From assembly GCA_041746255.1 (NCBI GenBank), contig JBGTHM010000097.1:1-64000 (forward strand): a stretch of DNA of 64,000 bases. Reading direction: 5' to 3'. Below are positions 1 to 64,000 of this stretch, in pieces. A model generated the notes under the pieces. That model did no database searches. It was not told the origin of the DNA and saw only the letters and a program-made list of their open reading frames with translations. How positions within the stretch are numbered: position 1 is the stretch's first letter; the number at the start of each line of letters is the position of its first letter. Source of the stretch: Fibrobacteria bacterium. Its GTDB lineage: Bacteria; Fibrobacterota; Fibrobacteria; UBA11236. A program made the translations under genes and the position numbers.

Positions 1-141
1 AGGTTCAAAAAATGATAAAGGAATGGGTCGAAGACTATAATTCATTTGCTCCACACTCAGCCCTTGGAATGAAATCACCTATGGAATTTTTTAAACTTAA
101 ATCAGCAGCGTAACCGGTTCGAAAATTGGCCGATAAGACCA
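1..141 (+). mobile_element. Right end of an IS3-family (IS2-like) insertion sequence: transposase C-terminus (3..113) and candidate right inverted repeat (114..141)
   Basis: Frame from nt 3 reads VQKMIKEWVEDYNSFAPHSALGMKSPMEFFKLKSAA*, the YNxxxPHSALGxxSP integrase-core tail of IS3-family transposases; the segment ends ...GACCA at 141 (IS3 ends are TG...CA). Not in the ORF track. Confidence 0.85.
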
Positions 142-143
142 TT

Positions 144-218
144 ACCCCAGGGATGTACCTCCTAAAGCTTGAATACGGAGGGGAATCGGTGACACGGTTT
201 CTTTCGGTAATCAGGTAG
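144..218 (+). pseudogene. Orphaned 3' end of a secreted-protein gene (T9SS-like C-terminal tail) interrupted by the IS
   Basis: Reads TPGMYLLKLEYGGESVTRFLSVIR* right after the IS end; matches the G-x-Y-hydrophobic...V-x-R tails of other secreted proteins here (e.g. KGLYLLKSSGQSQLVVR at 34804). Confidence 0.65.
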
Positions 219-277
219 GGTTCAACTTGGACAGGAAAGGGCTCGCGGTAATTCCTCGTTCTGGGGAAAATTCTCCG

Positions 278-1048
278 TTATTCCACCTTTTTCTTTTCAA
301 TAATCACACTGTCTTTATAAATCTCGATGGAAGAAGGACTCCCATCCTTATCCAAGCGAAGAATTTTTCCGTTTCCATTTTTCACCAAACCAATTTGCTT
401 TCCGGTACTGTCGTAAACCTCCATGTGAATCCATTTTTTTGATTTGGATACAGCCGTCGTATCCTGCAGTTGTCCATTTGGAAAATAAGTGACCCCACCT
501 ATCCATTTACCTTCATCATGATGCATACGCACCCGCAGTTGGCCTGACTCATAATATTTCACTATCAAGCCCTCCCTATCGCCATTTGAATCGGTACGTC
601 TATGGTATTTCAATTTTCCAGAGGGATACCATTCATAATGATCACCAACGATAATACCGTGCTTATAGGGAGACTTGACTATCAACTGACCATTGGATGC
701 ATATCGCCTATACAACCCATGGTTTTCGCATGAAACATACGACTGGATAACTTTTGGACTTCCGTCCTCATGGTATTCATATGTGGTATCGCTTGGGCAG
801 CCATTTTCCCAATGACTTTTATATTCCAGCGATCCGGATGGATACCAATTCATTCCTTCTCCATGCAATTTCCCGTTCAAATAATTTGTGGTTTCTGCCA
901 ATTGTCCATTTGAATGAAATGATGAACAACTCATAGCTATTCCCAAATTAGTTTTTTTCTCACCACACCTTTTAGTATTTGAAATTGAACTGGAAGCCCC
1001 CCAGGAAAATAGCGTCCAAAACATTATCAGCCCCACTATCCTTCTCAT
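278..1048 (-). CDS. MORN-variant repeat (YwqK-like) protein with signal peptide; putative immunity protein
   Basis: Repeated Y/W-x-x-x-G-x-L units (FHSNGQL, WYPSGSL, YASNGQL, WYPSGKL, YYESGQL, YFPNGQL). Start moved to ATG 1048 (MRRIVGLIMFW...), 1 nt after the upstream stop. Visibly AT-rich. Confidence 0.85.
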   Translation of the reverse strand: MRRIVGLIMFWTLFSWGASSSISNTKRCGEKKTNLGIAMSCSSFHSNGQLAETTNYLNGKLHGEGMNWYPSGSLEYKSHWENGCPSDTTYEYHEDGSPKVIQSYVSCENHGLYRRYASNGQLIVKSPYKHGIIVGDHYEWYPSGKLKYHRRTDSNGDREGLIVKYYESGQLRVRMHHDEGKWIGGVTYFPNGQLQDTTAVSKSKKWIHMEVYDSTGKQIGLVKNGNGKILRLDKDGSPSSIEIYKDSVIIEKKKVE

Positions 1049-1049
1049 A

Positions 1050-3698
1050 TTACAAATTCCACTTTTGAAGAACTCCATCAAGTCGGCGAATACTATCCCG
1101 ATTAGTTATAAAGGTTTTGATATTATTAATTCCTTTTTCATAGGCTTCTTTCTTTTCGAGATCACCTCTTTTTTGTGACAATTTCATTAAAACCTTTTTG
1201 TCCGGACACGACCACCGTACGATCCATTTAAATTCATGATCAGACCTTACTGCTTCTAGAAGATCCAAAAGTGTGTTTTCCTTTTCCTTCTGTAAATCTT
1301 CACCCTCATTAAAATCCTGATCCGCACCTTTCATCAAAAATCGTACCATGGGACCCGTGGCTTCCGGGGGGCTTGCCCTTACAAGCGTTTTATCCCTGAC
1401 CGCGGATTTACATACATCGAAGGAAATGGATTCCACCGGTTGATCAGTGGATGGTGCTTTTTCATTCCCCCAATCAAAAAGGTCTATGACTTTACCCACA
1501 AAACCAAAATCCAGCGCATCAAGCAGCCCGCCGTTCTTATACGAGGCCACGGCGAAATCCCTATAGGTCTGAAAAGCTTCCGAGCTGATGTTGACGATTC
1601 TGCGATAATCAATGGCACCCAACAGTGAGCCAATAAATTTGAAACCTTCCATTGGTCCCAGCTCGAACACCAACTTGCCGCCGCCACCCATACCGACAAC
1701 CAATTTGGCATCAATTTCGACTTTGAATTTTCCGTCCTTGAACCCGATATCGATTCCTAGGGCGGCTCCCACTCCGGCTCCACCTCGAGCCGTAAGTCCG
1801 ATAATACCCAGTGCGGAAAAGTCGAGCCCTTCATCACTCCACTGTGGGGCTAGTGTCAAACCTACCCCGACCTCGGCACCCGCATGGCCGGAAAGAGATG
1901 CGGAAGCGCTGGCTGTCAGTTTTTGGGGAACCTTATCTTTGGACCAGGATTTGCCCCATTCTTTCTCCTTATTACCTGGCTTGGCTGAGCCATTGTCACC
2001 ATCACCGGAGGCCAGGCTTCTTAAATCAAGATTGGGAAACCGAATGCCGGCGGATAGAGACGCGCCCACGAAAGTAAATCCGTTTAGCCCCGCTTCCAGT
2101 GCCAGACGCACTTGCCGGCCTTCTTTCACCAATTTCTTTCCCTTATCGGTGAGATTTAAAAATTCCAACATATTAATGCCATCTTCGTCCGGAAGACGCC
2201 ATTTGCCGGAGGCGCGGCCATCGAAAATCCCGAATCGGAGAGAACCTTTAGCTCCCACGGATAGGACGCGCTCTTTTAAATTTGCTTCGAAATCCGCATC
2301 CGCATTGGCAGTAAAACGCAGAAACTGCGCTTCTGCCCCGACATTTATGTTAGTTTCACCCACTTTATGTTTTCCCGGTAATGAAATTTTCCAATCCGGA
2401 AGATATTCATGTTCATGATTCCAGCTCCAGAATTTCTCCTTTAACTTGAATTCGGTACTGAACTTGGGTGCGGTTTCCGCTTGTAGCCGCGCCTTTTTCA
2501 AACGCTTACGTACGGTCGCATCCTTATCGTTTCGAAAATAACCTTTGACTTTTCCCGTCTTGCGCAAATGCGAGCGGACATAAATTACGCTTTTTAAGGA
2601 TTTATCCCATTTGGGGTTTTTCTTGACTGCATACAATTCCTTGACGGCTTGCTTAGGATCTCCTTTTGCATCCTTCAGCAATTCTTCCAACTCAAGGGCT
2701 GCAGCTTGAATTTTTTCCTCTCTGAGCGCTTTATCCTTTTCCTGGCGCGCTTTGTCCAGGTTTTCGCGGCATTGCCCCAAAAGGTTGACTTCTTCAATGA
2801 TTGGATCCAAATCCGCTTCTTCAATGATCCAATACTCCTCCCCATTGTCGATATCGCTGGGAGAATAGAAAATCATGCAGGTGTCGATTTCGCCGTCCGA
2901 AAAGGGAATCGAGGGGGACTTGACCTGAATATTTTTAGATGCGCACTTCGCGATGAAATAAAAGCACTCGCCTTCCTCAATCGGCTGACCCTGTAATTTT
3001 TCCGGAATTTCCCAATCGGCTACGGCGGCGTTGTCCGCGGAGTTCTCGCCCACTCGCCCCACAACAGTAGTCACCCGATCAGGGCTGGATTCCCGATAAA
3101 GGGAAAAACTAACGGTATCACCCGGTAGTAAGCCTTGATGTTCCACCATGAGGCCGACATTTTGTAAACCGGAAATAACCTGGATGCTCGTATCCCCCGA
3201 TTCATCCTTTCGTATCCACAAGGGTTTACTGAGAGACGCAGTTTTTTCTGCGGCTGCCTGTTGAGTTGCCGCTGCTTCGAGCTCAGCCGTTACCTGTTTA
3301 CTCTGGCCTTGTAGCCAATTCAGGATTTGTCGCCGGTATTCCTTCTGTAACTGGATTGCTTTTTCCGATTGCTGTAGGTCCAACAGTACTAAGTGATTAA
3401 AATTGAGGAGGTAAAGAACCAGGTTTTCACCGCTCAAACGGTAACTGTTTATTGTTGTCCAAACCGGAGACATTTGCAATACGGATTGGGCCGCGTGCTC
3501 CGCCTCGCGCGACCCGATTTTACTGATGGCGGTTTTCCAGTTTTTTTCTTTAACTCTAAGGGGGCAGAAGAGGGGCGCCTTGCCATGTGCTTCCAGCCAA
3601 GGATTCCTGCTGTCGCGTTGAATATGCGATGCGCAGGGCTGAGACCAGCAACCCAAACAAACGATTTCGTCAATTAGAACTCGGTTTTTTATGAGCAT
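1050..3698 (-). CDS. Large hypothetical protein; putative T6SS effector with Gly/Ala-rich C-terminal half
   Basis: Long ORF (track TTG start 3749 lies inside the upstream DNA box, so ATG 3698 is preferred). No signal peptide; coiled-coil segments; Gly-rich region (GHAGAEVGVG, GGAGVGAALG, VGMGGGG). Divergent from vgrG and followed by an immunity-like gene. Confidence 0.6.
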   Translation of the reverse strand: MLIKNRVLIDEIVCLGCWSQPCASHIQRDSRNPWLEAHGKAPLFCPLRVKEKNWKTAISKIGSREAEHAAQSVLQMSPVWTTINSYRLSGENLVLYLLNFNHLVLLDLQQSEKAIQLQKEYRRQILNWLQGQSKQVTAELEAAATQQAAAEKTASLSKPLWIRKDESGDTSIQVISGLQNVGLMVEHQGLLPGDTVSFSLYRESSPDRVTTVVGRVGENSADNAAVADWEIPEKLQGQPIEEGECFYFIAKCASKNIQVKSPSIPFSDGEIDTCMIFYSPSDIDNGEEYWIIEEADLDPIIEEVNLLGQCRENLDKARQEKDKALREEKIQAAALELEELLKDAKGDPKQAVKELYAVKKNPKWDKSLKSVIYVRSHLRKTGKVKGYFRNDKDATVRKRLKKARLQAETAPKFSTEFKLKEKFWSWNHEHEYLPDWKISLPGKHKVGETNINVGAEAQFLRFTANADADFEANLKERVLSVGAKGSLRFGIFDGRASGKWRLPDEDGINMLEFLNLTDKGKKLVKEGRQVRLALEAGLNGFTFVGASLSAGIRFPNLDLRSLASGDGDNGSAKPGNKEKEWGKSWSKDKVPQKLTASASASLSGHAGAEVGVGLTLAPQWSDEGLDFSALGIIGLTARGGAGVGAALGIDIGFKDGKFKVEIDAKLVVGMGGGGKLVFELGPMEGFKFIGSLLGAIDYRRIVNISSEAFQTYRDFAVASYKNGGLLDALDFGFVGKVIDLFDWGNEKAPSTDQPVESISFDVCKSAVRDKTLVRASPPEATGPMVRFLMKGADQDFNEGEDLQKEKENTLLDLLEAVRSDHEFKWIVRWSCPDKKVLMKLSQKRGDLEKKEAYEKGINNIKTFITNRDSIRRLDGVLQKWNL

Positions 3699-3734
3699 TT
3701 GATTGAAAAAATAGTTATTTGCCCCTTTCCTCAA

Positions 3735-3750
3735 TGTGACCCACGTCAAT
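3735..3750. promoter_or_regulatory. CRP/FNR-type box upstream of the putative effector
   Basis: TGTGA-CCCACG-TCAAT; minus-strand TATTTT (-10-like, 3713..3708) lies 21 nt away. Confidence 0.55.
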
Positions 3751-3915
3751 TCCCGGATTTAAGTACAAGACCAATTTAAGGGCCAAGTATCGGTTGCTTT
3801 GAGGGCAGGCTACACGGGGGTGTCCCGAGAATTAATTCGAGGAAGGCGCTAAATTTCGCCGATTGGACTGAATTTTCACGGAAATATGGCGTCGAGACTT
3901 GCGATTTGCCCTATT

Positions 3916-3931
3916 TGTGACGCGGGTCACC
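3916..3931. promoter_or_regulatory. CRP/FNR-type box upstream of vgrG
   Basis: TGTGA-CGCGGG-TCACC (9/10 match to TGTGA-N6-TCACA); its core is a 12/13 inverted match to the 3735 box; TATCTT at 3954..3959 lies 22 nt downstream. Confidence 0.6.
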
Positions 3932-4020
3932 TAGGGGGCGAGGGAAACTTGAATATCTTTTCCAACTCAATTCGGAAAGGTGGTGAAAAAAATGATTCAG
4001 CACCTTCTCAGGAGTAAGCC

Positions 4021-6108
4021 ATGCCAGAAATAAAGCAACAGCTAATCGCCCTCAAAATCGGATCTTTGGAACCCGACACCTTCCGGGTTCTCAGCTTTCA
4101 GGGCGTGGAGCACGTATCCAATACTTTTGAATTCACCATCCAGGCAACATCCGAGGAAAAGGAGTTGGACTATGATGACTTGGTCGGCCAACCGGCCACT
4201 CTCATGGTAGCCGGTGATGGCTTCTTAGTTCCCCACCACGGAGTAATTTCGTTCGTGGACCAGACTCCTCGCGGCAATAGCCTTCACCTCTACGAATTCA
4301 CGCTGATTCCCCGATTCCAGCTCCTCGAGCGCAATACGCAGAATCGGATTTTTCAAAGCATGACCGTGCAGGAAATCGTGGAAGAGGTACTCAAACAATC
4401 CGGCATGGAATCGCGAGATTATAAGTTCGAGGCGAAGGATAAATTTCCCAAGCGCGAATTTACCGTGCAATATAATGAATCCGATTGGCAATTTGTCCGT
4501 CGCCTACTGGAGGACGAAGGCATATTTTATTTCTTCCGGCATGAGGATGGGTTGGATGTGGTTGTTTTTGCCAATGAACCGAATTCGGTGGCGGAAATCC
4601 CCAATACACCCGAAGTACTTTTTTACCCGGACACCGGCATGCAGCGGGAAGAAACGGATTTCGTGGAATCCCTGAAAAAATCCCGGAAAATGGTTACCGA
4701 AAAAGTCACCGTCAAGGACTACAACTACCGTACCCCGCAAGTAAACATCATGGCTCAATCCGGTCCCGATAATGCCGGTGAACTCTACCTCTACGGGACG
4801 CATGTAAAAACCACGGATGAGGCTGAGCGCATTGCCAAGATGCGCGCCGAAGCCAAAGCTTGCCAAAAAATCATCCTCAATGGAAGCGGCTCTTGTAGAT
4901 CGATGCGCGTAGGATTCCGTTTTAAATTGGGAGACCCTCATGAAACCAATTTCGGAGGCACTTACTTTATTACTTCCGTTAAACATAAGGGAAACCAACG
5001 GGAAGGTTTTGACGGTGGAGCGCAAGAAACCCAGTATGAAAACGATTTCACCTGCATCCCCGCCGACGTCCCTTTCCGGCCGGAACCGGTAACCCCCAAA
5101 CCCAAAGTCGACGGCATACTCACCGCCGTAGTAGACGGTCAAAAAGGCAAATATGCCTATATCGACGAAGAAGGCCGCTACCGGATGAAGCTCCACTTCG
5201 ACCGGGGAGCCGAATCGGATGGCAAGGCCAGTAGACCCGTGCGCATGGCCCAGCCCTATTCCGGCCGGGGGTATGGCATGCACTTCCCGCTGCATACCGG
5301 CACGGAAGTCGCCGTCGGGTTCGTCAACGGCGATATCGACCGTCCCATCGCCCTGAGCACCATTCCCAATCCGGACAATGCTACGCCCGTCAAGTCCGGT
5401 AATAGCTCCCAAAACGTGATCCGCTCCCACTCGGGCCACCAACTTTGTTTGGAGGATAAAGAAGGTGAAACCGGGGCGACTTTGTCCAGCTCCGGAGGCC
5501 ACTCCTTTTCGCTCATCGACACCGCCAAGAGCAAAGGCGCTACGCTCACCACCTCCGGCAAAAACACCCTGGGTTTGGACGACACCAACAAGAAAATCTA
5601 CCTCGGCACCACCGACGGCCATCAATTGGTTATGGACGACCAGGGCACCAAATGCACTTTCGAAACCAAGGACGGCCATAAATTCGCCTTGGATGACGGC
5701 GGAAAGCATATCACACTGGAATCGAGCGGCGGACATTCGCTGAAACTGGACGATTCCGGATCCAAAGTGGATTTGACCTCCACCGGCACCCACACCACCG
5801 AAGCCAAGGACGAAATAACCATCACGGTGGGCAAAAGCACCATCAACATGAAAAAGGACGGCACCATCGTCATCAGCGGCAAGAAAATTTCGCTGGAAGC
5901 CACCACCGATATCGAAATGTCGGCCATGAACATCAAACTGGACGCCAAACAGAAGGTATCGCTGACCGGTATGCAGGAGGTTTCCCTGGCCAGCACACCG
6001 GCTTCCGTTTCCGTCAAGCCCACCGGCGCGGAAACTTCCGGACCCATGGTTAAGCTTGCGGGAATGGCCATGGTGGAATTGTCGGGGCCCATGGTGAAGA
6101 TTAACTAA
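4021..6108 (+). CDS. vgrG: Type VI secretion spike protein VgrG/TssI
   Basis: Motifs RIFQ, VQYNESDWQFVRRLLEDEGIFYFF, DYNY, DEEGRY, GMHFPLHTGTEVAVGFVNGDIDRP; gp5-like beta-repeat C-terminus; RBS AGGAG. Confidence 0.95.
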   Translation: MPEIKQQLIALKIGSLEPDTFRVLSFQGVEHVSNTFEFTIQATSEEKELDYDDLVGQPATLMVAGDGFLVPHHGVISFVDQTPRGNSLHLYEFTLIPRFQLLERNTQNRIFQSMTVQEIVEEVLKQSGMESRDYKFEAKDKFPKREFTVQYNESDWQFVRRLLEDEGIFYFFRHEDGLDVVVFANEPNSVAEIPNTPEVLFYPDTGMQREETDFVESLKKSRKMVTEKVTVKDYNYRTPQVNIMAQSGPDNAGELYLYGTHVKTTDEAERIAKMRAEAKACQKIILNGSGSCRSMRVGFRFKLGDPHETNFGGTYFITSVKHKGNQREGFDGGAQETQYENDFTCIPADVPFRPEPVTPKPKVDGILTAVVDGQKGKYAYIDEEGRYRMKLHFDRGAESDGKASRPVRMAQPYSGRGYGMHFPLHTGTEVAVGFVNGDIDRPIALSTIPNPDNATPVKSGNSSQNVIRSHSGHQLCLEDKEGETGATLSSSGGHSFSLIDTAKSKGATLTTSGKNTLGLDDTNKKIYLGTTDGHQLVMDDQGTKCTFETKDGHKFALDDGGKHITLESSGGHSLKLDDSGSKVDLTSTGTHTTEAKDEITITVGKSTINMKKDGTIVISGKKISLEATTDIEMSAMNIKLDAKQKVSLTGMQEVSLASTPASVSVKPTGAETSGPMVKLAGMAMVELSGPMVKIN

Positions 6109-6156
6109 TCCAGCACCTACATATGGACATTTAATAAAATGGACTAAAGCCTCTGT

Positions 6157-6726
6157 ATGTCCTCTGCACCAACAACATTCGAAACCGAACGCCTGAAGTT
6201 GCGACACTGGACTGCAGAGGATTTCGCGCCCTTCGCCGAACTCAATGCGGACAGTCGGGTGATGGAATATTTTCCCGCACCATTGAGCCATACCGAAAGC
6301 GATGCCATGGCCATACAAATTCAGGCATTGATTGAGAAACGGGGATTTGGATTCTGGGCCACCGAGATCCGATCCACGGGAGAGTTTATCGGCTTCGTAG
6401 GGTTGCAGGTGCCGATTGCCGAGTTGCCTTTTTCACCCTGCGTCGAAATTGGCTGGAGATTGGCCTACGCCCATTGGGGCAAAGGGTACGCTACGGAAGC
6501 TGCTGCTGGCGCACTTCGTGTAGGCTTTGAGAAGTTTAATCTCCCGGAAATCGTCTCATTTACACCGGTACTTAATAAGCGTTCACAGGCTGTAATGGAA
6601 AAACTGAATATGCGTGCAGATGGAATATTCGAGCACCCGGCCGTCCCACCGGACCATAAATTACGTCCACACCGACTCTATCGCCTTACCTTTACGGATT
6701 GGCAAAACCACTTTCCCCACGCTTAG
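6157..6726 (+). CDS. GNAT N-acetyltransferase (RimJ/RimL family)
   Basis: ETERLKLR, EIGWRL, WGKGYATEAA, NKRSQAVMEKL motifs. Confidence 0.92.
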   Translation: MSSAPTTFETERLKLRHWTAEDFAPFAELNADSRVMEYFPAPLSHTESDAMAIQIQALIEKRGFGFWATEIRSTGEFIGFVGLQVPIAELPFSPCVEIGWRLAYAHWGKGYATEAAAGALRVGFEKFNLPEIVSFTPVLNKRSQAVMEKLNMRADGIFEHPAVPPDHKLRPHRLYRLTFTDWQNHFPHA

Positions 6727-8732
6727 CGGACGCTGTCTTCCGGGGCGCGTAGGCGACTTTGGGATTCCATGGCCTTGTCCAGGCTGACCCGGATTTTCTC
6801 CCGCTCATCCCCGGAGGTCCGGCTCAGGTTGGCCAGCGATTCCCGCAGCATGGAAACCGCTTGGTCGATTTTCCCTTGTTGCAGGTAGATCAATCCCACC
6901 CGGTGCTGCAATTCCGAAATCCGGTGGTGGCGTGGATATTTTTCAAAATATTTCAAATAATATTCCAGCGCCTTGTCGGGGTTGGTCCGAAACTCCAGCT
7001 CCGCCAGACGGAGCCAGCATTCACCCGCGAAGGCGCCCGAAGGATATAAAGCCAGGTAGCGCAGGAAATCGCCATGGGCTTGAGCCGGAGCCGCCGAGTT
7101 ATCCGCGCGCAGCTTGGCCACGGAGAAAAGTGCGGCCTCCTTACGCAGACGGGGTGTGCTTGGGTCATCCAGGGCTTTTAAGTACAATCGCACCGCCAAT
7201 TGCCAATCGCGCGATTCCGCTTCTTCAGCCTGCTGGTAATAATCGATCGTTCGTTTTTCGGCTCGGAGGGAAGGTCCGGCTGAGTCCACCGGCTCGGGGA
7301 CAGTCGTTTTCGTTCGCACGTCGGGAGTCTTGCGTGCCAGAGGTTGTGTGGGCGAATTCGGCAGCAACTTAGCCCTTAAACCCGCCTCACCACGCGTTTC
7401 CAGCCGGATGAGCGTATCCAAAGTTCGGTAACCTTCCTTGCTGATGCGCACTGCAAGCTCGCCGGCCGGCTGGAGAATGGCCAGAGGAGTAACACCCTTG
7501 TAACGACCGTCGAGACGCACTTCCGCACCCGGAACATCGCTTTCGAGCGTGAGCAGGGCGAATTCCCGCAATTCCTCCACTTCGGGAAGTTTTTCGATTT
7601 CGTGACGCGGTACGGTGCGTCCCCCGTCTTCAACACGGTAGGCGTTGGAGGCGGAATCGTATACCAGGCTTTGGCCGGCGGAAACTTCGAGGTCTCCGAA
7701 ATCGGGGGAGGTAACGCGGATATTGCCTTCCAGCACCGACGTGGAAATCCGTCCCCACAAATCGGATTGCAGTTGAAAATAAGTGCCGATAACTTCAATA
7801 CGATAGTCGGGAGTTGAAACCTGGTACTTCTCCCCCTGTTTACGGTGCTTAACGAAGAAGGTGATCTTGCTTCCAGGCGAAGGCGCCATCGCGGCCTTTA
7901 CATGGGATTGTGACCTGGAGACCGGCTGTATTTCCACCCCGGATCCATTCTCAATTTCGATGAATCCCCTTTCGTGTACCAGGGTCAGGGCGCCTGCCGC
8001 CTCAGAATGAAAGTTGCGCCGATCCGAAAGAGCGGATCCGGCAATCGCCATGGATTGACCGCGCGCCTGATAGACTACAATTTGCGGTGTTGAGGTGTCC
8101 GGAGCGAGCCCCCGCCAAGTGAGAAATCCCATAGCGACGAACAGCAGGGAAAGAGCGGCGGCACGCAGACGCGGCATCGTGATAAGAGTGAAGAGGGGCC
8201 ATAAAATCGGTCCGGTGCGCGCGGACCGATCCGCCTGCGGATGACCCACGGGAATTCCGCTAAGACCTTCGGCCTCGGCTTTTTGAATCCGATCCAGAAT
8301 CGCATTTTCCTGATTCTCCCAATAACCCGGAGAAGGGATTTCCGGCGATTTCAGAACCTGTTCCCATTCGGGTAAGGCCGCAACCTGATGGATACGGCCT
8401 TCCAAATCCTTCTCCACTTTATTCCAGGTGGATGCTTGAACGGACGTATGATCGGCCAGGCATTCGTTAACCGGGGTATCGTATTCGGCATGACGGGAAG
8501 TTCTACGGGAGAGATTGGCTTCGACGCGTTCCCAAAAGCCCTCGGTGGGAATGCGCTCGGCCATGAGAAGACTCAACGGTCCCATTTCCTCCGCCTGACC
8601 GATGCGATGCATGAGCCGGGATTCCATAGCCTGGAAATCCACGCCGGAGACGTCTTCGTCTTCGCGCAGCCGCCTTAGCAAGGCTTCCATGCCATCGGAT
8701 GGAAAGGGGGTATCGGGGTTTTCATTTTTCAT
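6723..8732 (-). CDS. Membrane anti-sigma factor: FecR-like, PEGA and TPR domains
   Basis: One TM helix; FecR-like VSTPDYRIEVIGTYF...VLEGNIRV; PEGA LESDVPGAEVRLDGRYKGVTPL; TPR helices (YLALYPSG, YFEKYPRH); coupled to the ECF sigma by ATGA overlap. Confidence 0.8.
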   Translation of the reverse strand: MKNENPDTPFPSDGMEALLRRLREDEDVSGVDFQAMESRLMHRIGQAEEMGPLSLLMAERIPTEGFWERVEANLSRRTSRHAEYDTPVNECLADHTSVQASTWNKVEKDLEGRIHQVAALPEWEQVLKSPEIPSPGYWENQENAILDRIQKAEAEGLSGIPVGHPQADRSARTGPILWPLFTLITMPRLRAAALSLLFVAMGFLTWRGLAPDTSTPQIVVYQARGQSMAIAGSALSDRRNFHSEAAGALTLVHERGFIEIENGSGVEIQPVSRSQSHVKAAMAPSPGSKITFFVKHRKQGEKYQVSTPDYRIEVIGTYFQLQSDLWGRISTSVLEGNIRVTSPDFGDLEVSAGQSLVYDSASNAYRVEDGGRTVPRHEIEKLPEVEELREFALLTLESDVPGAEVRLDGRYKGVTPLAILQPAGELAVRISKEGYRTLDTLIRLETRGEAGLRAKLLPNSPTQPLARKTPDVRTKTTVPEPVDSAGPSLRAEKRTIDYYQQAEEAESRDWQLAVRLYLKALDDPSTPRLRKEAALFSVAKLRADNSAAPAQAHGDFLRYLALYPSGAFAGECWLRLAELEFRTNPDKALEYYLKYFEKYPRHHRISELQHRVGLIYLQQGKIDQAVSMLRESLANLSRTSGDEREKIRVSLDKAMESQSRLRAPEDSVR

Positions 8733-9295
8733 GGGTCGATGGAGTCGAGATATTCCTTGATGAGTTTTCGGGCCGTAAAAAGACGGGACTTGACCGTACC
8801 TTCGGGTATTCCCAATATGATCGCGATTTCGGAAAGCTCCATATCGCTGTAAATGTTCAATACCAGAGGAATGCGCAATTTATCATCCAAAATGGCTAAG
8901 GCATTTTCAACCAGATTCTTCAATTCCAATTTCTTACCGATATTCATTTCACCGGATTCGGGATGCACGTCCATGGCATCGATACTGGTCATGTCCCGGG
9001 AGGAGATGCGCTTACCCGCTTCCTGAAAGCGCCATCGCGCGGTACAGGTATTGATAATCACACGATGGAACCAGGTCTTGAAGGAAGAATCGCCTTTGAA
9101 GGTTTTCAGGGAGAGGTGAACCTGGAAAAAAGCTTCTTGTACCAAATCTTCATGTTCGCCGCTGGGGCCGGTAATCTTGTAAATCACGTTATAGGCATAA
9201 CTGCGATACATGTAGAAGATTTGCTTGAAGGCTAAAGCATTACCGGCTTTACACGCTTCCAGCAGCTCGAGAGTGGGTTCGCTGATTGTGCTCAT
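8729..9295 (-). CDS. ECF-type sigma-70 factor
   Basis: Region 2 EDLVQEAF...FKTWFHRVIIN; region 4 EIAIILGIPEGTVKSRLFTAR. Confidence 0.95.
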   Translation of the reverse strand: MSTISEPTLELLEACKAGNALAFKQIFYMYRSYAYNVIYKITGPSGEHEDLVQEAFFQVHLSLKTFKGDSSFKTWFHRVIINTCTARWRFQEAGKRISSRDMTSIDAMDVHPESGEMNIGKKLELKNLVENALAILDDKLRIPLVLNIYSDMELSEIAIILGIPEGTVKSRLFTARKLIKEYLDSIDP

Positions 9296-9387
9296 TTTTC
9301 CTCTTTGCCGCCAACGGGTGTTTTGCCGCTATTCAATTGGTAGGGGAAAGCCGGGCCGGCGTTCATTTCGGAAACAAACCCCAAATT

Positions 9388-10329
9388 CTAAAAGCGGAAG
9401 CTGAGACCGAAAAAACCGCCGGCGCCTATGAGTGAAAGCACCTTCAGCCGCTCCAGGGTTTGCGCTTTTTTGAAAGTTTCTTCGAAAACCTCCGGTCGAT
9501 TGCGCAAATCGGATTCCCCGAGGTTGAGGTAATCTTCGAAATAAACCCGCTCCAGCATATACGCTCCCAGTGAGGCCGCCGCCAGCCCCAAAGCCGGGTA
9601 GATGAACTTGGAGTGGTAAAACCGGCGTTTTTTCAACTCCAAATGATGGACATGGGTACCCGGATACGTCAAGGTGAGAATTTTCCGCATGGGGAAATAA
9701 TTTTCCGCTTCGGCGGTAATCACCAGAGTCCCCAGGGGAACTATCCATTCCACAGGCGATTTGCCTTCCAAGCCTCCCGAAGCTTGCACTTTCGCTTCGC
9801 GGGGGTCCGTTTCCAGTACGACATGGGCCATATACTGTTCCCGCAGATTTTCCTCGATTTTTTTGATAAGTATGTCCGACAGAGACGGACCTTCTCCAGC
9901 GGAGAATTCGAGTGACACCAGTTGCCGCCGCAAGCTTTCCTCAAGCCGCCCCTGCCTGTCCTCGCCCGCTCGGAAAAATGCCACTTTGAATTCACCCGCG
10001 GGACCAGGACTGGCCCCGGAGCCAGTCTCAAAATGGCCTGCGGAGGGTGTTTTCGGCTCCACTAAGACATGCAGAACCCAACTCGAATCACTGAAGCTGT
10101 CCTGGGGCGTCTCTGAGGCGGCCAGGCAATATCCGACGCGTCCCAAGGCCAATGCCAAGCGAGGTCTCAAAGAATCCACCAAGGCGGACGAAGACCAATT
10201 CCGGACCTTGGATTCCGTGGATAGCGTAATGGCGGGGCGGCCATCCCCGCAGGACTCACCGGAAAAGACGGGGGTTTGCCCGAGGGAGACCAGAATCCCG
10301 AGCCAAATAAAATAAGCCGGCCGGGTCAC
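9388..10329 (-). CDS. Secreted/membrane PEGA-domain protein with C-terminal hydrophobic helices
   Basis: Signal peptide; PEGA-like VVLETDPREAKV...GKSP; two C-terminal hydrophobic segments ending in SFRF. Confidence 0.6.
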   Translation of the reverse strand: MTRPAYFIWLGILVSLGQTPVFSGESCGDGRPAITLSTESKVRNWSSSALVDSLRPRLALALGRVGYCLAASETPQDSFSDSSWVLHVLVEPKTPSAGHFETGSGASPGPAGEFKVAFFRAGEDRQGRLEESLRRQLVSLEFSAGEGPSLSDILIKKIEENLREQYMAHVVLETDPREAKVQASGGLEGKSPVEWIVPLGTLVITAEAENYFPMRKILTLTYPGTHVHHLELKKRRFYHSKFIYPALGLAAASLGAYMLERVYFEDYLNLGESDLRNRPEVFEETFKKAQTLERLKVLSLIGAGGFFGLSFRF

Positions 10330-10429
10330 TCGGCCGAGCCCGTATTATGCATAGACTTCCTTTCACCGTCGCAAAGCGGCGTCTTCACCGGCGCGCGGGA
10401 CGATGATATTATAGATTGTACGGAAAGAT

Positions 10430-12022
10430 ATGTCCTCTCCACATGGCAATTATAGTGCGCGCCTCTCCTTCCCGCGGGTTATTTCCCTGCTGATGGGAGC
10501 GTTTGTCACCCTATCGTGTCTAGATAGAATCAACCCTTTCGACCCCGTCAATATCCGCGGTGGCATCTCCCAAGAAACCCGCGCGGGACAAAACCCTTTT
10601 TTCGATACCCTCTCCCAGCAAGGCAAGGCCCTGTCATTGGATGTGGAGAATTATCGCGCTACTCTGCGTGCTTCACAGGCCTTTACCGACTCCATTGCCC
10701 TCATCAACGCGACGAGGCGGACAGTGAATACCGGCACCGATGCCGAGAATCAGAAGATTCGCGTCCACAACGAAACCAGCGTACCCGAGTCGCTCCAGGT
10801 ATTGACCCTGCTGGATACCCTCTTGATGTTTCCTCAGGCCGGCCCCTTCACGGATAGTAGTGAAATTTACAGACGGATCGGAAACCTGCATTTGCTGGGT
10901 TTGGCCCGGATGGATTCTCTCAACCGTCAATATGCGCCGCTGGTGATTTTTTCGCCTACCTCGAGGGATTCGCTCAACCAATCTTTCGTTTTGCTGGAAC
11001 TGGAATTTCGGGAGTTTTTTCGGGAAGTTACCGAATACGTCTCGGCGGTTTCCGATAGCAATACCGTGGTCTCGGTTTATAATGCCGAGCGTCGAACCGA
11101 TAATGTAAGCATCTTGGCCTATAACGAATCCATTCTCTTCCGGAAAAATACCGCCTCAAAAGGCATCATAGCAAACTCGGATTCGCTGACCAAGGCCACC
11201 CAGGCCGCACGACCTGGTGACACACTCTACCTGCAAGAAGGACTCTTCGAGGTCCGGCTCCTCTTCTCGCAATCGGGCACCGTGGATTCACCCATCGTGA
11301 TTCAAGGCCACCCTTCGCTGGGTACGGTATTGAGCCCCGCCAACACGGAGGAGGAAATCCTGTTTTTGAATCAGAACAATCATATCCAATTCCGAAATCT
11401 TATTTTCCGCAACAGCGCCAAAAGCGGTATCAAATTGGTTAATTATTCCCGCGGAGTCTCTTTCAGGAATTGCCGTTTCGAGGGAAACGCCGGGTATGGC
11501 CTTGAGGTGGATGATGCCGAGCTGGAATTAGTGGATTGCGTCATTACGGGCAACGCTTTGGGAGGCCTCAACATTTCAGGTAGCGGGGATGGCAACGATT
11601 TCCTGCGGCTACACAATGTACTCATCGATCACAACGGAGGAAACGGAGTCAGGTCCGTGTCCACAGGGGGCGAATTCTTAGGGGTTACCATTGCCCATAA
11701 CGATTCCAACGGCTTGCACTTGGTTTCCCCCATTCGTCCCTTCACGGTGGTGAATTCCATTCTCGCTTTCAACGGTCAACATGGACTCAAACGCAACTCC
11801 GGCTTTGCCGTACCGGGAATGCTGAACGTGCGGGCCTCATCCCTTTTCGGAAATACCGCGGAAAACGTCTCGGTAGATTCCCTCTATTATCCGTCCATCG
11901 AAAATTTGAATTCCGATCCCCTATTCTTGGATGCGGATGGCCGTGACTATCGTCTCAGACCCGCAAGCCATCTGGTCGAACTGGAGCGCCTGGGAATCAC
12001 CATCGGGTATCGCTACCGCTAA
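10430..12022 (+). CDS. Lipoprotein with right-handed beta-helix (pectin-lyase fold) domain
   Basis: Lipobox TLSC followed by NPFDP; ARPGDTLYL; repeated (E/D)xNxxxG rungs; DPLFLD...DYRLRPAS tail. Confidence 0.75.
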   Translation: MSSPHGNYSARLSFPRVISLLMGAFVTLSCLDRINPFDPVNIRGGISQETRAGQNPFFDTLSQQGKALSLDVENYRATLRASQAFTDSIALINATRRTVNTGTDAENQKIRVHNETSVPESLQVLTLLDTLLMFPQAGPFTDSSEIYRRIGNLHLLGLARMDSLNRQYAPLVIFSPTSRDSLNQSFVLLELEFREFFREVTEYVSAVSDSNTVVSVYNAERRTDNVSILAYNESILFRKNTASKGIIANSDSLTKATQAARPGDTLYLQEGLFEVRLLFSQSGTVDSPIVIQGHPSLGTVLSPANTEEEILFLNQNNHIQFRNLIFRNSAKSGIKLVNYSRGVSFRNCRFEGNAGYGLEVDDAELELVDCVITGNALGGLNISGSGDGNDFLRLHNVLIDHNGGNGVRSVSTGGEFLGVTIAHNDSNGLHLVSPIRPFTVVNSILAFNGQHGLKRNSGFAVPGMLNVRASSLFGNTAENVSVDSLYYPSIENLNSDPLFLDADGRDYRLRPASHLVELERLGITIGYRYR

Positions 12023-12206
12023 TCTTCTCGAAACGCGAATATTCCCGCAAAAAGGGCAGGTTGTACTCGTAAGAGACCCTATTGGGGGGTGAAACTGCCA
12101 TTTCGAATGGAATTTCTTGGAGTTAGGCGATAGGTTTACCCATAGGCATGTGCAAAATAGACCTCAGGAGAGTGCCAAGGGTCGTATTCGCAAAGGGAAA
12201 TGGATT

Positions 12207-13313
12207 ATGAATCGGAATAGACTTGCCCAAATACCGCTCTTATGCATACTGATTGGTTTTTGGCACTTGAAAGCCCAGGCCAAGGATATCCGCGCCGACG
12301 TCGTAAAAGACTTTCCCGGCAGAGTGGTTTGGAGCGGAGATGGGAATGAGCACGATACCGATGATTGGCTGGCCAGCCCGTGGATGCTGGCGATGTTCAA
12401 GGCGGCCGGCATGGAGGATAAACTGGTCTTCAGCGGCTACAACAACCATGTGTGGTCGACCACCCAAAACCATGCTCAAATTTATGAGGCCAACGTAAAA
12501 GGGACTGCAACCCGCTGGGGAATGAAAAGTTCGATTCTTTACGACGAAAAATACGATGCGACGGCGGCAACCGATAAAATGGTGGCGGAGATCAATAAGT
12601 CGACCAGCTCGAATCCCTTATGGCTTGTCGCCGCGGGTCCTATCGAAACCATAGGCCGGGCCATCGACAAAGCCGGCACAGATGCATTAAAGCATGTGAC
12701 CATGCTCAGCCACAGTACTTGGAATACCGATCATGCCTCCAAGGATCATAAAAGCAAGTACACACTTGCCTACATCCAAAACAAAGTTTCCTATAAAAAA
12801 ATAAAGGATCAGAATGGCAATGAGAACGGTTCGATGACGACGCAGGGCCTGAAACGCAAGACAGCGGTAATGGATTTTCTCAAGGATCATAAGGACGCCC
12901 GCATGCAATGGCTATGGACTTGCCGTAAGATGCCGGAGTATGAAAGACCCAATTACCAAAAAGGCTTTTACGATTATTCCGATGCGGGCATGGCTTATTG
13001 GCTCATAACCGGAGCCGACAACGGCGGCGATGAGGATGGAACTCCGAAAAAAACAACCGACCTTCTCGAAGCCTATATCACCCACGGCGAGTACAAAATC
13101 ACCGCGCTGAAGGGAAAGGGAATTTCCGGTAAAAAACCCAAGCTATCGGTGTTGCCGCAAACCGGGGGTAACCGTGTAGTTAACCTGGGCCAGGAAGCCG
13201 ATTGGGTGGTTTATTCGCTGCAGGGAGAAAAACTTGGCGGTGGACGCGGTCAAAATATCGATATGCAACTGTTTCCGCAGGGGTTGTATCTAATTAACAG
13301 TGATTTACCATAG
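12207..13313 (+). CDS. Secreted nucleoside-hydrolase-like-fold protein of unknown function with T9SS-like tail
   Basis: Start moved to ATG 12207 (signal peptide); GDGNEHDTDD acidic motif; AAGP; SDAGM; tail VYSLQG...QGLYLI; paralog of 31437..32513. Confidence 0.6.
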   Translation: MNRNRLAQIPLLCILIGFWHLKAQAKDIRADVVKDFPGRVVWSGDGNEHDTDDWLASPWMLAMFKAAGMEDKLVFSGYNNHVWSTTQNHAQIYEANVKGTATRWGMKSSILYDEKYDATAATDKMVAEINKSTSSNPLWLVAAGPIETIGRAIDKAGTDALKHVTMLSHSTWNTDHASKDHKSKYTLAYIQNKVSYKKIKDQNGNENGSMTTQGLKRKTAVMDFLKDHKDARMQWLWTCRKMPEYERPNYQKGFYDYSDAGMAYWLITGADNGGDEDGTPKKTTDLLEAYITHGEYKITALKGKGISGKKPKLSVLPQTGGNRVVNLGQEADWVVYSLQGEKLGGGRGQNIDMQLFPQGLYLINSDLP

Positions 13314-13535
13314 AGGTTGGGATGACGTATTCTTTTTCCGCATTCGGCCTTTTCCGCCAGTTTTTGCCACCAGTGCGAGTAATCAATTGGATTGAGTAAA
13401 AATCGATGCTTTCGGGGTAATTTTTCCCAGAAATCAATAACAGGCTTCTTAATCAAAGGGGAAGTATTACTTTTAACCCTAAGATTGATATTACCCCTTC
13501 CGGGGGCCGAATTAGTGGCGAATCTTGGAGGTTCA

Positions 13536-15401
13536 ATGACTCACCTGTTGCATTATTTTACAATTTACCTGGTTTTGGGATTGAGCCTTTGCGCAACCGC
13601 GATTTCCGGTTATTCCGTTTCTGGAACCGTAGTCGATACCAAAGCCAAACCCCTTGCAGGTGTGAAGGTATACGCTTCACCCGATTCCACCCAATTCGCA
13701 GTTACCAATAACCAGGGGAAGTTCAACCTCGGCCCGATTACCCTCCCCATACGTCCCAACGGCACCCAAAATACTTTTGCCCTTTTATCCGATAGTCGGT
13801 TTTTCCTTCCGGGTACGGTTCCCACCCACTTGTCCGTATCCCTTTTTGATTTGAAAGGCCGCCCTGTGCATTCGCTTTCTGGGCTTTTTGCTCCCGGCGA
13901 GAACCGGCTGAACCTCAGCGGGTCGGTGCCTCCCGGTTCCTACACTTTCCAAGCCTCCGGCGAAGGGTTGCAATACCGTACCCGGGTTGAATTCGATGGT
14001 AAAAACCTCCGGAATATGGGAAGGCCTTCCCCTGCAGCGTCACTCGCCTCAGCCCCCTTGGCGAAAAACTCCGCTACGACGGCCCAGCTGATTGCGAACC
14101 GGCAGTATTACCATACTGGCACGGCTTCTGCCGCTGACGGAGCCACCAATGTGGTCATCACATTGGAAAAACTGCCCAATATCGTTTTATTGCTTTCCGA
14201 TGACCAAAGCTGGACCGATTACGCATTCATGGGCCATCCGCATATCAAGACACCCAGACTGGATAAGCTTGTCAAGGAGAGCATGACTTTCACACGCGGC
14301 TATACTCCGACATCCCTGTGCCGACCCGCGCTGATGACGCTGGCAACCGGGCAGTATCCGAAGGACAACGGCGTTACCGGAAACGATCACCCAAAGCCAG
14401 GTGGGCAACTCTACGGTTCGGAACGGAATTCTATGCTCGTCCACATCGATAGGGCCGTTACCTTACAGAAGCTGTTACACGAAAAGAAGGGCTATACCAC
14501 CCTGCAAACCGGAAAATGGTGGGAAGGCGATTGGAGGCGGGGTCATTTCACCAGCGGCATGACCATAAATCCGGAAAGGGGGGTGGGCGAAATTGGGCGT
14601 TGGGGTCGGCATGGCGATTTCGGGCTGGATATCGGGCGGACCGGCATCGCCCCCATCAAAACCTTCATCGACTCCTCGGGGGAGCGCCCCTTCTACGTTT
14701 GGTACGCGGCTTTCCTGCCCCATACGCCCCATAACCCGCCCGAAAGGCTGTTGAGCAAATACAGGGCGCTGACTCCCTCACTTTTCGTAGCCAAATACTG
14801 GGCCATGGTGGAATGGTTCGATGAAACCTGCGGCGACGTCCTGGACCTGCTCGAAGCGAAGGGCCTTACCGAAAACACCCTGGTTTTTTACACCGCCGAC
14901 AACGGCTGGGTTCAGAATCCGAATGATATGCATTTCGATCCCGTCAGCAAAAGGGCGCCCTACGACCTGGGAACCCGCACGCCCATCATGGTCAAATGGC
15001 CCGGTAAGATCAAGCCGGAATGGAACGACTCCACCCTGGTCAGCAATATCGACTTCATGCCCACCGCCCTGGCCGCCGCCGGAATCGAAATACCCGCCAA
15101 CCTTCCTGGGTTGAACCTATTGGATTCCGCGAAAGCCGCGCGCCAAAGGCCGCGAATCTTCGGCGACATTTATGAACATGACATTCTCGATATCCACGAT
15201 CCCGTGAAGACCCTCATGCACCGTTGGGTTATCGACGGCCGATGGAAACTCATTCAATCGGGTCCTTTCATTCCGGAAAAAACCGAACTCTTCGACATAA
15301 TCGCCGACCCGTATGAGAAGAAAAATGTCGCGGCGCAAAACCCTTCAGTGGTCAATACTCTGAAAGGCCGAATCAACGAATGGTACCCCATCACCCCCTA
15401 A
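13536..15401 (+). CDS. Secreted formylglycine-type (S1) sulfatase with N-terminal accessory domains
   Basis: RBS GGAGG before ATG 13536; PNIVLLLSDDQ, SLCRPAL, GKWW, PHTPH, ADNG, ELFD...DPYEKKN. Confidence 0.9.
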   Translation: MTHLLHYFTIYLVLGLSLCATAISGYSVSGTVVDTKAKPLAGVKVYASPDSTQFAVTNNQGKFNLGPITLPIRPNGTQNTFALLSDSRFFLPGTVPTHLSVSLFDLKGRPVHSLSGLFAPGENRLNLSGSVPPGSYTFQASGEGLQYRTRVEFDGKNLRNMGRPSPAASLASAPLAKNSATTAQLIANRQYYHTGTASAADGATNVVITLEKLPNIVLLLSDDQSWTDYAFMGHPHIKTPRLDKLVKESMTFTRGYTPTSLCRPALMTLATGQYPKDNGVTGNDHPKPGGQLYGSERNSMLVHIDRAVTLQKLLHEKKGYTTLQTGKWWEGDWRRGHFTSGMTINPERGVGEIGRWGRHGDFGLDIGRTGIAPIKTFIDSSGERPFYVWYAAFLPHTPHNPPERLLSKYRALTPSLFVAKYWAMVEWFDETCGDVLDLLEAKGLTENTLVFYTADNGWVQNPNDMHFDPVSKRAPYDLGTRTPIMVKWPGKIKPEWNDSTLVSNIDFMPTALAAAGIEIPANLPGLNLLDSAKAARQRPRIFGDIYEHDILDIHDPVKTLMHRWVIDGRWKLIQSGPFIPEKTELFDIIADPYEKKNVAAQNPSVVNTLKGRINEWYPITP

Positions 15402-15602
15402 CGGGCTGCTGTAACATGCGGAAGAAGGGTTCAGGAGTGCTTGATAAAAATTCAAGTACTCCATCCAATTCCTGTTCTGGACACCCCCATAAGAGGGTTA
15501 GACGGGCTTGTGGCCTACAAAGACCGGATAAGGTCCATTTTTTGAGGTATCATTTCCTGATTACCGCCTATATTAGGTAATATCCAGGAAGGGAGTTTTT
15601 GC

Positions 15603-16988
15603 ATGGTTTTTAGCAAGTCTCTGAATCCAGTATGGGCGCTTGCACTTTGGACCCTGGCGGTCCTCCCGTGCTGGGCCGATCTCCCCGGCGGAGTAACCCT
15701 CAAGCCCTATCTCAAACCCGCTGCGAGTACATTCGAAAAGCCCATATCCTTCCATGAAATCCCGGGCAAACCGGGCTCCTTTTTAGTCGTCGAGAAAGCC
15801 GGCAAAATCCATTATTACGAGCCGGGAAGCGGCAAATCCTGGGAATGGATGAAAATTGCGGTTCATACCCGGGCCGAGGAGGGTTTATATGCGGTTGCCT
15901 TCCATCCGGATTTCATCAATAACAGCCGGTATTTCATCTACTACAATCCCGCCAGCAATGTTAACGCTCCCCCGACCAATTACGGTTTTCCCGGCGAATA
16001 CGTTCAAATTCTGGCGGAATACCAAGCCGACGCCAAACGCGAAAAGGATTCGGGAAAACCGCCTAAAATCATCCGGGAGTTTTGTTGCAAAGAGGGGCCG
16101 GGGCACAATGGCATGTACCCGGTTTTCGGCCATGACGGCATGCTTTACCTTTCTTTCGGCGACGGCAATTCGGATGGCCGGGAAACCCAAACTCGGAAAA
16201 CCATATTGGGAACCATATTGCGCATCGACGTAGACAACCCCGATCCGGGGAAGAATTACGGCATTCCCAAGGACAATCCGTTCTATAACGACTCCGATCC
16301 CAAGGTCATCAAGGAGATCTGGTCCTATGGCCTAAGGAACAATTTCAAGTTGGCGGTGGATCCCCTAAACGGCCACTTGTGGGTCGGAAACGTGGGCGGT
16401 TGGCACGAAGACCATATTTCCCTGGTCAAAAAAGGCGATAATTTCGGCTGGCCGATTACGGAAGGCAGCACCTGTTTCAACACGGCCAGGTATTCCATAT
16501 TCAAGGAGCCGTTGCCGAATTGCGACCGCACAGGCATCACTCCTCCTACGATTATCCTGCCCCACCCCCATCCCCGCGGCAGAACCAATAGCACTTGCGT
16601 CATCGGCCCGGTAGTCTACCGGAGCAATTCGAAATCCCAATTTTACGGGGCGCTGTTTTACGCGGATTATACCGGCAAGCAATTACTCGCGGCCAGCTTG
16701 GATGAAAACGGAAAGATGCGGGAAATCAAGAAATACGATCCGCCGAAGTCGCCTATCGTCCACTTGATGCAATCCAGCGACGGGCGCATTCTCACTATGG
16801 GTCATGGTGGCAATCAATTCCATTACCTGGACCATCCGGATTTAATCCTGGCGCCCACGGTTAATGTCAAGCGGTCGCAATCGCCAGCTAAAGTTGTCCA
16901 TAGGGAAGGCAAAGCCTATTATGACGTTGCCGGCAAGCGCCTGATTCCCATGCCCTTCGCAACACCGCGGTTCACCCTACAGAATTGA
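15603..16988 (+). CDS. PQQ-dependent glucose/sorbosone dehydrogenase (GSDH)-like beta-propeller, secreted
   Basis: Signal peptide; AFHPDF, GHNG, DGMLYLSFGDG, GTILRIDVD, YGIPKDNPF, EIWSYGLRN, NFGWP. Confidence 0.88.
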   Translation: MVFSKSLNPVWALALWTLAVLPCWADLPGGVTLKPYLKPAASTFEKPISFHEIPGKPGSFLVVEKAGKIHYYEPGSGKSWEWMKIAVHTRAEEGLYAVAFHPDFINNSRYFIYYNPASNVNAPPTNYGFPGEYVQILAEYQADAKREKDSGKPPKIIREFCCKEGPGHNGMYPVFGHDGMLYLSFGDGNSDGRETQTRKTILGTILRIDVDNPDPGKNYGIPKDNPFYNDSDPKVIKEIWSYGLRNNFKLAVDPLNGHLWVGNVGGWHEDHISLVKKGDNFGWPITEGSTCFNTARYSIFKEPLPNCDRTGITPPTIILPHPHPRGRTNSTCVIGPVVYRSNSKSQFYGALFYADYTGKQLLAASLDENGKMREIKKYDPPKSPIVHLMQSSDGRILTMGHGGNQFHYLDHPDLILAPTVNVKRSQSPAKVVHREGKAYYDVAGKRLIPMPFATPRFTLQN

Positions 16989-17000
16989 TTTCGGATCGAC

Positions 17001-18368
17001 CTACCACCTGAAAAGTGGCGCGGTAAACTCCCGTTCCGGTTGTAAAACCGGGTTGATTCTACGGCCATCCAAACGATAAAGCGGAATGGAAATATTTTCT
17101 ATCCTGTGACTAGAGGTCTTACCGGGATGATTACGAATGCGTAGAGGCGGACCATAGGCTCCTAAATCCTCCCAGGCTTTTAGACCATCCCCTTCTGAGC
17201 CGGGCATCACGCCGATGGAATAAAAATTGGCTTTCCAAATATGCCCTGACCAATACACGGTATCTCCTTTTACGTTAATACCCCAGGGGTCCCAGGTGAT
17301 ATAATCACCGACTTGGGGTAAATCGGTGCGGGTATATTTGCCGGTATACAAATTTCCCTCGGGGATACGAGTATTGAAGGCGACCACAGCGCCCCCCACC
17401 GGGGCGTCCAGAACCCACGCCGCCGTATCATCCATATAAAGCGTGTTATGGCTAAAGGTGTTATTTTCACCCCACCCTTCCACCTGTTTATGGACTTGGA
17501 AGGCGTTTTTGATATTCGTGTTACCCTCACGATAGCCGATGTTATTTCGCACGATGGCATCGTTTCCCTTCGCATCGACGAACCCATCGGCCGGACCTGC
17601 ACCCAGCCCAGTGCCGCGGAAGATGCAATGCTCTACTAGAGTACCCAGAGTGCCTTCTTTGATGTCCACATGTTCGGCGGTTACATTGGGACCGAACTCA
17701 CTGTTTATCACCCGATTGAAATTGCAATCCTTGTTCATGGTAGTCCATTTATTCCGGTCGGACCCGATATAGATGGCCTCCCCCCATACAGCCGTCTCCC
17801 GTCCGGTATGGTGTACTTTTGCCTTTTCAATCACGCAACGCGAACTGCCGTCGCGCAAGTGAATGCCTTCGTGTCCGATATTGTGAACCTCCAAGCCATA
17901 CAGATGTGCATCGTTGGCATTGTCGAGCATAACGCCCTTGGCAGCCTTGGTGAAAACGAGATTTCGAACCATCCAATGATCGCCCGTAAGATAAAAGGCA
18001 TATCCACGATTCACCGCCCCTCCGGATAGGACGGCGGGATTTGCGGAGTCCTGGCTTGCAAAGACGATGGGATCCGAAGAGGTTCCATCGGCGCTACCGT
18101 TAAACCAGGCCGCTACGGTGAGATCGGGTAGTTTAAATAAATCGGGGTCTGGGGAGATATAAGTACCGGGGCTGACTAAAATTCGATCTCCGGGGCGCGC
18201 ATCCAGCAAGGCCGCTTTGATTTCCGGAACGCTTGCACATACGACGGTGCGTTTAGCCGCGGAGGTGTTTTGCGCTTGTGCCGACAAAATCGCCAGGAGT
18301 ACGCAGGAGGCCAGGGAGTTAAATCCCCTAATTTTCAAAATAAACTCAAATTTGGAAGCCGCGCGCAT
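17001..18368 (-). CDS. Secreted beta-helix (polysaccharide-lyase-like) protein with CBM5/12-like module
   Basis: ARPGDRILVSPGTY; EGIHLR, GEAIYIGSD, AEHVDIKEGT; C-terminal WDP...GDTVYWSGHIWKA...WEDLG; tail YRLDGRR. Confidence 0.8.
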   Translation of the reverse strand: MRAASKFEFILKIRGFNSLASCVLLAILSAQAQNTSAAKRTVVCASVPEIKAALLDARPGDRILVSPGTYISPDPDLFKLPDLTVAAWFNGSADGTSSDPIVFASQDSANPAVLSGGAVNRGYAFYLTGDHWMVRNLVFTKAAKGVMLDNANDAHLYGLEVHNIGHEGIHLRDGSSRCVIEKAKVHHTGRETAVWGEAIYIGSDRNKWTTMNKDCNFNRVINSEFGPNVTAEHVDIKEGTLGTLVEHCIFRGTGLGAGPADGFVDAKGNDAIVRNNIGYREGNTNIKNAFQVHKQVEGWGENNTFSHNTLYMDDTAAWVLDAPVGGAVVAFNTRIPEGNLYTGKYTRTDLPQVGDYITWDPWGINVKGDTVYWSGHIWKANFYSIGVMPGSEGDGLKAWEDLGAYGPPLRIRNHPGKTSSHRIENISIPLYRLDGRRINPVLQPEREFTAPLFRW

Positions 18369-18648
18369 ACTTTAATGTACCGCCAACTTTGAAGGTTATC
18401 CATGGAATTATGCCTGGCTCGCAACCTTCCAGTCGCTCGTTTACAATTGAATCGTCTAATTTCAAGGAAAGACTCGTCTTCTAAAGGGTACGGAAATTGG
18501 ACCCAATCTGAAACGGATTCCGATATTTAACCATAGGTTCAATCTCTAGAACTTCTCCCACTGGAATTACCCAATGATGAGGTTCAAAAACCTTAGGTAA
18601 CCTATCCCATTTATAGGCAATGCATAAGGGATTAAAAGGAGATCCCCT

Positions 18649-20307
18649 ATGTGGAAGTATTTCGTTTCCACGGTAATAATTCTCAACCTCGACGCTTTTT
18701 CACAAATAACCCTGGAATCCGACTTTTCCACTACCTCCAACCGGGGCGAATCGATGCAATTCCATTGGGACGTTTTCAACCGCATCTCCCCGGGGGGCGA
18801 GATTTCCATAGGGGGCAATCAAAAGGTCCGGATATGCGTGGTGAGACCGCTCGGTGGAAAGGCCGCGAACGGGAGGAAATTGATTGAAGAGGATACTTAC
18901 AAATGGGACGGGCAGAAGTATTACTACGATTGGAAGCCGCTCAAGGATCAAATCAATAGCATTATAGCCAATGAGCAACTCTTTACCTTTTTAATCGATA
19001 ATCTGCCCTGGGCTTTTCAGAGAGGTATCGACCGCCAGGGACGCCCGGAAATTGAAACCTATGGCAATGCCTGGGGTCCAAACGACCCGGAGGCCTGGGC
19101 CACTTACATCAAGGCGATGTTAAATGAAATGATAAAAACCTATGGCCGGCAGCAAGTTGCCCAATGGCGGTATTGCATAGGACGGGAAGTGGGCACGCCC
19201 GGACATTGGCAGGAAGGACAAGCCGCTTTTTTCGAACACTACCGGAATACCGAAAAGGCCGTCCGGGCAGTTATCCCCGAGGCGAAAGTGGGGACCCATT
19301 TCCTCTGGGCCTCATCCAATTATTCCTATGGCCCCGATTTTGTGAAATGGAGCAAAGCCAATAAATCCCCTTACGATTTTATCGGCGTTTCCTTTTACCC
19401 TTTTTATGACAAGATTGGAAGAGTTGATCTGGACGAGGTGTATCGAAAAGATTTCGCTCCCATCAAGGATCAACCGGATTGGAATCCGGCGGCCACCTTG
19501 GAGCTTCATGAATATGCTTTGATTAGTAGCCTGAATGTACAAGGAAACGGCTTTACCAGGCCGACCGCCCAGTACACGGAATCCTTTAATGTAATGTTGA
19601 CCAAAATGATGTACGAAAATGGCATGCAAGACGTATATCAGTGGGGCTCCACAACGACGAGCCCTGCCCTGCAGGCGTTCCGGGAGATGACGGGAAATAC
19701 GTATTATAAGAATTCCAAGCGCGGCGCTCCCCAGTCGCAAGGAAACATGATTAACGCCATCTTCTCCCGGGACGAGGGAAAGAAGAAATTTAACATCGTC
19801 GCTTATAGCTACAATGCCGATCCAGGGGCAAAAATTTCGGAAACGGTGAACATCGTGGCCAGGGTTCCTTCCTTGCCGAATACCGACATTTCATATCGCA
19901 TCGCGGAATATCGTAACTCGGACCGTCGCGCCCAGTGGAGCGATTGGAAAAAATCCAGAACCTTACCTGACGCAAACAGCAAGTACTCCGTTTTCACCCA
20001 TAGTGCAAATTTAGAGCCGTTCTCCTTTTACAAACTTGAGATTATCGCCGATTCGGAAATTCCAGGTGTTGGAGTTTCGCTTCTACCCCAAAATGGCGGC
20101 AAAAGGCTTTTCGTTAAATCCAACAAAATGGGAATAAACCAGCTTGAGTATCGCTCCCCGGCCAGCGGAAACGGCGTATTGGAGATCCATGACGTGTTGG
20201 GCCATAGGGTTTATTCCCGGTCGGTAGAAATAATCCCAGGGACCAATAAATTCAATCTTCCGTCCTCATCACTTCCATCGGGCCATTACCTGATATCTTT
20301 GGATTAA
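18649..20307 (+). CDS. Secreted GH39-like (clan GH-A) glycoside hydrolase with T9SS-like tail
   Basis: RBS AGGAG; P-N-D-x-x-x-W, YG...V..WRY..G.E, DFIGVSFY, LHEY; tail IHDVLG...PSGHYLI. Confidence 0.65.
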   Translation: MWKYFVSTVIILNLDAFSQITLESDFSTTSNRGESMQFHWDVFNRISPGGEISIGGNQKVRICVVRPLGGKAANGRKLIEEDTYKWDGQKYYYDWKPLKDQINSIIANEQLFTFLIDNLPWAFQRGIDRQGRPEIETYGNAWGPNDPEAWATYIKAMLNEMIKTYGRQQVAQWRYCIGREVGTPGHWQEGQAAFFEHYRNTEKAVRAVIPEAKVGTHFLWASSNYSYGPDFVKWSKANKSPYDFIGVSFYPFYDKIGRVDLDEVYRKDFAPIKDQPDWNPAATLELHEYALISSLNVQGNGFTRPTAQYTESFNVMLTKMMYENGMQDVYQWGSTTTSPALQAFREMTGNTYYKNSKRGAPQSQGNMINAIFSRDEGKKKFNIVAYSYNADPGAKISETVNIVARVPSLPNTDISYRIAEYRNSDRRAQWSDWKKSRTLPDANSKYSVFTHSANLEPFSFYKLEIIADSEIPGVGVSLLPQNGGKRLFVKSNKMGINQLEYRSPASGNGVLEIHDVLGHRVYSRSVEIIPGTNKFNLPSSSLPSGHYLISLD

Positions 20308-20455
20308 AAAATCGAACATTGCCTGATGGCCTTACGGTTGAGGCAAATTTCGGGGCATGGATTTGCGGGTTTTTTATGCAAAATCTACCTTCTAGGGCTA
20401 CCCGCTAGGCCGTTTCGCCTTCGGGCGGTTTTCCAGACCGGAACCGGAGCGCGTC

Positions 20456-21070
20456 ATGTCCATCCATTCTATTTATCGCCTCCCCCTTTTTATCCTGGTC
20501 TCTATGGCTCTGACCTGGCCAAATGAGCTTCCTGTTGGCTTGCGCACAAACGGAGACCTCGACCACGAATTGATAAAACGCATGTATTACGAAGCGGAAT
20601 TCGCTTTGGTAAGTCAGGCTCTGGAAAATTTTTTAGCTAGCTCGAATAATCCTTCCCGTGAGGATCGGATTTTTGCCTACAAATATCTTTCGGTTATCAA
20701 CGCTTCCAGCGAGAATACCCGTCAACGCGCCGAAAGTTATATGTATCAGTTATTGCGCCTAAATCCGGAAATCGATCTCATCGACCTGTACATTTCCGAG
20801 CATATCGAATCGATTTTCAACAAAGTAAAAGACCGGTTTGTCCGCATGGAACAATTGAATCCCGGCCAAGCCACTCCCCAGGAAGATACCCTGGCCATAA
20901 CTAGCCCCGCCGAACCAGTCCAAAAAGTAGCCGGCAACAACGCCCCAGGCCGCTGGGTCTGGTACGCCGCAGGTGGAGCCGGCTTGGTGGCGGCAATAAC
21001 CCTATACGCGTTTTCCCTCGATGAGCCCGATAATACCCCCACCCAGCAAATCCTAATACCCTTGGAATGA
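20456..21070 (+). CDS. Hypothetical helical (TPR-like) secreted protein with C-terminal hydrophobic segment
   Basis: Signal peptide, helical core, WVWYAAGGAGLVAAITLYAF; paralog of 59050..59667. Confidence 0.75.
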   Translation: MSIHSIYRLPLFILVSMALTWPNELPVGLRTNGDLDHELIKRMYYEAEFALVSQALENFLASSNNPSREDRIFAYKYLSVINASSENTRQRAESYMYQLLRLNPEIDLIDLYISEHIESIFNKVKDRFVRMEQLNPGQATPQEDTLAITSPAEPVQKVAGNNAPGRWVWYAAGGAGLVAAITLYAFSLDEPDNTPTQQILIPLE

Positions 21071-21074
21071 GAAA

Positions 21075-23534
21075 GTGAATAGGCTTCCCCCATTTTCCCT
21101 TCGGCTGGTATATTCCCTCTGCCTGACTCTGATTTTCTGGGCTTGCAATGCAACCGACCCCGATCCCCGCCGCGTTCTCCAATTCGAACTTAAAAACATG
21201 GACGATCAAAAGGCTGACAGCTTCAACGTGGCCATCTATTCCTTACCACGCGAAAGCGCGCCTTTGCATATTTACACCAAGGTTATTCGCATCGATTCAG
21301 CGGTGTTCACCTTGGCCATCGATTCCCATTTACCTGCACGCTTCGAAGCCGACGTACGGGGATTCTTCCAAGGGAAACCGATTTTTTTCAAACGCGTGCA
21401 AGTCGAAGGCAATACCTTTTCCTCCTCCATCAACCTTCCCGTCGACACGGAACCGATTGATCCCTTCAACTCCGTACCCTTGGCCTTTCCCGATACGCTC
21501 CATGCTCAAGAGGATGCCATGCTCGTCTTTCCCGCATCCGACCTGGTTAAAAATGATTTGGACGGCGATAGCGACCCATTACGGGTAGACAGTGTTTTCA
21601 CTCCCCTCCATGGCGCCGTTTCACTTTCGGGGGGCAACATCACTTTCATTCCGGAACCGGATTTTTTCGGAGAGGCTGGTTTTACATATCGGGTAAATGA
21701 CAATCGGGGCGGCAAGGCTATTGCCCAGGTATACATCCTATTGGCTCCGGTGGACGACCCACCGAAATTCACCTCCTTGGATCCGCAGAGCGTAGAGGAA
21801 GGACAAGAGCTGACTTTTACCGTTAGTGCCGAAGATCCCGACGGAGACTTGCTGGTTTACCATTTGGTGCAACCTCCACCCGGAGCCAGTTTCGACACCT
21901 TGTCAGGACTCTTTTCCTGGACCCCGGACTTCGACCAGGACGGCGAATACATTTTAACCTTTGCAGTTCGCGACACTTCAAATCCGCCACTTACCGATAG
22001 CATGGAAGTCGAAATCGAAGTAATCGATTACCCCTTGACCGAAATAAATTTTGCCACCGCTTCCGGTTCCGGCCAGGAAGGAGTGGCTGCACTCGTCACT
22101 GTGGCCCTGCAATCCGCCTCCTTGCGCGAAGTTACCATTCGTTTAGTGACTGAAGATGTCACGGCGCAAGGCGGCAAAGATTATACGCCGCTGGATACAG
22201 TGCTTAAATTCACTCCCGGCCAGTTCTCCAAAGCCTTGTCCGTACAGGTAAACGATGATGCCCTTAACGAGGAAAATGAAACCTTTCGACTGGTCTTGAA
22301 AGAACCCGGAAATGTAAGGGTAGGCCTAATCGGAACCTTGGAATACACTATTGTGGATAACGACCCCATTCCATCCGGGGTGATTTGCGTGGATTCTGCC
22401 GCCGCCCCGGGAGGGGACGGTAAAGGCTGGGGCAGGGCCTTACGCACCCTGCAGGAAGCGCTTACGCTTGCCGTTTCGGGTCAGGAAATTTGGTTGGCTA
22501 AAGGTACGTATATACCGGGTGAGTCCCGTGCCTCCACCTTTACCTTGAAATCGGGAGTCGACCTCTACGGGGGCTTCGCCGGAGGTGAAACCCAACGCGA
22601 CCTACGTGATCCGGCGCGGAATTTATCGGTGCTCAGCGGTGAGATAGGCGCACCTGGTCCGGATGACAATATCCACCACGTTGTGGTAGCTTGGCAGGCA
22701 ACCGATGTGGAAGTGGATGGTCTGGTGATCACCGCAGGTAATGCCGTGGGGTCACCCCCGGTGGCCGGCGTATCGGGTTTTACCGCCACTTCGGGAGGAG
22801 GTGTCTATGCGGCGGGTAGCGGAGTGACGATTCGAAATACGGTCTTCACCGATAACCGGGGAGTTATGGGCGGCGCTCTCTCTACGGACGGAAGTCTGGT
22901 TGTGGGTTGCGTTTTCGCTGGAAACGCCGCGACCCGGAATGGAGGTGGCATTTCGGGTTCACGCTTTAAGATTTACAATTCCGTTTTTCACAAAAACAGT
23001 GCTGAAAGAGGTGGGGCGGTGCAACTACAGCGTTACATGAATACTTGGAACTCCGCTTTTATCGCCTTTTCCACCTTCACGGAAAATGTGGCATCCTATT
23101 TTGGAGGCGCGCTTTATGCCAACCAGAACGCTCCCCTGGAAATACGCGCCAGCATTCTATGGGCCAACATAGCCCAAGATGGAAGCCAGATTTATTTCGA
23201 CGGGAACCACTCCCACATCCAAGCATGGGAATCCACGGTGCAGGACCGATATGCTGATGGTTCGGCGAACAGCGAAGGGTCCGCGAATGTTATTTGGAGT
23301 TCGGGAATTGTGGATATCAATCCGGGCGGTAACCCCGGCTTCTCCGCGCCTGGAAATCCCCTCGGACCCGATGGACTTTGGCGAACGGCGGACGACGGCC
23401 TGCGACTCGGATCCGAAAGCCCCTTACGGGATAAGGTCACCCAAGCCGCGCCGCCGGAATTATCAGGACGCGACATTCTCGGAGAAGGGCGTGTCCAAGG
23501 AGACAAGGCGGACATGGGAGCCTACGAGCAATAA
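21075..23534 (+). CDS. Large surface lipoprotein: cadherin/Ig-like repeats, Calx-beta and Pmp-like beta-helix
   Basis: Lipobox FWAC; NDLDGDSD...FTYRVND; DPDGD...FSWTP; TAQGGKDY...DDALNEENETF; GGA(L/V)/FxxN repeats; DMGAYE end. Confidence 0.82.
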   Translation: MNRLPPFSLRLVYSLCLTLIFWACNATDPDPRRVLQFELKNMDDQKADSFNVAIYSLPRESAPLHIYTKVIRIDSAVFTLAIDSHLPARFEADVRGFFQGKPIFFKRVQVEGNTFSSSINLPVDTEPIDPFNSVPLAFPDTLHAQEDAMLVFPASDLVKNDLDGDSDPLRVDSVFTPLHGAVSLSGGNITFIPEPDFFGEAGFTYRVNDNRGGKAIAQVYILLAPVDDPPKFTSLDPQSVEEGQELTFTVSAEDPDGDLLVYHLVQPPPGASFDTLSGLFSWTPDFDQDGEYILTFAVRDTSNPPLTDSMEVEIEVIDYPLTEINFATASGSGQEGVAALVTVALQSASLREVTIRLVTEDVTAQGGKDYTPLDTVLKFTPGQFSKALSVQVNDDALNEENETFRLVLKEPGNVRVGLIGTLEYTIVDNDPIPSGVICVDSAAAPGGDGKGWGRALRTLQEALTLAVSGQEIWLAKGTYIPGESRASTFTLKSGVDLYGGFAGGETQRDLRDPARNLSVLSGEIGAPGPDDNIHHVVVAWQATDVEVDGLVITAGNAVGSPPVAGVSGFTATSGGGVYAAGSGVTIRNTVFTDNRGVMGGALSTDGSLVVGCVFAGNAATRNGGGISGSRFKIYNSVFHKNSAERGGAVQLQRYMNTWNSAFIAFSTFTENVASYFGGALYANQNAPLEIRASILWANIAQDGSQIYFDGNHSHIQAWESTVQDRYADGSANSEGSANVIWSSGIVDINPGGNPGFSAPGNPLGPDGLWRTADDGLRLGSESPLRDKVTQAAPPELSGRDILGEGRVQGDKADMGAYEQ

Positions 23535-23537
23535 GCC

Positions 23538-24323
23538 ATGGATAAGTCCGCATACCTCGCCCGAAAACAAAGTCTCGATCGGGAATCACTCCATTACAAA
23601 AGGGAGAATACCTGTTATACCTGTTTCTGGCTGGAAGAACTTTGCCTATGCCCGCTTATCGAACCGTTCGCCACCGATACCCGCTTTGTTATCCTCATGC
23701 ACCCCAAAGAGGCCAAAACCGAGAAGCTCGGTACCGGAAGGATATGCCGGGCGGCGCTGCTCAATTCGGAAATCATCGTCGGCATCGACTTCACGAAGGA
23801 CCCGAAAGTTAACGCCATCATCGAAGCCCCCCAAAACCATTGTCTGGTTCTCTATCCCGGCGAAAACTCGTTGAACATTTCCACTCAGGATGTCTCGCCT
23901 CTGACGCAATCCAAAAATTCGGGGCGAAAATTGGTGGTATTCCTGATCGACGGAACCTGGACTTGCGCCAAAAAAATGATGACCCAGTCGCGGAATATCC
24001 GGGGGCTTCCCCGCGTCTCCTTCTCCGCCTCCCACGAATCCATTTTCGAAATCAAACAGCAACCGGCCGTCTATTGTTTATCCACCTTGGAGTCGATTCA
24101 TTTTTTCCTGACCGAAGCCGACCGGGTCGGCTTGGAAAGCCTTCCTGCCAAACCCCAGGATAACCTTATCCGGGTTTTCAAATTCATGATCGATTTCATG
24201 TTGAAATGCGCGCGCGACCCCGATAAAAAAGGCTACCGCCGCTCAACCGGCGGCTACACCTCGAAAACCTCCCGCAAACTCCGTAAAAAATCCGGCGGCC
24301 GCAGCATCATATTGCTCGATTGA
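23538..24323 (+). CDS. DTW-domain tRNA-uridine aminocarboxypropyltransferase (TapT-like)
   Basis: CxxC...CxC, HPKE, LIDGTW, LSTLE motifs. Confidence 0.88.
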   Translation: MDKSAYLARKQSLDRESLHYKRENTCYTCFWLEELCLCPLIEPFATDTRFVILMHPKEAKTEKLGTGRICRAALLNSEIIVGIDFTKDPKVNAIIEAPQNHCLVLYPGENSLNISTQDVSPLTQSKNSGRKLVVFLIDGTWTCAKKMMTQSRNIRGLPRVSFSASHESIFEIKQQPAVYCLSTLESIHFFLTEADRVGLESLPAKPQDNLIRVFKFMIDFMLKCARDPDKKGYRRSTGGYTSKTSRKLRKKSGGRSIILLD

Positions 24324-24371
24324 CCGCCGTCATCATCAACCCCCTTCGAAGGGTGAAACCGAAAGAGACTT

Positions 24372-25751
24372 TTGGAAAATATTCCCTTCTCGAAATTGAC
24401 CCTGCCGGACGCCCTTTTGACGAACCTGCAATCCTTGGGGTACACGCATATGACCCCCATACAGTTTCAAGCCTTGCCCCCGGCTTTACAGGGCCACGAT
24501 GTAATCGGCCAGGCCAAAACCGGAAGCGGAAAAACCGCCGCCTACGCAATTCCCCTATTACAAAAACTTAACCTCCGGGAGGATAAGGTCCAGTCGTTGG
24601 TTATCTGCCCCACGCGGGAGTTAAGCGTACAGGTATCTCAGGAAATCCGGCTACTTGCACGCTACCTGGGAAATGTGAAGGCAGTGGCCGTGTATGGCGG
24701 CCAAGCCATCGGGTTACAGAAAGCCGCCCTCAAACAAGGCGCCCATGTCGTGGTAGGCACACCGGGACGCATCAAGGACCTGCTTTCGCGGGGAACGCTT
24801 TCACTACATGGCGTGGAAATGCTGGTACTCGATGAAGCGGATAGAATGATGGAAATGGGATTTTTGCACGAGGTCCTCGAAATCGTGAGCACTATTCCCG
24901 CAACCCGCCAAACTTTATTGTTTTCCGCCACCTACCCCGAAAACATTCAAGCCCTTAGCGCCCGCTTTCAAAAGGATCCCGTATTGGTTACCGCCGAATC
25001 GGAAGTTAGTCATATCGATATAGAACAAAGAATCTACGCATGCGGAGAAGCCCAAAAACCCGAGGCCCTCGTCTCCCTGTTGTCGCGGTTCAGTCCCCAA
25101 TCCACGCTCATATTCTGCAATACCAAGGCAGCCGTCAAAGATATCTACACCTACCTGCAGGCGAAAGGTTTCAGCGTATCCGCCCTGCATGGAGACTTGG
25201 AGCAAAGGGACCGGGAGAAAATACTCCTTCAGTTCAAGCACCAGGGAAGCCGGGTGCTGGTTGCCACCGACGTGGCGGCGCGAGGTCTGGACATCGAAGA
25301 ACTTTCTGCGGTCATCAATTTCGAATCGCCCCATGATCCTGAATCGTATATCCATCGCATCGGCCGTACTGGTCGCGCCGGTAAGGCGGGTATGGCCTTC
25401 ACCCTGTTCGCTCCCTCCGAAAAGACGAAAATCGACTCGCTCCGCGAGGCCCTGGGCTCGAATATTGCCATCGAATCCATCGCCGCGAATGCCGGAAAAT
25501 CCGGAAAACCGCTGGTTTCGAATAAAGCCACACTTTGCATCGCCGCGGGCCGCAGGAACAAAATCCGGGCAGGTGATATTTTAGGCGCCCTGACGGGTGA
25601 AAACGGCATCGATGGAAAGGCGGTCGGTAAAATAGATGTAATGGATTATGAAGCGTATGTGACTGTGGATGCTAAGGACGTTAAAAAGGCCTTCTCGCAT
25701 TTAAGCGAGCGGAAAATCAAAGGCCAGAAATATAAAGTCAGGATGCTTTAG
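24372..25751 (+). CDS. dbpA: ATP-dependent RNA helicase DbpA
   Basis: AKTGSGKT, PTREL, DEAD, SAT, HRIGRTGR and C-terminal RNA-binding domain GRRNKIRAGDILGAL. Confidence 0.93.
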   Translation: MENIPFSKLTLPDALLTNLQSLGYTHMTPIQFQALPPALQGHDVIGQAKTGSGKTAAYAIPLLQKLNLREDKVQSLVICPTRELSVQVSQEIRLLARYLGNVKAVAVYGGQAIGLQKAALKQGAHVVVGTPGRIKDLLSRGTLSLHGVEMLVLDEADRMMEMGFLHEVLEIVSTIPATRQTLLFSATYPENIQALSARFQKDPVLVTAESEVSHIDIEQRIYACGEAQKPEALVSLLSRFSPQSTLIFCNTKAAVKDIYTYLQAKGFSVSALHGDLEQRDREKILLQFKHQGSRVLVATDVAARGLDIEELSAVINFESPHDPESYIHRIGRTGRAGKAGMAFTLFAPSEKTKIDSLREALGSNIAIESIAANAGKSGKPLVSNKATLCIAAGRRNKIRAGDILGALTGENGIDGKAVGKIDVMDYEAYVTVDAKDVKKAFSHLSERKIKGQKYKVRML

Positions 25752-25761
25752 GAGGCGTAAC

Positions 25762-27312
25762 ATTAAAAATAGAAGCCTGGACATAGCCTTAATTGGCGCG
25801 GGACATAATGGACTGGTTGCCGCCATCCTGCTCGCACGTCATGGACTCAAGGTGACCGTTTTTGAGGAAAAGCACGCTATCGGAGGTGCGGCCAAAACCG
25901 AATATCCCTTCTCCAAAGCCCCCGGTGTGGGCATATCCTCGGGAGCCTATTTACTGGGCGTGATGCAACCCGAACTAATCGCACTTCTCGGCGCCGACAT
26001 ACCTCTGATACGGCGCGATCCGCATTATTTTCTTCCCACCCTCAAAAAGGGGTATTTGCTTTTTGGATCTGATGAAGGTGCCATGCACAGGCAATTTCTC
26101 GCCCACTTTTCCGAAAACGACTGGAAGGCCAACCACGCATTGGTTCACGAAATCGGCATGCTTCGAGAGGACCTCGCACCCAGTTGGCTTCAGCCTCCCC
26201 AATCGGTGGAAGCAACCGCCGAACGCTATATCCGACCCGCGTTACGCCAGATTTTTTTGAATCTGGTCAGCAGACCGGTGGAAGAGTACCTCGATCGATT
26301 CGGTTTCAAAAGCGACTTGCTGGTAGCTATGTACGCCGTTACCGATGGATTTTCCGGCCTTACCGGCGGCTTCGGCTCCCCTCGCACCGGGATGAATTTT
26401 CTGGTGCATAATATGTGCCGCCTACCCGGTTCAAGTGGGACCTGGATGGTCGTCGAAGGCGGCATGGGAAGGCTGACGCAGGAACTGGGGCGTCTGGCGC
26501 GAAAGGCCGGGGTGTCCATCGAAACCGGAAGCGGGGTTGCCGGCATATCTCTTCGCGAAGGCCGAGCCGAAGCGCTTATGCTCGAGGACGGCCGTGAAGT
26601 GAAGTCTGATGTGATAGTGTGCAACGCCGACCCCTTCCGGTTACGGGAATTGGTGGGCGCGGAAAATTTGCCCGCTGATTTCAACGCCAAATTGGATGGC
26701 TTCCGCCGTATGGGCACCACCTTGAAAGTGAACATGGCTTTAGACAGGCTGCCCACCTTCACTTGTCTGCCGGGTAATCAGGGGCAACACAACGCCACCA
26801 TCCACCTGCTTCCTCAGGAAGGGGATATTATCAGTCAAATACGCTCTGGGTTCGCACAGGTGATGAAGGGTGAGCTGGCCGACTTCCCCACCATCGAATG
26901 GTATATCCACTCACAAGCAGACCCCAGCCTTAAAGACGCCAAGGGGCGACATAACTCCGCTCTATTCGTGCAATGGGTTCCCTATGCCTTAAACGGTAGT
27001 CGTTGGGAGGACAAGGAAGAGGGATACGTCAAGCATCTATTTGACATCGTCGATCGTTTTGCGCCCGGATTCAGCGACAGCGTAGTGGATACTTTCGTAC
27101 TCACCCCACCCAAGATTGAGAAGCATTTCGGAATTCGTTACGGACACATACACCATGTCGATAATTCCTTCGGATTCGATAAAAGAATGCCCTATAGCAC
27201 TCCAATCGCCGGGCTCTACTCCTGTAGCGCAGGATGCCATCCCGCGGGTTCGGTAATCGGGTCGGCGGGGCACAACGCGGCCATGAAAATATTGGACGAC
27301 CTACGCGGCTGA
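25762..27312 (+). CDS. FAD-dependent oxidoreductase, phytoene desaturase/PYROXD2-like; apparent ATT start
   Basis: In-frame IALIGAGHNGLVAA (Rossmann GxGxxG) lies upstream of the track's GTG 25852; AGGAGG is 6 nt before ATT 25762; C-terminal GLYSCSAGCHPAGSVIG. Confidence 0.88.
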   Translation: MKNRSLDIALIGAGHNGLVAAILLARHGLKVTVFEEKHAIGGAAKTEYPFSKAPGVGISSGAYLLGVMQPELIALLGADIPLIRRDPHYFLPTLKKGYLLFGSDEGAMHRQFLAHFSENDWKANHALVHEIGMLREDLAPSWLQPPQSVEATAERYIRPALRQIFLNLVSRPVEEYLDRFGFKSDLLVAMYAVTDGFSGLTGGFGSPRTGMNFLVHNMCRLPGSSGTWMVVEGGMGRLTQELGRLARKAGVSIETGSGVAGISLREGRAEALMLEDGREVKSDVIVCNADPFRLRELVGAENLPADFNAKLDGFRRMGTTLKVNMALDRLPTFTCLPGNQGQHNATIHLLPQEGDIISQIRSGFAQVMKGELADFPTIEWYIHSQADPSLKDAKGRHNSALFVQWVPYALNGSRWEDKEEGYVKHLFDIVDRFAPGFSDSVVDTFVLTPPKIEKHFGIRYGHIHHVDNSFGFDKRMPYSTPIAGLYSCSAGCHPAGSVIGSAGHNAAMKILDDLRG

Positions 27313-27366
27313 AATCGCGATTGATTATATTTTTCTTCGGGAAATCTCTCAAGAAAAGGATAGCCA

Positions 27367-28482
27367 ATGTTCGTAGTCACCAATCGCGAAGTCGTGGAAA
27401 GCCGCACAGGAGTGGACGCATTCCTGAACTATTGCAATACCCATGGTCCGAATGAATTGAGGATGGCCGAAGTGACACGGACGGGACGTAACTGGAAGGT
27501 CAAAATTCTCCCCGATCAAATATCCGACGCGATGGCAAAAGAGGCGGGGTTGGTAAAAGAAATCGATCCCTTGACCCAAAAGCCTAAGCCTATTTTCGCA
27601 AGCCGGTATGCCGCCCGTAAGATATTGGCCCGAGTCAACCCCGCAGCCTATGGCGGTCGTGGAAAAGGCCGTAATCTGCTGTTTTTCATACACGGTTTCA
27701 ACAATGACGTGAAAGCGGTTCTCGATCGGGCCGAGCAATTCGAGAAGAATTTCGGAGTGGAAGTAATCGTCTTCACCTGGCCCGCAAACGGAGGCGGCAT
27801 CAAGGGAGTCGCCAGCTACAAGAGCGACAAGCGGGATGCGCTCGCTTCCACCGGAGCGCTGGACCGCTGCCTCGGTCGCATCCACGATTACCTCCAGGAA
27901 ATCCATGCGGAGCACGTGAAGCGGGTGGAGGAAGAAGCCGACAAACGTTTTCCCGACGACGCGGAAAAATGGGACCGTTTTTTCAGCTCCCAGTCGCAGC
28001 GCTGGTGTCCCTTCAGCGTCAATATGCTGCTGCATAGTATGGGTAATTATCTCTATAAACACCTACTGCAATCTTCAGTCTACCGGGGCAACCTGCTCCT
28101 TTTCGACAACATCATACTCGCGGCGGCCGACACCAATAACCACAGCCATGCCGAGTGGATGGATGCGATTCCCTGCCGCGGACGACTCTTGGTCACGATT
28201 AACGAAAAGGACAAAGCCCTGTTGGCGTCACGCCTGAAAATGGGCGAGCAGCAAAAAGTACGCCTCGGTCATTATCCTTATCAACTCGTTTCGGAGCGGG
28301 CGGTATATGTCGATTTTACCGGCGCAGCCCATGTCGGCGATTCGCATGCCTACTTCGAGGGAGCGGCGCTGCGGAATAAAAACGTCCAAACCTTTTTCGA
28401 AGAGGCGATTAACGGCCTCCCCGCTGATGAGAGGTTACGTCCCTATTACGACGTAGCGCGGAACCTGTACCGGTGTCGTTGA
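27367..28482 (+). CDS. DUF900-like alpha/beta hydrolase
   Basis: FFIHGFN, FTWP, LHSMG nucleophile elbow, AAAD, RLG, HAYF. Confidence 0.82.
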   Translation: MFVVTNREVVESRTGVDAFLNYCNTHGPNELRMAEVTRTGRNWKVKILPDQISDAMAKEAGLVKEIDPLTQKPKPIFASRYAARKILARVNPAAYGGRGKGRNLLFFIHGFNNDVKAVLDRAEQFEKNFGVEVIVFTWPANGGGIKGVASYKSDKRDALASTGALDRCLGRIHDYLQEIHAEHVKRVEEEADKRFPDDAEKWDRFFSSQSQRWCPFSVNMLLHSMGNYLYKHLLQSSVYRGNLLLFDNIILAAADTNNHSHAEWMDAIPCRGRLLVTINEKDKALLASRLKMGEQQKVRLGHYPYQLVSERAVYVDFTGAAHVGDSHAYFEGAALRNKNVQTFFEEAINGLPADERLRPYYDVARNLYRCR

Positions 28483-28564
28483 GCCTCTTTGGCCGACATC
28501 AGAAAAGTCTCTCTATTATTATTTTTTCAAATTTTCGCGAATTGCGAAGTCAAGAGGAGGTACC

Positions 28565-29131
28565 ATGAAGATTCTGAAAAATACACTGCTGGTTATTCTG
28601 GTTGCAATTATTGCCCTCGCGGCAATCGGAATGTTTCTGCCACGCGAATATAAGGTGGAAAGATCCGTAGTCATCCAAGCCCCTGTGGATGTTGTTTTCG
28701 ATCAGGTGAACGACCTCAAGAAAAACGAGGCTTGGTCCCCGTGGGACGACCCTACCATGGTGATTACCTATAGCGCCGTCACCGTTGGCGAAGGCGCTTC
28801 CAGCCATTGGACCTCCCAGGATATGGGAAACGGCTCACAAACCATCGAGGAAAGCGTAACCAATCAATCGATTCGCACCCATCTCGACTTTGGTTCCATG
28901 GGTACCGCCAAAGCTCATTGGTATTTCGTCCCCAATGAAGATGGAATCAAAACCACCCAGGCCATGACGGGTGATCAAGGCTTGAACCCATTCAAACGCT
29001 ATTTCACGCTGATGGTGGATAAGATGATCGGCCCCCAGTTCGAAAAGGGCTTGGCTGCATTGAAAGCGGTTTCCGAAGCCAAGGCCTCGGAGATGGAAAT
29101 GGAAAACCTCCTCGAACCGGAAGTCGAATAA
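28565..29131 (+). CDS. SRPBCC (polyketide cyclase/START-like) protein with N-terminal anchor
   Basis: VERSVVIQAP...VF..VNDL...WSPW; FEKGLAALK; RBS GAGGAGG. Confidence 0.88.
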   Translation: MKILKNTLLVILVAIIALAAIGMFLPREYKVERSVVIQAPVDVVFDQVNDLKKNEAWSPWDDPTMVITYSAVTVGEGASSHWTSQDMGNGSQTIEESVTNQSIRTHLDFGSMGTAKAHWYFVPNEDGIKTTQAMTGDQGLNPFKRYFTLMVDKMIGPQFEKGLAALKAVSEAKASEMEMENLLEPEVE

Positions 29132-29148
29132 ACTCCGGTGCAAATTCG

Positions 29149-30360
29149 TTAGGGAACCCGTTTTATCAAATCGCCGTAATGGATCCCGGTTAAGTGCAGA
29201 TCATCTACCCATAATTCGGCTTCTTGACTCGTAATCAAAGAGATGCGCCCTACACCCTTATTGACAGCCGACCACTCAAGACCGCTTTGGGAAGCCCCGG
29301 ATACCGGAAGTATATCTCCGGGGTGGATATCGATCCGGCTCCATTGCCGCCCCACGGTTACCGTCGCTCCGAAAGTTCCCTCTCCGGTTGCCACCGCTTC
29401 GGTTGCGAATAATACCCGCACAGCAAGGGAATCAACCGTTGCCCGGGCATAAAATGAAATCGTTCTGACCTTGGAAAAATCATACGCTTCCGGACCCAAA
29501 TTCACCCGGTAATGGGTATTCGGGCGGATATTTATCCGTAAACTCTTTCCACGATAGGCGCCTATGGAACTCAAGGAAAGCTCCGCCGAAGCATTCTCCA
29601 CGGGCAGCACGGATTGGGGAGTACTATTGATGAAAACCCGTCCTGCAGTGAGGATTTCGGCCGGATAGAGTATTCCACGTAAGGCGCTGCGCGTCTGTGT
29701 CGACTCGAAATCGAAAAGCACCACCGAGTCGGGGGGAACATGCACGCTATCCAATTCCAGTAACTCGCCAGGTACCAACCTGAAACTCTCCTGAAACCAG
29801 AAAACCGGCATACCGTCCATTTCTGCGTGACCAATCAAAGAGTAATTGCCCGGCAATACGGGAGGAAATTGGAAAACACCCTCTTCGCCGACTATGGCCC
29901 GGTAATGGGTGCCCGAAAGTCCCAATGAATAGACTTTTTCAAAATCGCCGTGCATTCGGCCTGCAATTCGGGCAGCTTCCACCAAATCGATTTTTCCGGG
30001 TCGAAACCCGCCATCCACCTCCGGGACCACCGGGAGAATGGACTGCCGCATGGAATCAGCTGATTGAAGACTTAAAAAGGATTCTCCCGCAGGCACATCG
30101 CTGATTAGGAACCGCCCTTTGGAATCGCTCAGGGCTTCCGCAATTACCGGCGCGGTCGATTGAACTAGAGCCGTACTCGTATCAGGCACGAATCGGCCTT
30201 TCCGAAGGGAGACGCGAGCTCCGACCAACGGCTCTCCGGAGCCATCGTAAACATGGGCGACGATTTCATTGGGTTGATCGGTACCCCCGCCGGCAACGCG
30301 CTCGCACCCGGCTATTAGCAAAGTCAGTAGCAAGAAACCCAGTAGGGAAAACCGAATCAT
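29149..30360 (-). CDS. Lipoprotein with carboxypeptidase-regulatory-like domains and C-terminal CBM11/CIA30-like domain
   Basis: Lipobox IAGC then ERVAGGGT; SDSKGRF; LFDFE...YDFSKVRTISFYAR...LWVDDL; ATGA-coupled to the TIGR02147 gene. Confidence 0.7.
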   Translation of the reverse strand: MIRFSLLGFLLLTLLIAGCERVAGGGTDQPNEIVAHVYDGSGEPLVGARVSLRKGRFVPDTSTALVQSTAPVIAEALSDSKGRFLISDVPAGESFLSLQSADSMRQSILPVVPEVDGGFRPGKIDLVEAARIAGRMHGDFEKVYSLGLSGTHYRAIVGEEGVFQFPPVLPGNYSLIGHAEMDGMPVFWFQESFRLVPGELLELDSVHVPPDSVVLFDFESTQTRSALRGILYPAEILTAGRVFINSTPQSVLPVENASAELSLSSIGAYRGKSLRINIRPNTHYRVNLGPEAYDFSKVRTISFYARATVDSLAVRVLFATEAVATGEGTFGATVTVGRQWSRIDIHPGDILPVSGASQSGLEWSAVNKGVGRISLITSQEAELWVDDLHLTGIHYGDLIKRVP

Positions 30361-31229
30361 TTTCCCGGCTCTCCCTTTTCATCGCTGTCCCTTAGGTTCT
30401 GGGTCAAGGGATATAATTGGAGATTCAGTGAAAATATTCCACTGACATCGGACTCCTCCATCGCACGGCTTAAAATCTTTCTCCGGACTTCATCCAATAA
30501 CACCGAAATCTCCTCGAAATATTTTTGCCCGATAGCTAAGGTCGCATAGCTCAAATGCCTTTGCGATTTAGGCATCATCTCACCCGCTTGAATGGCCTTG
30601 AACAAAAATTGCGACCTCACGTTTTTGATGATATGGGGTGGACAACCTTCTCCGCTCACTACCGGGTCGGCCTGGGTAAACCGATTTCCGGAGATTTTCT
30701 TCAAAAATCCGGTCTCGACCAATAAAGCGACTGCCTCCTTGGCTTCCTTCTCCGTAATCGGGGGAATCAACATCTGGCCTAGTTTCCGATAATTGCCTTT
30801 CCAATCGCCGTATACGGCCGCTTCCCGGATAACCTGATAGATCCAACTGGAAAAATAGGAGAATTGTTCCTCCTGAACCCGATAGAACGCCAGTTTTCGA
30901 CGAAGCCGATTCATTTCCGTCAAAAACTCCTGTTTCTCCAAATACACTTCTGCCTGATTATAGAGGACCAGATACTGGAAATATTCGATTTCCAGTTTGG
31001 ATAGGCTCATGGCCTTCCCGATTTTCAAAACCGATTCCAGGGTCAGGTTCCTTTCCCCACGGATGACTTTATCGCAGAAACTATGAGACTTAAAACCAGC
31101 TTTTTGGGCGAAAAAACGGTAAGAGAAGCTTTTTTTCTCCCGCTTTTGCCCTTGAAAATACTCGCTGAGAAAACTCCGGTAATTATCGAAAGTGAAAATT
31201 GACCCCATTTTCGGATTTTCGGCGCTCAT
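30357..31229 (-). CDS. TIGR02147/DUF4423-family protein (N-terminal HTH-like)
   Basis: YRSFL...FSYRFFAQKAGFKS...GERNL...YFQYLVLYNQA...W...IRE...LNLQLYPL pattern. Confidence 0.88.
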   Translation of the reverse strand: MSAENPKMGSIFTFDNYRSFLSEYFQGQKREKKSFSYRFFAQKAGFKSHSFCDKVIRGERNLTLESVLKIGKAMSLSKLEIEYFQYLVLYNQAEVYLEKQEFLTEMNRLRRKLAFYRVQEEQFSYFSSWIYQVIREAAVYGDWKGNYRKLGQMLIPPITEKEAKEAVALLVETGFLKKISGNRFTQADPVVSGEGCPPHIIKNVRSQFLFKAIQAGEMMPKSQRHLSYATLAIGQKYFEEISVLLDEVRRKILSRAMEESDVSGIFSLNLQLYPLTQNLRDSDEKGEPGK

Positions 31230-31436
31230 AATACCATAATCTTAACGCCTAAATCAATTTATGAGTACGGATATTGTCTAAAAATAAGACTATAAGGGGT
31301 TTTTGAGGGTGCCTACGTGTCCTTTAGGGTACAAAATTTTAATAATTGGCATATGGGTAGGGTTGGAGGGCGGTACATTCATTGCTCTATGGTAAACTTG
31401 AAACGCGAACATCCACCGCAAGAAAGGGCTCCTTCC

Positions 31437-32513
31437 ATGCTTAAGCCTATTTTCTTGTTCCTAATAAGTATTGCATGCATCACCCAAGCCATAGCCCAGG
31501 TTCCCATGGGGAGAATGGCCTATATCGCCGACGGCAATTACCGCGATTCGGATGATATCGCCGCTACCCCGGTGGGCCTGGCTATTCTCCGAGCCATGGG
31601 GCTGGAAAAGAAATTGGTCCATTATTCCCATTCCTGCGACCTCAAACCGGGTTCAGGTGATCCCGGCGGCCCTTTTCGTGAAAAGGAAATGCAGATTAGC
31701 AGCGACGGTACCGCAGAACGCTGGGGCGGTTTCGAACATATCACTTTCTTCAATGCCCTCCGGGCCACGGACGCCACGGTCAATGATCTTGTCAAGCACA
31801 TCAACAACTCGACCGAAGCGGATCCACTCTGGATTATCGAGGCAGGCGAACCGGACATCATGGTTATGGCCCTGAAAAAAAGCGACCGCGCCAAGGCGAA
31901 ATTCGTGCACATCATCACCCACCATCCCGCGAACGACAAGGGCGATACCTATAACCTTGAGGATGTTTTTAAGGAAGGTGTCCCTACGGCGAATATCCAT
32001 CGCATACCCGATCAAAACACATTGCTCAGAAAAAAGCTGTCCGAATTCCACTGGGCTAGGGACCATAAGGACTCGCGAATCAAATGGCTTTGGGATAGGG
32101 TGAACCTGGCTCAATCTACCGAAATGAAATACCCGCAAATAGTAGGCTGGGCTGACATTTCCGACGCGGGAATGGTATGGTGGTGGGCCACCCTCGATAA
32201 GGGCGGCGATGAAAAATGCGACTTTCCCAAAATCAGAAAATTACTCGAAGACTATGTTGCCAAACCTGTTATGTCGATATCGTTTTCCGGAAACCCGCGC
32301 GGCTTGGAAGTCCATTCCGGAAAGGGTGGTTTCACCATAGTTGCAAGCTCGGAACCTATTCAATTGGAAGTGGTCAATCTACAGGGGAAAGTCATTCATC
32401 ATGAATCCGGTCGCCTGAAAAGCACATTCATTCCCGTTACGGAAAAGGGCATGCACTTTATCCGGCTTTCACAAGGTAATTTCCGCATAAATACGAAATA
32501 TGTTTCCCGGTAA
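31437..32513 (+). CDS. Secreted nucleoside-hydrolase-like-fold protein of unknown function with T9SS-like tail
   Basis: Start moved to ATG 31437; ADGNYRDSDD; PLWIIEAG; SDAGM; tail VVNLQGK...KGMHFIRL; paralog of 12207..13313. Confidence 0.6.
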   Translation: MLKPIFLFLISIACITQAIAQVPMGRMAYIADGNYRDSDDIAATPVGLAILRAMGLEKKLVHYSHSCDLKPGSGDPGGPFREKEMQISSDGTAERWGGFEHITFFNALRATDATVNDLVKHINNSTEADPLWIIEAGEPDIMVMALKKSDRAKAKFVHIITHHPANDKGDTYNLEDVFKEGVPTANIHRIPDQNTLLRKKLSEFHWARDHKDSRIKWLWDRVNLAQSTEMKYPQIVGWADISDAGMVWWWATLDKGGDEKCDFPKIRKLLEDYVAKPVMSISFSGNPRGLEVHSGKGGFTIVASSEPIQLEVVNLQGKVIHHESGRLKSTFIPVTEKGMHFIRLSQGNFRINTKYVSR

Positions 32514-32544
32514 CAAACTATGGAAATCATCGAGTGATAAGTGG

Positions 32545-34773
32545 ATGGACCGAGGCTTATCGGCATCCTTGGGTCTACTGCTATTTTGCGCGGCCACCGC
32601 TTCCAGCTCGGAAATCGATACCCTGACAGCCCGGCTGGTCGGGGTGTGGAGCTTGGAAGAGGCATCGTCCGCGGTATCCGACTTATCCAGCCAAAAATCG
32701 GACGGAACCTGGCCCGATATCGATTATACCAACCGGGACCGTACCAATTGGATTGTCGCCTCCCATCTCTATCGGCTACGTAGTATGGCGACGGCCTTCA
32801 ACCAGCCTACGCATCCGGCCTACGGGTCCGTGGCAATGAAGAACGGAGTGTTGAAGGGATTGGACGCCTGGTTTGCCAAATCCCCCTCCAGCCAGAATTG
32901 GTTCTGGAACGACATTGGGCCGCAAAACCAACTCGCTCCCATTCTGCTCATTATGAAGCCGTATCTAACGGCTCAGCAATTAAAGAACGGCGCCGAGATT
33001 TTCAAGTATAAAAGTGGGTGGACCGGGCAAAATAAAATCTGGTTCGCCGCTCAACTCGTCTACCGTGGCAGTCTCACAAATTCCCCTTCCGACGTGCAAG
33101 AGGGAGTGACCATTGTGGCGTCGGAAATCCAAGTATCCACCCAGGAAGGCATGCAACCGGAATTCAGCTTCCACCAGCACGGCCCTATGCCGTATAACGC
33201 CAACTACGGATTTTCTTTGCTGCTGACGGTTTCCCCGCTTATGCATGCTACTCATGGCCTATCCTTTGCATTTCCCCAAGCGAAGCAGGATATCCTTATT
33301 CGTTACGTACTCGAAGGCACGCAGTGGCTGTTTCGACGCGGAGATTGGGCCCTCGCCGTCCACGGACGGGAAATCTCACGGCCAGGCGCATCGACAACCA
33401 TGGTGCTTTACGGCGCCGACAAGGCGTTGCAGGGCGCCCTACAGCAACTTCGACGGGTTGCCGGTAATCGTGGTGGAGAAATAGAGGCATTCCTCAATCA
33501 TATCAAGGGTGGTAACGACGGGGCGCTGGAAGGCAACAAACACTTCTGGCGATCGGATATCATGTCCCACAGGCGGAGTCCCTTTACCGCCTCGCTTCGT
33601 ATGACTTCCACCACCACGGGTAGAACGGAATCTATCAATAGCGAAAATTTAAAAGGGGGATATTTTCCGTTCGGCTCCCTGTTCCTTCAGAGACGGGGAG
33701 ATGAGTACCGGGACATTCGTCCCGTTTGGGACTGGTCTCGGATTCCCGGTGTCACCTCGCCGCATAAAAATGCTACACCTAATGGAACCGTGCAAGGAAA
33801 TACCCTTTTCGTGGGTGGAGTTTCGGATGGCCAATACGGCGTCGCCGCCATGGACTTGAACCATGACGGAGTGACCGGACATAAAAGCTGGTTTTTCTTC
33901 GACCGGGAAATAGTCGCACTCGGTTCGGATATCGTAGGGACGGGAAATGATCCGGTATTCACTTCGGTCAATCAGACAGCCGCGCGAGGTGAAGCCTGGA
34001 CCGGCTCATTCGCCGGTAATGGATCCGCCTTGGGAGCCCAGCCGGCACAGTTGTCCGGCAAAGCTTGGGTACACCATGACAGCACGGGATATCTTTTCTG
34101 GGATGCCGAAGCCGTTACAGTTCAAAATGCGAAGCAAACGGGAAGTTGGTCCTTAATCAATGCGAATTATTCCTCAACGAAGGAAACCCGGGATGTTGTC
34201 AGCCTTTGGTTTAATCATGGGGTGAAGCCGAATAAGAAATCTTATGCTTACGCTCTGCTGCCCGGTTTTTCCCGTGAAGAAGTAAAAGTCTACAGCGCAT
34301 CACCCAAGGTGGAGGTGGTCTCGAATACAGCGGCGCTCCAAGCCGTTCGGAATAACGATGCAGGAATCACCGGGATTGCATTTTTCGCAGCCGGAACGGT
34401 AGATGTAAACTCTGATATGCGCATTCGGGTGAGCGCGCCTTGCCTGGCATTGGCCAAATTCCAGGCCGGGAAAGTGGAGTTGACCTTGTCGAACCCTAAG
34501 AAAACCGCTTTGTCGGTAAAGGCCGACCTTCTGTCCGGAACCCAAACCGTGGCTTCCTTGACCTTCGCATTACCCGGAGATGCAGCTAATGGGGGGAAAA
34601 GCACAACTCAGACCTTCGCATACACGGTATCCGCATTGTCCCCCTATCCCAGCGCCGCCCCGTGGCTTAACCAAAACCACGGAAGGATGCCCAGCCCTGT
34701 TTGGAGGGGGTCCTGCGGCTCAGGTTCCGCACTACCCTGCATCTATACCACGGATGGAAAACGGCTGCCCTAG
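32545..34773 (+). CDS. Polysaccharide lyase family 8 (chondroitin AC/hyaluronate/xanthan lyase-like)
   Basis: NWFWNDIG, TGQN, FHQHG...Y..NYG, GREISR, ESINSEN, WDWSRIPGVT, KSWFFFD; signal peptide from ATG 32545. Confidence 0.92.
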   Translation: MDRGLSASLGLLLFCAATASSSEIDTLTARLVGVWSLEEASSAVSDLSSQKSDGTWPDIDYTNRDRTNWIVASHLYRLRSMATAFNQPTHPAYGSVAMKNGVLKGLDAWFAKSPSSQNWFWNDIGPQNQLAPILLIMKPYLTAQQLKNGAEIFKYKSGWTGQNKIWFAAQLVYRGSLTNSPSDVQEGVTIVASEIQVSTQEGMQPEFSFHQHGPMPYNANYGFSLLLTVSPLMHATHGLSFAFPQAKQDILIRYVLEGTQWLFRRGDWALAVHGREISRPGASTTMVLYGADKALQGALQQLRRVAGNRGGEIEAFLNHIKGGNDGALEGNKHFWRSDIMSHRRSPFTASLRMTSTTTGRTESINSENLKGGYFPFGSLFLQRRGDEYRDIRPVWDWSRIPGVTSPHKNATPNGTVQGNTLFVGGVSDGQYGVAAMDLNHDGVTGHKSWFFFDREIVALGSDIVGTGNDPVFTSVNQTAARGEAWTGSFAGNGSALGAQPAQLSGKAWVHHDSTGYLFWDAEAVTVQNAKQTGSWSLINANYSSTKETRDVVSLWFNHGVKPNKKSYAYALLPGFSREEVKVYSASPKVEVVSNTAALQAVRNNDAGITGIAFFAAGTVDVNSDMRIRVSAPCLALAKFQAGKVELTLSNPKKTALSVKADLLSGTQTVASLTFALPGDAANGGKSTTQTFAYTVSALSPYPSAAPWLNQNHGRMPSPVWRGSCGSGSALPCIYTTDGKRLP

Positions 34774-34803
34774 GGTCTGGAAACCGCTTGGGTAATCCTC
34801 GGG

Positions 34804-36201
34804 TTACCGTACCACCAATTGCGATTGGCCGCTCGATTTCAGGAGATAGAGGCCTTTAGCCTGGCTCGAAAGGTCGATAACGGATCCTCGCCCTTCCAGA
34901 ATGGGTTTACCGGATACCGAATACACTCGCCAGTTTCCCGGGACCTCAAGGTGGATGACTCCCTCCACTCGCTGCGGCGTCAGCCGAAGGCCGCGCTGTT
35001 GGGATACCGCCGAGGGGTCCTGTCCGGATACTCTGTGATATTCATTGATGCGCTTATCCGATATTTTGAAATCGTCGAACCAGGCATGGATATCCTCGGT
35101 GGGCTCATATTCCGTGGACGAGCCGCCTAAAAAGGCGGAGACCAAGAGGTTGTTGATGGTCATCTCCTTGGATGACCCCTGCGGCAACCAGAAACCGAAA
35201 TTCTCGGAATTGGTCCTCCTATGGCCCTTGCCTCCATCCACCCAACCTTCAAAAATCCCGTCCTTATTTCCGGGCGTCTCGAATTTGTAATACAATTCGA
35301 TGTTATGCCATTTTCCGGTAGTAAGGTAGGGTGTAAAAGTCCTTTCGCACAGCGACGGTTTATGCACCAGCTTCTCTCCCCAAAACCTTTCCGCGTCTTC
35401 CGCAAAGGATTGATCGGCATTTATGGTTTCCGGATAAAACTGAATGCTGCCCCCCACTCGCCACATGATCCGGCCTTTCCATCGGCTTTCGTCGGCAGGG
35501 TAGTCTCCTCCCAGGCTCGGCAGCTTTCCGCCGCATTTGTCGAACTGAAAATTATCGCTGAACTTGACCCAATAGGACAAAAAAAGCTCCTTCGCTTTGA
35601 AAGGATTATCCTTATAGGTCCCTTGAATCGGAATACGCGTGTCGACCCCGGACCCCGAGGATTTCAACTCACCTTTTGGAAATCTCACCTTCAAGGAGGA
35701 TCCGACTCCATCGACGCTTTCATTCGGGTCTATGGAAGCTCGATTCGTGGCGTCGGTAGGGTTTACCCTGTCGTCCGCGAAGCCCGCACCATGCGCGACA
35801 TGCAAATCCGCTTTCAACTCGTCGGCCGTATAGTTTTTTCCCGGCCTCAGCGCGTCGAAGTTCAAGTGAAACACGCAAGAATCGAGCACCGGATCTTTTT
35901 CCAAAGTTATATCCACTTGACCGGAGCCCACGTTCACGTTTCTTTTCGAGGCATAGCCCATCGCCGCGGCGACGAGAGTAGTGGCGCCCCCTCCTTCCAG
36001 CGAATAGGAGCCGTTCGCGGCCGACTTGGCGAATTTCGAAGGATCCGCTGCAACGGTAATCAGGGCATTGGCGATGGCCGTACCTTGGGAGTTTTTTACC
36101 ACTCCCGTAATTGTCTGGGCCGAAACCGGACAGCATACCGCCAAGGCAACGACAATCAGAAGCGCGGGAACTGAAGTTTTTGCACGGTAATTCATTTTCA
36201 C
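34804..36201 (-). CDS. Secreted PL14-like polysaccharide lyase with N-terminal carboxypeptidase-regulatory-like domain and T9SS-like tail
   Basis: YWVKF...GGKLP, RIMWR, GKWH, FLGG, WFDDF motifs; the start may instead be ATG 36195. Confidence 0.8.
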   Translation of the reverse strand: MKMNYRAKTSVPALLIVVALAVCCPVSAQTITGVVKNSQGTAIANALITVAADPSKFAKSAANGSYSLEGGGATTLVAAAMGYASKRNVNVGSGQVDITLEKDPVLDSCVFHLNFDALRPGKNYTADELKADLHVAHGAGFADDRVNPTDATNRASIDPNESVDGVGSSLKVRFPKGELKSSGSGVDTRIPIQGTYKDNPFKAKELFLSYWVKFSDNFQFDKCGGKLPSLGGDYPADESRWKGRIMWRVGGSIQFYPETINADQSFAEDAERFWGEKLVHKPSLCERTFTPYLTTGKWHNIELYYKFETPGNKDGIFEGWVDGGKGHRRTNSENFGFWLPQGSSKEMTINNLLVSAFLGGSSTEYEPTEDIHAWFDDFKISDKRINEYHRVSGQDPSAVSQQRGLRLTPQRVEGVIHLEVPGNWRVYSVSGKPILEGRGSVIDLSSQAKGLYLLKSSGQSQLVVR

Positions 36202-36361
36202 CCCAACGGCTTAAAAACACGGGCCAGCCTAGGTTATTTAATATAGGGAGTAATGGAGAACCCCACAGCCAATAGCCGCACAGCCTTCGAATAGTATGGG
36301 GTGGTAAGGCTTAAAGGCAATCCGACTTATTTAGTTTTTTGTGTCGAACCCTATCGCCCGA

Positions 36362-36937
36362 TTAATCGCCAGGTTCCAGTACGGAAATATTCCGGAATTC
36401 GGCGGTATCATCGAACGACCCGATGCCGACCAAACCGTTCCGCAGAGAGATATCGACTGCATCCAGGGCTGAATTTTCCGCATCGTCCATAAAAACCCGG
36501 ATACGGCCCGATTCGCCTTCGCGGTTCAGCCTTACGCGATGCCAATTCCGATCCGTGAGGGTGGGGTCGCCATTCCCAGCGTCGATACGACGGCGATCGG
36601 CTTCATTTACGATAAAGATGCCGTTATGCACCGCATCGGTGACGCCGGAGAGGTGGGCATAATAAAATCGCGAGGGAGATTGATACCCGAAGACCAGGAC
36701 GATGTCCGCGCGATTGAGACCCGGATCCATGGTGGATCGGAATTCCAGGCTGATTTCGAAATCGGTCTTTTCCAGTCCTGCCAGCAATGCCAAGGCTGCC
36801 GGCCGCCGTATGGGTCCACCCGGCTTGCCAGCCTGATAGAGCACAAGCTTGTTTTCGTTCAATTCCCATTTGCCGTTGCCGTCGAGGATCCAGTCTCGGG
36901 TGATTTCCCCCGATAGCTCAGGACATTGTATTCTCAC
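36362..36937 (-). CDS. Cytoplasmic ConA/DUF1080-like beta-sandwich protein
   Basis: GTG 36937 overlaps the EamA stop (GTGA); FYYAHLS, WHRVRL, GLVGIGSFDDTAEFRNI. Confidence 0.6.
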   Translation of the reverse strand: MRIQCPELSGEITRDWILDGNGKWELNENKLVLYQAGKPGGPIRRPAALALLAGLEKTDFEISLEFRSTMDPGLNRADIVLVFGYQSPSRFYYAHLSGVTDAVHNGIFIVNEADRRRIDAGNGDPTLTDRNWHRVRLNREGESGRIRVFMDDAENSALDAVDISLRNGLVGIGSFDDTAEFRNISVLEPGD

Positions 36938-37842
36938 GATCCCCCCAAAGTTAGCGCCGCCAAGCCGGCCAGCATCACGGTAGCACCGGCGAAACGGGTT
37001 CGCCATTGCGTCTCCTGGAAAAACAGGCCGCCGAAAACGACGCTGAAAAGAATGGAGCAGCGCTTGAGCGCCACCACGTAGGGCGCCGGCCCGGATTGCA
37101 GGGCATAGGTTTGGGCTACATAGGCCAGGGAACCCAATAACCCAATCAACAGGAGAGCCGGTAACGAACGGAACCAGAGTTGTTTATGCGCCGAGAAATG
37201 CTCCGAGCGGGTTACGGCCTGGTTGGATAATCCCGCGCGCCACCACACCCAGGGAATCAGCGCCAGCCCGACCGCCAGGTTCATGGAAAAGCACCAGAAC
37301 GCGGGTGAGCTGGCTTGAGTGCCCAACTTATCGTAATTGCTGGAGACGCTCCAGAGTAAGGCGATAGCGAGCATATAGCGCGAACCCATATTCTGCCAAG
37401 GAGAAATCAATAGGCTCCACCAACCTTTGCGCCAGGAACTGAGGTCCAGCGCATAGGTTCCGCAAGTAATCAGAATCACCCCCAGAAGCCCCCATCCCGA
37501 TATCCGATCGCCGACCATAACCGGAGAAGTGACGAGCATGAAGACGGGAGTGAACGCCAGCAGCGGCATCACCTGGGATAGCGGAGCGATTTGCAGGGCG
37601 CGCAGATAAAGCAAAGTAGTGATGAAATTGATGCCGCCGCCTAAGGCCAGAGCCGACCAAAAACCGGAGTGCAAAACCGGAGCCCCTTCCCACAGAACCA
37701 AGGGTAACAGCCAGAATACTCCGAGGAGACGGTTGCCTACGCCGACCACACCTATGTCCAGCGACTGTAACGACTTTTTACTGGTCGAATCCTTCAGGGC
37801 CGTGAACAAAGCCGCCCCCAGGGAAGGTAATATCCAGCCCAA
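36934..37842 (-). CDS. EamA/DMT-family transporter
   Basis: About ten hydrophobic helices in two repeats; ALQIAPLS..MPL; VVALKR.SILF. Confidence 0.88.
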   Translation of the reverse strand: MGWILPSLGAALFTALKDSTSKKSLQSLDIGVVGVGNRLLGVFWLLPLVLWEGAPVLHSGFWSALALGGGINFITTLLYLRALQIAPLSQVMPLLAFTPVFMLVTSPVMVGDRISGWGLLGVILITCGTYALDLSSWRKGWWSLLISPWQNMGSRYMLAIALLWSVSSNYDKLGTQASSPAFWCFSMNLAVGLALIPWVWWRAGLSNQAVTRSEHFSAHKQLWFRSLPALLLIGLLGSLAYVAQTYALQSGPAPYVVALKRCSILFSVVFGGLFFQETQWRTRFAGATVMLAGLAALTLGGS

Positions 37843-37866
37843 TTCAATCCATCCCGGTCATGGCCT

Positions 37867-38796
37867 TCAAGGCGAGCAAATTCCCAACGCGGTGTAGAAT
37901 TCCGCCATGAGTTTATGCACATAGACACCGGAGTATTTTCCGTCGAAGAAGCGCGGAGCGGCTTCCTCCTTGAGCCTTTCCCATGAGGCCTGTTCGCGAC
38001 CGGGGATGATGGGATAAAAAAGCGCGCCGCAATTCCGGGCGGCTTCCAAATCACCCGGCGCGTCGCCGATGAGGAGGGTTTTTTCGCGGGTAAACCCCCG
38101 GTCCATGGCGACCTTGAGTTGATGGGACTTGGTTCCGAATTCTTGGCCGGCCATAGCGTCCAGAAAAATATGGAGTCCCGTGCGATTCCATTCTTCCTGT
38201 AAAGCTTCGGTAGACGCTTGGGAAATTACCACGACATCCGCCTGCGACCTTAAAAATTCCAGGCCTTCCGCCACGCCACCAAAGGGCTCTATACCTCCGG
38301 AATGTTCCCGGGACAGCCGATTGACTTCCGTCGACCAGTCCAAGGCGAACTTAAGCGGCGCAATCTCTTTACCCCTTGCATCGGAATCGAAATCCGGATT
38401 TTGCAACCAGGCTTTCAATCCGTCCGCGCTCAAGGAGCCGCCCGAGGCCATCCACCTTTCCAGGGGAGCTGAATCCAACTGAGGGTAACTTTCAAGGTTT
38501 ACCCCGGGAGATTTTTGCAACTCCGCGAAGACCAGAGCCAGGGCGCGAAAGCGATTTGATCCGCGCGAGGGCGAAAACAGATTGACGGATTCCCAAACCC
38601 GGGAGGCTTCCGAGAGGATGGGAGAAAGGTTGTAAACGGAAAGCAGGGCCGGGAAAAAACAGCGGCGATGCTTGAGGTTCATGCTGTCCAGAGCGCTGCC
38701 ATCGGAATCGACACCGATCAGGAATTCCCGCGTAGAGCGGAAATCGTTAAGTGAGGGGACGCGAACCGGCGATTGAGTCACTGCGGCGTCAGACAC
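37867..38796 (-). CDS. HAD-superfamily hydrolase/phosphatase
   Basis: Motif I GVDSDG; motif IV LIGDAPGD. Confidence 0.85.
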   Translation of the reverse strand: MSDAAVTQSPVRVPSLNDFRSTREFLIGVDSDGSALDSMNLKHRRCFFPALLSVYNLSPILSEASRVWESVNLFSPSRGSNRFRALALVFAELQKSPGVNLESYPQLDSAPLERWMASGGSLSADGLKAWLQNPDFDSDARGKEIAPLKFALDWSTEVNRLSREHSGGIEPFGGVAEGLEFLRSQADVVVISQASTEALQEEWNRTGLHIFLDAMAGQEFGTKSHQLKVAMDRGFTREKTLLIGDAPGDLEAARNCGALFYPIIPGREQASWERLKEEAAPRFFDGKYSGVYVHKLMAEFYTALGICSP

Positions 38797-40802
38797 AGGG
38801 CTTCCTCCTTGACGCTAACGGTAAGCCCCTTGCCATTCCATCGCGCCAGGGTCGTGGCGGAGTCCAATTCCCGGTCTTCGAATTGGATGGGTAGACCGCC
38901 TTCTCCGAGGCGAACAAATACCTTTTCGCCGTCGGCGAAGAGGAGCGATACCGATTCTTCATCCACCCGTAATTCCGAAACGAGTGCATCCAACTCCTCG
39001 ATACCCGTGGTTCGCGTACGCCCACAAACCTGAGCCACCAATACCTTGGTTTCGCCGGCACGGCAGTTTGCGACGAACTCAGGCACCGCGCTGCGGGCAT
39101 AGCGCACGTTCTGGCCATGCAATTGTCCCTGCGACTCGCGGCATTCTCCGGAAACATAGCCATGCAAGGCGCGGAAATAGGAAACCCGTTCACCGTGACG
39201 GGCCGCTATGGAACCGCGGCCACGATGGACTTCCGCCGCATCGCCCATTGCGAAACCCAGGGGATATCCGCCTTCGCGGAGTTTCATATCAACGGTACTG
39301 TTAAGGCGATGGATGAGGATTAATTGATCCCCCTTGGGGATGATCCAAGTACGCCCTTCCCCTTTGGGGTCGGCGATATGCAGCGGGTAACGCGAAATGG
39401 AAGCGCCGTTGTCGCAGTAAAGCAAATCCATTTTCCAGCGCTGATAATACTGGATTCCGTCGGAAGAGAATTGCAGGATATTGTCGCAATTGTACGAGCC
39501 ATGCACCTTGCCCGCCTCGTAGGAAAATTCCGAAGAATAAGCGAACTTGGTATACTTGGCGTTATAGTCGGCATCGTTGTGATATGACTTTTGGGATATG
39601 AGCTGAACATGCCCGGACTTATTATCACCGATTAAGGTAAGACCGGCCTCCGGCACGCTGCGGCAGAAATCGCCTTTGTGGATCGGTAGCGGAGCCTCAA
39701 CCGCCTGCCATAGCGAATCGTTTTCGGGCAGCATGAGAATGTTGAAAGCCTTACCGGCCCAATAGGGAGAGCCGCCGCAGGAATAATGTTCCAGAATGTC
39801 CTGGCAAGGGCCCACGAATCCCAAGCTTAAATGTCCCGAATCGGTAAGGATGTCGCGATCGAAAAACCACTTCGCACCCAGATTGTACATCGTCTTGGCT
39901 TCGCCTGCCGAAACCCCGATGCATCCCAATTCCTGGGCCAATGCGAACGGCGCTAAATAGGCGAAGCGGTAAATCATGGAGCGGCCGAAGCAGGGCGCGG
40001 CGCCGTCGGCGGCGAAGAAATAGCGAAAATCCTGCGCGAATTCCACGAACCGCTGTTGCACGGTTGCGGAAAATTCCGGCTTTTCTTTTCCGTCCAGCAC
40101 GGCCCACATGAGAAAGTAATAGTGGAAGGCCCAGGCATTGTAATAATCGATGCGGTTCAAATTGCCGTCCCGGTACCATCCGCGTCCCATATACATGGCG
40201 TCGCAAACTTCCAGATGGGTGTCGATTTGGCTTTGCACATGCGGCATACCCAGTCGCTTCAACACCGAATTGACAATGACGTTGAACAGCAGCCAATTAT
40301 TGTTGTGATATTTTACCTGAGTACACTGGAATAAGTAATCCGCCACTTGTTTTTGTTCGGCGGAGGAATAACGTTCCCAGATTTTTTCGCGCGACTGCCA
40401 CAGCGACCATGCCAACGAAGCGCATTCCACGAGATGCTGGGCGTGATCGACGATGTCGCCCCAATACTCGGGATGCCGCGGATCAGTGCCGTTCAGGATG
40501 CCTTCGCTATAAAAACCCGCCACATCGACGCTACGTCCCTTCCACTGGAACGTTCCCGCCTCGCTGCGGGAAAGCCAGGGTCCGGCCATAATGAAGGAAC
40601 GGGTGAACCCCTCCATTTCATCCGCTTGTCGACCATGGTGGCTGCGGGGCCCTTCGATGACTTGGCGCGCCTTTCCCGGGGAGGCGCCATCCAGAATCGG
40701 CAGGAATAGTTGAAAGAACGCTTCCTCCCAATGCCTGCGCGTGAAGCCGCTCAGAGGCGAGGATTTTTCATCCTGCTCCGCGAGAAATTGCAGACGTTTC
40801 AT
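38778..40802 (-). CDS. DUF2264 protein (family overlapping GH154 beta-glucuronidases), cytoplasmic
   Basis: MEGFTR, GTDP.HPEYWG, Q.LVE, NNWLLF, GWYRDG, DYYN.WAFH, GRSMIYRFA, YSC.GSPYWA, KY.KFAYS; ATG 40802 overlaps the GH3 stop. Confidence 0.85.
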   Translation of the reverse strand: MKRLQFLAEQDEKSSPLSGFTRRHWEEAFFQLFLPILDGASPGKARQVIEGPRSHHGRQADEMEGFTRSFIMAGPWLSRSEAGTFQWKGRSVDVAGFYSEGILNGTDPRHPEYWGDIVDHAQHLVECASLAWSLWQSREKIWERYSSAEQKQVADYLFQCTQVKYHNNNWLLFNVIVNSVLKRLGMPHVQSQIDTHLEVCDAMYMGRGWYRDGNLNRIDYYNAWAFHYYFLMWAVLDGKEKPEFSATVQQRFVEFAQDFRYFFAADGAAPCFGRSMIYRFAYLAPFALAQELGCIGVSAGEAKTMYNLGAKWFFDRDILTDSGHLSLGFVGPCQDILEHYSCGGSPYWAGKAFNILMLPENDSLWQAVEAPLPIHKGDFCRSVPEAGLTLIGDNKSGHVQLISQKSYHNDADYNAKYTKFAYSSEFSYEAGKVHGSYNCDNILQFSSDGIQYYQRWKMDLLYCDNGASISRYPLHIADPKGEGRTWIIPKGDQLILIHRLNSTVDMKLREGGYPLGFAMGDAAEVHRGRGSIAARHGERVSYFRALHGYVSGECRESQGQLHGQNVRYARSAVPEFVANCRAGETKVLVAQVCGRTRTTGIEELDALVSELRVDEESVSLLFADGEKVFVRLGEGGLPIQFEDRELDSATTLARWNGKGLTVSVKEEALCLTPQ

Positions 40803-42595
40803 CGTGCAACCTCCGCGACCTGTGCCCGTTGGGTTTTCGCCTGCACGATGGGAAGGCGCAGGGGATTGTAGTTGCTGATAGGCCAACTGCCCTTGGGGTT
40901 TCGGGTTCCCAGCAATACGTCGCGCAACATGCGCAGGCCCTGCGGAGAGAGGTTCATATCGAGAACGATGCTCGGGGCTTCGGGAATCATACCGCCGAGA
41001 CCCTGGATGCTATAAGGGGTATTCGTGATAAGCACCACGGGAAGCCCCTGTTCAATCAGCGCACGCGGATATTTCAGCGCCTTATGGGAGCGATCATAGA
41101 AATTGGTGCATAGGATAAGGTCATATTTATTCGCCTTCACCCAATTGAGAACCGTGGTTTCGTCCGCGTCGTTATGTCCGAAATCCGTTTCCAACGTTTC
41201 CAGTTCCGGCCAACCCTCTTCCATGAGCTCTTGAAACATCGAAGGATGGTCGAACTTATCATTCGGGGTTTTGATGGAGTTTAACTGATTGATGAGTAAA
41301 ACTTTTTTGCTGCGATTCAACGGCAAGGCTTTCAATTCGTCCTTGGCGATGAGAATGGCGTTTTGAGCCGCCTTTTCCGCGGTATCGACTACGAAGGAAT
41401 CCCTGAAAGGCTCGGCGGCCTGGGCCGGGTTTACCTTCCCCATTTTTTCAAACAGACCGTAGTCGTATTTGAGAGAAAGAATACGCTCCACCTTGGCGTC
41501 GATTTCCGTTTCGGGAATACGGCCTTCTTTCACCCAGCGAGTGCACAATTCGAACATTTCGCCACGCCATTTGTTTTCGGCTTTCATCAAAATCACATCG
41601 GAGCCGGCCGCCAGAGAACGTGCGCACGCTTCGGCCGTGCCGAACTTATCGATCAAGGCGCCCATGGTCATGCTGTCCGTGGTGATCAGGCCTTTGAATC
41701 CCATTTCTTCGCGTAAAAGCCCCGTGATGATCTTGCGCGATACGCTGGAGATATTGTCCGGGTCAAGCTGCGGATAGATGCAATGCGCGATCATGATGGA
41801 ATCGACATCCGCCTCGATGAGACGCTTGTACGGAAGCAATTCGATATTTTCCAGGCGCGATCGGTCAACGTCGAGAGTCGGGCAGTCGTGATGCGCATCG
41901 ACTGCGGAATCGCCACGACCGGGGAAATGTTTCGCCGCGGCTATCACGCCCTCCTCCTTGAATCCGCGCACCATGGCCTCCGCATACTCGGCCACTACTT
42001 CCGGATCATCACTGAAAGCACGGTTTCCTATTTCGGGATTTTGCGGATTGATATTAACATCAACCACCGGCGAGTGGATCATATCCAATCCGGCTGCCTT
42101 GAGTTGCCGGGCTACGGCGCGGGCCACGTCATAAGCGAGTTCTGGATCCCCTCCGGCTACCAATCCCATGGAAGAGGGAAATTGCACCACTCCGCCGCGC
42201 GTATAATCCTTGCTTGCATCGCCTTCCTGATCCACCACCATGTGCAGCGGGATGGGAACGCGCCGATTGGCAGCCAATTCGCGGAGCCCGTTCAGCATTT
42301 CCGCATACTCTTCGGGGCTTAAATAGGGAGCCGGGCCTTGATGCGCCATTTTTTGCATGGATGGGATGAATCCCGGCCCCATATCAATGGACTTGGCCCG
42401 CGAATCGCTGAAATACCGGAAAATCCGCACGAAAGGAGACAGCCGGATGCCGCCGCAATGGTAGCGGGTTATCGCCTCGCGCAAATCGTTGGTAGGAACA
42501 GTGCCAGACATGCCGACCACGATACATTGACCCACTTTCTCTTCCAGGGTCATGGACCGGACCAAATTCTGCACAAATGTCTGCTTATCCTTCAT
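40799..42595 (-). CDS. GH3 beta-N-acetylhexosaminidase (NagZ-like, two-domain), cytoplasmic
   Basis: MTLEEKVGQ, DQEG, PVVDVN.NP.NP.IG.RAF, KHFPGRGD...DAH, TDSM.M; no signal peptide. Confidence 0.9.
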   Translation of the reverse strand: MKDKQTFVQNLVRSMTLEEKVGQCIVVGMSGTVPTNDLREAITRYHCGGIRLSPFVRIFRYFSDSRAKSIDMGPGFIPSMQKMAHQGPAPYLSPEEYAEMLNGLRELAANRRVPIPLHMVVDQEGDASKDYTRGGVVQFPSSMGLVAGGDPELAYDVARAVARQLKAAGLDMIHSPVVDVNINPQNPEIGNRAFSDDPEVVAEYAEAMVRGFKEEGVIAAAKHFPGRGDSAVDAHHDCPTLDVDRSRLENIELLPYKRLIEADVDSIMIAHCIYPQLDPDNISSVSRKIITGLLREEMGFKGLITTDSMTMGALIDKFGTAEACARSLAAGSDVILMKAENKWRGEMFELCTRWVKEGRIPETEIDAKVERILSLKYDYGLFEKMGKVNPAQAAEPFRDSFVVDTAEKAAQNAILIAKDELKALPLNRSKKVLLINQLNSIKTPNDKFDHPSMFQELMEEGWPELETLETDFGHNDADETTVLNWVKANKYDLILCTNFYDRSHKALKYPRALIEQGLPVVLITNTPYSIQGLGGMIPEAPSIVLDMNLSPQGLRMLRDVLLGTRNPKGSWPISNYNPLRLPIVQAKTQRAQVAEVAR

Positions 42596-42694
42596 GTCTT
42601 GTTCCTTTCAAGTAACCGGAAATTTGTAGTATAGATGGCATAAGTTAACGGATTTGCGTGCTTCCGGTTTTTTGCTTCGGAATCCAGATTACAT

Positions 42695-42837
42695 AAGTGT
42701 TCCAATTGTTCTCAGAAATTGTTAAATGGATTTCCCAACCAAGGCTTCAGGCCCGGTATGAAGGGCGGCGAAACCTTTAAAATTGGGCAGTATAGGCTCC
42801 CCATGGCTGGAGAAACAATCGAACAGTTGGGACATTT
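42695..42837. promoter_or_regulatory. Pair of inverted 17-bp operator-like sites in the divergent PUL promoter
   Basis: AAGTGTTCCAATTGTTC (42695..42711) versus the reverse complement of 42821..42837, AAATGTCCCAACTGTTC: 14/17 identical. Confidence 0.6.
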
Positions 42838-42890
42838 GGGCATTCAAACCCGCTTCCATGAGCGGACATCCCGCCTAATTTCTGTTGCAC

Positions 42891-44513
42891 ATGCTTAAAA
42901 AATCTTGCTCGCGTTTTATTGTGGTCGCCGCCCTTGTGCTCGGCCCAGGCGGTTTACTTCCAGTTAAGGCCCAATTGGGACCCATCGAGTTGCATACCGA
43001 CGGCAAAAAGGTATCGCCTTGGGTATATGGAGTAGAGAACTCCGCCAGCCCCTTGGCTCTCGGTTTCTTTTTGAAATCAGGCTATGCTTATGAGAGTAAC
43101 CTGTTCGATAGTCCGAATCATTTCCGCAACCTGGGAACCAACCAAGCCCGCCAGTTTCCCTCGTCGGTGAATATGATGCAGGATGGCACAGCTTGGTATT
43201 CCGCTACCGGAGCGGAGATGAACTGGGACTTAGGCCAACATCGATTGCGCTTCATGGCCGCTGCGCAAAACTACCGGGTTCCCGGCAAGGATATGCCAGC
43301 GTTTCTGGACGACGGAAAATTCAACGGCTTGCTCGAATCGCTGGCCGACAAATCCTCCTGGAACCTTTATATGCAGCATCGGTGGAACCTACTCCCTTGG
43401 CTGGAACAACAAACCTTACTCCAAATGGACCGTAATTATGCGAAGAACACCGACATTTTCGGCCGCGCGGCCCTGGGCAATGGTGAAGATTTCCTCCATA
43501 ATGAAGCGACGGTCGAATACCTGGCCAATACACCGGCTCCGCCGGGTTTGGGAAGAGGACAGGCCTCCCTCATGCTTCAGGCCCGTCACCGCGAGTATTC
43601 CCCTTCCATCAAGAACGTCCCATACTGGATGGCCGACTCGATTCTCCTGATTGAAAAAGACGGCCCACTACTGAACGCCTTTAACTTCAACGACACCCTG
43701 AACGCGGATTACCTGCAATGGCGAGGTCGTCTGCGTCATATTCAAGGCATGCGCCATGGGTTTTCTTCACGCGTGTCATTCGATTTGATAAAACGCGATT
43801 ATTCAGACATGCTGGCTAAACTCATCAAGGACACCACCCGGGTTCCGGCAGTGGATATGGGCGACATTCCCGTGATTCCGATATACAACTCGGACAGCGT
43901 AGTGATTGGCACTATGCCGCCTCCGGGACATCCCAAGCGTTCCCAATCGGAATACCGCGCCTATGCAGGTTTGCAATACGACCCCCCACATGTCAACCAT
44001 TTGCGTTTGCAGGTAGGCTGGCAATGGTTAAAGGTAACCGATCCCTATCAGGGTTTTTACGGGTATACTCAACGAGGCCTGTTTGCCTCGACGATTTACG
44101 CGCCTTCGAGTCTGGCCCATATCGAATTGGCCATGAGGGTGAGCCAGCGTACTTATGACGAATTGTTGGCAAACCTGCAATACTGGGCGCCACGCGGAGT
44201 CAATCAAGTGGAATTCAACAACGGCGCGCCCGTAAAAACCGTCACCATCGACGAACTCGGGAATCCCAGGAACATTTACGACATTAGCTACCAAGGGGCG
44301 ACCCGGCTGGCTACCCAATCCGTGGCCGTCAGTTTGCGGGGACAATTGCCGGTATGGCGGAATCTGGCGCTATGGGCCCATATGTTCCTGGATATGCGCA
44401 ACAGTAACCGACCGGATACGGAAATGTTGAGTCGGGAATACTACAACCATCTGGTGGGAGCCGGGATTACCGTATACATGGACTACAATCACAAAAAAAG
44501 GGGTGACCTATGA
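42891..44513 (+). CDS. Putative outer-membrane beta-barrel protein of unknown family
   Basis: Signal peptide; many amphipathic aromatic strands (LKSGYAYESN, YRAYAGLQYD, LRLQVGWQW, LVGAGITVYMDY); no recognisable TonB box or plug. Confidence 0.65.
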   Translation: MLKKSCSRFIVVAALVLGPGGLLPVKAQLGPIELHTDGKKVSPWVYGVENSASPLALGFFLKSGYAYESNLFDSPNHFRNLGTNQARQFPSSVNMMQDGTAWYSATGAEMNWDLGQHRLRFMAAAQNYRVPGKDMPAFLDDGKFNGLLESLADKSSWNLYMQHRWNLLPWLEQQTLLQMDRNYAKNTDIFGRAALGNGEDFLHNEATVEYLANTPAPPGLGRGQASLMLQARHREYSPSIKNVPYWMADSILLIEKDGPLLNAFNFNDTLNADYLQWRGRLRHIQGMRHGFSSRVSFDLIKRDYSDMLAKLIKDTTRVPAVDMGDIPVIPIYNSDSVVIGTMPPPGHPKRSQSEYRAYAGLQYDPPHVNHLRLQVGWQWLKVTDPYQGFYGYTQRGLFASTIYAPSSLAHIELAMRVSQRTYDELLANLQYWAPRGVNQVEFNNGAPVKTVTIDELGNPRNIYDISYQGATRLATQSVAVSLRGQLPVWRNLALWAHMFLDMRNSNRPDTEMLSREYYNHLVGAGITVYMDYNHKKRGDL

Positions 44514-45457
44514 AACGCATCATACAACTACAAGCCTTGGCATTGCTATGCCTGACGGGCGCGGCCACGGCCGATGTGGTTCTGGATAATATGCAGGGCT
44601 CAGGGAATCGTAACACCGCCGGCGGCGTCATTTTCGTAGTGGCCGACACCGCGGGCGGCTCTACCTGGACCTATCCCGATATCGGTTTTTCCTATTGGAA
44701 CCTGGCCGATGGCGGACCGGCTCCCGGTGCCGGTAAAGTCACCTATTTGCATGGTACTGTCGGCGGAAAGGGCGATTTCCCCCATTTGACCTATGGCATG
44801 TATTTCGACAATCCCAAATCGGTGCTGGATTTGAGCTGGCTAACCGGCATCGCCTTGCGCGTGCGCGGTGTGGGCCTTTGGCGCACCAAAATCAAATGCA
44901 ATATCATCGATTCCTTGGCCATCGCGGATTTGGGCCGCAAGGAGGATCAGGTCGCATGGAAATATTCTTTAACCGGCTTGAGTTCCACCGAGTTCCAATG
45001 GGTGGTGATAACTCCCGAGCAACTTTCGTCCAATGTCGGCGCCATGAACCTCCTTTTGACCCAAAAAGGAATCAGCAAGCGCGACGTGCTTAAGACCGCC
45101 TGGAAATATTATATCCAAACCGATGGCTATACTTCCGCCGATGCGGGTACCGAGGCATGGATCCAGATTTCCGACATCATTTTTCTGGGACCTCAAAATT
45201 CCATTGGCGCATCCATCGTGAAGCCTACCCCGGCTCAATGCGCGGAGATCGGCGCCTGTAGTGGAGGCAGCTCCATTCTGTCAAGAGGCATTTCTTTTTC
45301 AAACAGGATGCCCACGCCCCAATCGCATATTTTCGCATTGGACGGTCGGTTCTTAGGAAAGCATGGTTCTCTCAGTCAAACCGCATCTTTGCCTAAGCTA
45401 TACCTAAACAAGGATGAGGGAAAAACCTCCTTGCATTCTTCACTGTCAGGACGTTGA
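44510..45457 (+). CDS. Secreted CBM11/CIA30-like carbohydrate-binding protein with T9SS-like tail
   Basis: Signal peptide; DVVLDNM...GG; DLSWLTGIALRVRG.G; IQISDI; tail IFALDGR. Confidence 0.6.
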   Translation: MKRIIQLQALALLCLTGAATADVVLDNMQGSGNRNTAGGVIFVVADTAGGSTWTYPDIGFSYWNLADGGPAPGAGKVTYLHGTVGGKGDFPHLTYGMYFDNPKSVLDLSWLTGIALRVRGVGLWRTKIKCNIIDSLAIADLGRKEDQVAWKYSLTGLSSTEFQWVVITPEQLSSNVGAMNLLLTQKGISKRDVLKTAWKYYIQTDGYTSADAGTEAWIQISDIIFLGPQNSIGASIVKPTPAQCAEIGACSGGSSILSRGISFSNRMPTPQSHIFALDGRFLGKHGSLSQTASLPKLYLNKDEGKTSLHSSLSGR

Positions 45458-45463
45458 ACCCAA

Positions 45464-46228
45464 GTGAATTTTCCGAAACTGTTTTCCTTTTTGGTATTGG
45501 GGTCTGCCCTCTCCTTCTCGGACGTCCTTTTGGACGACATGGAGGGAGAGCGCCTCAACCAGGCCCGCTCCGGCGGATACTGGTTTTTGATTTTGGACGC
45601 CAAGTCCCATCAGGATGCCAACTCCCAACTGATCTTTCCTCCCGATCTCAATTTCAGATTCCATGATACGGCAGGTTACGGAGGCAGTCGCGGCGCCCGG
45701 ATTCATGTGAAGATAGGTTCGGGCTATCGTTATCCCTTCGCCGGCATCGGATTCAATATCGATAATTTCCGGGAACCCGTCGATTTTCTCAAAGTGCATA
45801 GCGTGCGCTTTCTGGCTCGCGGCAAGGGAACTTTCCGGCTTAAAATTCGGGACGTTTGGAGTACGCGCCAAACCCCCAATGCCAATTTCGAGCATGACTT
45901 CATCGTTAGTCCGGAGTGGCAGGTTTTTGATTTGGAAACCAAGGACTTTCGCGTTCCCCGAGGTTCCCCATACCGGCGCGAAGGGAAAACCTGGGAAGAC
46001 GTGGCCGATTCGGTAATCAGTTTGATTTTTACCACGGCGTCCTATCAGGACAGGGATGCCGGTACCGAAATCAGGCTGGACTTGGACCTCATCTCCCTGG
46101 TGGGTATCGACTCGGCCGGAGCCTCGACCACACGGCCCCCCAAATATCCCCAGCTAAAATCCAACCGGCATTTGGAACGAGGCATCCGCGAAGAGGATTT
46201 TGACGATGCCGGAAGCTCGGAGTATTGA
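45464..46228 (+). CDS. Secreted CBM11/CIA30-like carbohydrate-binding protein
   Basis: Signal peptide; DVLLDDME...GGYW; YPFAGIGF; VRFLARGKG; WQVF; LDLISL; paralog of the preceding gene. Confidence 0.65.
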   Translation: MNFPKLFSFLVLGSALSFSDVLLDDMEGERLNQARSGGYWFLILDAKSHQDANSQLIFPPDLNFRFHDTAGYGGSRGARIHVKIGSGYRYPFAGIGFNIDNFREPVDFLKVHSVRFLARGKGTFRLKIRDVWSTRQTPNANFEHDFIVSPEWQVFDLETKDFRVPRGSPYRREGKTWEDVADSVISLIFTTASYQDRDAGTEIRLDLDLISLVGIDSAGASTTRPPKYPQLKSNRHLERGIREEDFDDAGSSEY

Positions 46229-48015
46229 TGGAAAGCACTCTGGCCACGGTCGGAAACCTGGACTATGCCATCATTGCGGGCTATATGGCCCTGATGTTGT
46301 CTCTGGGTGTGATTTTCAAACGCTTCAACAAAAACTCCACCGACTATTTCCGTAGCGGCAGCCGCACGGCCTGGTGGATGGTGGGCGCCAGCTCATTTAT
46401 GACCGCCTTCAGCGCCTGGACCTTTACCGGAGCGGCATCGGCGGCCTACAATTCGGGCATCAGCGTAGCGGTTATTTTCATCGCCAATACCTTCGGCTTC
46501 TTGGTCAATGCCGCATTCTTGGCGGGATGGTACCGGCAAATGCGCGTAACCACGCTTCCAGAAGTTCTACGGGAGCGCTTCAATAAGGCCACACAACAGG
46601 TTTATGCCTGGCTGGGAGTCATCTTCTCCTACCTGATGGCCGGCTTGCACCTTTGGGGCGTATCGATTTTCGCTTCGGCCATTTTCGGTTTCCAAGTCGA
46701 GCATATCATCATCGTGCTGGGCATCGTTGTGGTCTTCTATAGCACGGTGGGCGGCGCTTGGAGCGTATCGGCCACCGATTTCGTACAGGCACTCATTCTC
46801 ATCCCGCTCACCATTCTCGTAGCCATCCTATCGCTTATTGAAATTGGCGGCTTTACCGGCTTGCTCCAATCGTTGAAGTCCGCGGGATTGGATAATCACC
46901 TGGTGCTGGTGGAAACCGGGCCAATGGCCAAATTCACCTTAATCTATTGCATTGCGGTGATAATGAAACAGCTCATGGTCTATATCGGCCTAAACGACTC
47001 GGTCAAGTATTTCGCCGTTAAGGATGGCACCGAAGCGCGTAAAGCTGCGGCTCTGGCGGGCTGCATGATGTTCGCCGGCAGTTTGTTGTGGTTCATCCCT
47101 CCCGTGGTGGCGCGTTTAAAATATTCCCACCTGGTCGAGGGCATTCCCCTGAAAAATCCGGCGGAGGCTGCCTATGCGGTAGCGGGAATGCAACTCCTTC
47201 CGACCGGCCTGATCGGTTTATTGATGGTGGCGGTGCTCGGCGCGACCATGAGTTCCATGGACAGCAGCCTTAACCGCAACGCCGCTATTTTTACCCGCGA
47301 CATCGTGAAAGGTTTGATGTTCCCGAATTTGCGGGAAGAATCGCAATTGCGCATTGGGCAAGGTTTCACCTTGGTATGCGGAGCGATAGTTATCAGTTTG
47401 GCGCTGTACTTCTCCGGTCGGAGCGGCCAAGGCATTTTCGAAACCATGATGCAAATTGGCGGCTTAGTGGCCATTCCCAAGCTGGTGCCTCTGCTTTGGG
47501 CACTCTTCGTACGGAACTCACCCCAGTGGATTGCCTTGGTTTGCGCCGCCTTCGGTTTTACGAATTCAATCTTCCTGGAATTTTTCTGGGACAGTTATCC
47601 CATCAAATTCGGTGCGGACGAAAAATTCCCCACCATCATTTTCACCAACTTCGCTTTAGGCACAGTGGTTTACTGGTTGGGTACCTGGTTTTACCCGGCC
47701 CGGGACGCTTATCGGGAACGCACAAAGGCCTTTTTTAAACGGATGCATACCCCCGTTAATTTCGAAGAAGAAGTGGGCGGTTCAGTGGATCGCCAACAAT
47801 TTCGCATTATCGGTATATCCTGCATGGTGCTGGCTGTCTTCATCCAGATTTTCGGCTTTCTTCCGGGTTCGTCCCGAATCGGCCTGTTCTTTTTCGTATC
47901 TGGTTTTATCGGATTGACCGGTTTGCTTTTCTGGTTCGCTTCGCGGCGCGATAAGTATAACCTTAAGCCCGCTCCACCTCCGGTAACCCCGGTTCCCATC
48001 GAGGAAGAGGCCTGA
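46228..48015 (+). CDS. Sodium:solute symporter (SSS) family transporter
   Basis: DYFRSG...WWMVGAS.F...FSAWTFTG; GG..SV..TDFVQ; ATMSSMDSSLN; many TM helices. Confidence 0.93.
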   Translation: MESTLATVGNLDYAIIAGYMALMLSLGVIFKRFNKNSTDYFRSGSRTAWWMVGASSFMTAFSAWTFTGAASAAYNSGISVAVIFIANTFGFLVNAAFLAGWYRQMRVTTLPEVLRERFNKATQQVYAWLGVIFSYLMAGLHLWGVSIFASAIFGFQVEHIIIVLGIVVVFYSTVGGAWSVSATDFVQALILIPLTILVAILSLIEIGGFTGLLQSLKSAGLDNHLVLVETGPMAKFTLIYCIAVIMKQLMVYIGLNDSVKYFAVKDGTEARKAAALAGCMMFAGSLLWFIPPVVARLKYSHLVEGIPLKNPAEAAYAVAGMQLLPTGLIGLLMVAVLGATMSSMDSSLNRNAAIFTRDIVKGLMFPNLREESQLRIGQGFTLVCGAIVISLALYFSGRSGQGIFETMMQIGGLVAIPKLVPLLWALFVRNSPQWIALVCAAFGFTNSIFLEFFWDSYPIKFGADEKFPTIIFTNFALGTVVYWLGTWFYPARDAYRERTKAFFKRMHTPVNFEEEVGGSVDRQQFRIIGISCMVLAVFIQIFGFLPGSSRIGLFFFVSGFIGLTGLLFWFASRRDKYNLKPAPPPVTPVPIEEEA

Positions 48016-49649
48016 TGGGCCTGTTTTTACCCTTGTTGCTGGCTGCCGGAACGGCCTGGAGTTGGAATTCCCAACTGCTGTTACCCGATGGCGGCGGATT
48101 CACCCGAGCAGTGGTTGAACGGGACAGCCTGGATTTCCGTCTGGCGGATTTCTCCTTTGCCGGATACCGGGCGGGAGAAGATTCCCTTCCCAACCGGAAA
48201 CCGGATATCACCTTGTCCCCGGAGACTGGGGATAATGTCAAACGCATCAACGATGCGATACGCAAGTTAGCCAAGCTTCCGACCGATTCGCGTGGGATAA
48301 GAGGCAAACTCCTTCTCAAAGCGGGTACCTGGGAAATCGGGGATGAAATCCGCATCTTCCATTCCGGCATCATACTGGCCGGTGAAGGCGCGGATAAAAC
48401 CTTCCTCTATGTGAATTCCCGGAAATTCGCCCGCAAGGCGGCCATCAGTGTTTCCGGACCCTCCTCAGAGGAATGGAAACGGATCCCGGCGGGAACCCAC
48501 CGCGCCAAAATGTTGGAGGATCCGCCCGATCAGGCCACCTTCGTGCGGGTAGAAACCGCCGACACTTTTAAACCCGGACAAATGGTGATTGTTCGACAAT
48601 GGCCGTCACGGGAATTCTCGCGCGCGCATGGCGCGGACGGCATCAAATTCTGGCCAGCGAGCCTGGATAATACCGCCATTAAATTTGCCCGGATGATTCG
48701 CGATGTACGCGGAGATACGCTTTTATTTACCGAACCCCTGCGCTATCCCCTCCATGTCCGTTATGGAGCCCATGTCTTTCCCGCGGCCTTCCTTCAGGAA
48801 GTGGGAATCGAGAATTTTTCCATCGGCTTCGCGAAAGGAGATGGCGTGGGAGGAATGGCAAGCACGAACCGCGCGGCGGCGATTTATATGAACGACGTGA
48901 TGAACGGGTGGGTTCGGGGGGTGAAATCTTACCAGCGCGACGAAAACAGCGCTCATTTGCAAAGCTATGGTATCACCTTGCGCGCATGCAAATGGATTAC
49001 CGTCCAGGATTGCTCCATGCAAGACCCTCAGAACAAAGGCGTGGGCGGCAACGGATATCTCTATAACCCCGTGACCAGCGACGCAATTCTGTTTCGGCGC
49101 TGCCGAGCTTCTGGAGGAAGGCATAATTTCGCCCTGCACTACAGTTCCAGCGGATGTGTTATCACCGACAGTTATTCCGCCTATTCGCGTTCCGATTTTC
49201 ATCAATTCCTTTCCACCGAAAATCTTTTCGATAACTTCACCCTGGAAGGGGATTCGCTTACTGCCGGTAACCGCGGCGATAAAAGCCAGGGTGCATGGTG
49301 GACCACCGCCAAGGCGACCCTGTGGAATCTCAAAGGCTCCGGAGCGGTGTACCTGAATTCATGGCATCGAGGCTATTTGATCGGCGTCGCTCCCGGCATT
49401 CGTGTGGGTACCGGTACCCAAAATATTTTGCAGGATTATGGAGATACCTATTTGCCGGAGCTCCAATGGGTCGAACCCGGCCCAGAGGGTGAAGCATTGG
49501 ATCCTCCTTCACTTTACGAATTCCAGCTTAAGGAACGCTTAAGTTCCGGAACCAGGGTTTTCCAAACCGACGCTTTGGTTGAGAGGGAAAATGCAACGCG
49601 AAACCTGGAGCCTCAGGATAGATTGAATATGGAGGATCATTCGCAATGA
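48015..49649 (+). CDS. Secreted/periplasmic beta-helix (pectate-lyase-3-like) glycan-active protein
   Basis: Signal peptide; DFSFAGY; ILAGEG; EVGIEN; GGNGYLY; GRHNF; ENLFDN; PPSLYEFQL. Confidence 0.72.
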   Translation: MGLFLPLLLAAGTAWSWNSQLLLPDGGGFTRAVVERDSLDFRLADFSFAGYRAGEDSLPNRKPDITLSPETGDNVKRINDAIRKLAKLPTDSRGIRGKLLLKAGTWEIGDEIRIFHSGIILAGEGADKTFLYVNSRKFARKAAISVSGPSSEEWKRIPAGTHRAKMLEDPPDQATFVRVETADTFKPGQMVIVRQWPSREFSRAHGADGIKFWPASLDNTAIKFARMIRDVRGDTLLFTEPLRYPLHVRYGAHVFPAAFLQEVGIENFSIGFAKGDGVGGMASTNRAAAIYMNDVMNGWVRGVKSYQRDENSAHLQSYGITLRACKWITVQDCSMQDPQNKGVGGNGYLYNPVTSDAILFRRCRASGGRHNFALHYSSSGCVITDSYSAYSRSDFHQFLSTENLFDNFTLEGDSLTAGNRGDKSQGAWWTTAKATLWNLKGSGAVYLNSWHRGYLIGVAPGIRVGTGTQNILQDYGDTYLPELQWVEPGPEGEALDPPSLYEFQLKERLSSGTRVFQTDALVERENATRNLEPQDRLNMEDHSQ

Positions 49650-50686
49650 TATCCAAATATTTTTTGTTCGGAATCCTCCTGATGGGAATCGTCTCAGCCG
49701 CCGAAAAGCTGGACGTATCCTTCGACAACCAGAATTTAGGAACTTATACGCGCTCGAAAATGCGCGTTGAATGGGCCGGTGAAAACTGGGACAACGGCCT
49801 GGGGGAAGGGCGCGGCCGCATCGTAGATGGCGCAAACGCCTATGCCGGCAAAGCGCTGGAAGTCCGCTACCTGGGTGGAAAATTCGGACCCGAAGCGGGT
49901 GTGCAATTCCAGGGGAATTTCACGGCAACAGACGCCGCCACCCTGGAATACCGCGTCAAATTTCCGGCGGGTTTCAAATGGACCAAAGGCGGAAAACTTC
50001 CCGGTTTATGCGGTGGGACTTGCAGCACGGGAGACGAGAATCCAACCGGGGCCAACGGCTGGAGCGCGCGTTATATGTGGAGAGAGAACGGGCAGGCTAT
50101 CCTTTATCTTTATCACATGAATTGGACCAACCACGGAGACCAACTCGATCTGAAGCTTTCCGGCGCGAATGTGCGATTCGAGACCGGCCGCTGGCATCAT
50201 CTCAAGCAATCCATTAAAATGAACACCCCGGACAAAAGAGACGGCCAAATCATTGTCTGGCTGGATGGTAAAGAGGTGTTACGCACAGCTTTCGTGAAGT
50301 TTCGCTCCGTCCCAACCTTGAAAATCAACAAGGTCTACTTTTCCACCTTCTTCGGAGGCAGCGATAACTCCTGGTCTCCTTCATCGGAACAAATCGCTTA
50401 TTTCGACGACTTTCATATCTATCCCGACAAGCCTTCCAGTGGCCTGGCATTCCAAGCCACCCAAAACGGATTGATCCGCTCCGCAACTCCCGGATGGACC
50501 CGCCTGACCGCCCCATCCCCAGTCGGCACCTGGATTCTTTCGGACTCCCGAGGAAAAACTTTTGGGCGGTACGATGGAGAAGTGCTTTCCCAAGGGAAAT
50601 GGATCTCCATGACTCCGGGAAACTATTATTGGCTATGGCATGAAAACAACGCGACGAATCCTGTCAGGACGGTCCCCCACCGTTAA
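49646..50686 (+). CDS. Secreted PL14-like polysaccharide (alginate/glucuronan-type) lyase
   Basis: YRVKF..GF.WTKGGKLPGL.GG, GWSARYMWR, FSTFFGG, YFDDF. Confidence 0.88.
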   Translation: MISKYFLFGILLMGIVSAAEKLDVSFDNQNLGTYTRSKMRVEWAGENWDNGLGEGRGRIVDGANAYAGKALEVRYLGGKFGPEAGVQFQGNFTATDAATLEYRVKFPAGFKWTKGGKLPGLCGGTCSTGDENPTGANGWSARYMWRENGQAILYLYHMNWTNHGDQLDLKLSGANVRFETGRWHHLKQSIKMNTPDKRDGQIIVWLDGKEVLRTAFVKFRSVPTLKINKVYFSTFFGGSDNSWSPSSEQIAYFDDFHIYPDKPSSGLAFQATQNGLIRSATPGWTRLTAPSPVGTWILSDSRGKTFGRYDGEVLSQGKWISMTPGNYYWLWHENNATNPVRTVPHR

Positions 50687-50717
50687 AGCCGATTCCCCAA
50701 CTCGGGAAGGAGAACTC

Positions 50718-52412
50718 GTGATCCGGCCCACCCAAGCTGAAAAAATCGCACAAGTGCTCGAACGGAGAATCCAGGACGATTCCAGTCCCGTTCTGCCGCC
50801 CATGCGAACTTTAGCCCAAGAATACCGGGTTTCCTTGAATACCGTTCACAAAGCCGTTGCCCGTCTGAAAAGCCTGGGAATGGTGGAGGTCTACCAGGGC
50901 GGGAAAATCCGGATTCAGGGTCGACATAGCAGCGCCGAATTAGAGTGGCGTCCCAAACCCACTTCTCGCGAATTCATCTATCAATTCGTTCGTGATCGGA
51001 TTTGCAGTGGAGTCTATCCCATCGGCAAACCTCTGCCCAAGGTGGCTTATCTGGCTTCCAGTCAAAATCTTTCGCACCATGCCGTTACGGCTTCTTATCG
51101 TCGTCTGGAAACCGAAAATCTGGCGCGTAAAGAAGGCCGGCTCTGGATGGCCGGTCCGCGACCGCCCAAAGTGGAAGCGGAATTTCTGAGGCAACCCGTA
51201 ATTGTGCTGCTACAATCCCATGAGGATTTTTGGATTCACACGGCTCAGCGCCCGTTTTTCGAATCCTTCTGCCGCAGTTTTCAGGCCGAAATGGAAGCCG
51301 CCGGCGTGCAATTGATGCCCGCATTGTTTTCCGAACGCGGAGAAGCGGGAGGAGGCCTTCCGGCAGGACAGATTGCCGTATTCACTTTGATTCGCTCCTT
51401 GGGGACACGCTATCGGGGCGCTTTGATTCTCAATGCCGCCAAAGAGGTGAGGGACTTGGAAAAGTGGGTACAAGGGCTCTCCCGGTTCAATCGACCGGTA
51501 ATCTGGTTCGACCGCCTTAAAGAAAACCCCAAATTCCGTACCCGCTCCAGCCAATTTACCCGCTGCCATAGCGCCGAGGATCGCGCCGTGGATCAGGTGG
51601 TCACCTTCCTTACCGGCCTGGGGCACCGCCACATGGCGTATGCCGCATTGAGTCGGGAAAAATGGGCCGCTTATCGCGGAGACCTTATCCGGCAGGTTTT
51701 GCGGGAGAGGGTTCCCGGCGGTGAATTGCACCTGGCGGAAAAAGATTCCCGAATTTTTCTGGAAGGGCCGATGCCGCAAAGAATGGCCGCCTTGAAGGCC
51801 GTATCGGAATCGGAAACCGTTCCGGCCGCGGTCCGGAAAGCCATTCGTTTGCTGGCCAAGCTCAAAGATGAGAACGGTGAAAAACTGCCGTGGAAAATCC
51901 GTACGGCCTACAGCGAAGACCCTTGGCAAGGGGTGGCGGCGTTACTGGAAGAAATTGAAGCCGACCCCCATCGCGTACCCCCCCTGCTGGAACTGTTTCC
52001 TTCTTACCGCAACCTGCCCTGGCTGGTGATGCTCTATCCCTTGCTGAGATCCATTTTGGAAAACCCCCTTATTACAGCCATAATCGCACCCAATGACTTT
52101 CTCGGCCATAAACTCAACTACTGCTTAAAAGCCATGGGTATCGCGGTACCCCAGAAAATCTCCCTGATTTCCTTCGACAATCAATGGTTCCTGCAAAGCC
52201 TGCCGGTGACCACGGTGGATTTCGGCTATTCCTATCTCGGGTTCGCGGCTTTCCACCAAATCGCCCAGGATATCGACTTGAAAGTGATTGACGGCAATAT
52301 TCCGGCCCAACCCCGGATCATGCACCGGGGATCGGTGGCGGCACCCTCCAAGTTTTACCCGGATCCGGTTGAAATATCAGCCTCCCGGAGAGAGTCCAAA
52401 CAAAGGAGATGA
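50718..52412 (+). CDS. Transcriptional regulator with two tandem GntR wHTH domains and a LacI-type sugar-binding domain
   Basis: LPPMRTLAQEYRVSLNTVHKA and LPKVAYLA...SHHAVTASY; LGHR; ND...G..VPQKISLISFDN; RBS GAAGGAG before GTG 50718. Confidence 0.85.
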   Translation: MIRPTQAEKIAQVLERRIQDDSSPVLPPMRTLAQEYRVSLNTVHKAVARLKSLGMVEVYQGGKIRIQGRHSSAELEWRPKPTSREFIYQFVRDRICSGVYPIGKPLPKVAYLASSQNLSHHAVTASYRRLETENLARKEGRLWMAGPRPPKVEAEFLRQPVIVLLQSHEDFWIHTAQRPFFESFCRSFQAEMEAAGVQLMPALFSERGEAGGGLPAGQIAVFTLIRSLGTRYRGALILNAAKEVRDLEKWVQGLSRFNRPVIWFDRLKENPKFRTRSSQFTRCHSAEDRAVDQVVTFLTGLGHRHMAYAALSREKWAAYRGDLIRQVLRERVPGGELHLAEKDSRIFLEGPMPQRMAALKAVSESETVPAAVRKAIRLLAKLKDENGEKLPWKIRTAYSEDPWQGVAALLEEIEADPHRVPPLLELFPSYRNLPWLVMLYPLLRSILENPLITAIIAPNDFLGHKLNYCLKAMGIAVPQKISLISFDNQWFLQSLPVTTVDFGYSYLGFAAFHQIAQDIDLKVIDGNIPAQPRIMHRGSVAAPSKFYPDPVEISASRRESKQRR

Positions 52413-52621
52413 CATCCCCTTGATATCCTTGCCCACCAGGCCTCAGTCCCGCAGCGAACTTCGCTGGTGTTGGGAATCCCACCTCCCTGGCGCGCCATTA
52501 TTCCGGGCGAAAATCCTCTTTAGAAATTACCCGTATTTGAGTCTATCGTTTAAGGAATTAATCGCTTGCACGCAAAAACCGGCAACTGAATAGTATGCAT
52601 CCGTATAGTTTAACTTTTAGC

Positions 52622-53518
52622 ATGGATACCCAGAAATCAGCTGGCCCGGAGGGTGAACCTCCCGGGTCGGATTCCCCCAAACTTTCCCTGTTCGGCTATA
52701 CCGATTTCCGCGCTTTCCTGAAAGAGTGGTATCGGTTACGCAAAGAAAAAGATCCGAAATTTTCTTATCGTAAACTGGCCGGGCTGGTGGGATTCAAGTC
52801 AGCCGGACATTTCAGTCTCATCCTTGGCGGCAAAGCCAATCTATCCCTGAGACTGCTGGATCGGTTTGTACGCATTCTGGAAATGAACCAAAAGGAAACC
52901 GACTATTTCCAGGCTTTGGTTCTGTATAATCAAGCCAAGGGATTCGACGAAAAAAAACGCCAATTCGAGCGAATGCGTTCCTTTCAGGAGTTCCGGCTAC
53001 AGGTTATCGAACCGGCTCAATACGAATTTTTCGCGAAGTGGCATCATTCCGCCGTGAGGGAGGCTCTGGCTATCATCCCATTCCGGGACGATTATGCTGC
53101 GCTCGCGCGGATGATTGAGCCCTCCATCACACCCGAAGAGGCGAGCAAATCCGTAGCGTTGCTTTGCCGTTTGGGGATGGTGGTACGCAATGCGCAAGGC
53201 GTGCACCGGAGGGTGGAGCCGCTGCTCTCCTCGGGGCCAGATGCGCCTGCGGTAACCGTCAATGAATTCCTCGACCAATCCCTGGAATTGGCCCGTAACG
53301 CTCTGGCCAGAATGTCCCGGGAAGAACGCATGTTATCCGCTACCACTTTATCGATTTCTTCACAAACCTTCGGGATTATCCGCGAGGAAATCCGGACGCT
53401 TCGGAAACGCATTCTGAATCTGGCGAAAAAGGACGAAAGTCCTGATCGGGTCTACCAGATACAGCTTCATGCTTTTCCGCTTTCACAGCGTTTCGTGCCG
53501 AAAGGAAAAAACTTATGA
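52622..53518 (+). CDS. TIGR02147/DUF4423-family protein
   Basis: YTDFRAFL...FSYR.LA..VGFKS...G..NLS...YFQALVLYNQA...W.H..VRE...FPLS; the start may instead be 52595. Confidence 0.88.
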   Translation: MDTQKSAGPEGEPPGSDSPKLSLFGYTDFRAFLKEWYRLRKEKDPKFSYRKLAGLVGFKSAGHFSLILGGKANLSLRLLDRFVRILEMNQKETDYFQALVLYNQAKGFDEKKRQFERMRSFQEFRLQVIEPAQYEFFAKWHHSAVREALAIIPFRDDYAALARMIEPSITPEEASKSVALLCRLGMVVRNAQGVHRRVEPLLSSGPDAPAVTVNEFLDQSLELARNALARMSREERMLSATTLSISSQTFGIIREEIRTLRKRILNLAKKDESPDRVYQIQLHAFPLSQRFVPKGKNL

Positions 53519-54816
53519 GCATATGGATGAAATTTCTGACGGCGATTTTTTCCACCGGGTTTTTCTTCGCCGGTTGTCAACCGGAGCGGCTTGCCGGAGG
53601 CGGAGGCAGTGAAGTCGAAGGCATTACAGTGGAAGGAGTCGCGTATTATCCTACGGGTATGCCCGCAAGCTCGGCTCGGGTCCGCATCCGACCTTGGGAT
53701 TACCTACCCTTGGATTCGGATACGACCCTAGGAGCGGGCGAATGGCGCTTTGACCTGGCAACCGACTCATCGGGACGTTTCCGTGCGGATGGTTTAGTAC
53801 CCGGCGAATACCTTCTGGAAGTAGACGATGGTTTGGACTGGGGGATGGTCGGCAACATCCGGGACGAAGACCTCGATGGTGTGGTTCGCATTTCCGCCGA
53901 AATGAAACCCCATGGATCGGTTTACGGAAGGGTGACCGATTCTACAGGTGATGGAATCGCCGGCGCCTGGGTAGCCGTCTATGGCCTGGAGCGGGCTACC
54001 GAAACCGATGGGAACGGGTTTTATCAACTGCAATCCCTACCCGCCGGCAATCTGAACCTGCGCGCGATTGCAGCTGAAGCGGGGCTGGCTTCCCGCGAAA
54101 AATCCGGCGTAAAGGTCGAGCCGGAGAAAGCGACCCAAACCAATTTCGTCGTGGAGCGTAGTCTGACCAACGGTTTGATCGGGCATTGGACATTCGACGG
54201 AGGCGATGGTCCGCTGGCAGCGGAAGCCCATGGAAGCACTGCACGCGTGGATTTGAAAAGGTCCAATTGGGGGCCGGGGGTGATGGGCGCAGCGCTTGAC
54301 CTGACCGGGCAATCCACGGTGTATGTCCCCGAATCCAAATCGGCGATGTTCGCAATCGACAAAGACTCCGATTTTTCCGTATCCCTCTGGTTCCGCACCA
54401 GCGGGGACTCCGGGGCAGCGAAGCGAACCGTATTGATAGACTCCCGATCCCAACGCTGCCCATCAGGCTATGGGTTACGCTTGTTGGCTAACGGGACGGT
54501 GGAATTCGTGGTACGGGGACTGGACCAAGCAAAAATATGGAAGTTGCGCAGTCCCGAAGGGCTGACCGACGGAAGTTGGCATCATGTGACGGGAATGAAA
54601 GTAGCCGATTCCCTGAAATTATGGGTGGATGGAATTCCGGTCGCCACGGGACCCGGTTCCACCGGAAAGCTGGCGACGGGGAATCGCTTGCATTTTGGCA
54701 ACCAGGAGGGTCTCACCGAATTTTTCATGGGTTCCCTGGACGAAATTAGAATCTACAACCGGGCATTAACCAAAAGGGAAATAATGGAATTGGCGGTGCT
54801 ACCCAAAAGCAAATAA
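53515..54816 (+). CDS. Lipoprotein with carboxypeptidase-regulatory-like domains and C-terminal LamG domain
   Basis: Lipobox FAGC then ERLAGGGGSE; TDSSGRF; GLIGHWTFD...WHHV...GSLDEIRIYNRAL; ATGA-coupled to the TIGR02147 gene. Confidence 0.82.
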   Translation: MSIWMKFLTAIFSTGFFFAGCQPERLAGGGGSEVEGITVEGVAYYPTGMPASSARVRIRPWDYLPLDSDTTLGAGEWRFDLATDSSGRFRADGLVPGEYLLEVDDGLDWGMVGNIRDEDLDGVVRISAEMKPHGSVYGRVTDSTGDGIAGAWVAVYGLERATETDGNGFYQLQSLPAGNLNLRAIAAEAGLASREKSGVKVEPEKATQTNFVVERSLTNGLIGHWTFDGGDGPLAAEAHGSTARVDLKRSNWGPGVMGAALDLTGQSTVYVPESKSAMFAIDKDSDFSVSLWFRTSGDSGAAKRTVLIDSRSQRCPSGYGLRLLANGTVEFVVRGLDQAKIWKLRSPEGLTDGSWHHVTGMKVADSLKLWVDGIPVATGPGSTGKLATGNRLHFGNQEGLTEFFMGSLDEIRIYNRALTKREIMELAVLPKSK

Positions 54817-54838
54817 CCGTCCACACGCTCAGTTCGCA

Positions 54839-56233
54839 TCAACCTTTTGCGCGTTCGCGCCAATCCGGCCCCAGAAGTTCGCGCATTTTGTCATCTATCT
54901 GGTAACCCAGATAATACGCATCGTCCGGACGGGCTACGCGTAACAATCCTTCCCCCGCGTAAGCCAGCGTCGAGTGCTTCCGCTCTTCAGGCTTCATTCC
55001 CTCGCCGACGGCCACGGCCTTGCGGCCGCCTTCCAGCGCCTTAGGCCACTGTTTCGTCCTCTCATATCCATAGGCGGCCATGCGCCAGCATTCCAGCAGC
55101 ATCAAAGCATCGCCGGCGCTTTCCGCAATCGGCGCGGTCTCCTCGTAGAGCAGCGCCGCCTCGGCCCATCGCTCTTGCTCTACCATTACCGCCGCCTGAC
55201 CGAAGCGCGCCTGCACCTGGAATTTTTCCGCGCTCTCGGCCATATCGTTGCCTTCACTCGTCTTCAACTTCAGCGCCGACTTCTCCGCCTCGACGTATCC
55301 TCGATAGGCTTTCTCCCCTTGCTGCTTGCCGAAATAAGCGGCGCTTAAAGCCAGCCATACCCCGAATTCCAATTGCGGCCAATTCTGCGCCTGCGTCAAT
55401 GCCAAAGCCTTGTCTCCCAATGCCTGGGTTTTCGGTAAATCGCCTTCCCCCGCAGCCGCCGTCATGGCCGTGAACAGTTTTCGGAATTCATCTCCGGGTC
55501 CCTCTCCTTCTACCGCCTCGGCGGCTTCCTGTGCCGCCCCTTTCATGTCGAGATTCAACGGCACAAACCCCAATTTGGACGAACCCGTGGCCGCAAGCCA
55601 ATCCAATGTGGGTGATTGCAGAGAGTCCACCACCACAACCCTTACCCCTTCCGGTAGCGTGTCTTTTTCCACCAAGTGGAACAACCACCGCTGCCAGGCG
55701 TCCCCATCGGCGACATCGACCGGAGTCAATAGAAACACGACATGTTGAAACCCTTGTGAGTGATGCGCTAAAAAAGATTCGGCGACTCGAACCAGGTATT
55801 TCCGATCGGATTCATCCGGGAGAGCCTGAGGACACATCCAATCAAACTCCATACCCGCATAGGCCTCCATCTCATTTTGCAGGGCTGCTTTATCCTCCGG
55901 TTTTACACTGTCGTCTTCGACGGATTCTGCGGCCTTAATCCGATCCGCTTCCACTCCCGCTTTAACCTCCTGGTATTGCGCTTCGATTTCCTGAACCAAA
56001 GCGAATCCATGGGTTTTGGGATCGGAAAACGCGGCGTCCAAACGGAAAAACATTTCCGGGGTTTCACTGGTTTCCAAGGATTCGGCCTGCTCGAAAACCT
56101 CCACCATGCGCAACTCTTCGGCCGTTCCCTGCCAGCATAATAAGCGAGGCTCAGGGTCGGAAATAAAGGCATCCCATTGCTCGACCATCCGTTCCAGGCG
56201 TTTTTCGATGGGATTGGGCGCGGCAGTACTCAT
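54839..56233 (-). CDS. Hypothetical cytoplasmic protein with C-terminal TPR-like helices; possibly T6SS/Rhs-associated
   Basis: Acidic, Ala-rich helical protein. NPIEKRL...W N-terminus and LECWRMAA...STL.YAG C-terminus resemble, from memory, proteins encoded near vgrG/Rhs genes; unverified. Confidence 0.6.
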   Translation of the reverse strand: MSTAAPNPIEKRLERMVEQWDAFISDPEPRLLCWQGTAEELRMVEVFEQAESLETSETPEMFFRLDAAFSDPKTHGFALVQEIEAQYQEVKAGVEADRIKAAESVEDDSVKPEDKAALQNEMEAYAGMEFDWMCPQALPDESDRKYLVRVAESFLAHHSQGFQHVVFLLTPVDVADGDAWQRWLFHLVEKDTLPEGVRVVVVDSLQSPTLDWLAATGSSKLGFVPLNLDMKGAAQEAAEAVEGEGPGDEFRKLFTAMTAAAGEGDLPKTQALGDKALALTQAQNWPQLEFGVWLALSAAYFGKQQGEKAYRGYVEAEKSALKLKTSEGNDMAESAEKFQVQARFGQAAVMVEQERWAEAALLYEETAPIAESAGDALMLLECWRMAAYGYERTKQWPKALEGGRKAVAVGEGMKPEERKHSTLAYAGEGLLRVARPDDAYYLGYQIDDKMRELLGPDWRERAKG

Positions 56234-56266
56234 AGGTCAAATTTAATCAATCCCCGACCGGTTTCG

Positions 56267-56282
56267 TGTGATTGCCGTCAAT
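56267..56282. promoter_or_regulatory. CRP/FNR-type box upstream of the 54839..56233 gene
   Basis: TGTGA-TTGCCG-TCAAT, same arms as the 3735 box; minus-strand TAAATT (56245..56240) lies 21 nt away. Confidence 0.55.
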
Positions 56283-56376
56283 CCCTCATACCCCGCACCA
56301 GAGTGTATTTTTCGGGACGAAAGGCTGGGCTTCGCGGGCGCGGGGCTGGCCCTGAACTCCAACCTGGGATACTCGC

Positions 56377-56814
56377 ATGTCTTTCTTAACCTCGAATTCC
56401 GTTAAATACGTGGGTGCGATTTTGGCCATGGTCTGGGCGGTGATCTACCTGGCCAATAGGAACGGCTCCGATCAATTTGAGCCCGGCCCGGAAATCCATG
56501 ACCAGGGCCACATTACGCGGATTTATGGTTTTGAGCCCAGCACAAAAAAAAGAGTCAACCTGCTTTCCACCGGCCTGCATACTCTTAGAATCCGCTCTAT
56601 CGAATCAAGAGGAGGCATCGCTTACGAGATCGCTGCGAAAAATTATCCGGAAACCCTGGTTTATAAAGTCGACTCGTCAACCGCCCCTGCCTTAGCAGTA
56701 GGTGATAAGGTCGACTTGGTGCATATGGATATCCCGATGGGTTACCGGGAGCGGGAAGTCATGGTATTGTACATCCAAAAACAGGAGGCGGCCCCGGAAG
56801 ACCCAGGGCCCTAG
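56377..56814 (+). CDS. Hypothetical protein with N-terminal membrane anchor
   Basis: 145-aa ORF filling the gap between genes; one hydrophobic helix. Confidence 0.6.
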   Translation: MSFLTSNSVKYVGAILAMVWAVIYLANRNGSDQFEPGPEIHDQGHITRIYGFEPSTKKRVNLLSTGLHTLRIRSIESRGGIAYEIAAKNYPETLVYKVDSSTAPALAVGDKVDLVHMDIPMGYREREVMVLYIQKQEAAPEDPGP

Positions 56815-59069
56815 GGGCTTAAGACGGGTTGGAGGGGAGTGGTCTCGATTTTGGGATTGATGGGTATAAAGATAATGGGTTTAGTCGTGTCGTAAATTTC
56901 TTTAACGGCGGTCGCATTCAAAGTGCGATTATAGAAGCGAACTTCGTCAATCGCACCCTTCCAATAGGATCCTCCTAAAAACCCGAGGGTAATATTGGAA
57001 AGATCGCCCGTCAGCGTACCGGTATGGGGCGTACTAGACTGAAGAACACCATTCAAATAAGCGCGAATGGTAATTCCATCATACGTACCGGCAAAGTGAA
57101 CCCAACTTGTAGTGGATACAGCCGCTTTGGCGCTATTGGTGGTCGGTACGCTTATCGCCATTCCCACCGAAGCACCATCCATGAAGATGCCGATGCCGGG
57201 CGTCCGGATGAAGTATCTGAGGCCGGTGGGACTTTCAGGCAACTTGACCCAAAGCGACACCGTGAGATTTTTTCCGGTGGGAAAAGCCGCTTTGCCCAGT
57301 GTGCGGGCGGAATCGTTGATGCCATCGAAATTGAGCGCCCTGGAGGCGGTGCCCCACCTGTCCGCCACGAAAGTCGCTCCGCTTATCGTCAAATGATTGG
57401 CGTTGATACCGGCGTCCAGGCCATTGCCATCGAATTTATACCAGGAAACGGGACCGAGTATGACGGCAACTGAGGCAAGTCCAGTAGCGGACCAGTTACC
57501 CACCGAATCTCTCTCCTGCACATAGAGTGTGTGCACGCTGTCGGGAAGGTCTTTGGTCGGGGAAAATTCCTTCGCAGTCGTTTCCGTGGCGCCGGTCACG
57601 AGTACCGAATCGTTGAGTTTGTACCGGAAGGTACCGTTTCCGCCACCCCCCGAAGTCCAGGACCATATCGGCCGGGCGATGTTGGTAACGGAGGGGGCCG
57701 TAACCACCGGTTTCGAAGGAGGAATATCGTCGATGCGCGTCAGGTTAAGGGTATAAGTTCGCTTTGCCGTGCCATTTGCGGCGGTTAATTCGATTTCGAT
57801 CTTATTCAAACCCATTTGCAAATCAATCGGAGCAGAGGATTCGCCCGGGGAGACGACCGCGCCTTTAACGGTTATGGTGGCGGAGGAATCTCGTGGAGAT
57901 ACGGAGATCACGATACGGTTTTTAAGCGACTTCTCCATTGTGCCTGGATTAACAAAAACCGTCGCTTCGGTGATAGTCTCTCCCACCTCCACTTGGTAGG
58001 ACAAAGAATCAGGGTGAAAAGCCGGGGTAGTGGTCTCAGACAATTCCAGCGTATCCAAGGCGGCGTCGTCAGAAAGGCGTAATACGTTTATATCATAATT
58101 CCGGATTTGTCCATTTTCAGCTTTTACTTCAACCTTGATGGGAACCTGGCTTTGGCCCGCAGGTAGCGCAACGATATGGGAGGCGCCCGACTCCACGATG
58201 ATACCGTTAATCTTTAATTCGGCACTGGATTCAGCGACATCGGCGGATACGCCAATTTGACTTTCCGTCAAGGGAAGGATAACCGAATACTTCAGCGTAT
58301 CGGGGGAGAACGCCGGTTCCAAAACACCCGAGGATACCTGCAGTCCCACCAAAGCATTGTTCTGGGCAGCATCAAGCCGCACCACTCCCACCTCATACGT
58401 CGAGGATGCCATTTTCTCGGCGGCTACTTCGATGAGCAATACCGTAACTCCCAGGGTCAAGGGCATGGGGTCGCTGTCTTTGTCCGAAGCCAATTCCTTC
58501 CCGTTCAATTTAAGAGTTCTACCGGCGTTGGCTTTCGCTTTTACCGTAGTCGTGCCCGCACCGATGGAAGCTTTACAGGCATAAGACTTGATTGCCGGAT
58601 TGAATGCCGGCACCAGATCGCAGGCGGAAATCGACAGAGCAGAAAGGGCCGCAATCTCGGTTTGAGTGGTGTCACCCGGAACCGGAGCGTCCGGATCCTT
58701 GACCAACACCACGGTGTCGTTTTTACCCGATTTGCCGTCGTAGACTCTGTCTTCGATTTTAACCGCTTCGCCGTTTTTGAATCCTGTAATGACTACGTGG
58801 ATTTTACCGCCATCGTATTCTTGGGCGGGAAGTTTCTTTAGATCGTCAACCGATTCGACCGGCCCATGAAAGAGAGTCTTGATTAGCTTTCCGTCGCCAT
58901 CTCTCAACTCCACCCGAAGACTGTCATATTCCAGCCAGGACTCATCAATCCGGACTTCCATAAACGTATCACCCTCGTCGGCGACCCGGCAGGAGGAGAT
59001 AAAGGCGACCATCGCAAAGGCCAGGCATATAAGCAGCAGAATCGGATGTTTAATCGATGGGAACGACAT
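56811..59069 (-). CDS. Large surface lipoprotein: cadherin-like beta-sandwich repeats, Ig-like and LamG domains
   Basis: Lipobox ISSC; three PAFxP...Y repeats; SWYKFDG...WVHFAGTYDG...IDEVRFYNR. Confidence 0.85.
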   Translation of the reverse strand: MSFPSIKHPILLLICLAFAMVAFISSCRVADEGDTFMEVRIDESWLEYDSLRVELRDGDGKLIKTLFHGPVESVDDLKKLPAQEYDGGKIHVVITGFKNGEAVKIEDRVYDGKSGKNDTVVLVKDPDAPVPGDTTQTEIAALSALSISACDLVPAFNPAIKSYACKASIGAGTTTVKAKANAGRTLKLNGKELASDKDSDPMPLTLGVTVLLIEVAAEKMASSTYEVGVVRLDAAQNNALVGLQVSSGVLEPAFSPDTLKYSVILPLTESQIGVSADVAESSAELKINGIIVESGASHIVALPAGQSQVPIKVEVKAENGQIRNYDINVLRLSDDAALDTLELSETTTPAFHPDSLSYQVEVGETITEATVFVNPGTMEKSLKNRIVISVSPRDSSATITVKGAVVSPGESSAPIDLQMGLNKIEIELTAANGTAKRTYTLNLTRIDDIPPSKPVVTAPSVTNIARPIWSWTSGGGGNGTFRYKLNDSVLVTGATETTAKEFSPTKDLPDSVHTLYVQERDSVGNWSATGLASVAVILGPVSWYKFDGNGLDAGINANHLTISGATFVADRWGTASRALNFDGINDSARTLGKAAFPTGKNLTVSLWVKLPESPTGLRYFIRTPGIGIFMDGASVGMAISVPTTNSAKAAVSTTSWVHFAGTYDGITIRAYLNGVLQSSTPHTGTLTGDLSNITLGFLGGSYWKGAIDEVRFYNRTLNATAVKEIYDTTKPIIFIPINPKIETTPLQPVLSP

Positions 59070-59667
59070 GGATTTTGTCCTCCGGTTCCGGTTCGGTGGA
59101 AAGCAAATAGGCGGTGACTCCGGCGGTTACCAAGGCGGCGCTGCCGGCGATCCAATAATATTTGGCGTTGGAGTTTTTTTCGCTGGTGCCGGGGGTATTA
59201 TCGATGGAGCCGGATGGTTTTTCCGAAGCAGCTTGGGTAGTGGAAACGGGCTTGGGTTCAGGTGCTCCTGAGATTTCGTCGTCCGCAGCCTGGCGAAGCG
59301 AGAACTCCTTGCGAACTCGATCGAATATCCGGTAGATTTCGTCGCTGACATACATATCCACCAATTCGGCCGAAGGCATCATCCGCAAAAGGTCGTGCAT
59401 ATACTTTTGACCCAATTCCCGTGTGGCCGGATTGGCGGTGTAGACTACCGAAAGGTGTTTCGCGATAACGATGCTGTCCTGCCGCGAATAACTCGAGTTT
59501 GCTTTCTGGAAATCCTGGATAATCCGAATGACTTCCTCGAAATTTCCTTCATTATATTGCAATCGCAGTTTTTCATGAGGGAGTGCGCCGGAAACCGGTG
59601 ATTGGCATAGAACCGGCGAAAAAAATCCCAGCAGCACCAACATGGTCAATGCAGAAAATCGAACCAT
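59050..59667 (-). CDS. Hypothetical helical (TPR-like) secreted protein with C-terminal hydrophobic segment
   Basis: Signal peptide; YYWIAGSAALVTAGVTAYLL; paralog of 20456..21070. Confidence 0.75.
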   Translation of the reverse strand: MVRFSALTMLVLLGFFSPVLCQSPVSGALPHEKLRLQYNEGNFEEVIRIIQDFQKANSSYSRQDSIVIAKHLSVVYTANPATRELGQKYMHDLLRMMPSAELVDMYVSDEIYRIFDRVRKEFSLRQAADDEISGAPEPKPVSTTQAASEKPSGSIDNTPGTSEKNSNAKYYWIAGSAALVTAGVTAYLLSTEPEPEDKIHVVPID

Positions 59668-59813
59668 CGTAACCCTTTCGTGGTTAGGCCAAAATCTAGA
59701 TTGTCTTCCTTACCTTCACAATGCCGCCCCAGGGTTTATCCCACTGAAGCCCCTAAAATGATTAATTTTCTAAGAAAAACGGCCTTCTCAAGATTCTCTA
59801 ATACAAAGGGAAG

Positions 59814-60560
59814 ATGTTTCCTTTAAAGGACGAAAACCCTACTCTCAATCCTTCGCTGACCACCTTTACCCTCATCGGGTTGAATATAGGGGCATGGGTG
59901 TTCTTGCAAGGTCTGGGAACCGAGGCCTCGCTGGCCAGTAGCGTATGTGAATACGGTGCCATTCCCGGTGAATTGTTAGGCACCGTGCAAAGCGGCACCC
60001 AAGTTCCCATTTCGGAGCGATACGCCTGCATTATCGAACCTGATCCCAAATGGCATACGCTGATAACCTCCATGTTCATGCATGGAGGATGGTTTCATAT
60101 CATCAGCAACATGTGGTTCCTTTTTATTTTCGGCGACAATGTCGAGGATTCGATGGGCCGTTTTCGTTTCCTGATTTTCTACCTACTCTGCGGATTGGCC
60201 GCCGTGGGCGCACAAATCCTTTTCAGCATGAACAGTCCATTGCCCATGGTGGGTGCTTCCGGAGCGATTGGAGGCGTGCTGGGAGGCTATCTGATACTCT
60301 ATCCACGCACTCCTGTTCACCTGTTGGTTTTCCTGGGTTTCTATATCACGCGCATTGCCGTACCCGCTTATGTCATGCTGGGCTATTGGTTTTTGCTACA
60401 GGTGATAGGAGCCGTTCCCACCGTGGGCGGGGAAACGGGAGGCGTGGCCTTTTGGGCACATATCGGAGGCTTTCTCGCGGGTGTAGTCCTTATATTTCCG
60501 TTTCGAAACCGTGAACGCATCGAAAGGCATCGCCGGAGCGTTGGGCCTACGGAGTGGTGA
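59814..60560 (+). CDS. Rhomboid-family intramembrane serine protease
   Basis: MFMHGG..H...NM, GASGA (catalytic Ser), AHIGGF (catalytic His). Confidence 0.93.
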   Translation: MFPLKDENPTLNPSLTTFTLIGLNIGAWVFLQGLGTEASLASSVCEYGAIPGELLGTVQSGTQVPISERYACIIEPDPKWHTLITSMFMHGGWFHIISNMWFLFIFGDNVEDSMGRFRFLIFYLLCGLAAVGAQILFSMNSPLPMVGASGAIGGVLGGYLILYPRTPVHLLVFLGFYITRIAVPAYVMLGYWFLLQVIGAVPTVGGETGGVAFWAHIGGFLAGVVLIFPFRNRERIERHRRSVGPTEW

Positions 60561-61677
60561 TTTTCCGTTCCGAATCGAATACCGGAGACTGCTTCCGGTG
60601 TGGCCCCATTTCCTCCGCCAAATAGCCCTCCAGGGTTTCCGCGCGTCCGGCCACGGTATGGTCCCGGACCGCCCTGGCGCGGGCCCGTTCCCCGATTTCC
60701 CGCCTTTGCGTTTCCCCCATGCCGTCGAGATATTCCAGGACTTCCTCGGCATCCCTGGCTACTATGATTTCCTCTCCGATGGAGAAGAATTCGTCGAGTC
60801 CCTCCCACCCGTCCGAAATGATGGGAACCCCGCAGGCCGCAGCCTCGAAAAGCCGGATGCCGGGAGAGTAACCTGTCTGTTTCCTAGGCTCCCGGGAAAC
60901 GTTCACCGCGAACCTGAGGGAGTTATAAAATCGATTCTGGGCTTCGGGTGGAAGGCTATCGATTCGTTCCACATTCTTGGGCCAAGGCAAATCCGCGGGG
61001 TATTGCGAGCCGGCTACAACCATCGAGAAGGAAGACCGCCGGCGCGCAGGTTCCACCAGTAACGTCTCCAACCTGGATTTACGGTCTTCGGCGTAATTCC
61101 CCCAATAACCCAGATCCCATCGCCATGCGGCCGGGTCGGGGTAATAGATATCCGGGTCGAAGCCGCAATAGAGCGGGCGTGCACGCGGGGATCCCATTTT
61201 GGTTTCCAGATAATCAAGAGTGGGGCCGCCCGTGACGGAAAGGTAAAGGGAAAATTCGCAAATCATGTAGGGATCTAAGTATTCGCAATCCCGACCCGCC
61301 AAGTGGGACAAAGTCGCGGAAGTATCGCTATCGTAAAAAGCCGTTACCCCTTTCGCCGTTTTCAGGACCCATGCCCCGACCGCAATTCCCTCGGGAACGA
61401 ACGAACCCACGATGACGGCATCTGCTCCGGCCACTTCGTCGGTAAAGCGCTCCCGTAAATCCTCCAAGCTTGCATAACGCTCCGCCTTCCCGGAGGGAGT
61501 ATTCGATAGGTCTTGGCTTGCCGCATACCCGGGATTGTCCCTCTCCAGATAAAGTATCTGGTGGCCGCGAGCGCACAAGCTCCGGATCAATCCCCGATAA
61601 TAAGTAACATGTCCGTTACCCAAGCGAGAGGTGAGGCTGAATCCCAGGATAACGATGTTCATCGGCTCCGGATTCAT
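60547..61677 (-). CDS. CgeB-like glycosyltransferase
   Basis: GNGHVTYYRGL...L.ARGH; GYSP..RLFEAAACG; start moved to ATG 61677, which overlaps the upstream stop. Confidence 0.88.
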   Translation of the reverse strand: MNPEPMNIVILGFSLTSRLGNGHVTYYRGLIRSLCARGHQILYLERDNPGYAASQDLSNTPSGKAERYASLEDLRERFTDEVAGADAVIVGSFVPEGIAVGAWVLKTAKGVTAFYDSDTSATLSHLAGRDCEYLDPYMICEFSLYLSVTGGPTLDYLETKMGSPRARPLYCGFDPDIYYPDPAAWRWDLGYWGNYAEDRKSRLETLLVEPARRRSSFSMVVAGSQYPADLPWPKNVERIDSLPPEAQNRFYNSLRFAVNVSREPRKQTGYSPGIRLFEAAACGVPIISDGWEGLDEFFSIGEEIIVARDAEEVLEYLDGMGETQRREIGERARARAVRDHTVAGRAETLEGYLAEEMGPHRKQSPVFDSERKITTP

Positions 61678-62777
61678 GAAATCACCTCTTCGGTCTGTCG
61701 GCTTTTCCGTATATTTCGGCATAGCGACGTGTATTCGGTGAGATAGGCCGACGCCATGTTGGCGGAATTGAAACAGCATGCTCTCTTTCGCGCCCGCGCA
61801 CCGAAGTGGATGCGCATTTCGTTTTCAGCCATCACACTTGCGATCGTATCGCGAAAGGCCTGAGGATCGCGCGGATTGGCATATAAGGCCGCATCCCCCC
61901 ATACTTCACGCAACCCGGGAATATCTCCCAAAACCAGTGCGCAACCCGATAAGGCCGCTTCGAGAATCGACAGTCCGAATGGTTCGTATAAAGCCGGAAA
62001 GGCGCAAATGGCCGCACGGGAAAATTGGTCGCGCATGTCCCGATGCGATAGCCAACCGAGGTATTCCACTTTGGAGTGGTAGTCGGCTGTTTCGTCCACC
62101 AAACCCTCCTCCCCGGCCAGCTTCACTTTCCAGGGGAGCCCTTCAGAGGCTTTTTCCAGGCAAGTGAAGTTTTCCGCGGGATCCCATATCCGTCCCGCCG
62201 ATAGAACGAATGGCTCTTTGATGCCGGGAGTGTATGCAACCGGATCGCGCCCATGGGGGATCACGCCGGCGCGCGGAAGAAATCCATAGTAATAAGCCAG
62301 CGCCTTGAGCATCCACAGCGTCGGCGCGATTACGGAGTCGGCTCCGGCAAGACCTCTCACCACCTCCAACCGATAACGGAACCATTCCCTGGGCGCATCG
62401 CAGCCATGCACGGCCCGCCACCAGGAGAGCACGCACGAATGACCGACCACAAGAACCGGTGCTTTCCACGCCAGTTTTCCCTGCACGAAATTGTTCAAAT
62501 GCACGATGTCGGGACGGTACTCCTCCTCCAAATGCAGGAGCCACTGATCGGCGTTTTCCACATCATTCCAGGGATGGTCCATCCACTCCAACTTATAATC
62601 GCTTTCACGAATCTCCAGTCCCTTGAGACGCGCGGCCTCCTGACTTTGCCGTAAGGAAAGGGGCCTGCCCATGGTGGCCAACACCACCTCCGTATCTCGC
62701 AACCCCAATCCCCGGATCAACTCCATGGCGTATGGCCATACGCCTCCGACGGTATCGGCCGTCATGAGCACCCTCAT
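61674..62777 (-). CDS. GT4-family glycosyltransferase
   Basis: MRVLMTADTVGGVW; YEPFGLSILEAA.SG. Confidence 0.9.
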   Translation of the reverse strand: MRVLMTADTVGGVWPYAMELIRGLGLRDTEVVLATMGRPLSLRQSQEAARLKGLEIRESDYKLEWMDHPWNDVENADQWLLHLEEEYRPDIVHLNNFVQGKLAWKAPVLVVGHSCVLSWWRAVHGCDAPREWFRYRLEVVRGLAGADSVIAPTLWMLKALAYYYGFLPRAGVIPHGRDPVAYTPGIKEPFVLSAGRIWDPAENFTCLEKASEGLPWKVKLAGEEGLVDETADYHSKVEYLGWLSHRDMRDQFSRAAICAFPALYEPFGLSILEAALSGCALVLGDIPGLREVWGDAALYANPRDPQAFRDTIASVMAENEMRIHFGARARKRACCFNSANMASAYLTEYTSLCRNIRKSRQTEEVIS

Positions 62778-62865
62778 GAAAGAAAATTCTCCGAGCAGAC
62801 ACATCCCTTCATTCCGAGACCTCCCATTCCCTCTCGTAGTCTTTCTTTAATCTTCCTCCCAACCA

Positions 62866-63954
62866 CTAAACGGAATATTGGATGTAAGCCTTCATGAATC
62901 CATCAGGCCTGTCCCGGGTCGCATCCAAAGCTTCTCCCAACCGCTCCAGCGGATAGCGATGCGTCAAGAGACTGAAAGGATCCAGGCGGCCGGCCGCCAC
63001 CGCCGCCGTAGCTTGACGCATTCCGTTGACGTAGATTTTTTCATCACGTTCATGAGCGTTGATTACCTCGAATCCGCGTCGATTCCACATTTGCATATTG
63101 ACCAGGCGGACCCCATCCTGGTGGTATCCGGCGATTACGAGGCGTCCCCTTGCACCCGTCAACTCGGCCGCCAGACTAAGCGTGTTTTGCTGTCCCGCGG
63201 CTTCGAAAGTCACATCGCATAACCGGCTTCCTGAGTCTTTTTTTATTTTTTCGATGATTTCGACGGGATTTTCGTAGGAAAAGGTTTCCGCCGCCCCCAT
63301 GCGTAGGGCTATTTTCCGGGCGAAAGCGCGGCGGGTTACGGCGATCACGCGTGCGCCCGATCCGACCGCCAACTGTATTAACAACGCGCCTAAAAATCCT
63401 ACTCCTATGACGGCCACGGTATGCCCGGGACGGATTCCGCTCCGCGAAAAAACATTCATGGCACAGCCCAGAGCTTCCCCTGGAAACGGATGATCCTGTA
63501 GATGCTCCGGCAGCTTCACCAGGTTCCGTGCGGGCGCCATATCGTATTGCGCATACGCATGTTGCGAGAGTAGCGCCACCCTTTCGCCCGGTAGGAATCC
63601 CGCCGCGCCCGGCCCCAGCGATTCAACTATCCCCCAACCTTCATGACCCAAGGCGCCCGGCCCCAAGGGATATCGAAACCGCGATTTACCCTGCCAGGGC
63701 CCTAGATTGGATGCACAAACCCCGCAACCTTGCAGCCGCACGAGCACTTGACCAACACCGGGGCGGGGAATGGCTACCCGTTTGAACGAAAATTTTCCCG
63801 GCTTACACAAAACCGCTGCGACCATCATCCGACGTCGACGTCTGGTCACGGGGGACGTCACTTCCGAAGGCTTACGGATGGATCCGAATCCCGTTGCGAA
63901 AGAAGCAGCGGGAGAGACCACTTTCTCCCGGATTTCCGTGATTTTAGTCATCAT
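62866..63954 (-). CDS. Zinc-binding (MDR) dehydrogenase
   Basis: CGVCASN, GHEGWG, GVGFLG Rossmann motif; the true start may be further downstream. Confidence 0.88.
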   Translation of the reverse strand: MMTKITEIREKVVSPAASFATGFGSIRKPSEVTSPVTRRRRRMMVAAVLCKPGKFSFKRVAIPRPGVGQVLVRLQGCGVCASNLGPWQGKSRFRYPLGPGALGHEGWGIVESLGPGAAGFLPGERVALLSQHAYAQYDMAPARNLVKLPEHLQDHPFPGEALGCAMNVFSRSGIRPGHTVAVIGVGFLGALLIQLAVGSGARVIAVTRRAFARKIALRMGAAETFSYENPVEIIEKIKKDSGSRLCDVTFEAAGQQNTLSLAAELTGARGRLVIAGYHQDGVRLVNMQMWNRRGFEVINAHERDEKIYVNGMRQATAAVAAGRLDPFSLLTHRYPLERLGEALDATRDRPDGFMKAYIQYSV

Positions 63955-64000
63955 ACCACCGCCTGTGTGGGAAAATTCGACTATATGGTTTTTTCTGCGG

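Follow-up and report, generated by a model that had tools for sequence, protein, structure and literature searches.

The window, namely the whole stretch of 64,000 nucleotides analysed here from a Fibrobacteria bacterium, carries two copies of a two-gene module, in which a gene for a small helical protein (the partner) is placed directly before a gene for a large adhesin-like lipoprotein. Module A lies on the plus strand (20456..23534) and module B on the minus strand (56811..59667), and for both the open reading frames (ORFs) start and end exactly where a preliminary description, made from the sequence alone, had placed them. The features are as follows.

20456-21070, plus strand: partner A gene (ORF), 204 aa, with predicted signal peptide, helical domain, linker, membrane helix and acidic tail
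20558-20851, plus strand: predicted helical (TPR-like) domain of partner A, residues 35-132, aligned with the modelled domain of partner B
20957-21013, plus strand: Gly/Ala-rich hydrophobic helix of partner A, residues 168-186
21014-21067, plus strand: acidic tail of partner A after the helix
21075-23534, plus strand: lipoprotein A gene (ORF), 819 aa, GTG start
21144-21446, plus strand: lipobox Cys (21144-21146) and divergent putative N-domain of lipoprotein A, from a profile-profile link to the family and weak direct matches
56811-59069, minus strand: lipoprotein B gene (ORF), 752 aa
58698-58991, minus strand: lipobox Cys (58989-58991) and N-domain of lipoprotein B, a predicted Ig/FN3-like 7-strand sandwich (AlphaFold2 model mc5b9e7026ac4)
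59050-59667, minus strand: partner B gene (ORF), 205 aa
59053-59100, minus strand: tail of partner B after the helix
59101-59157, minus strand: Gly/Ala-rich hydrophobic helix of partner B, residues 171-189
59290-59583, minus strand: predicted helical (TPR-like) domain of partner B, residues 29-126 (AlphaFold2 model)

The two genes are tightly packed in both modules, with a gap of 4 nt between the partner A stop and the lipoprotein A start, and an overlap of 20 nt between the partner B end and the lipoprotein B start. The passenger of lipoprotein A consists of Big_9/Cadherin_5, He_PIG, Calx-beta and a beta-helix with a Chlam_PMP repeat and a choice-of-anchor Q end, and that of lipoprotein B consists of three Cadherin-like domains and Laminin_G_3, so that the Pfam domains bear out the differing passengers described earlier. 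Promoter and terminator scans of both modules gave no excess over shuffles. A rhomboid gene, the only one of the genome, adjoins partner B in divergent orientation; it was rejected as a component of the module, the adjacency being found only in the window and in the closest relative.

Partners A and B are homologous (29% identity over 172 residues, E 9e-26), and the motif string earlier read from these proteins of about 205 aa can be traced through their alignment. The predicted layout is a signal peptide, a five-helix TPR-like domain, a disordered linker of 15-77 residues rich in Ala, Ser, Pro and Lys, a Gly/Ala-rich membrane helix and a short tail. In the AlphaFold2 model of partner B (m1a6fcf4a6469), helices are placed at residues 31-39, 43-56, 62-78, 80-96 and 109-133 with a pLDDT of 87-98 for the block, followed by a disordered linker at 134-169 and a further helix at 170-190; partner A scores E 1.5e-35 against the helical-domain profile. 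The helical domain is thus confidently modelled, and from its weak TPR/solenoid neighbours the predicted five-helix fold may be called TPR-like. Neither a Pfam or NCBIfam family nor a solved structure was matched by the partner (NCBIfam at E up to 0.05 for both window partners), and no Pfam TPR model matched at E up to 0.1. With the partner model, Foldseek returned nothing below E 0.2, only weak TPR/solenoid rows, and the best VIA hit had Z 8.6, among ties; profiles of PDB sequences gave nothing below E 0.1, and no TPR match below E 0.2 for the partner, while the TPR clusters found at 0.88 in the ESM Atlas are a lead only. BamD, PilF and other periplasmic TPR proteins appear at Foldseek E 0.2-0.5, and BamD chains at VIA Z 6.5-7.8, scores within the range reached by unrelated helical repeats, and the resemblance is therefore weak. 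The TPR proteins to which these weak structural neighbours belong bind other proteins as a class.

The tail after the helix has 12-24 residues and a conserved motif with the consensus ..D.P....YV.P. The 12 residues before the hydrophobic helix are net positive in 41 of 50 partners; of the 50 tails, 30 carry a net negative charge and 10 a net positive one. The flanking charges are inverted for an inner-membrane stop-transfer anchor, so that the membrane of the helix, and hence the place where the partner would meet the lipoprotein, is uncertain. No NCBIfam model of C-terminal sorting signals (PEP-CTERM, GlyGly-CTERM and others) was found in either window partner at E up to 0.05; such signals end in a basic cluster, whereas the partner tail is acidic. 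The helical-domain family comprises about 500 clusters at 50% identity, and the best 150 of 511 profile matches are 121-415 aa in length. A fused partner-lipoprotein was not found among proteins of 427-2000 aa, a search crowded with candidates and thus weak evidence.

The products of the second gene are large adhesin-like proteins built of Ig-like, PKD, cadherin-like and LamG modules only, and their passenger architectures differ between subfamilies. In all six copies of the genome a Cys comes directly after a hydrophobic segment (...FWAC, ...ISSC and others), commonly as ...FWAC in the relatives, although the residue before the Cys is atypical (N, Q, F) in three of the six; by this lipobox with its invariant Cys the proteins are predicted to be lipoproteins. 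Their first ~95 residues after the predicted lipidated Cys, the N-domain region, comprise an acidic tether and a predicted Ig/FN3-like domain that is specific to the family. In the tether, 58 N-domain lipoproteins have on average 1.95 Asp/Glu at +5 to +10, compared with 1.14 for 311 other ORFs of lipoprotein type, the latter picked by a crude pattern, and the two window copies read C-N-A-T-D-P-D and C-R-V-A-D-E-G-D. The fold rests on the copy at 58698-58991, the sole one folded, whose AlphaFold2 model is a 7-strand sandwich with pLDDT >90 over residues 10-90. The N-domain has no match in Pfam, NCBIfam or solved structures, and its fold matches (Foldseek best E 0.06; a top VIA Z of 7.1, and 215 chains scoring Z >=5) point to a generic FN3/Ig-like fold only. 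T9SS C-terminal domains among the ties were given no weight.

It had been proposed that lipoproteins A and B begin with similar domains, a claim which has profile links and context behind it but no pairwise similarity. The copy at 58698-58991 is a clear member of the family, found at E 5.4e-33 by a profile from foreign loci alone and at E 3.7e-29 by a leave-one-out profile. BLASTP between the two lipoproteins, however, gave nothing, their N-domains are 11% identical in the family alignment, and a HMMER profile lacking the copy at 21144-21446 and its ortholog does not find that copy. Profile-profile comparison links it to the rest of the family at E 0.0015 (probability 17%, with 98 columns in register), and via an intermediate subgroup at E 1.4e-5 (80%) and then E 6.8e-11 (97%). 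A search with 21141-21485 in 39 genomes of the order found its same-genus ortholog as the only strong match, and three further weak matches (E 1e-3 to 3e-3) in relatives; the one compared with the partner list (G262:C398) comes directly after a partner gene. The N-domain of lipoprotein A thus seems weakly tied to the family, through profile links and context. Among longer proteins the N-domain profile gave 6 matches, mostly in the same genome and a near relative, from a crowded search.

The pairing of the two genes extends well beyond the window. The genome has 7 partner paralogs, six of them directly upstream of a lipoprotein of 750-1085 aa with junctions that range between an overlap of 32 nt and a gap of 59 nt, and the seventh fused to a predicted outer-membrane beta-barrel. 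When the genome was searched as 36,866 six-frame segments, all 7 helical-domain and 6 N-domain matches fell in these modules and the one barrel-fused paralog. In 47 foreign loci there are 60 partner matches, 6 of which lie at contig ends, and 45 of the other 54 have an N-domain within 1 kb downstream. In five whole relatives, an N-domain match follows directly downstream for 22 of 31 ordinary partners. Partner homologs are therefore enriched directly upstream of N-domain lipoproteins, a strongly positive outcome of the co-occurrence check proposed with the preliminary description, and the pairing is far beyond chance and is real. The cassette consists of two genes, and at times two cassettes follow each other in the order partner, small lipoprotein, partner, large lipoprotein; partner and lipoprotein are the only real gene families that recur in the foreign loci. 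A partner next to the lipoprotein is not obligatory in cis: no N-domain was detected downstream of 9 of those 31 partners, stand-alone partners occur at loci L079, L048, L049 and L054, 16 of 40 N-domain matches in the five relatives are orphans with no adjoining partner, and four orphan N-domain lipoproteins inspected in one genome (G274) have no partner ORF upstream. The pairwise identities of partner and N-domain correlate over 39 modules (r 0.87, reached by 0 of 2000 permutations), a co-divergence which is also expected from co-inherited neighbours and so is no proof of co-evolution. Strong matches to the partner occur only within the order of Fibrobacterota to which the window belongs, and the 151 genomes of the largest family in the phylum sample gave one marginal match to the partner profile (E 4.3e-4). 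No described family (Pfam, NCBIfam) or paper was found, in line with the earlier remark that this was not recognised as a described system; the literature result is weak evidence, since a protein that has no family name is difficult to find in print.

The paralog fused to a barrel (L012:762-1856, outside the window) is conserved, and carries this helical domain ahead of a small predicted outer-membrane beta-barrel of about 170 residues. It matches PF13505 (OMP_b-brl) with 28.4 bits against the Pfam gathering threshold of 28.7 bits, and seven orthologs give 18.5-25 bits over the same region; all 8 examined have an aromatic C-terminus, ending in GFHF, GFHY or GYHY. Such an arrangement would place the helical domain in the periplasm. 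Among barrel-type loci with at least 966 nt downstream, an N-domain match was found in 0 of 6.

To sum up, a cassette of side-by-side genes, with many copies per genome in one uncultured Fibrobacteria group, is a real and apparently undescribed pairing, and we infer from it what the partner may do for the lipoprotein. The reading we favour, though we give it slightly less than an even chance, is that the partner is a dedicated periplasmic adaptor which docks on the membrane-proximal domain of the lipoprotein to escort or hold it, analogous to Slam without being of the Slam family. A lineage-specific two-gene cassette would have multiplied within each genome. Its first gene would give a Sec-exported protein whose five-helix TPR-like domain lies in the periplasm, tethered by the disordered linker to the Gly/Ala-rich membrane helix with its short conserved tail; the second, translationally close-coupled, would give the large adhesin-like lipoprotein. 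The helical domain would then dock on the acidic tether or N-domain of the lipoprotein encoded alongside, and the adaptor would either escort it to its place in the envelope or hold it there, export and anchoring being both conceivable. If the lipoprotein is surface-exposed, a periplasmic partner would touch the N-domain only in transit. A complex prediction for N-domain residues 1-100 and partner residues 26-136, given as alignments, scored 0.00 and, run without controls, weighs neither way. In a stronger version of the adaptor reading, which we hold to be rather unlikely, the helical-domain family would be the receptor of a substrate-dedicated surface route for giant lipoproteins, the N-domain and acidic tether a portable export or anchoring tag, and the helix perhaps one of the outer membrane; if true, it would be a functional counterpart of Slam from unrelated parts. 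The family takes a single-helix form in the cassette partners and an outer-membrane barrel fusion in the stand-alone paralog.

Alternatively, and improbably in our estimation, the partner could be a general envelope scaffold or tether that makes no specific contact with the N-domain and is co-expressed because cells with very large surface lipoproteins need it, for example for organising complexes or linking membranes to the wall. Orphan lipoproteins, stand-alone partners and a barrel-fused paralog that stands alone, with no N-domain match in the six barrel-type loci mentioned above, would fit such a role, which resembles the proposal for Fibrobacter succinogenes, of the same phylum, that TPR proteins organise OmpA-anchored surface complexes (as outlined in Raut et al. 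2019, PMC6851124). But a general scaffold is not expected as at least six diverged copies per genome, each beside its own lipoprotein and diverging in step with the N-domain, and the single marginal match in the largest family also speaks against it. A regulatory or sensing function seems quite unlikely: the partner would cross the membrane once and report on the lipoprotein through its periplasmic domain, its helix or tail being cleaved or read by another factor to tune expression or turnover. The conserved tail motif, the neighbouring divergent rhomboid gene and the Gly- and Ala-rich helix, of a kind favourable for intramembrane proteases, speak for it; yet the tail of 12-24 residues has no output domain, no regulator gene recurs in the loci, and the rhomboid, the single one of the genome, is kept as a neighbour only in the closest relative. 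Finally, that the two genes have no functional link, their adjacency being merely the history of a unit duplicated as a block, agrees with the tandem arrays and parallel divergence but seems quite unlikely, since order and tight junctions persist across the families of the order at partner identities as low as about 20-30% while the flanking genes differ, which is hard to keep without selection.

For Fibrobacterota, we know of nothing reported on how lipoproteins are placed on the surface. If the adaptor reading holds, lipoprotein surfacing would become testable through a small N-terminal domain that is portable and has its own partner, and this domain could double as a display tag for large passengers. 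Even if the partner is a scaffold only, two new protein families, the helical domain and the lipoprotein N-domain, are defined, and the latter characterises the main adhesin-like, presumably surface-borne proteins in an order that is uncultured. Outside Proteobacteria, the surfacing of Gram-negative lipoproteins is only now being worked out, as in the Bacteroidota Lpt/LptZ described in a 2026 preprint (PMC13692018, in outline). LptZ itself, given there as a 642-aa protein of five domains, was rejected as a relative of the partner on architecture.

Among other known systems, BamD, PilF and other periplasmic TPR proteins have no sequence similarity to the partner, and BamD differs in being itself a lipoprotein without a C-terminal helix. 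In type IX secretion of Flavobacteria, the SprF/PorP adaptors encoded beside SprB-like adhesins are outer-membrane beta-barrels, and their cargo has a C-terminal signal domain. The cassette likewise provides each large adhesin gene with a small accessory gene of its own and is multiplied within the genome, but its cargo is N-terminally lipidated and its accessory helical. Bacteroidota and Fibrobacterota belong to a related superphylum, and to our knowledge no rule of the type of the lipoprotein export signal (LES) is known for Fibrobacterota. The LES of Bacteroidota, as outlined by Lauber et al. 2016 (PMC5080379), lies at +2 to +6 with C-X-K-(D/E)2 optimal, the motifs K-(D/E)2 or Q-A-(D/E)2 standing at about +2 to +5. 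It is alike in that acidic residues stand close behind the lipidated Cys in lipoproteins whose domains are of surface type, and differs in that the acidic excess here is at +5 to +10 and that the Bacteroidota route, in that outline, needs no gene-by-gene partner. In the same phylum, the TPR/OmpA/fibro-slime complexes of F. succinogenes S85 (PMC6851124) are proposed to rely on secreted TPR proteins and anchors of the OmpA type for the organisation of surface proteins; as far as that report sets them out they are a proteomic proposal with no defined cassette and no N-domain lipoproteins, and in the largest family of the phylum sample the partner is all but missing (1 of 151 genomes, E 4.3e-4).

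A close parallel is Slam (surface lipoprotein assembly modulator; type XI secretion), known with TbpB-like lipoproteins in Proteobacteria, another phylum. The membrane part of Slam, as outlined by Hooda et al. 2017 (PMC5449769), is a DUF560 barrel of 14 strands, while that of the partner is one hydrophobic helix and that of the stand-alone paralog a small PF13505-matching barrel; the substrate domain of Slam is a C-terminal 8-strand barrel, against the N-terminal Ig-like domain here. Pfam scans at E up to 0.05-0.1, covering the 7 paralogs of this genome and 7 barrel-type paralogs from foreign loci, listed no DUF560, PF13505 being the only barrel match. At the C-terminus, lipoprotein A has a beta-helix with a choice-of-anchor Q end and lipoprotein B has Laminin_G_3, not a TbpB-like 8-strand barrel. 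Slam joins a periplasmic N-terminal TPR domain to its membrane part, a place which the predicted TPR-like domain would take in the partner. Both have a gene that often adjoins that of the lipoprotein (for 185 of 353 Slams in the same account) and lipoproteins sharing one small beta domain beside variable parts, and the barrel-fused paralog repeats the Slam layout of helical domain plus barrel.

The preliminary description had proposed that a two-gene module, a helical partner followed by a large lipoprotein, occurs twice in the window, and indeed all four open reading frames (ORFs) are found at exactly the positions claimed:

20456-21070, plus strand: partner A, ORF of 204 aa
21075-23534, plus strand: lipoprotein A, ORF of 819 aa that starts with GTG, 4 nt past the partner A stop
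59050-59667, minus strand: partner B, ORF of 205 aa
56811-59069, minus strand: lipoprotein B, ORF of 752 aa, with a 20-nt overlap with partner B

Partner A is a homolog of partner B: their 172-residue alignment has 29% identity (E 9e-26). Neither matches a Pfam or NCBIfam family. No BLASTP similarity is found between the two lipoproteins, and their passengers, namely the domains following the N-terminal domain (N-domain), differ as had been described: lipoprotein A carries Big_9/Cadherin_5, He_PIG, Calx-beta and a beta-helix with a Chlam_PMP repeat, and lipoprotein B carries three Cadherin-like domains and Laminin_G_3.

In the whole assembly (4.59 Mb in 130 contigs, the window being contig C97), a search with partner B reveals seven partner paralogs, six of which are directly followed on the same strand by a protein of 752-1085 aa whose signal peptide ends in Cys; at the junctions the two genes overlap by up to 32 nt or lie up to 59 nt apart. 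Among 36,866 six-frame segments of this genome, the profile of the partner's helical domain (A5) matches exactly the seven partner-paralog ORFs, and the profile of the N-domain (A3) matches exactly the six lipoprotein ORFs that follow partners.

As for other genomes, co-occurrence of the two families, which had been suggested as a check, was examined by running both profiles on 47 foreign loci, where 60 partner matches are found, 6 of them no more than 700 nt from a contig end. For 45 of the other 54, an N-domain match lies downstream on the same strand at a distance of up to 1 kb. The remaining nine comprise one frameshifted lipoprotein (L041), three lipoprotein-like ORFs beyond the reach of A3 (L052, L023:657 and L043, the first two of which are reached by an iterated profile and the third is not), one locus with merely 2 kb of sequence left (L025), and four cases with other content or none (L048 twice, L049, L054). 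In L041:4310-7875 the lipoprotein gene is split into a lipobox piece (4310-4522) and a body (4495-7875) in different frames, owing to a frameshift or else to an error in the assembly. When all ORFs of the foreign loci are clustered against each other, only two real families recur: partners, with 59 members spread over 47 loci, and lipoproteins, with 66 over 37. The clusters that come next are, to judge from example coordinates, frames that run antisense to the lipoprotein genes or overlap them. Tandem arrays also exist, for example partner, 444-aa lipoprotein, partner, 1166-aa lipoprotein.

Since these loci had been selected via the partner, five whole relatives were also searched with both profiles. 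Among the matches listed there are 39 to the partner, of which 7 lie in frames of at least 384 aa (the single one checked, L069, is a barrel fusion) and 1 is partial; 22 of the 31 ordinary partners have an N-domain match directly downstream. Conversely, among the matches listed, 22 of the 40 N-domain matches lie directly downstream of a partner, 2 come second, after a lipoprotein that itself follows a partner, and 16 are orphans. In G274, a single-contig genome, four orphan lipoproteins are close paralogs without a partner ORF upstream, and one partner stands alone without an N-domain lipoprotein. The linkage is thus very strong yet not obligatory, because orphan lipoproteins and unaccompanied partners are both present in whole relatives.

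The partner family shows a restricted distribution. A word-indexed search of 5.8 billion proteins gives 32 relatives, none with a Pfam domain and all called 'hypothetical protein' where a name is given; the six NCBI-derived clusters looked up are likewise nameless. Searched exhaustively by profile, 1.84 billion cluster representatives give 511 matches at E <= 1e-3 and 414 at E <= 1e-10, and the best 150 of the 511 are 121-415 aa long with the helical domain close to the N-terminus. The 47 foreign loci come from a scan of one genome per species; 41 are titled Fibrobacteres, Fibrobacteria or Fibrobacterota, and the remaining 6 Verrucomicrobiales, Bifidobacteriales or 'uncultured bacterium'. In a phylum sample, 44 of 296 genomes have a partner match, and strong ones occur solely within the order to which the window belongs (family f1, 23 of 31 genomes, or 22 of 30 without G254; f2, 5 of 6; f3, 1 of 1), where many strongly matching genomes hold at least 10 copies. 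In the other 14 matching genomes all matches are weak, with E between 9e-9 and 9e-4; one of them is the only matching genome among the 151 of the largest family in the sample.

Whether the two window lipoproteins begin with a similar domain, as had been claimed, turns on profile evidence. A profile from 30 foreign N-domains matches lipoprotein B (E 5.4e-33) and the copy on contig C125 (7.6e-4) with no further match in the genome. Iterated searches draw in, one after another, C125, C102, C89, lipoprotein A and C1, and nothing else from the genome's ORFs. As the iteration spread into the signal peptide, the test was rerun on mature sequences alone: with leave-one-out profiles the omitted paralog is the sole extra match for B (3.7e-29), C125 (4.1e-5), C89 (0.0022), C102 (0.017) and C1 (0.066), and lipoprotein A is missed. 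In profile-profile comparison, the A type is non-significant against the B type directly; a subgroup from relatives matches both the A type (E 1.4e-5, 80%, 100 columns) and the B type (E 6.8e-11, 97%), and, compared with all the others together, A reaches E 0.0015 (17%, 98 columns) with the DS..V and GF..G motifs in register. A direct search with the A N-domain finds a same-genus ortholog at 58% identity and three weak matches in two other genomes, the one checked (G262:C398) lying just downstream of a partner. Judged from these sequence comparisons, the N-domain family is real; lipoprotein B and the four other copies besides A belong to it firmly, and lipoprotein A probably does. The claimed similarity of the two window copies shows in profile links and gene context, and not in pairwise comparison.

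The N-domain, modelled on the lipoprotein B copy, is predicted as a seven-strand sandwich (52-sequence alignment, pLDDT >90 over residues 10-90), with only generic FN3/Ig-like neighbours in fold searches, and the short tether between the Cys and the first strand is Asp/Glu-enriched at +5 to +10. In 39 relatives' lipoproteins only PKD, Big_2, Cadherin-like, LamG, InlB-B-repeat, CARDB and similar modules are found; enzyme domains are absent from all 39, as are Pfam matches with their best-scoring stretch inside the first ~115 residues. In the window's own genome, one partnered lipoprotein of 973 aa (L011:1135-4056, contig C1) has a C-terminal c-type cytochrome domain after Big_2 (Cytochrome_CBB3, E 5.1e-7, residues 912-971).

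Most partners have a signal peptide with an Ala-X-Ala-type end, a Trp, nearly invariant, ahead of the hydrophobic helix, and the tail consensus ..D.P....YV.P. The AlphaFold2 model of partner B (30-sequence alignment) has five helices, at 31-39, 43-56, 62-78, 80-96 and 109-133 (block pLDDT 87-98), then a disordered stretch at 134-169 and a helix at 170-190; the neighbours found for it by fold searches are all generic, namely TPR or solenoid proteins, BamD among them. A strict test for the C-terminal hydrophobic helix is passed by 50 of 76 unique partners, the 26 failures being barrel fusions, truncated copies, long-linker forms and near misses. In these 50 the linker is 15-77 residues long (median 44) and rich in Ala/Ser/Pro/Lys/Thr, and the tail has 12-24 residues. 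Net charge is positive over the 12 residues ahead of the helix in 41 of the 50; for the tail it is negative in 30 and positive in 10. Inner-membrane stop-transfer anchors usually show the opposite flanking charges, and in a protein with a signal peptide and a C-terminal anchor in the inner membrane this inverted arrangement (basic before, acidic after) would not be expected. Two examples of such C-termini are in the window:

20957-21067: partner C-terminus with inverted charges
59053-59157: partner C-terminus with inverted charges

A further form of the family is found on contig C80 of the same genome:

L012:762-1856: barrel-fused paralog, 364 aa, helical domain ahead of an outer-membrane beta-barrel

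Its PF13505 score of 28.4 bits falls just below the 28.7 cut-off, and no lipoprotein gene lies downstream of it. The stand-alone fusion is kept across genera (L012, and L065-L071 in relatives), with a barrel of ~170 residues ending in the aromatic GFHF, GFHY or GYHY; all eight fusions examined have a sub-threshold PF13505 match and an aromatic C-terminus. Because it lies N-terminal to an outer-membrane barrel in the fused paralog, the helical domain is placed in the periplasm.

Other genes in the window are as follows:

4021-6108, plus strand: VgrG-like protein with Phage_GPD (E 4.6e-76) and Phage_base_V
8729-9295, minus strand: ECF-type sigma factor, then a 669-aa PEGA and TPR_12 protein at 6723-8732
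13392-15401: sulfatase
18649-20307: GH39/GH53-like protein, just upstream of partner A
29149-30360 and 30357-31229, minus strand: CarboxypepD_reg protein (403 aa) and DUF4423 protein (290 aa)
32500-52412, between the modules: polysaccharide-degradation neighbourhood with a PL8 lyase, two PL14 lyases, GH3 and DUF2264
52595-53518 and 53515-54816, plus strand: DUF4423 protein (307 aa) and CarboxypepD_reg/Laminin_G_3 protein (433 aa)
56377-56814, plus strand: 145-aa ORF with an N-terminal hydrophobic segment, convergent, overlapping the end of lipoprotein B by 4 nt
59814-60560, plus strand: rhomboid protease gene (PF01694, E 3.6e-35), divergent, 146 nt from partner B

The VgrG-like gene hints at a type VI secretion or phage-tail-like element in the vicinity, the polysaccharide-degradation neighbourhood also contains a sodium:solute symporter and a GntR/periplasmic-binding-type regulator, and the 145-aa ORF matches no family. 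The DUF4423 and CarboxypepD_reg genes form a second repeated pair, the former overlapping the start of the latter by 4 nt; in Fibrobacter succinogenes, DUF4423/TIGR02147 proteins are paired with lipoprotein paralogs. The rhomboid is the genome's only one, and its adjacency to a partner recurs solely in the closest relative (L013); it is probably a housekeeping gene, although the partners' Gly/Ala helices would make plausible rhomboid substrates.

Across 39 modules the identities of partner and N-domain correlate with r 0.87, which none of 2000 permutations reaches, while the passengers differ, and this points to 'partner plus N-domain' as the conserved unit; the correlation is equally expected from co-inheritance alone. 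Considering the tight junctions, the covariation and the periplasmic placement, the most economical reading, in our estimate somewhat short of probable, is that the partner would be a periplasmic adaptor docking on the membrane-proximal tether or domain of the lipoprotein from the adjoining gene, and it may either accompany the lipoprotein on its way through the envelope or keep its base in position. Three rival readings, each less likely, stand beside this one. Altogether, the module is a real, conserved and lineage-specific two-gene cassette from two undescribed families, for which the function is a proposal.

We rate the cassette among the 'dedicated accessory plus surface lipoprotein' systems. 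With the Bacteroidota LES route the only likeness is the acidic stretch after the Cys (PMC5080379; PMC13692018), and the TPR/OmpA model of F. succinogenes is a looser parallel from the same phylum (PMC6851124). Slam membership is ruled out, for the cassette has no DUF560, a different common domain at the opposite protein end, and belongs to a different phylum. By analogy, the closest counterpart is still Slam with its TbpB-like lipoproteins (PMC5449769): Slam has a TPR N-domain and a membrane part, a gene often adjoining that of its substrate, and substrates with a small beta domain in common.

Follow-up and report, generated by a model that had tools for sequence, protein, structure and literature searches.

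How do oligosaccharides enter a bacterium of a phylum with no SusD and few TBDTs? Outer-membrane uptake of glycans is known mainly from SusCD/TBDT systems and from a few proteobacterial specific porins, and oligosaccharide entry in Fibrobacterota is poorly known. We analysed a window of 64,000 nucleotides from a Fibrobacteria bacterium (contig JBGTHM010000097.1) with a polysaccharide utilisation locus that raises this question. Our best reading, to which we give a probability of roughly 55%, is a TonB-independent system of a specific porin plus a symporter, which would serve an acidic polysaccharide containing glucuronic acid and whose porin would belong to a new family.

At the level of gene organization, the ORF map and the Pfam and NCBIfam scans placed two compact divergent operons at positions 31437-52412 of the window, and the gene order of the original prediction was reproduced. 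The locus encodes a PL8 lyase, two PL14 lyases, a beta-helix enzyme, a GH3 enzyme, a DUF2264/GH154 protein, a HAD hydrolase, an EamA transporter, an SSS symporter, and a regulator. Three further proteins, the 540-aa barrel candidate and two CBM-like proteins, had no family match at all. The operons diverge from a 295-nt intergenic (promoter) region (42596..42890, from the ORF coordinates), where a repeat scan found only short imperfect repeats and no operator was identified. In the rightward operon, the longest ORFs first overlap by 4 nt, are then separated by 6 nt, and overlap at the further junctions by 4, 1, 4, and 47 nt.

For domain scans we selected 48 window ORFs with a minimum length of 90 aa, taking a single ORF from each overlapping group, and among them the predicted absence of a TBDT, SusD, and ABC transporter stood: there was no PF00593, SusD, or TIGR04056-level match of the kind that defines a SusC/SusD-type locus. 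In the 100%-complete genome, SusD (PF07980) had no match –the Bacteroides thetaiotaomicron control matched– and PF00593 had five matches, all on other contigs. Among these five TBDTs, one is similar to the TonB-Xanth-Caul subfamily, which is of carbohydrate type (147.7 bits, below the cut-off of 310), so TBDT-dependent uptake may still take place from elsewhere in the genome.

The candidate for outer-membrane passage is the 540-aa orphan encoded by the first gene of the rightward operon (42891..44513, + strand). By sequence it is almost mute: hmmscan found a single Pfam-A match at E≤10, to Myosin_head (E 0.41), and none to an OMP family, there was no porin match in Pfam or NCBIfam, and the KdgM/oligogalacturonate porin family gave no profile match (Pfam-A, E≤10). 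Its sole hint was a sub-threshold match to EpsL, an EPS-associated OMP (E 0.0095, 15 bits). The family has eight representatives among 1.84 billion proteins. The AF2 model, which rests on eight sequences, reached a pLDDT of 59.4 and a pTM of 0.63 and displayed 16 long antiparallel strands, most of them with pLDDT 70-90; the loops were below 50, as were 230 of the 540 residues. A single-sequence run was uninformative (pLDDT 30.7). In the model, the connections between strands alternate strictly, with 2-7 residues on one side and 8-50 on the other. The prediction from these eight sequences is a closed antiparallel barrel whose periplasmic turns are short and whose external loops are long, as in the 16-stranded porin fold.

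Foldseek with this model retrieved 257 matches at E≤1e-3, and among the matches listed all were outer-membrane barrels, with CymA and chitoporin present together with the export barrels AlgE and BcsC. With VIA, the model aligned to whole porin chains of OmpF, OmpC, Omp35, and OmpK36 (Z 18.8-18.0, rmsd ~4 A, 283-297 residues). Moreover, the strands alternate polar and apolar faces, with a dyad hydrophobicity of 2.33 against a shuffle mean of 1.03+-0.19 (2000 shuffles, maximum 1.80), and of the 42 strand residues that are invariant, 35 face the polar side, among them 12 Arg. AF2, Foldseek, VIA, and the strand pattern thus bear out, as a prediction, the outer-membrane barrel originally claimed. 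Very probably, the orphan forms an outer-membrane beta-barrel of 16 strands, and on this model it would represent an undescribed outer-membrane protein family and a candidate anion-selective oligosaccharide channel. General porins are its best structural matches (Z 18-19, ~285 residues); however, it shares only 6-11% identity with them and exceeds them by ~200 residues, which all fall in the long loops, and unlike housekeeping porins it is narrowly distributed and operon-linked. The barrels of FhaC, CdiB, and BamA score nearly as high (Z 17.8-18.1), so the fold alone does not imply a diffusion channel.

The next two genes encode CBM-like protein A (44510..45457, +, 315 aa) and CBM-like protein B (45464..46228, +, 254 aa). 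The two share 24% identity across 245 aa (E 8e-13) and are paralogues. Protein A has a signal peptide, a ~220-aa beta-sandwich-like domain, a Cys-containing linker, and a C-terminal tail, and protein B has a signal peptide, the same domain, and a short charged tail. Their earlier label of CBM11-like is a lead and not a family assignment. Atlas points to CBM11, CBM30, and CIA30 (galactose-binding-domain-like clan), with look-alikes of protein B at 0.94 for CBM30, 0.93 for CBM_11, and 0.92 for CIA30, which we take as a lead only; the label found no family match, since both proteins lacked any Pfam or PDB profile match at E≤10 as well as any NCBIfam match. Three of eight distant relatives presented sub-threshold CIA30 matches (19.9-22.4 bits, cut-off 24). 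The tail of protein A resembles a T9SS C-terminal domain by eye only. Searched at E≤10, the tails of protein A from the three genomes that encode it gave no match to such a domain.

The original grouping of barrel, CBM, and SSS genes was confirmed by synteny: the core to which they belong (regulator, barrel, proteins A and B, SSS, beta-helix enzyme, and PL14) is conserved together in two other genomes. Together with the present genome, three of the 296 Fibrobacterota genomes have it, each from a different family. Two of the 296 gave a match to the barrel profile, the gene of the third being interrupted by a contig end, and the order barrel, A, B is unchanged in all three. In a Chitinivibrionales MAG record (L007), the regulator (49% identity) is divergent from an operon with an FGE-sulfatase, the barrel (33-34%), A (38%), and B (43%). 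A second contig of this genome (G117) carries SSS (48%, partial gene), the beta-helix gene (56%), and PL14 (46%) directly 3' of it. In the other genome, G057, contig C48 has the last 20 residues of the barrel (identical to the C-terminus of P0002), A, B, SSS (61%), and the beta-helix gene (55%), and contig C102 has the regulator (43%) as the first gene of the GH3 operon, with GH3 (68%), DUF2264 (52%), a UxaC glucuronate isomerase, an SDR, HAD (38%), and a PfkB kinase further downstream. G057 links the GH3-DUF2264 genes to glucuronate isomerase. At L021, A and B presented 33% and 41% identity. Found in three of the phylum's 296 genomes and in eight protein clusters world-wide, the system is rare: it is a niche system and not the general solution of Fibrobacterota.

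The enzymes point to the substrate. The secreted PL8 lyase (32500..34773, +) has its N-terminal helical, super-sandwich, and C-terminal domains all above cut-offs (Lyase_8 253, Lyase_8_N 101, and Lyase_8_C 57 bits), and its nearest solved relative is chondroitinase AC (PDB 1cb8/1hm2, E 1e-86, residues 59-683). Both PL14 lyases, also secreted, exceeded the PF21294 cut-off of 27: the one at 49646..50686 (+) with 163.3 bits, and E 1e-17 to the alginate lyase 5gmt in the PDB, and the one at 34804..36201 (-) with 79.4 bits. The latter gene, which also encodes a CarboxypepD_reg domain and a T9SS-like tail (TIGR04183 18.6 bits, below the cut-off of 23), is convergent with PL8. A 358-aa secreted protein (31437..32513, +), missing from the earlier description, overlaps the start of the PL8 gene; it has a signal peptide by eye, a putative T9SS type A C-terminal domain in its last 90 aa (TIGR04183 23.2 bits, cut-off 23), and no Pfam or PDB match. 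One PL14 and this neighbour of PL8 have putative T9SS-type tails, and the genome encodes the T9SS translocon SprA (PF14349, SprA_N, 85 bits).

The secreted beta-helix-like enzyme (48015..49649, +), a candidate lyase, displayed weak matches: 36.9 bits over residues 109-305 to the BT_3328/PL29 family NF058554, whose cut-off is 1100, and 15.6 bits to Beta_helix PF13229, where the fold is only hinted at, and none to PDB sequences at E≤0.1. Its orthologues in G057 and G117 are 55-57% identical, and full-length matches elsewhere in the phylum do not exceed 35%. Only the genomes with the barrel, A, and B, three in all, have full-length orthologues with more than 50% identity, which makes this protein the module's conserved enzyme.

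In the leftward operon, the GH3 protein (40799..42595, -, Glyco_hydro_3 271 bits), beta-N-acetylhexosaminidase-like and predicted to be cytoplasmic, has no signal peptide and is nearest in the PDB to GH3 beta-N-acetylglucosaminidases (6k5j, E 3e-64). The DUF2264/GH154-family protein (38778..40886, -, PF10022 346.5 bits), likewise predicted to be cytoplasmic, matched the PDB glucuronate dehydratases 9o4u (E 5e-26) and 9nwf (E 3e-25). Beta-glucuronate dehydratase activity is described for this family, acting together with GH88/GH105, in PMC12269599. No GH88/GH105 (PF07470) was found in the 100%-complete genome, and without this usual partner the cytoplasmic chemistry is not accounted for. The operon continues with a HAD-superfamily hydrolase, probably cytoplasmic (37867..38796, -, HAD_2 30.8 bits), an EamA-family membrane transporter (36934..37842, -, PF00892 80.1 bits in two stretches), and a 214-aa protein without signal peptide (36362..37006, -), whose former ConA-like label remains tentative, as it has sub-threshold matches only (Laminin_G_2 E 0.018, 3keto-disac_hyd E 0.18).

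Altogether, the families found in the scan support a utilisation locus for a glycan of uronate/HexNAc type without SusC/D, TBDT, or ABC genes, as first proposed. The substrate would be an acidic polysaccharide with glucuronic acid and, probably, N-acetylhexosamine. A narrower reading as chondroitin or hyaluronan leans on PL8, which was not found in G057 or G117; nor was DUF2264 found in G117.

At the inner membrane, the carrier is an SGLT-like sodium:solute symporter (46225..48015, +). PF00474 matched with 126.8 bits (cut-off 22.8, residues 41-431) and TIGR00813 with 168.4, slightly below its cut-off of 184, and the PDB matches were vSGLT (E 8e-26) and SiaT (1e-22). SSS transporters with solved structures carry solutes of monosaccharide size. 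The rightward operon ends with the regulator (50640..52412, +), which joins two GntR HTH domains (64.9 bits in two stretches) to a LacI-type sugar-binding domain (Peripla_BP_3, 48.5 bits).

Because the model has the fold of passive porins with 16 strands, the nearer analogue is a specific porin plus symporter as in KdgMN-ToaABC, a design with precedent in Proteobacteria. There, ToaABC are members of the SSS family, and KdgM is a porin of small size with 12 strands. The "scattered" alginate system of Vibrio uses the porin KdgM/KdgN, the symporters ToaA/B/C, and cytoplasmic oligoalginate lyases, without TBDTs, as described in PMC8286568 and PMC11493405, and the former, a review, states that this system has no known substrate receptor. 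Both systems would share extracellular lyases as the first step, a porin rather than a TBDT for uronate oligosaccharides, a cation symporter rather than an ABC transporter at the inner membrane, and a cytoplasmic final breakdown. They differ in that our barrel has no KdgM sequence match (Pfam, E≤10), 540 aa, and 16 predicted strands, and in that its genes form one regulated locus with two dedicated CBM-like paralogues instead of being scattered.

For such a system, the following route may be proposed. The secreted PL8 and the two PL14 lyases would cleave the polymer extracellularly, and anionic oligosaccharides would diffuse across the outer membrane through the 16-stranded barrel, past its Arg-rich conserved lumen face. 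The two CBM11/30-like paralogues may bind either the glycan itself or fragments of it, and protein A would probably do so at the surface. The secreted beta-helix enzyme would trim the fragments, and the sodium symporter would take in a small product. In the cytoplasm, the GH154-type and GH3 enzymes would then free uronate and HexNAc for central metabolism. Both operons could be controlled by the tandem-GntR/LacI-type regulator.

Another point of comparison is the chondroitin sulfate/hyaluronan locus BT3324-BT3350 of B. thetaiotaomicron, for which PMC9067506 describes a SusC (TBDT) with a SusD lid, a GH88, and a hybrid two-component regulator. Both loci share a similar enzyme logic for GlcA-HexNAc, with PL8 lyases, a beta-helix surface lyase (PL29 in BT3324-BT3350), and sulfatases nearby, and both have two additional surface glycan-binding proteins (in our case, candidates) beside the transporter. 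In contrast, our locus has no SusC/D and a GntR-type regulator, its genome has neither SusD nor GH88/105, and its beta-helix enzyme reaches just those 36.9 bits on the PL29 model.

In LamB-MalE, CymA-CymE, and ChiP with its chitooligosaccharide-binding protein, the gene of a specific outer-membrane channel is accompanied by that of a soluble protein that binds the same sugar. Those partners are SBPs of ABC transporters, whereas ours are CBM-like beta-sandwich candidates and the inner-membrane carrier is an SSS; to our knowledge, SSS carriers do not use binding proteins.

These paralogues leave room for a bolder arrangement, which we consider rather unlikely: the barrel and both CBM-like proteins might form one physical outer-membrane complex that captures the glycan and gates its entry, a TonB-free analogue of SusC/SusD or of SusCD with its SGBPs and the stronger form of the original stand-in proposal. 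Translational coupling joins the three genes (a 4-nt overlap and a 6-nt gap), and their order is the same in all three genomes, yet gene neighbourhood by itself argues only weakly for a complex. Both paralogues have a conserved motif, DV-x-x-D-x-M, at the mature N-terminus, and an invariant YDPPH, located where the model predicts a short turn of the barrel, could serve as a docking site; however, neither paralogue has a lipobox, protein B has no recognised route to the cell surface, and a plugless 16-stranded barrel has no known gating mechanism. A precedent for two extra surface binding proteins besides SusCD is the B. thetaiotaomicron locus (PMC9067506). Very tentatively, one paralogue might sit at the surface and the other dock on the barrel, for instance at the YDPPH turn, so that a new TonB-independent capture-and-entry machine would pass anionic oligosaccharides towards the SSS. 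If true, this would be a binding-protein-assisted symporter pathway without described counterpart.

More doubtful is a barrel that works as a dedicated translocator or anchor, displaying the two CBM-like proteins on the surface in the manner of Slam, TpsB, or PorP/SprF, with oligosaccharides entering otherwise. Translocators of this kind are typically encoded beside their cargo, and protein B would require some surface route. The 16-stranded TpsB/Omp85 barrels align nearly as well as porins, and an Atlas look-alike cluster (rank 17, score 0.95; lead only) has SlipAM on 32% of its members. Against this, the barrel has only ~26 residues before strand 1, without a POTRA or TPR region; there was no SlipAM, PorP_SprF, or ShlB-type Pfam match at E≤10; and both the conserved Arg-rich lumen face and the presence of an importer gene in the operon are more in line with a substrate channel.

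That the protein is no membrane barrel, or is an exporter or general envelope protein with no part in glycan uptake, which would leave an ordinary lyase/SSS locus where three of the genes are bystanders, is very improbable: the low mean pLDDT with 230 residues below 50, the lone EpsL hint, and the AlgE and BcsC matches would allow it, but the signal peptide, a dyad pattern far outside the shuffles, the canonical alternation of connections, and the association of the gene with lyases, SSS, and regulator across three genomes, in an operon free of glycosyltransferase and polymerase genes, speak against it.

Finally, we return to a specific porin working with a symporter. The locus is a compact, conserved, and tractable candidate for oligosaccharide entry in Fibrobacterota, with an undescribed porin family that has a predicted Arg-lined lumen and with two CBM-like proteins, and it also offers a sugar-type sodium symporter and an uncharacterised family of beta-helix enzymes.

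At the gene level, the ORF list together with Pfam and NCBIfam scans reproduced the gene map of the original prediction for the locus at 31437-52412, with two divergent operons separated by a 295-nt spacer. A repeat scan of this spacer found short imperfect repeats only and no convincing operator. The rightward operon encodes a secreted orphan of 540 aa (42891-44513, the barrel protein), two proteins with no family match, A (315 aa, 44510-45457) and B (254 aa, 45464-46228), an SSS sodium symporter (46225-48015; PF00474, 126.8 bits), a secreted product whose matches, to beta-helix and BT_3328/PL29 families, are all weak (48015-49649, the beta-helix enzyme), a PL14 lyase (49646-50686; 163.3 bits), and a regulator that combines two GntR domains with one of the Peripla_BP_3 family (50640-52412). 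Its genes overlap by 1-47 nt or are separated by a 6-nt gap. Leftward, we found a GH3 and a DUF2264 protein, both without signal peptide, a HAD hydrolase, an EamA transporter, and a 214-aa protein: the gene is there as predicted, but the only matches behind its ConA-like label are sub-threshold. Also leftward, a CarboxypepD_reg-PL14 lyase is convergent with a PL8 lyase. Upstream of PL8, and overlapping it, lies a secreted 358-aa protein with a T9SS-type tail (TIGR04183, 23.2 bits vs. a cut-off of 23) and no match to PDB sequences.

No TBDT, SusD, or ABC-transporter domain was detected in the 48 window ORFs of at least 90 aa that were scanned (one chosen per overlapping set), in line with the predicted absence. 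SusD was not found in the whole genome either, and none of its five TBDTs lies within the window; four look siderophore/haem/B12-like and one TonB-Xanth-Caul-like, below cut-off.

The barrel protein matched no Pfam family at E ≤ 10, and EpsL (E 0.0095) was its only NCBIfam hint. When 1.84 billion representatives were searched exhaustively with HMMER, eight proteins reached E ≤ 0.001, query included; five of the others are full-length relatives sharing 34-38% identity, and two are fragments. The gene is single-copy in its own genome. Word-indexed homologue searches recovered nothing beyond proteins of the window itself or two relatives already known, and scanning metagenome contigs with an alignment (A1) and with one relative (P0006) confirmed no locus.

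Single-sequence AF2 prediction of the barrel protein was uninformative (pLDDT 30.7). Using the eight-row alignment, AF2 gave a model with pTM 0.63 and mean pLDDT 59.4, presenting 16 long strands, most of them at pLDDT 70-90, and low-confidence loops. Strand connections alternate strictly between 2-7 and 8-50 residues, the classical pattern in which turns on the periplasmic side are short and loops facing outwards are long. A Foldseek search with the model yielded 257 matches of E ≤ 0.001, and all those listed were outer-membrane barrels. With VIA-align, the 16-stranded porins Omp35, OmpF, OmpC, and OmpK36 aligned at Z 18.0-18.8 and an rmsd of ~4 Å over 283-297 residues, spanning the entire porins. 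A face test independent of the model coordinates, using the family mean hydrophobicity over the predicted strands, gave a difference of 2.33 units between strand faces vs. 1.03 ± 0.19 in 2000 shuffles (maximum 1.80). Thirty-five of the 42 invariant strand residues are on the polar face, where 12 invariant arginines are found (R120, R164, R232, R278, R280, R282, R294, R302, R350, R356, R372, and R420). The original prediction had proposed an outer-membrane barrel at 42891-44513; structure prediction and Foldseek returned a porin-like one of 16 strands, and on these models the 540-aa protein is very likely a real outer-membrane barrel. Its conserved interior would suit anionic solutes.

Between strands 10 and 11, a short turn predicted to face the periplasm holds a YDPPH motif that is invariant in the barrel family (barrel residues 363-367; window 43977-43991). 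Strict conservation in such a turn would be unusual for a porin, and the motif may be a docking site.

Proteins A and B are paralogues (24% identity, E 8e-13), each with a signal peptide, and the mature N-terminus is conserved in common. Neither presents a lipobox or a Pfam match at E ≤ 10, and a four-row profile of them (A3) had 0 matches at E ≤ 10 among PDB sequences. An Atlas feature search on B gave CBM30 (0.94, the commonest in Fibrobacterota), CBM_11 (0.93), and CIA30 (0.92), as leads only; the three are members of one clan. Sub-threshold CIA30 matches were also seen in three of eight CBM-domain relatives from other Fibrobacterota. Calling the pair CBM11-like is reasonable at the clan level, whereas family membership is not demonstrated by Pfam or PDB-profile matches. 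The CBM-like domain profile had matches in 175 of 296 Fibrobacterota genomes, mostly within proteins of 400-1200 aa; the tally takes in one genome flagged as unpublished (G021), on which no other result depends. A T9SS tail on A, plausible by eye, was dropped, as TIGR04183 was unmatched in all three orthologues.

On both flanks of the locus, a DUF4423/TIGR02147 gene overlaps a gene downstream of it whose lipoprotein-like product contains CarboxypepD_reg, at 30357-31229(-)/29149-30360(-) and 52595-53518(+)/53515-54816(+); the NCBIfam scan gave a TIGR02147 match of 260.8 bits in the window, which together with the relatives recovered assigns the organism to Fibrobacterota. The same pairing lies upstream of all four scanned distant CBM-domain relatives in other Fibrobacterota (L015-L018), and by hhalign (65%, E 6e-5) the 403-aa partner ends in a domain that is distantly akin to the CBM-like one. 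The pair appears to be an uncharacterised unit of two genes that recurs across the phylum. Near the window start, a VgrG-like protein (4021-6108(+); Phage_GPD, 256 bits, and Phage_base_V) points to either a type VI secretion element or a phage-tail-like one.

Regarding conservation, the barrel profile matched 2 of 296 phylum genomes and, among 41 close relatives, only the genome studied here. In a Chitinivibrionales MAG (G117), contig JBEPYC010000315.1 carries an orthologue of the tandem-GntR regulator (49% identity) and, divergent from it, an FGE-sulfatase gene (sulfatase-maturing enzyme-like; 723-1667(+), 151 bits) that heads an operon with the barrel (33-34%), A (38%), and B (43%). A second short contig holds the end of the symporter (48%), the beta-helix enzyme (56%), and PL14 (46%), ordered as in the window. 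In another genome (G057), a 6.5-kb contig starts with the last 20 codons of a barrel gene, identical to the C-terminus of one barrel relative (P0002), followed by A (33%), B (41%), the symporter (61%), and the beta-helix enzyme (55%). A separate contig presents the regulator (43%), GH3 (68%), DUF2264 (52%), the glucuronate isomerase UxaC, an SDR, and the HAD orthologue (38%), with a PfkB kinase further downstream. The synteny of barrel, CBM-like proteins, and symporter thus recurs in two further genomes, split over two contigs in G117 and with the barrel gene cut by the contig end in G057. Each of the three genomes comes from a different family of the phylum, and only they have full-length beta-helix orthologues at >50% identity; other full-length matches are at ≤35%.

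PL8 was not found in G117 or G057, nor DUF2264 in G117. From the absence of PL8 and the genes shared across the three genomes, the conserved core comprises the regulator, barrel, A, B, symporter, beta-helix enzyme, and PL14; GH3-DUF2264-HAD is conserved in at least two genomes, and PL8 and its neighbours are local additions. A fourth genome (G120:C66:16577-17416, L026) holds only two beta-helix orthologue fragments, which share one 353-aa frame: one is 46% identical to residues 13-123, the other 64% to residues 343-513. This genome was not matched by the barrel profile, does not figure in the list of genomes matched by the CBM profile, and may retain a decayed copy of the module.

For the substrate, DUF2264 (the former GH154) is described in a 2025 JBC report as reassigned to beta-D-glucuronate dehydratases priming non-reducing-end GlcA (PMC12269599), and our protein matches solved dehydratases at E about 1e-25. 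GH3 is nearest to beta-N-acetylglucosaminidases, PL8 to chondroitinase AC (E 1e-86), and the solved-structure relatives of PL14 are alginate lyases. The beta-helix enzyme had no match to PDB sequences; it weakly matches BT3328, the PL29 founder, reported to act on CS, DS, and HA (PMC9067506). UxaC in the G057 operon argues for free glucuronate as an end product, and the FGE-sulfatase gene in G117 and a window sulfatase (13392-15401) hint at a sulfated substrate. The evidence from DUF2264, GH3, PL8, PL14, and UxaC fits the uronate/HexNAc glycan initially proposed, and these sequence relationships support a glycan that contains GlcA, probably also HexNAc, and is possibly sulfated. The only strong sequencing-run match to the locus was a DNA run, X1 (share 0.99), which has the label hot springs metagenome and from which the window may derive; no RNA run was listed. 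The label would make a microbial exopolymer more likely than an animal glycosaminoglycan.

No PF07470 protein (the GH88/GH105 family of unsaturated uronyl hydrolases) was found in the genome, which is 100% complete and encodes several polysaccharide lyases and a GH154-type dehydratase; another enzyme must handle unsaturated uronates. Upstream, a second glycan gene set (10430-20307) includes two beta-helix proteins (10430-12022 and 17001-18368), the CarboxypepD_reg-sulfatase (13392-15401), a GSDH-like dehydrogenase (15603-16988), and a GH39/GH53-like protein (18649-20307); its target may be the same polymer or a related sulfated one.

For uptake, the already known "specific porin plus symporter" architecture fits the locus best. 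According to one review (PMC8286568), Vibrio uses alginate through the porin KdgMN and the symporter ToaABC, without TBDTs, and the substrate receptor is given as not known. Unlike that system, the barrel here is larger and of a new family, all genes are clustered in one regulated locus, and two dedicated CBM-like paralogues lie between the porin and symporter genes. The distinct import architecture first envisaged therefore stands as a glycan locus lacking SusC/D, but its porin-symporter plan was already known in Vibrio. The stronger claim, that barrel and CBM pair would form a SusC/D-like complex, draws on the tight and conserved barrel-A-B gene linkage; co-folding of barrel residues 29-540 with A 22-240 and B 20-254 scored 0.00 in two control-free runs (partner barrel; mark 0.32), a result that speaks neither way on a complex. 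A Slam/TpsB-like translocator or anchor is possible: no route to the surface is evident for CBM-B, and TpsB barrels align almost as well as porins (FhaC, CdiB, and BamA 16-stranded barrels, Z 17.8-18.1), but the barrel lacks a POTRA or TPR region and matches no such family. An EPS-export reading was rejected, since neither a glycosyltransferase nor a polymerase is encoded in the operon, which is tied to importer and catabolic genes.

Record listings of the literature on Fibrobacterota/Fibrobacter polysaccharide or glycosaminoglycan use, and on Chitinivibrionia/hot springs, described no such system. The locus is rare (3 of 296 genomes, eight protein clusters) and does not constitute a phylum-wide Sus substitute. 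Altogether, our analysis confirms the original observation and partly supports its interpretation; the locus is best read as a TonB-independent porin-symporter glycan locus, which would combine an undescribed porin family with accessory CBM-like proteins.
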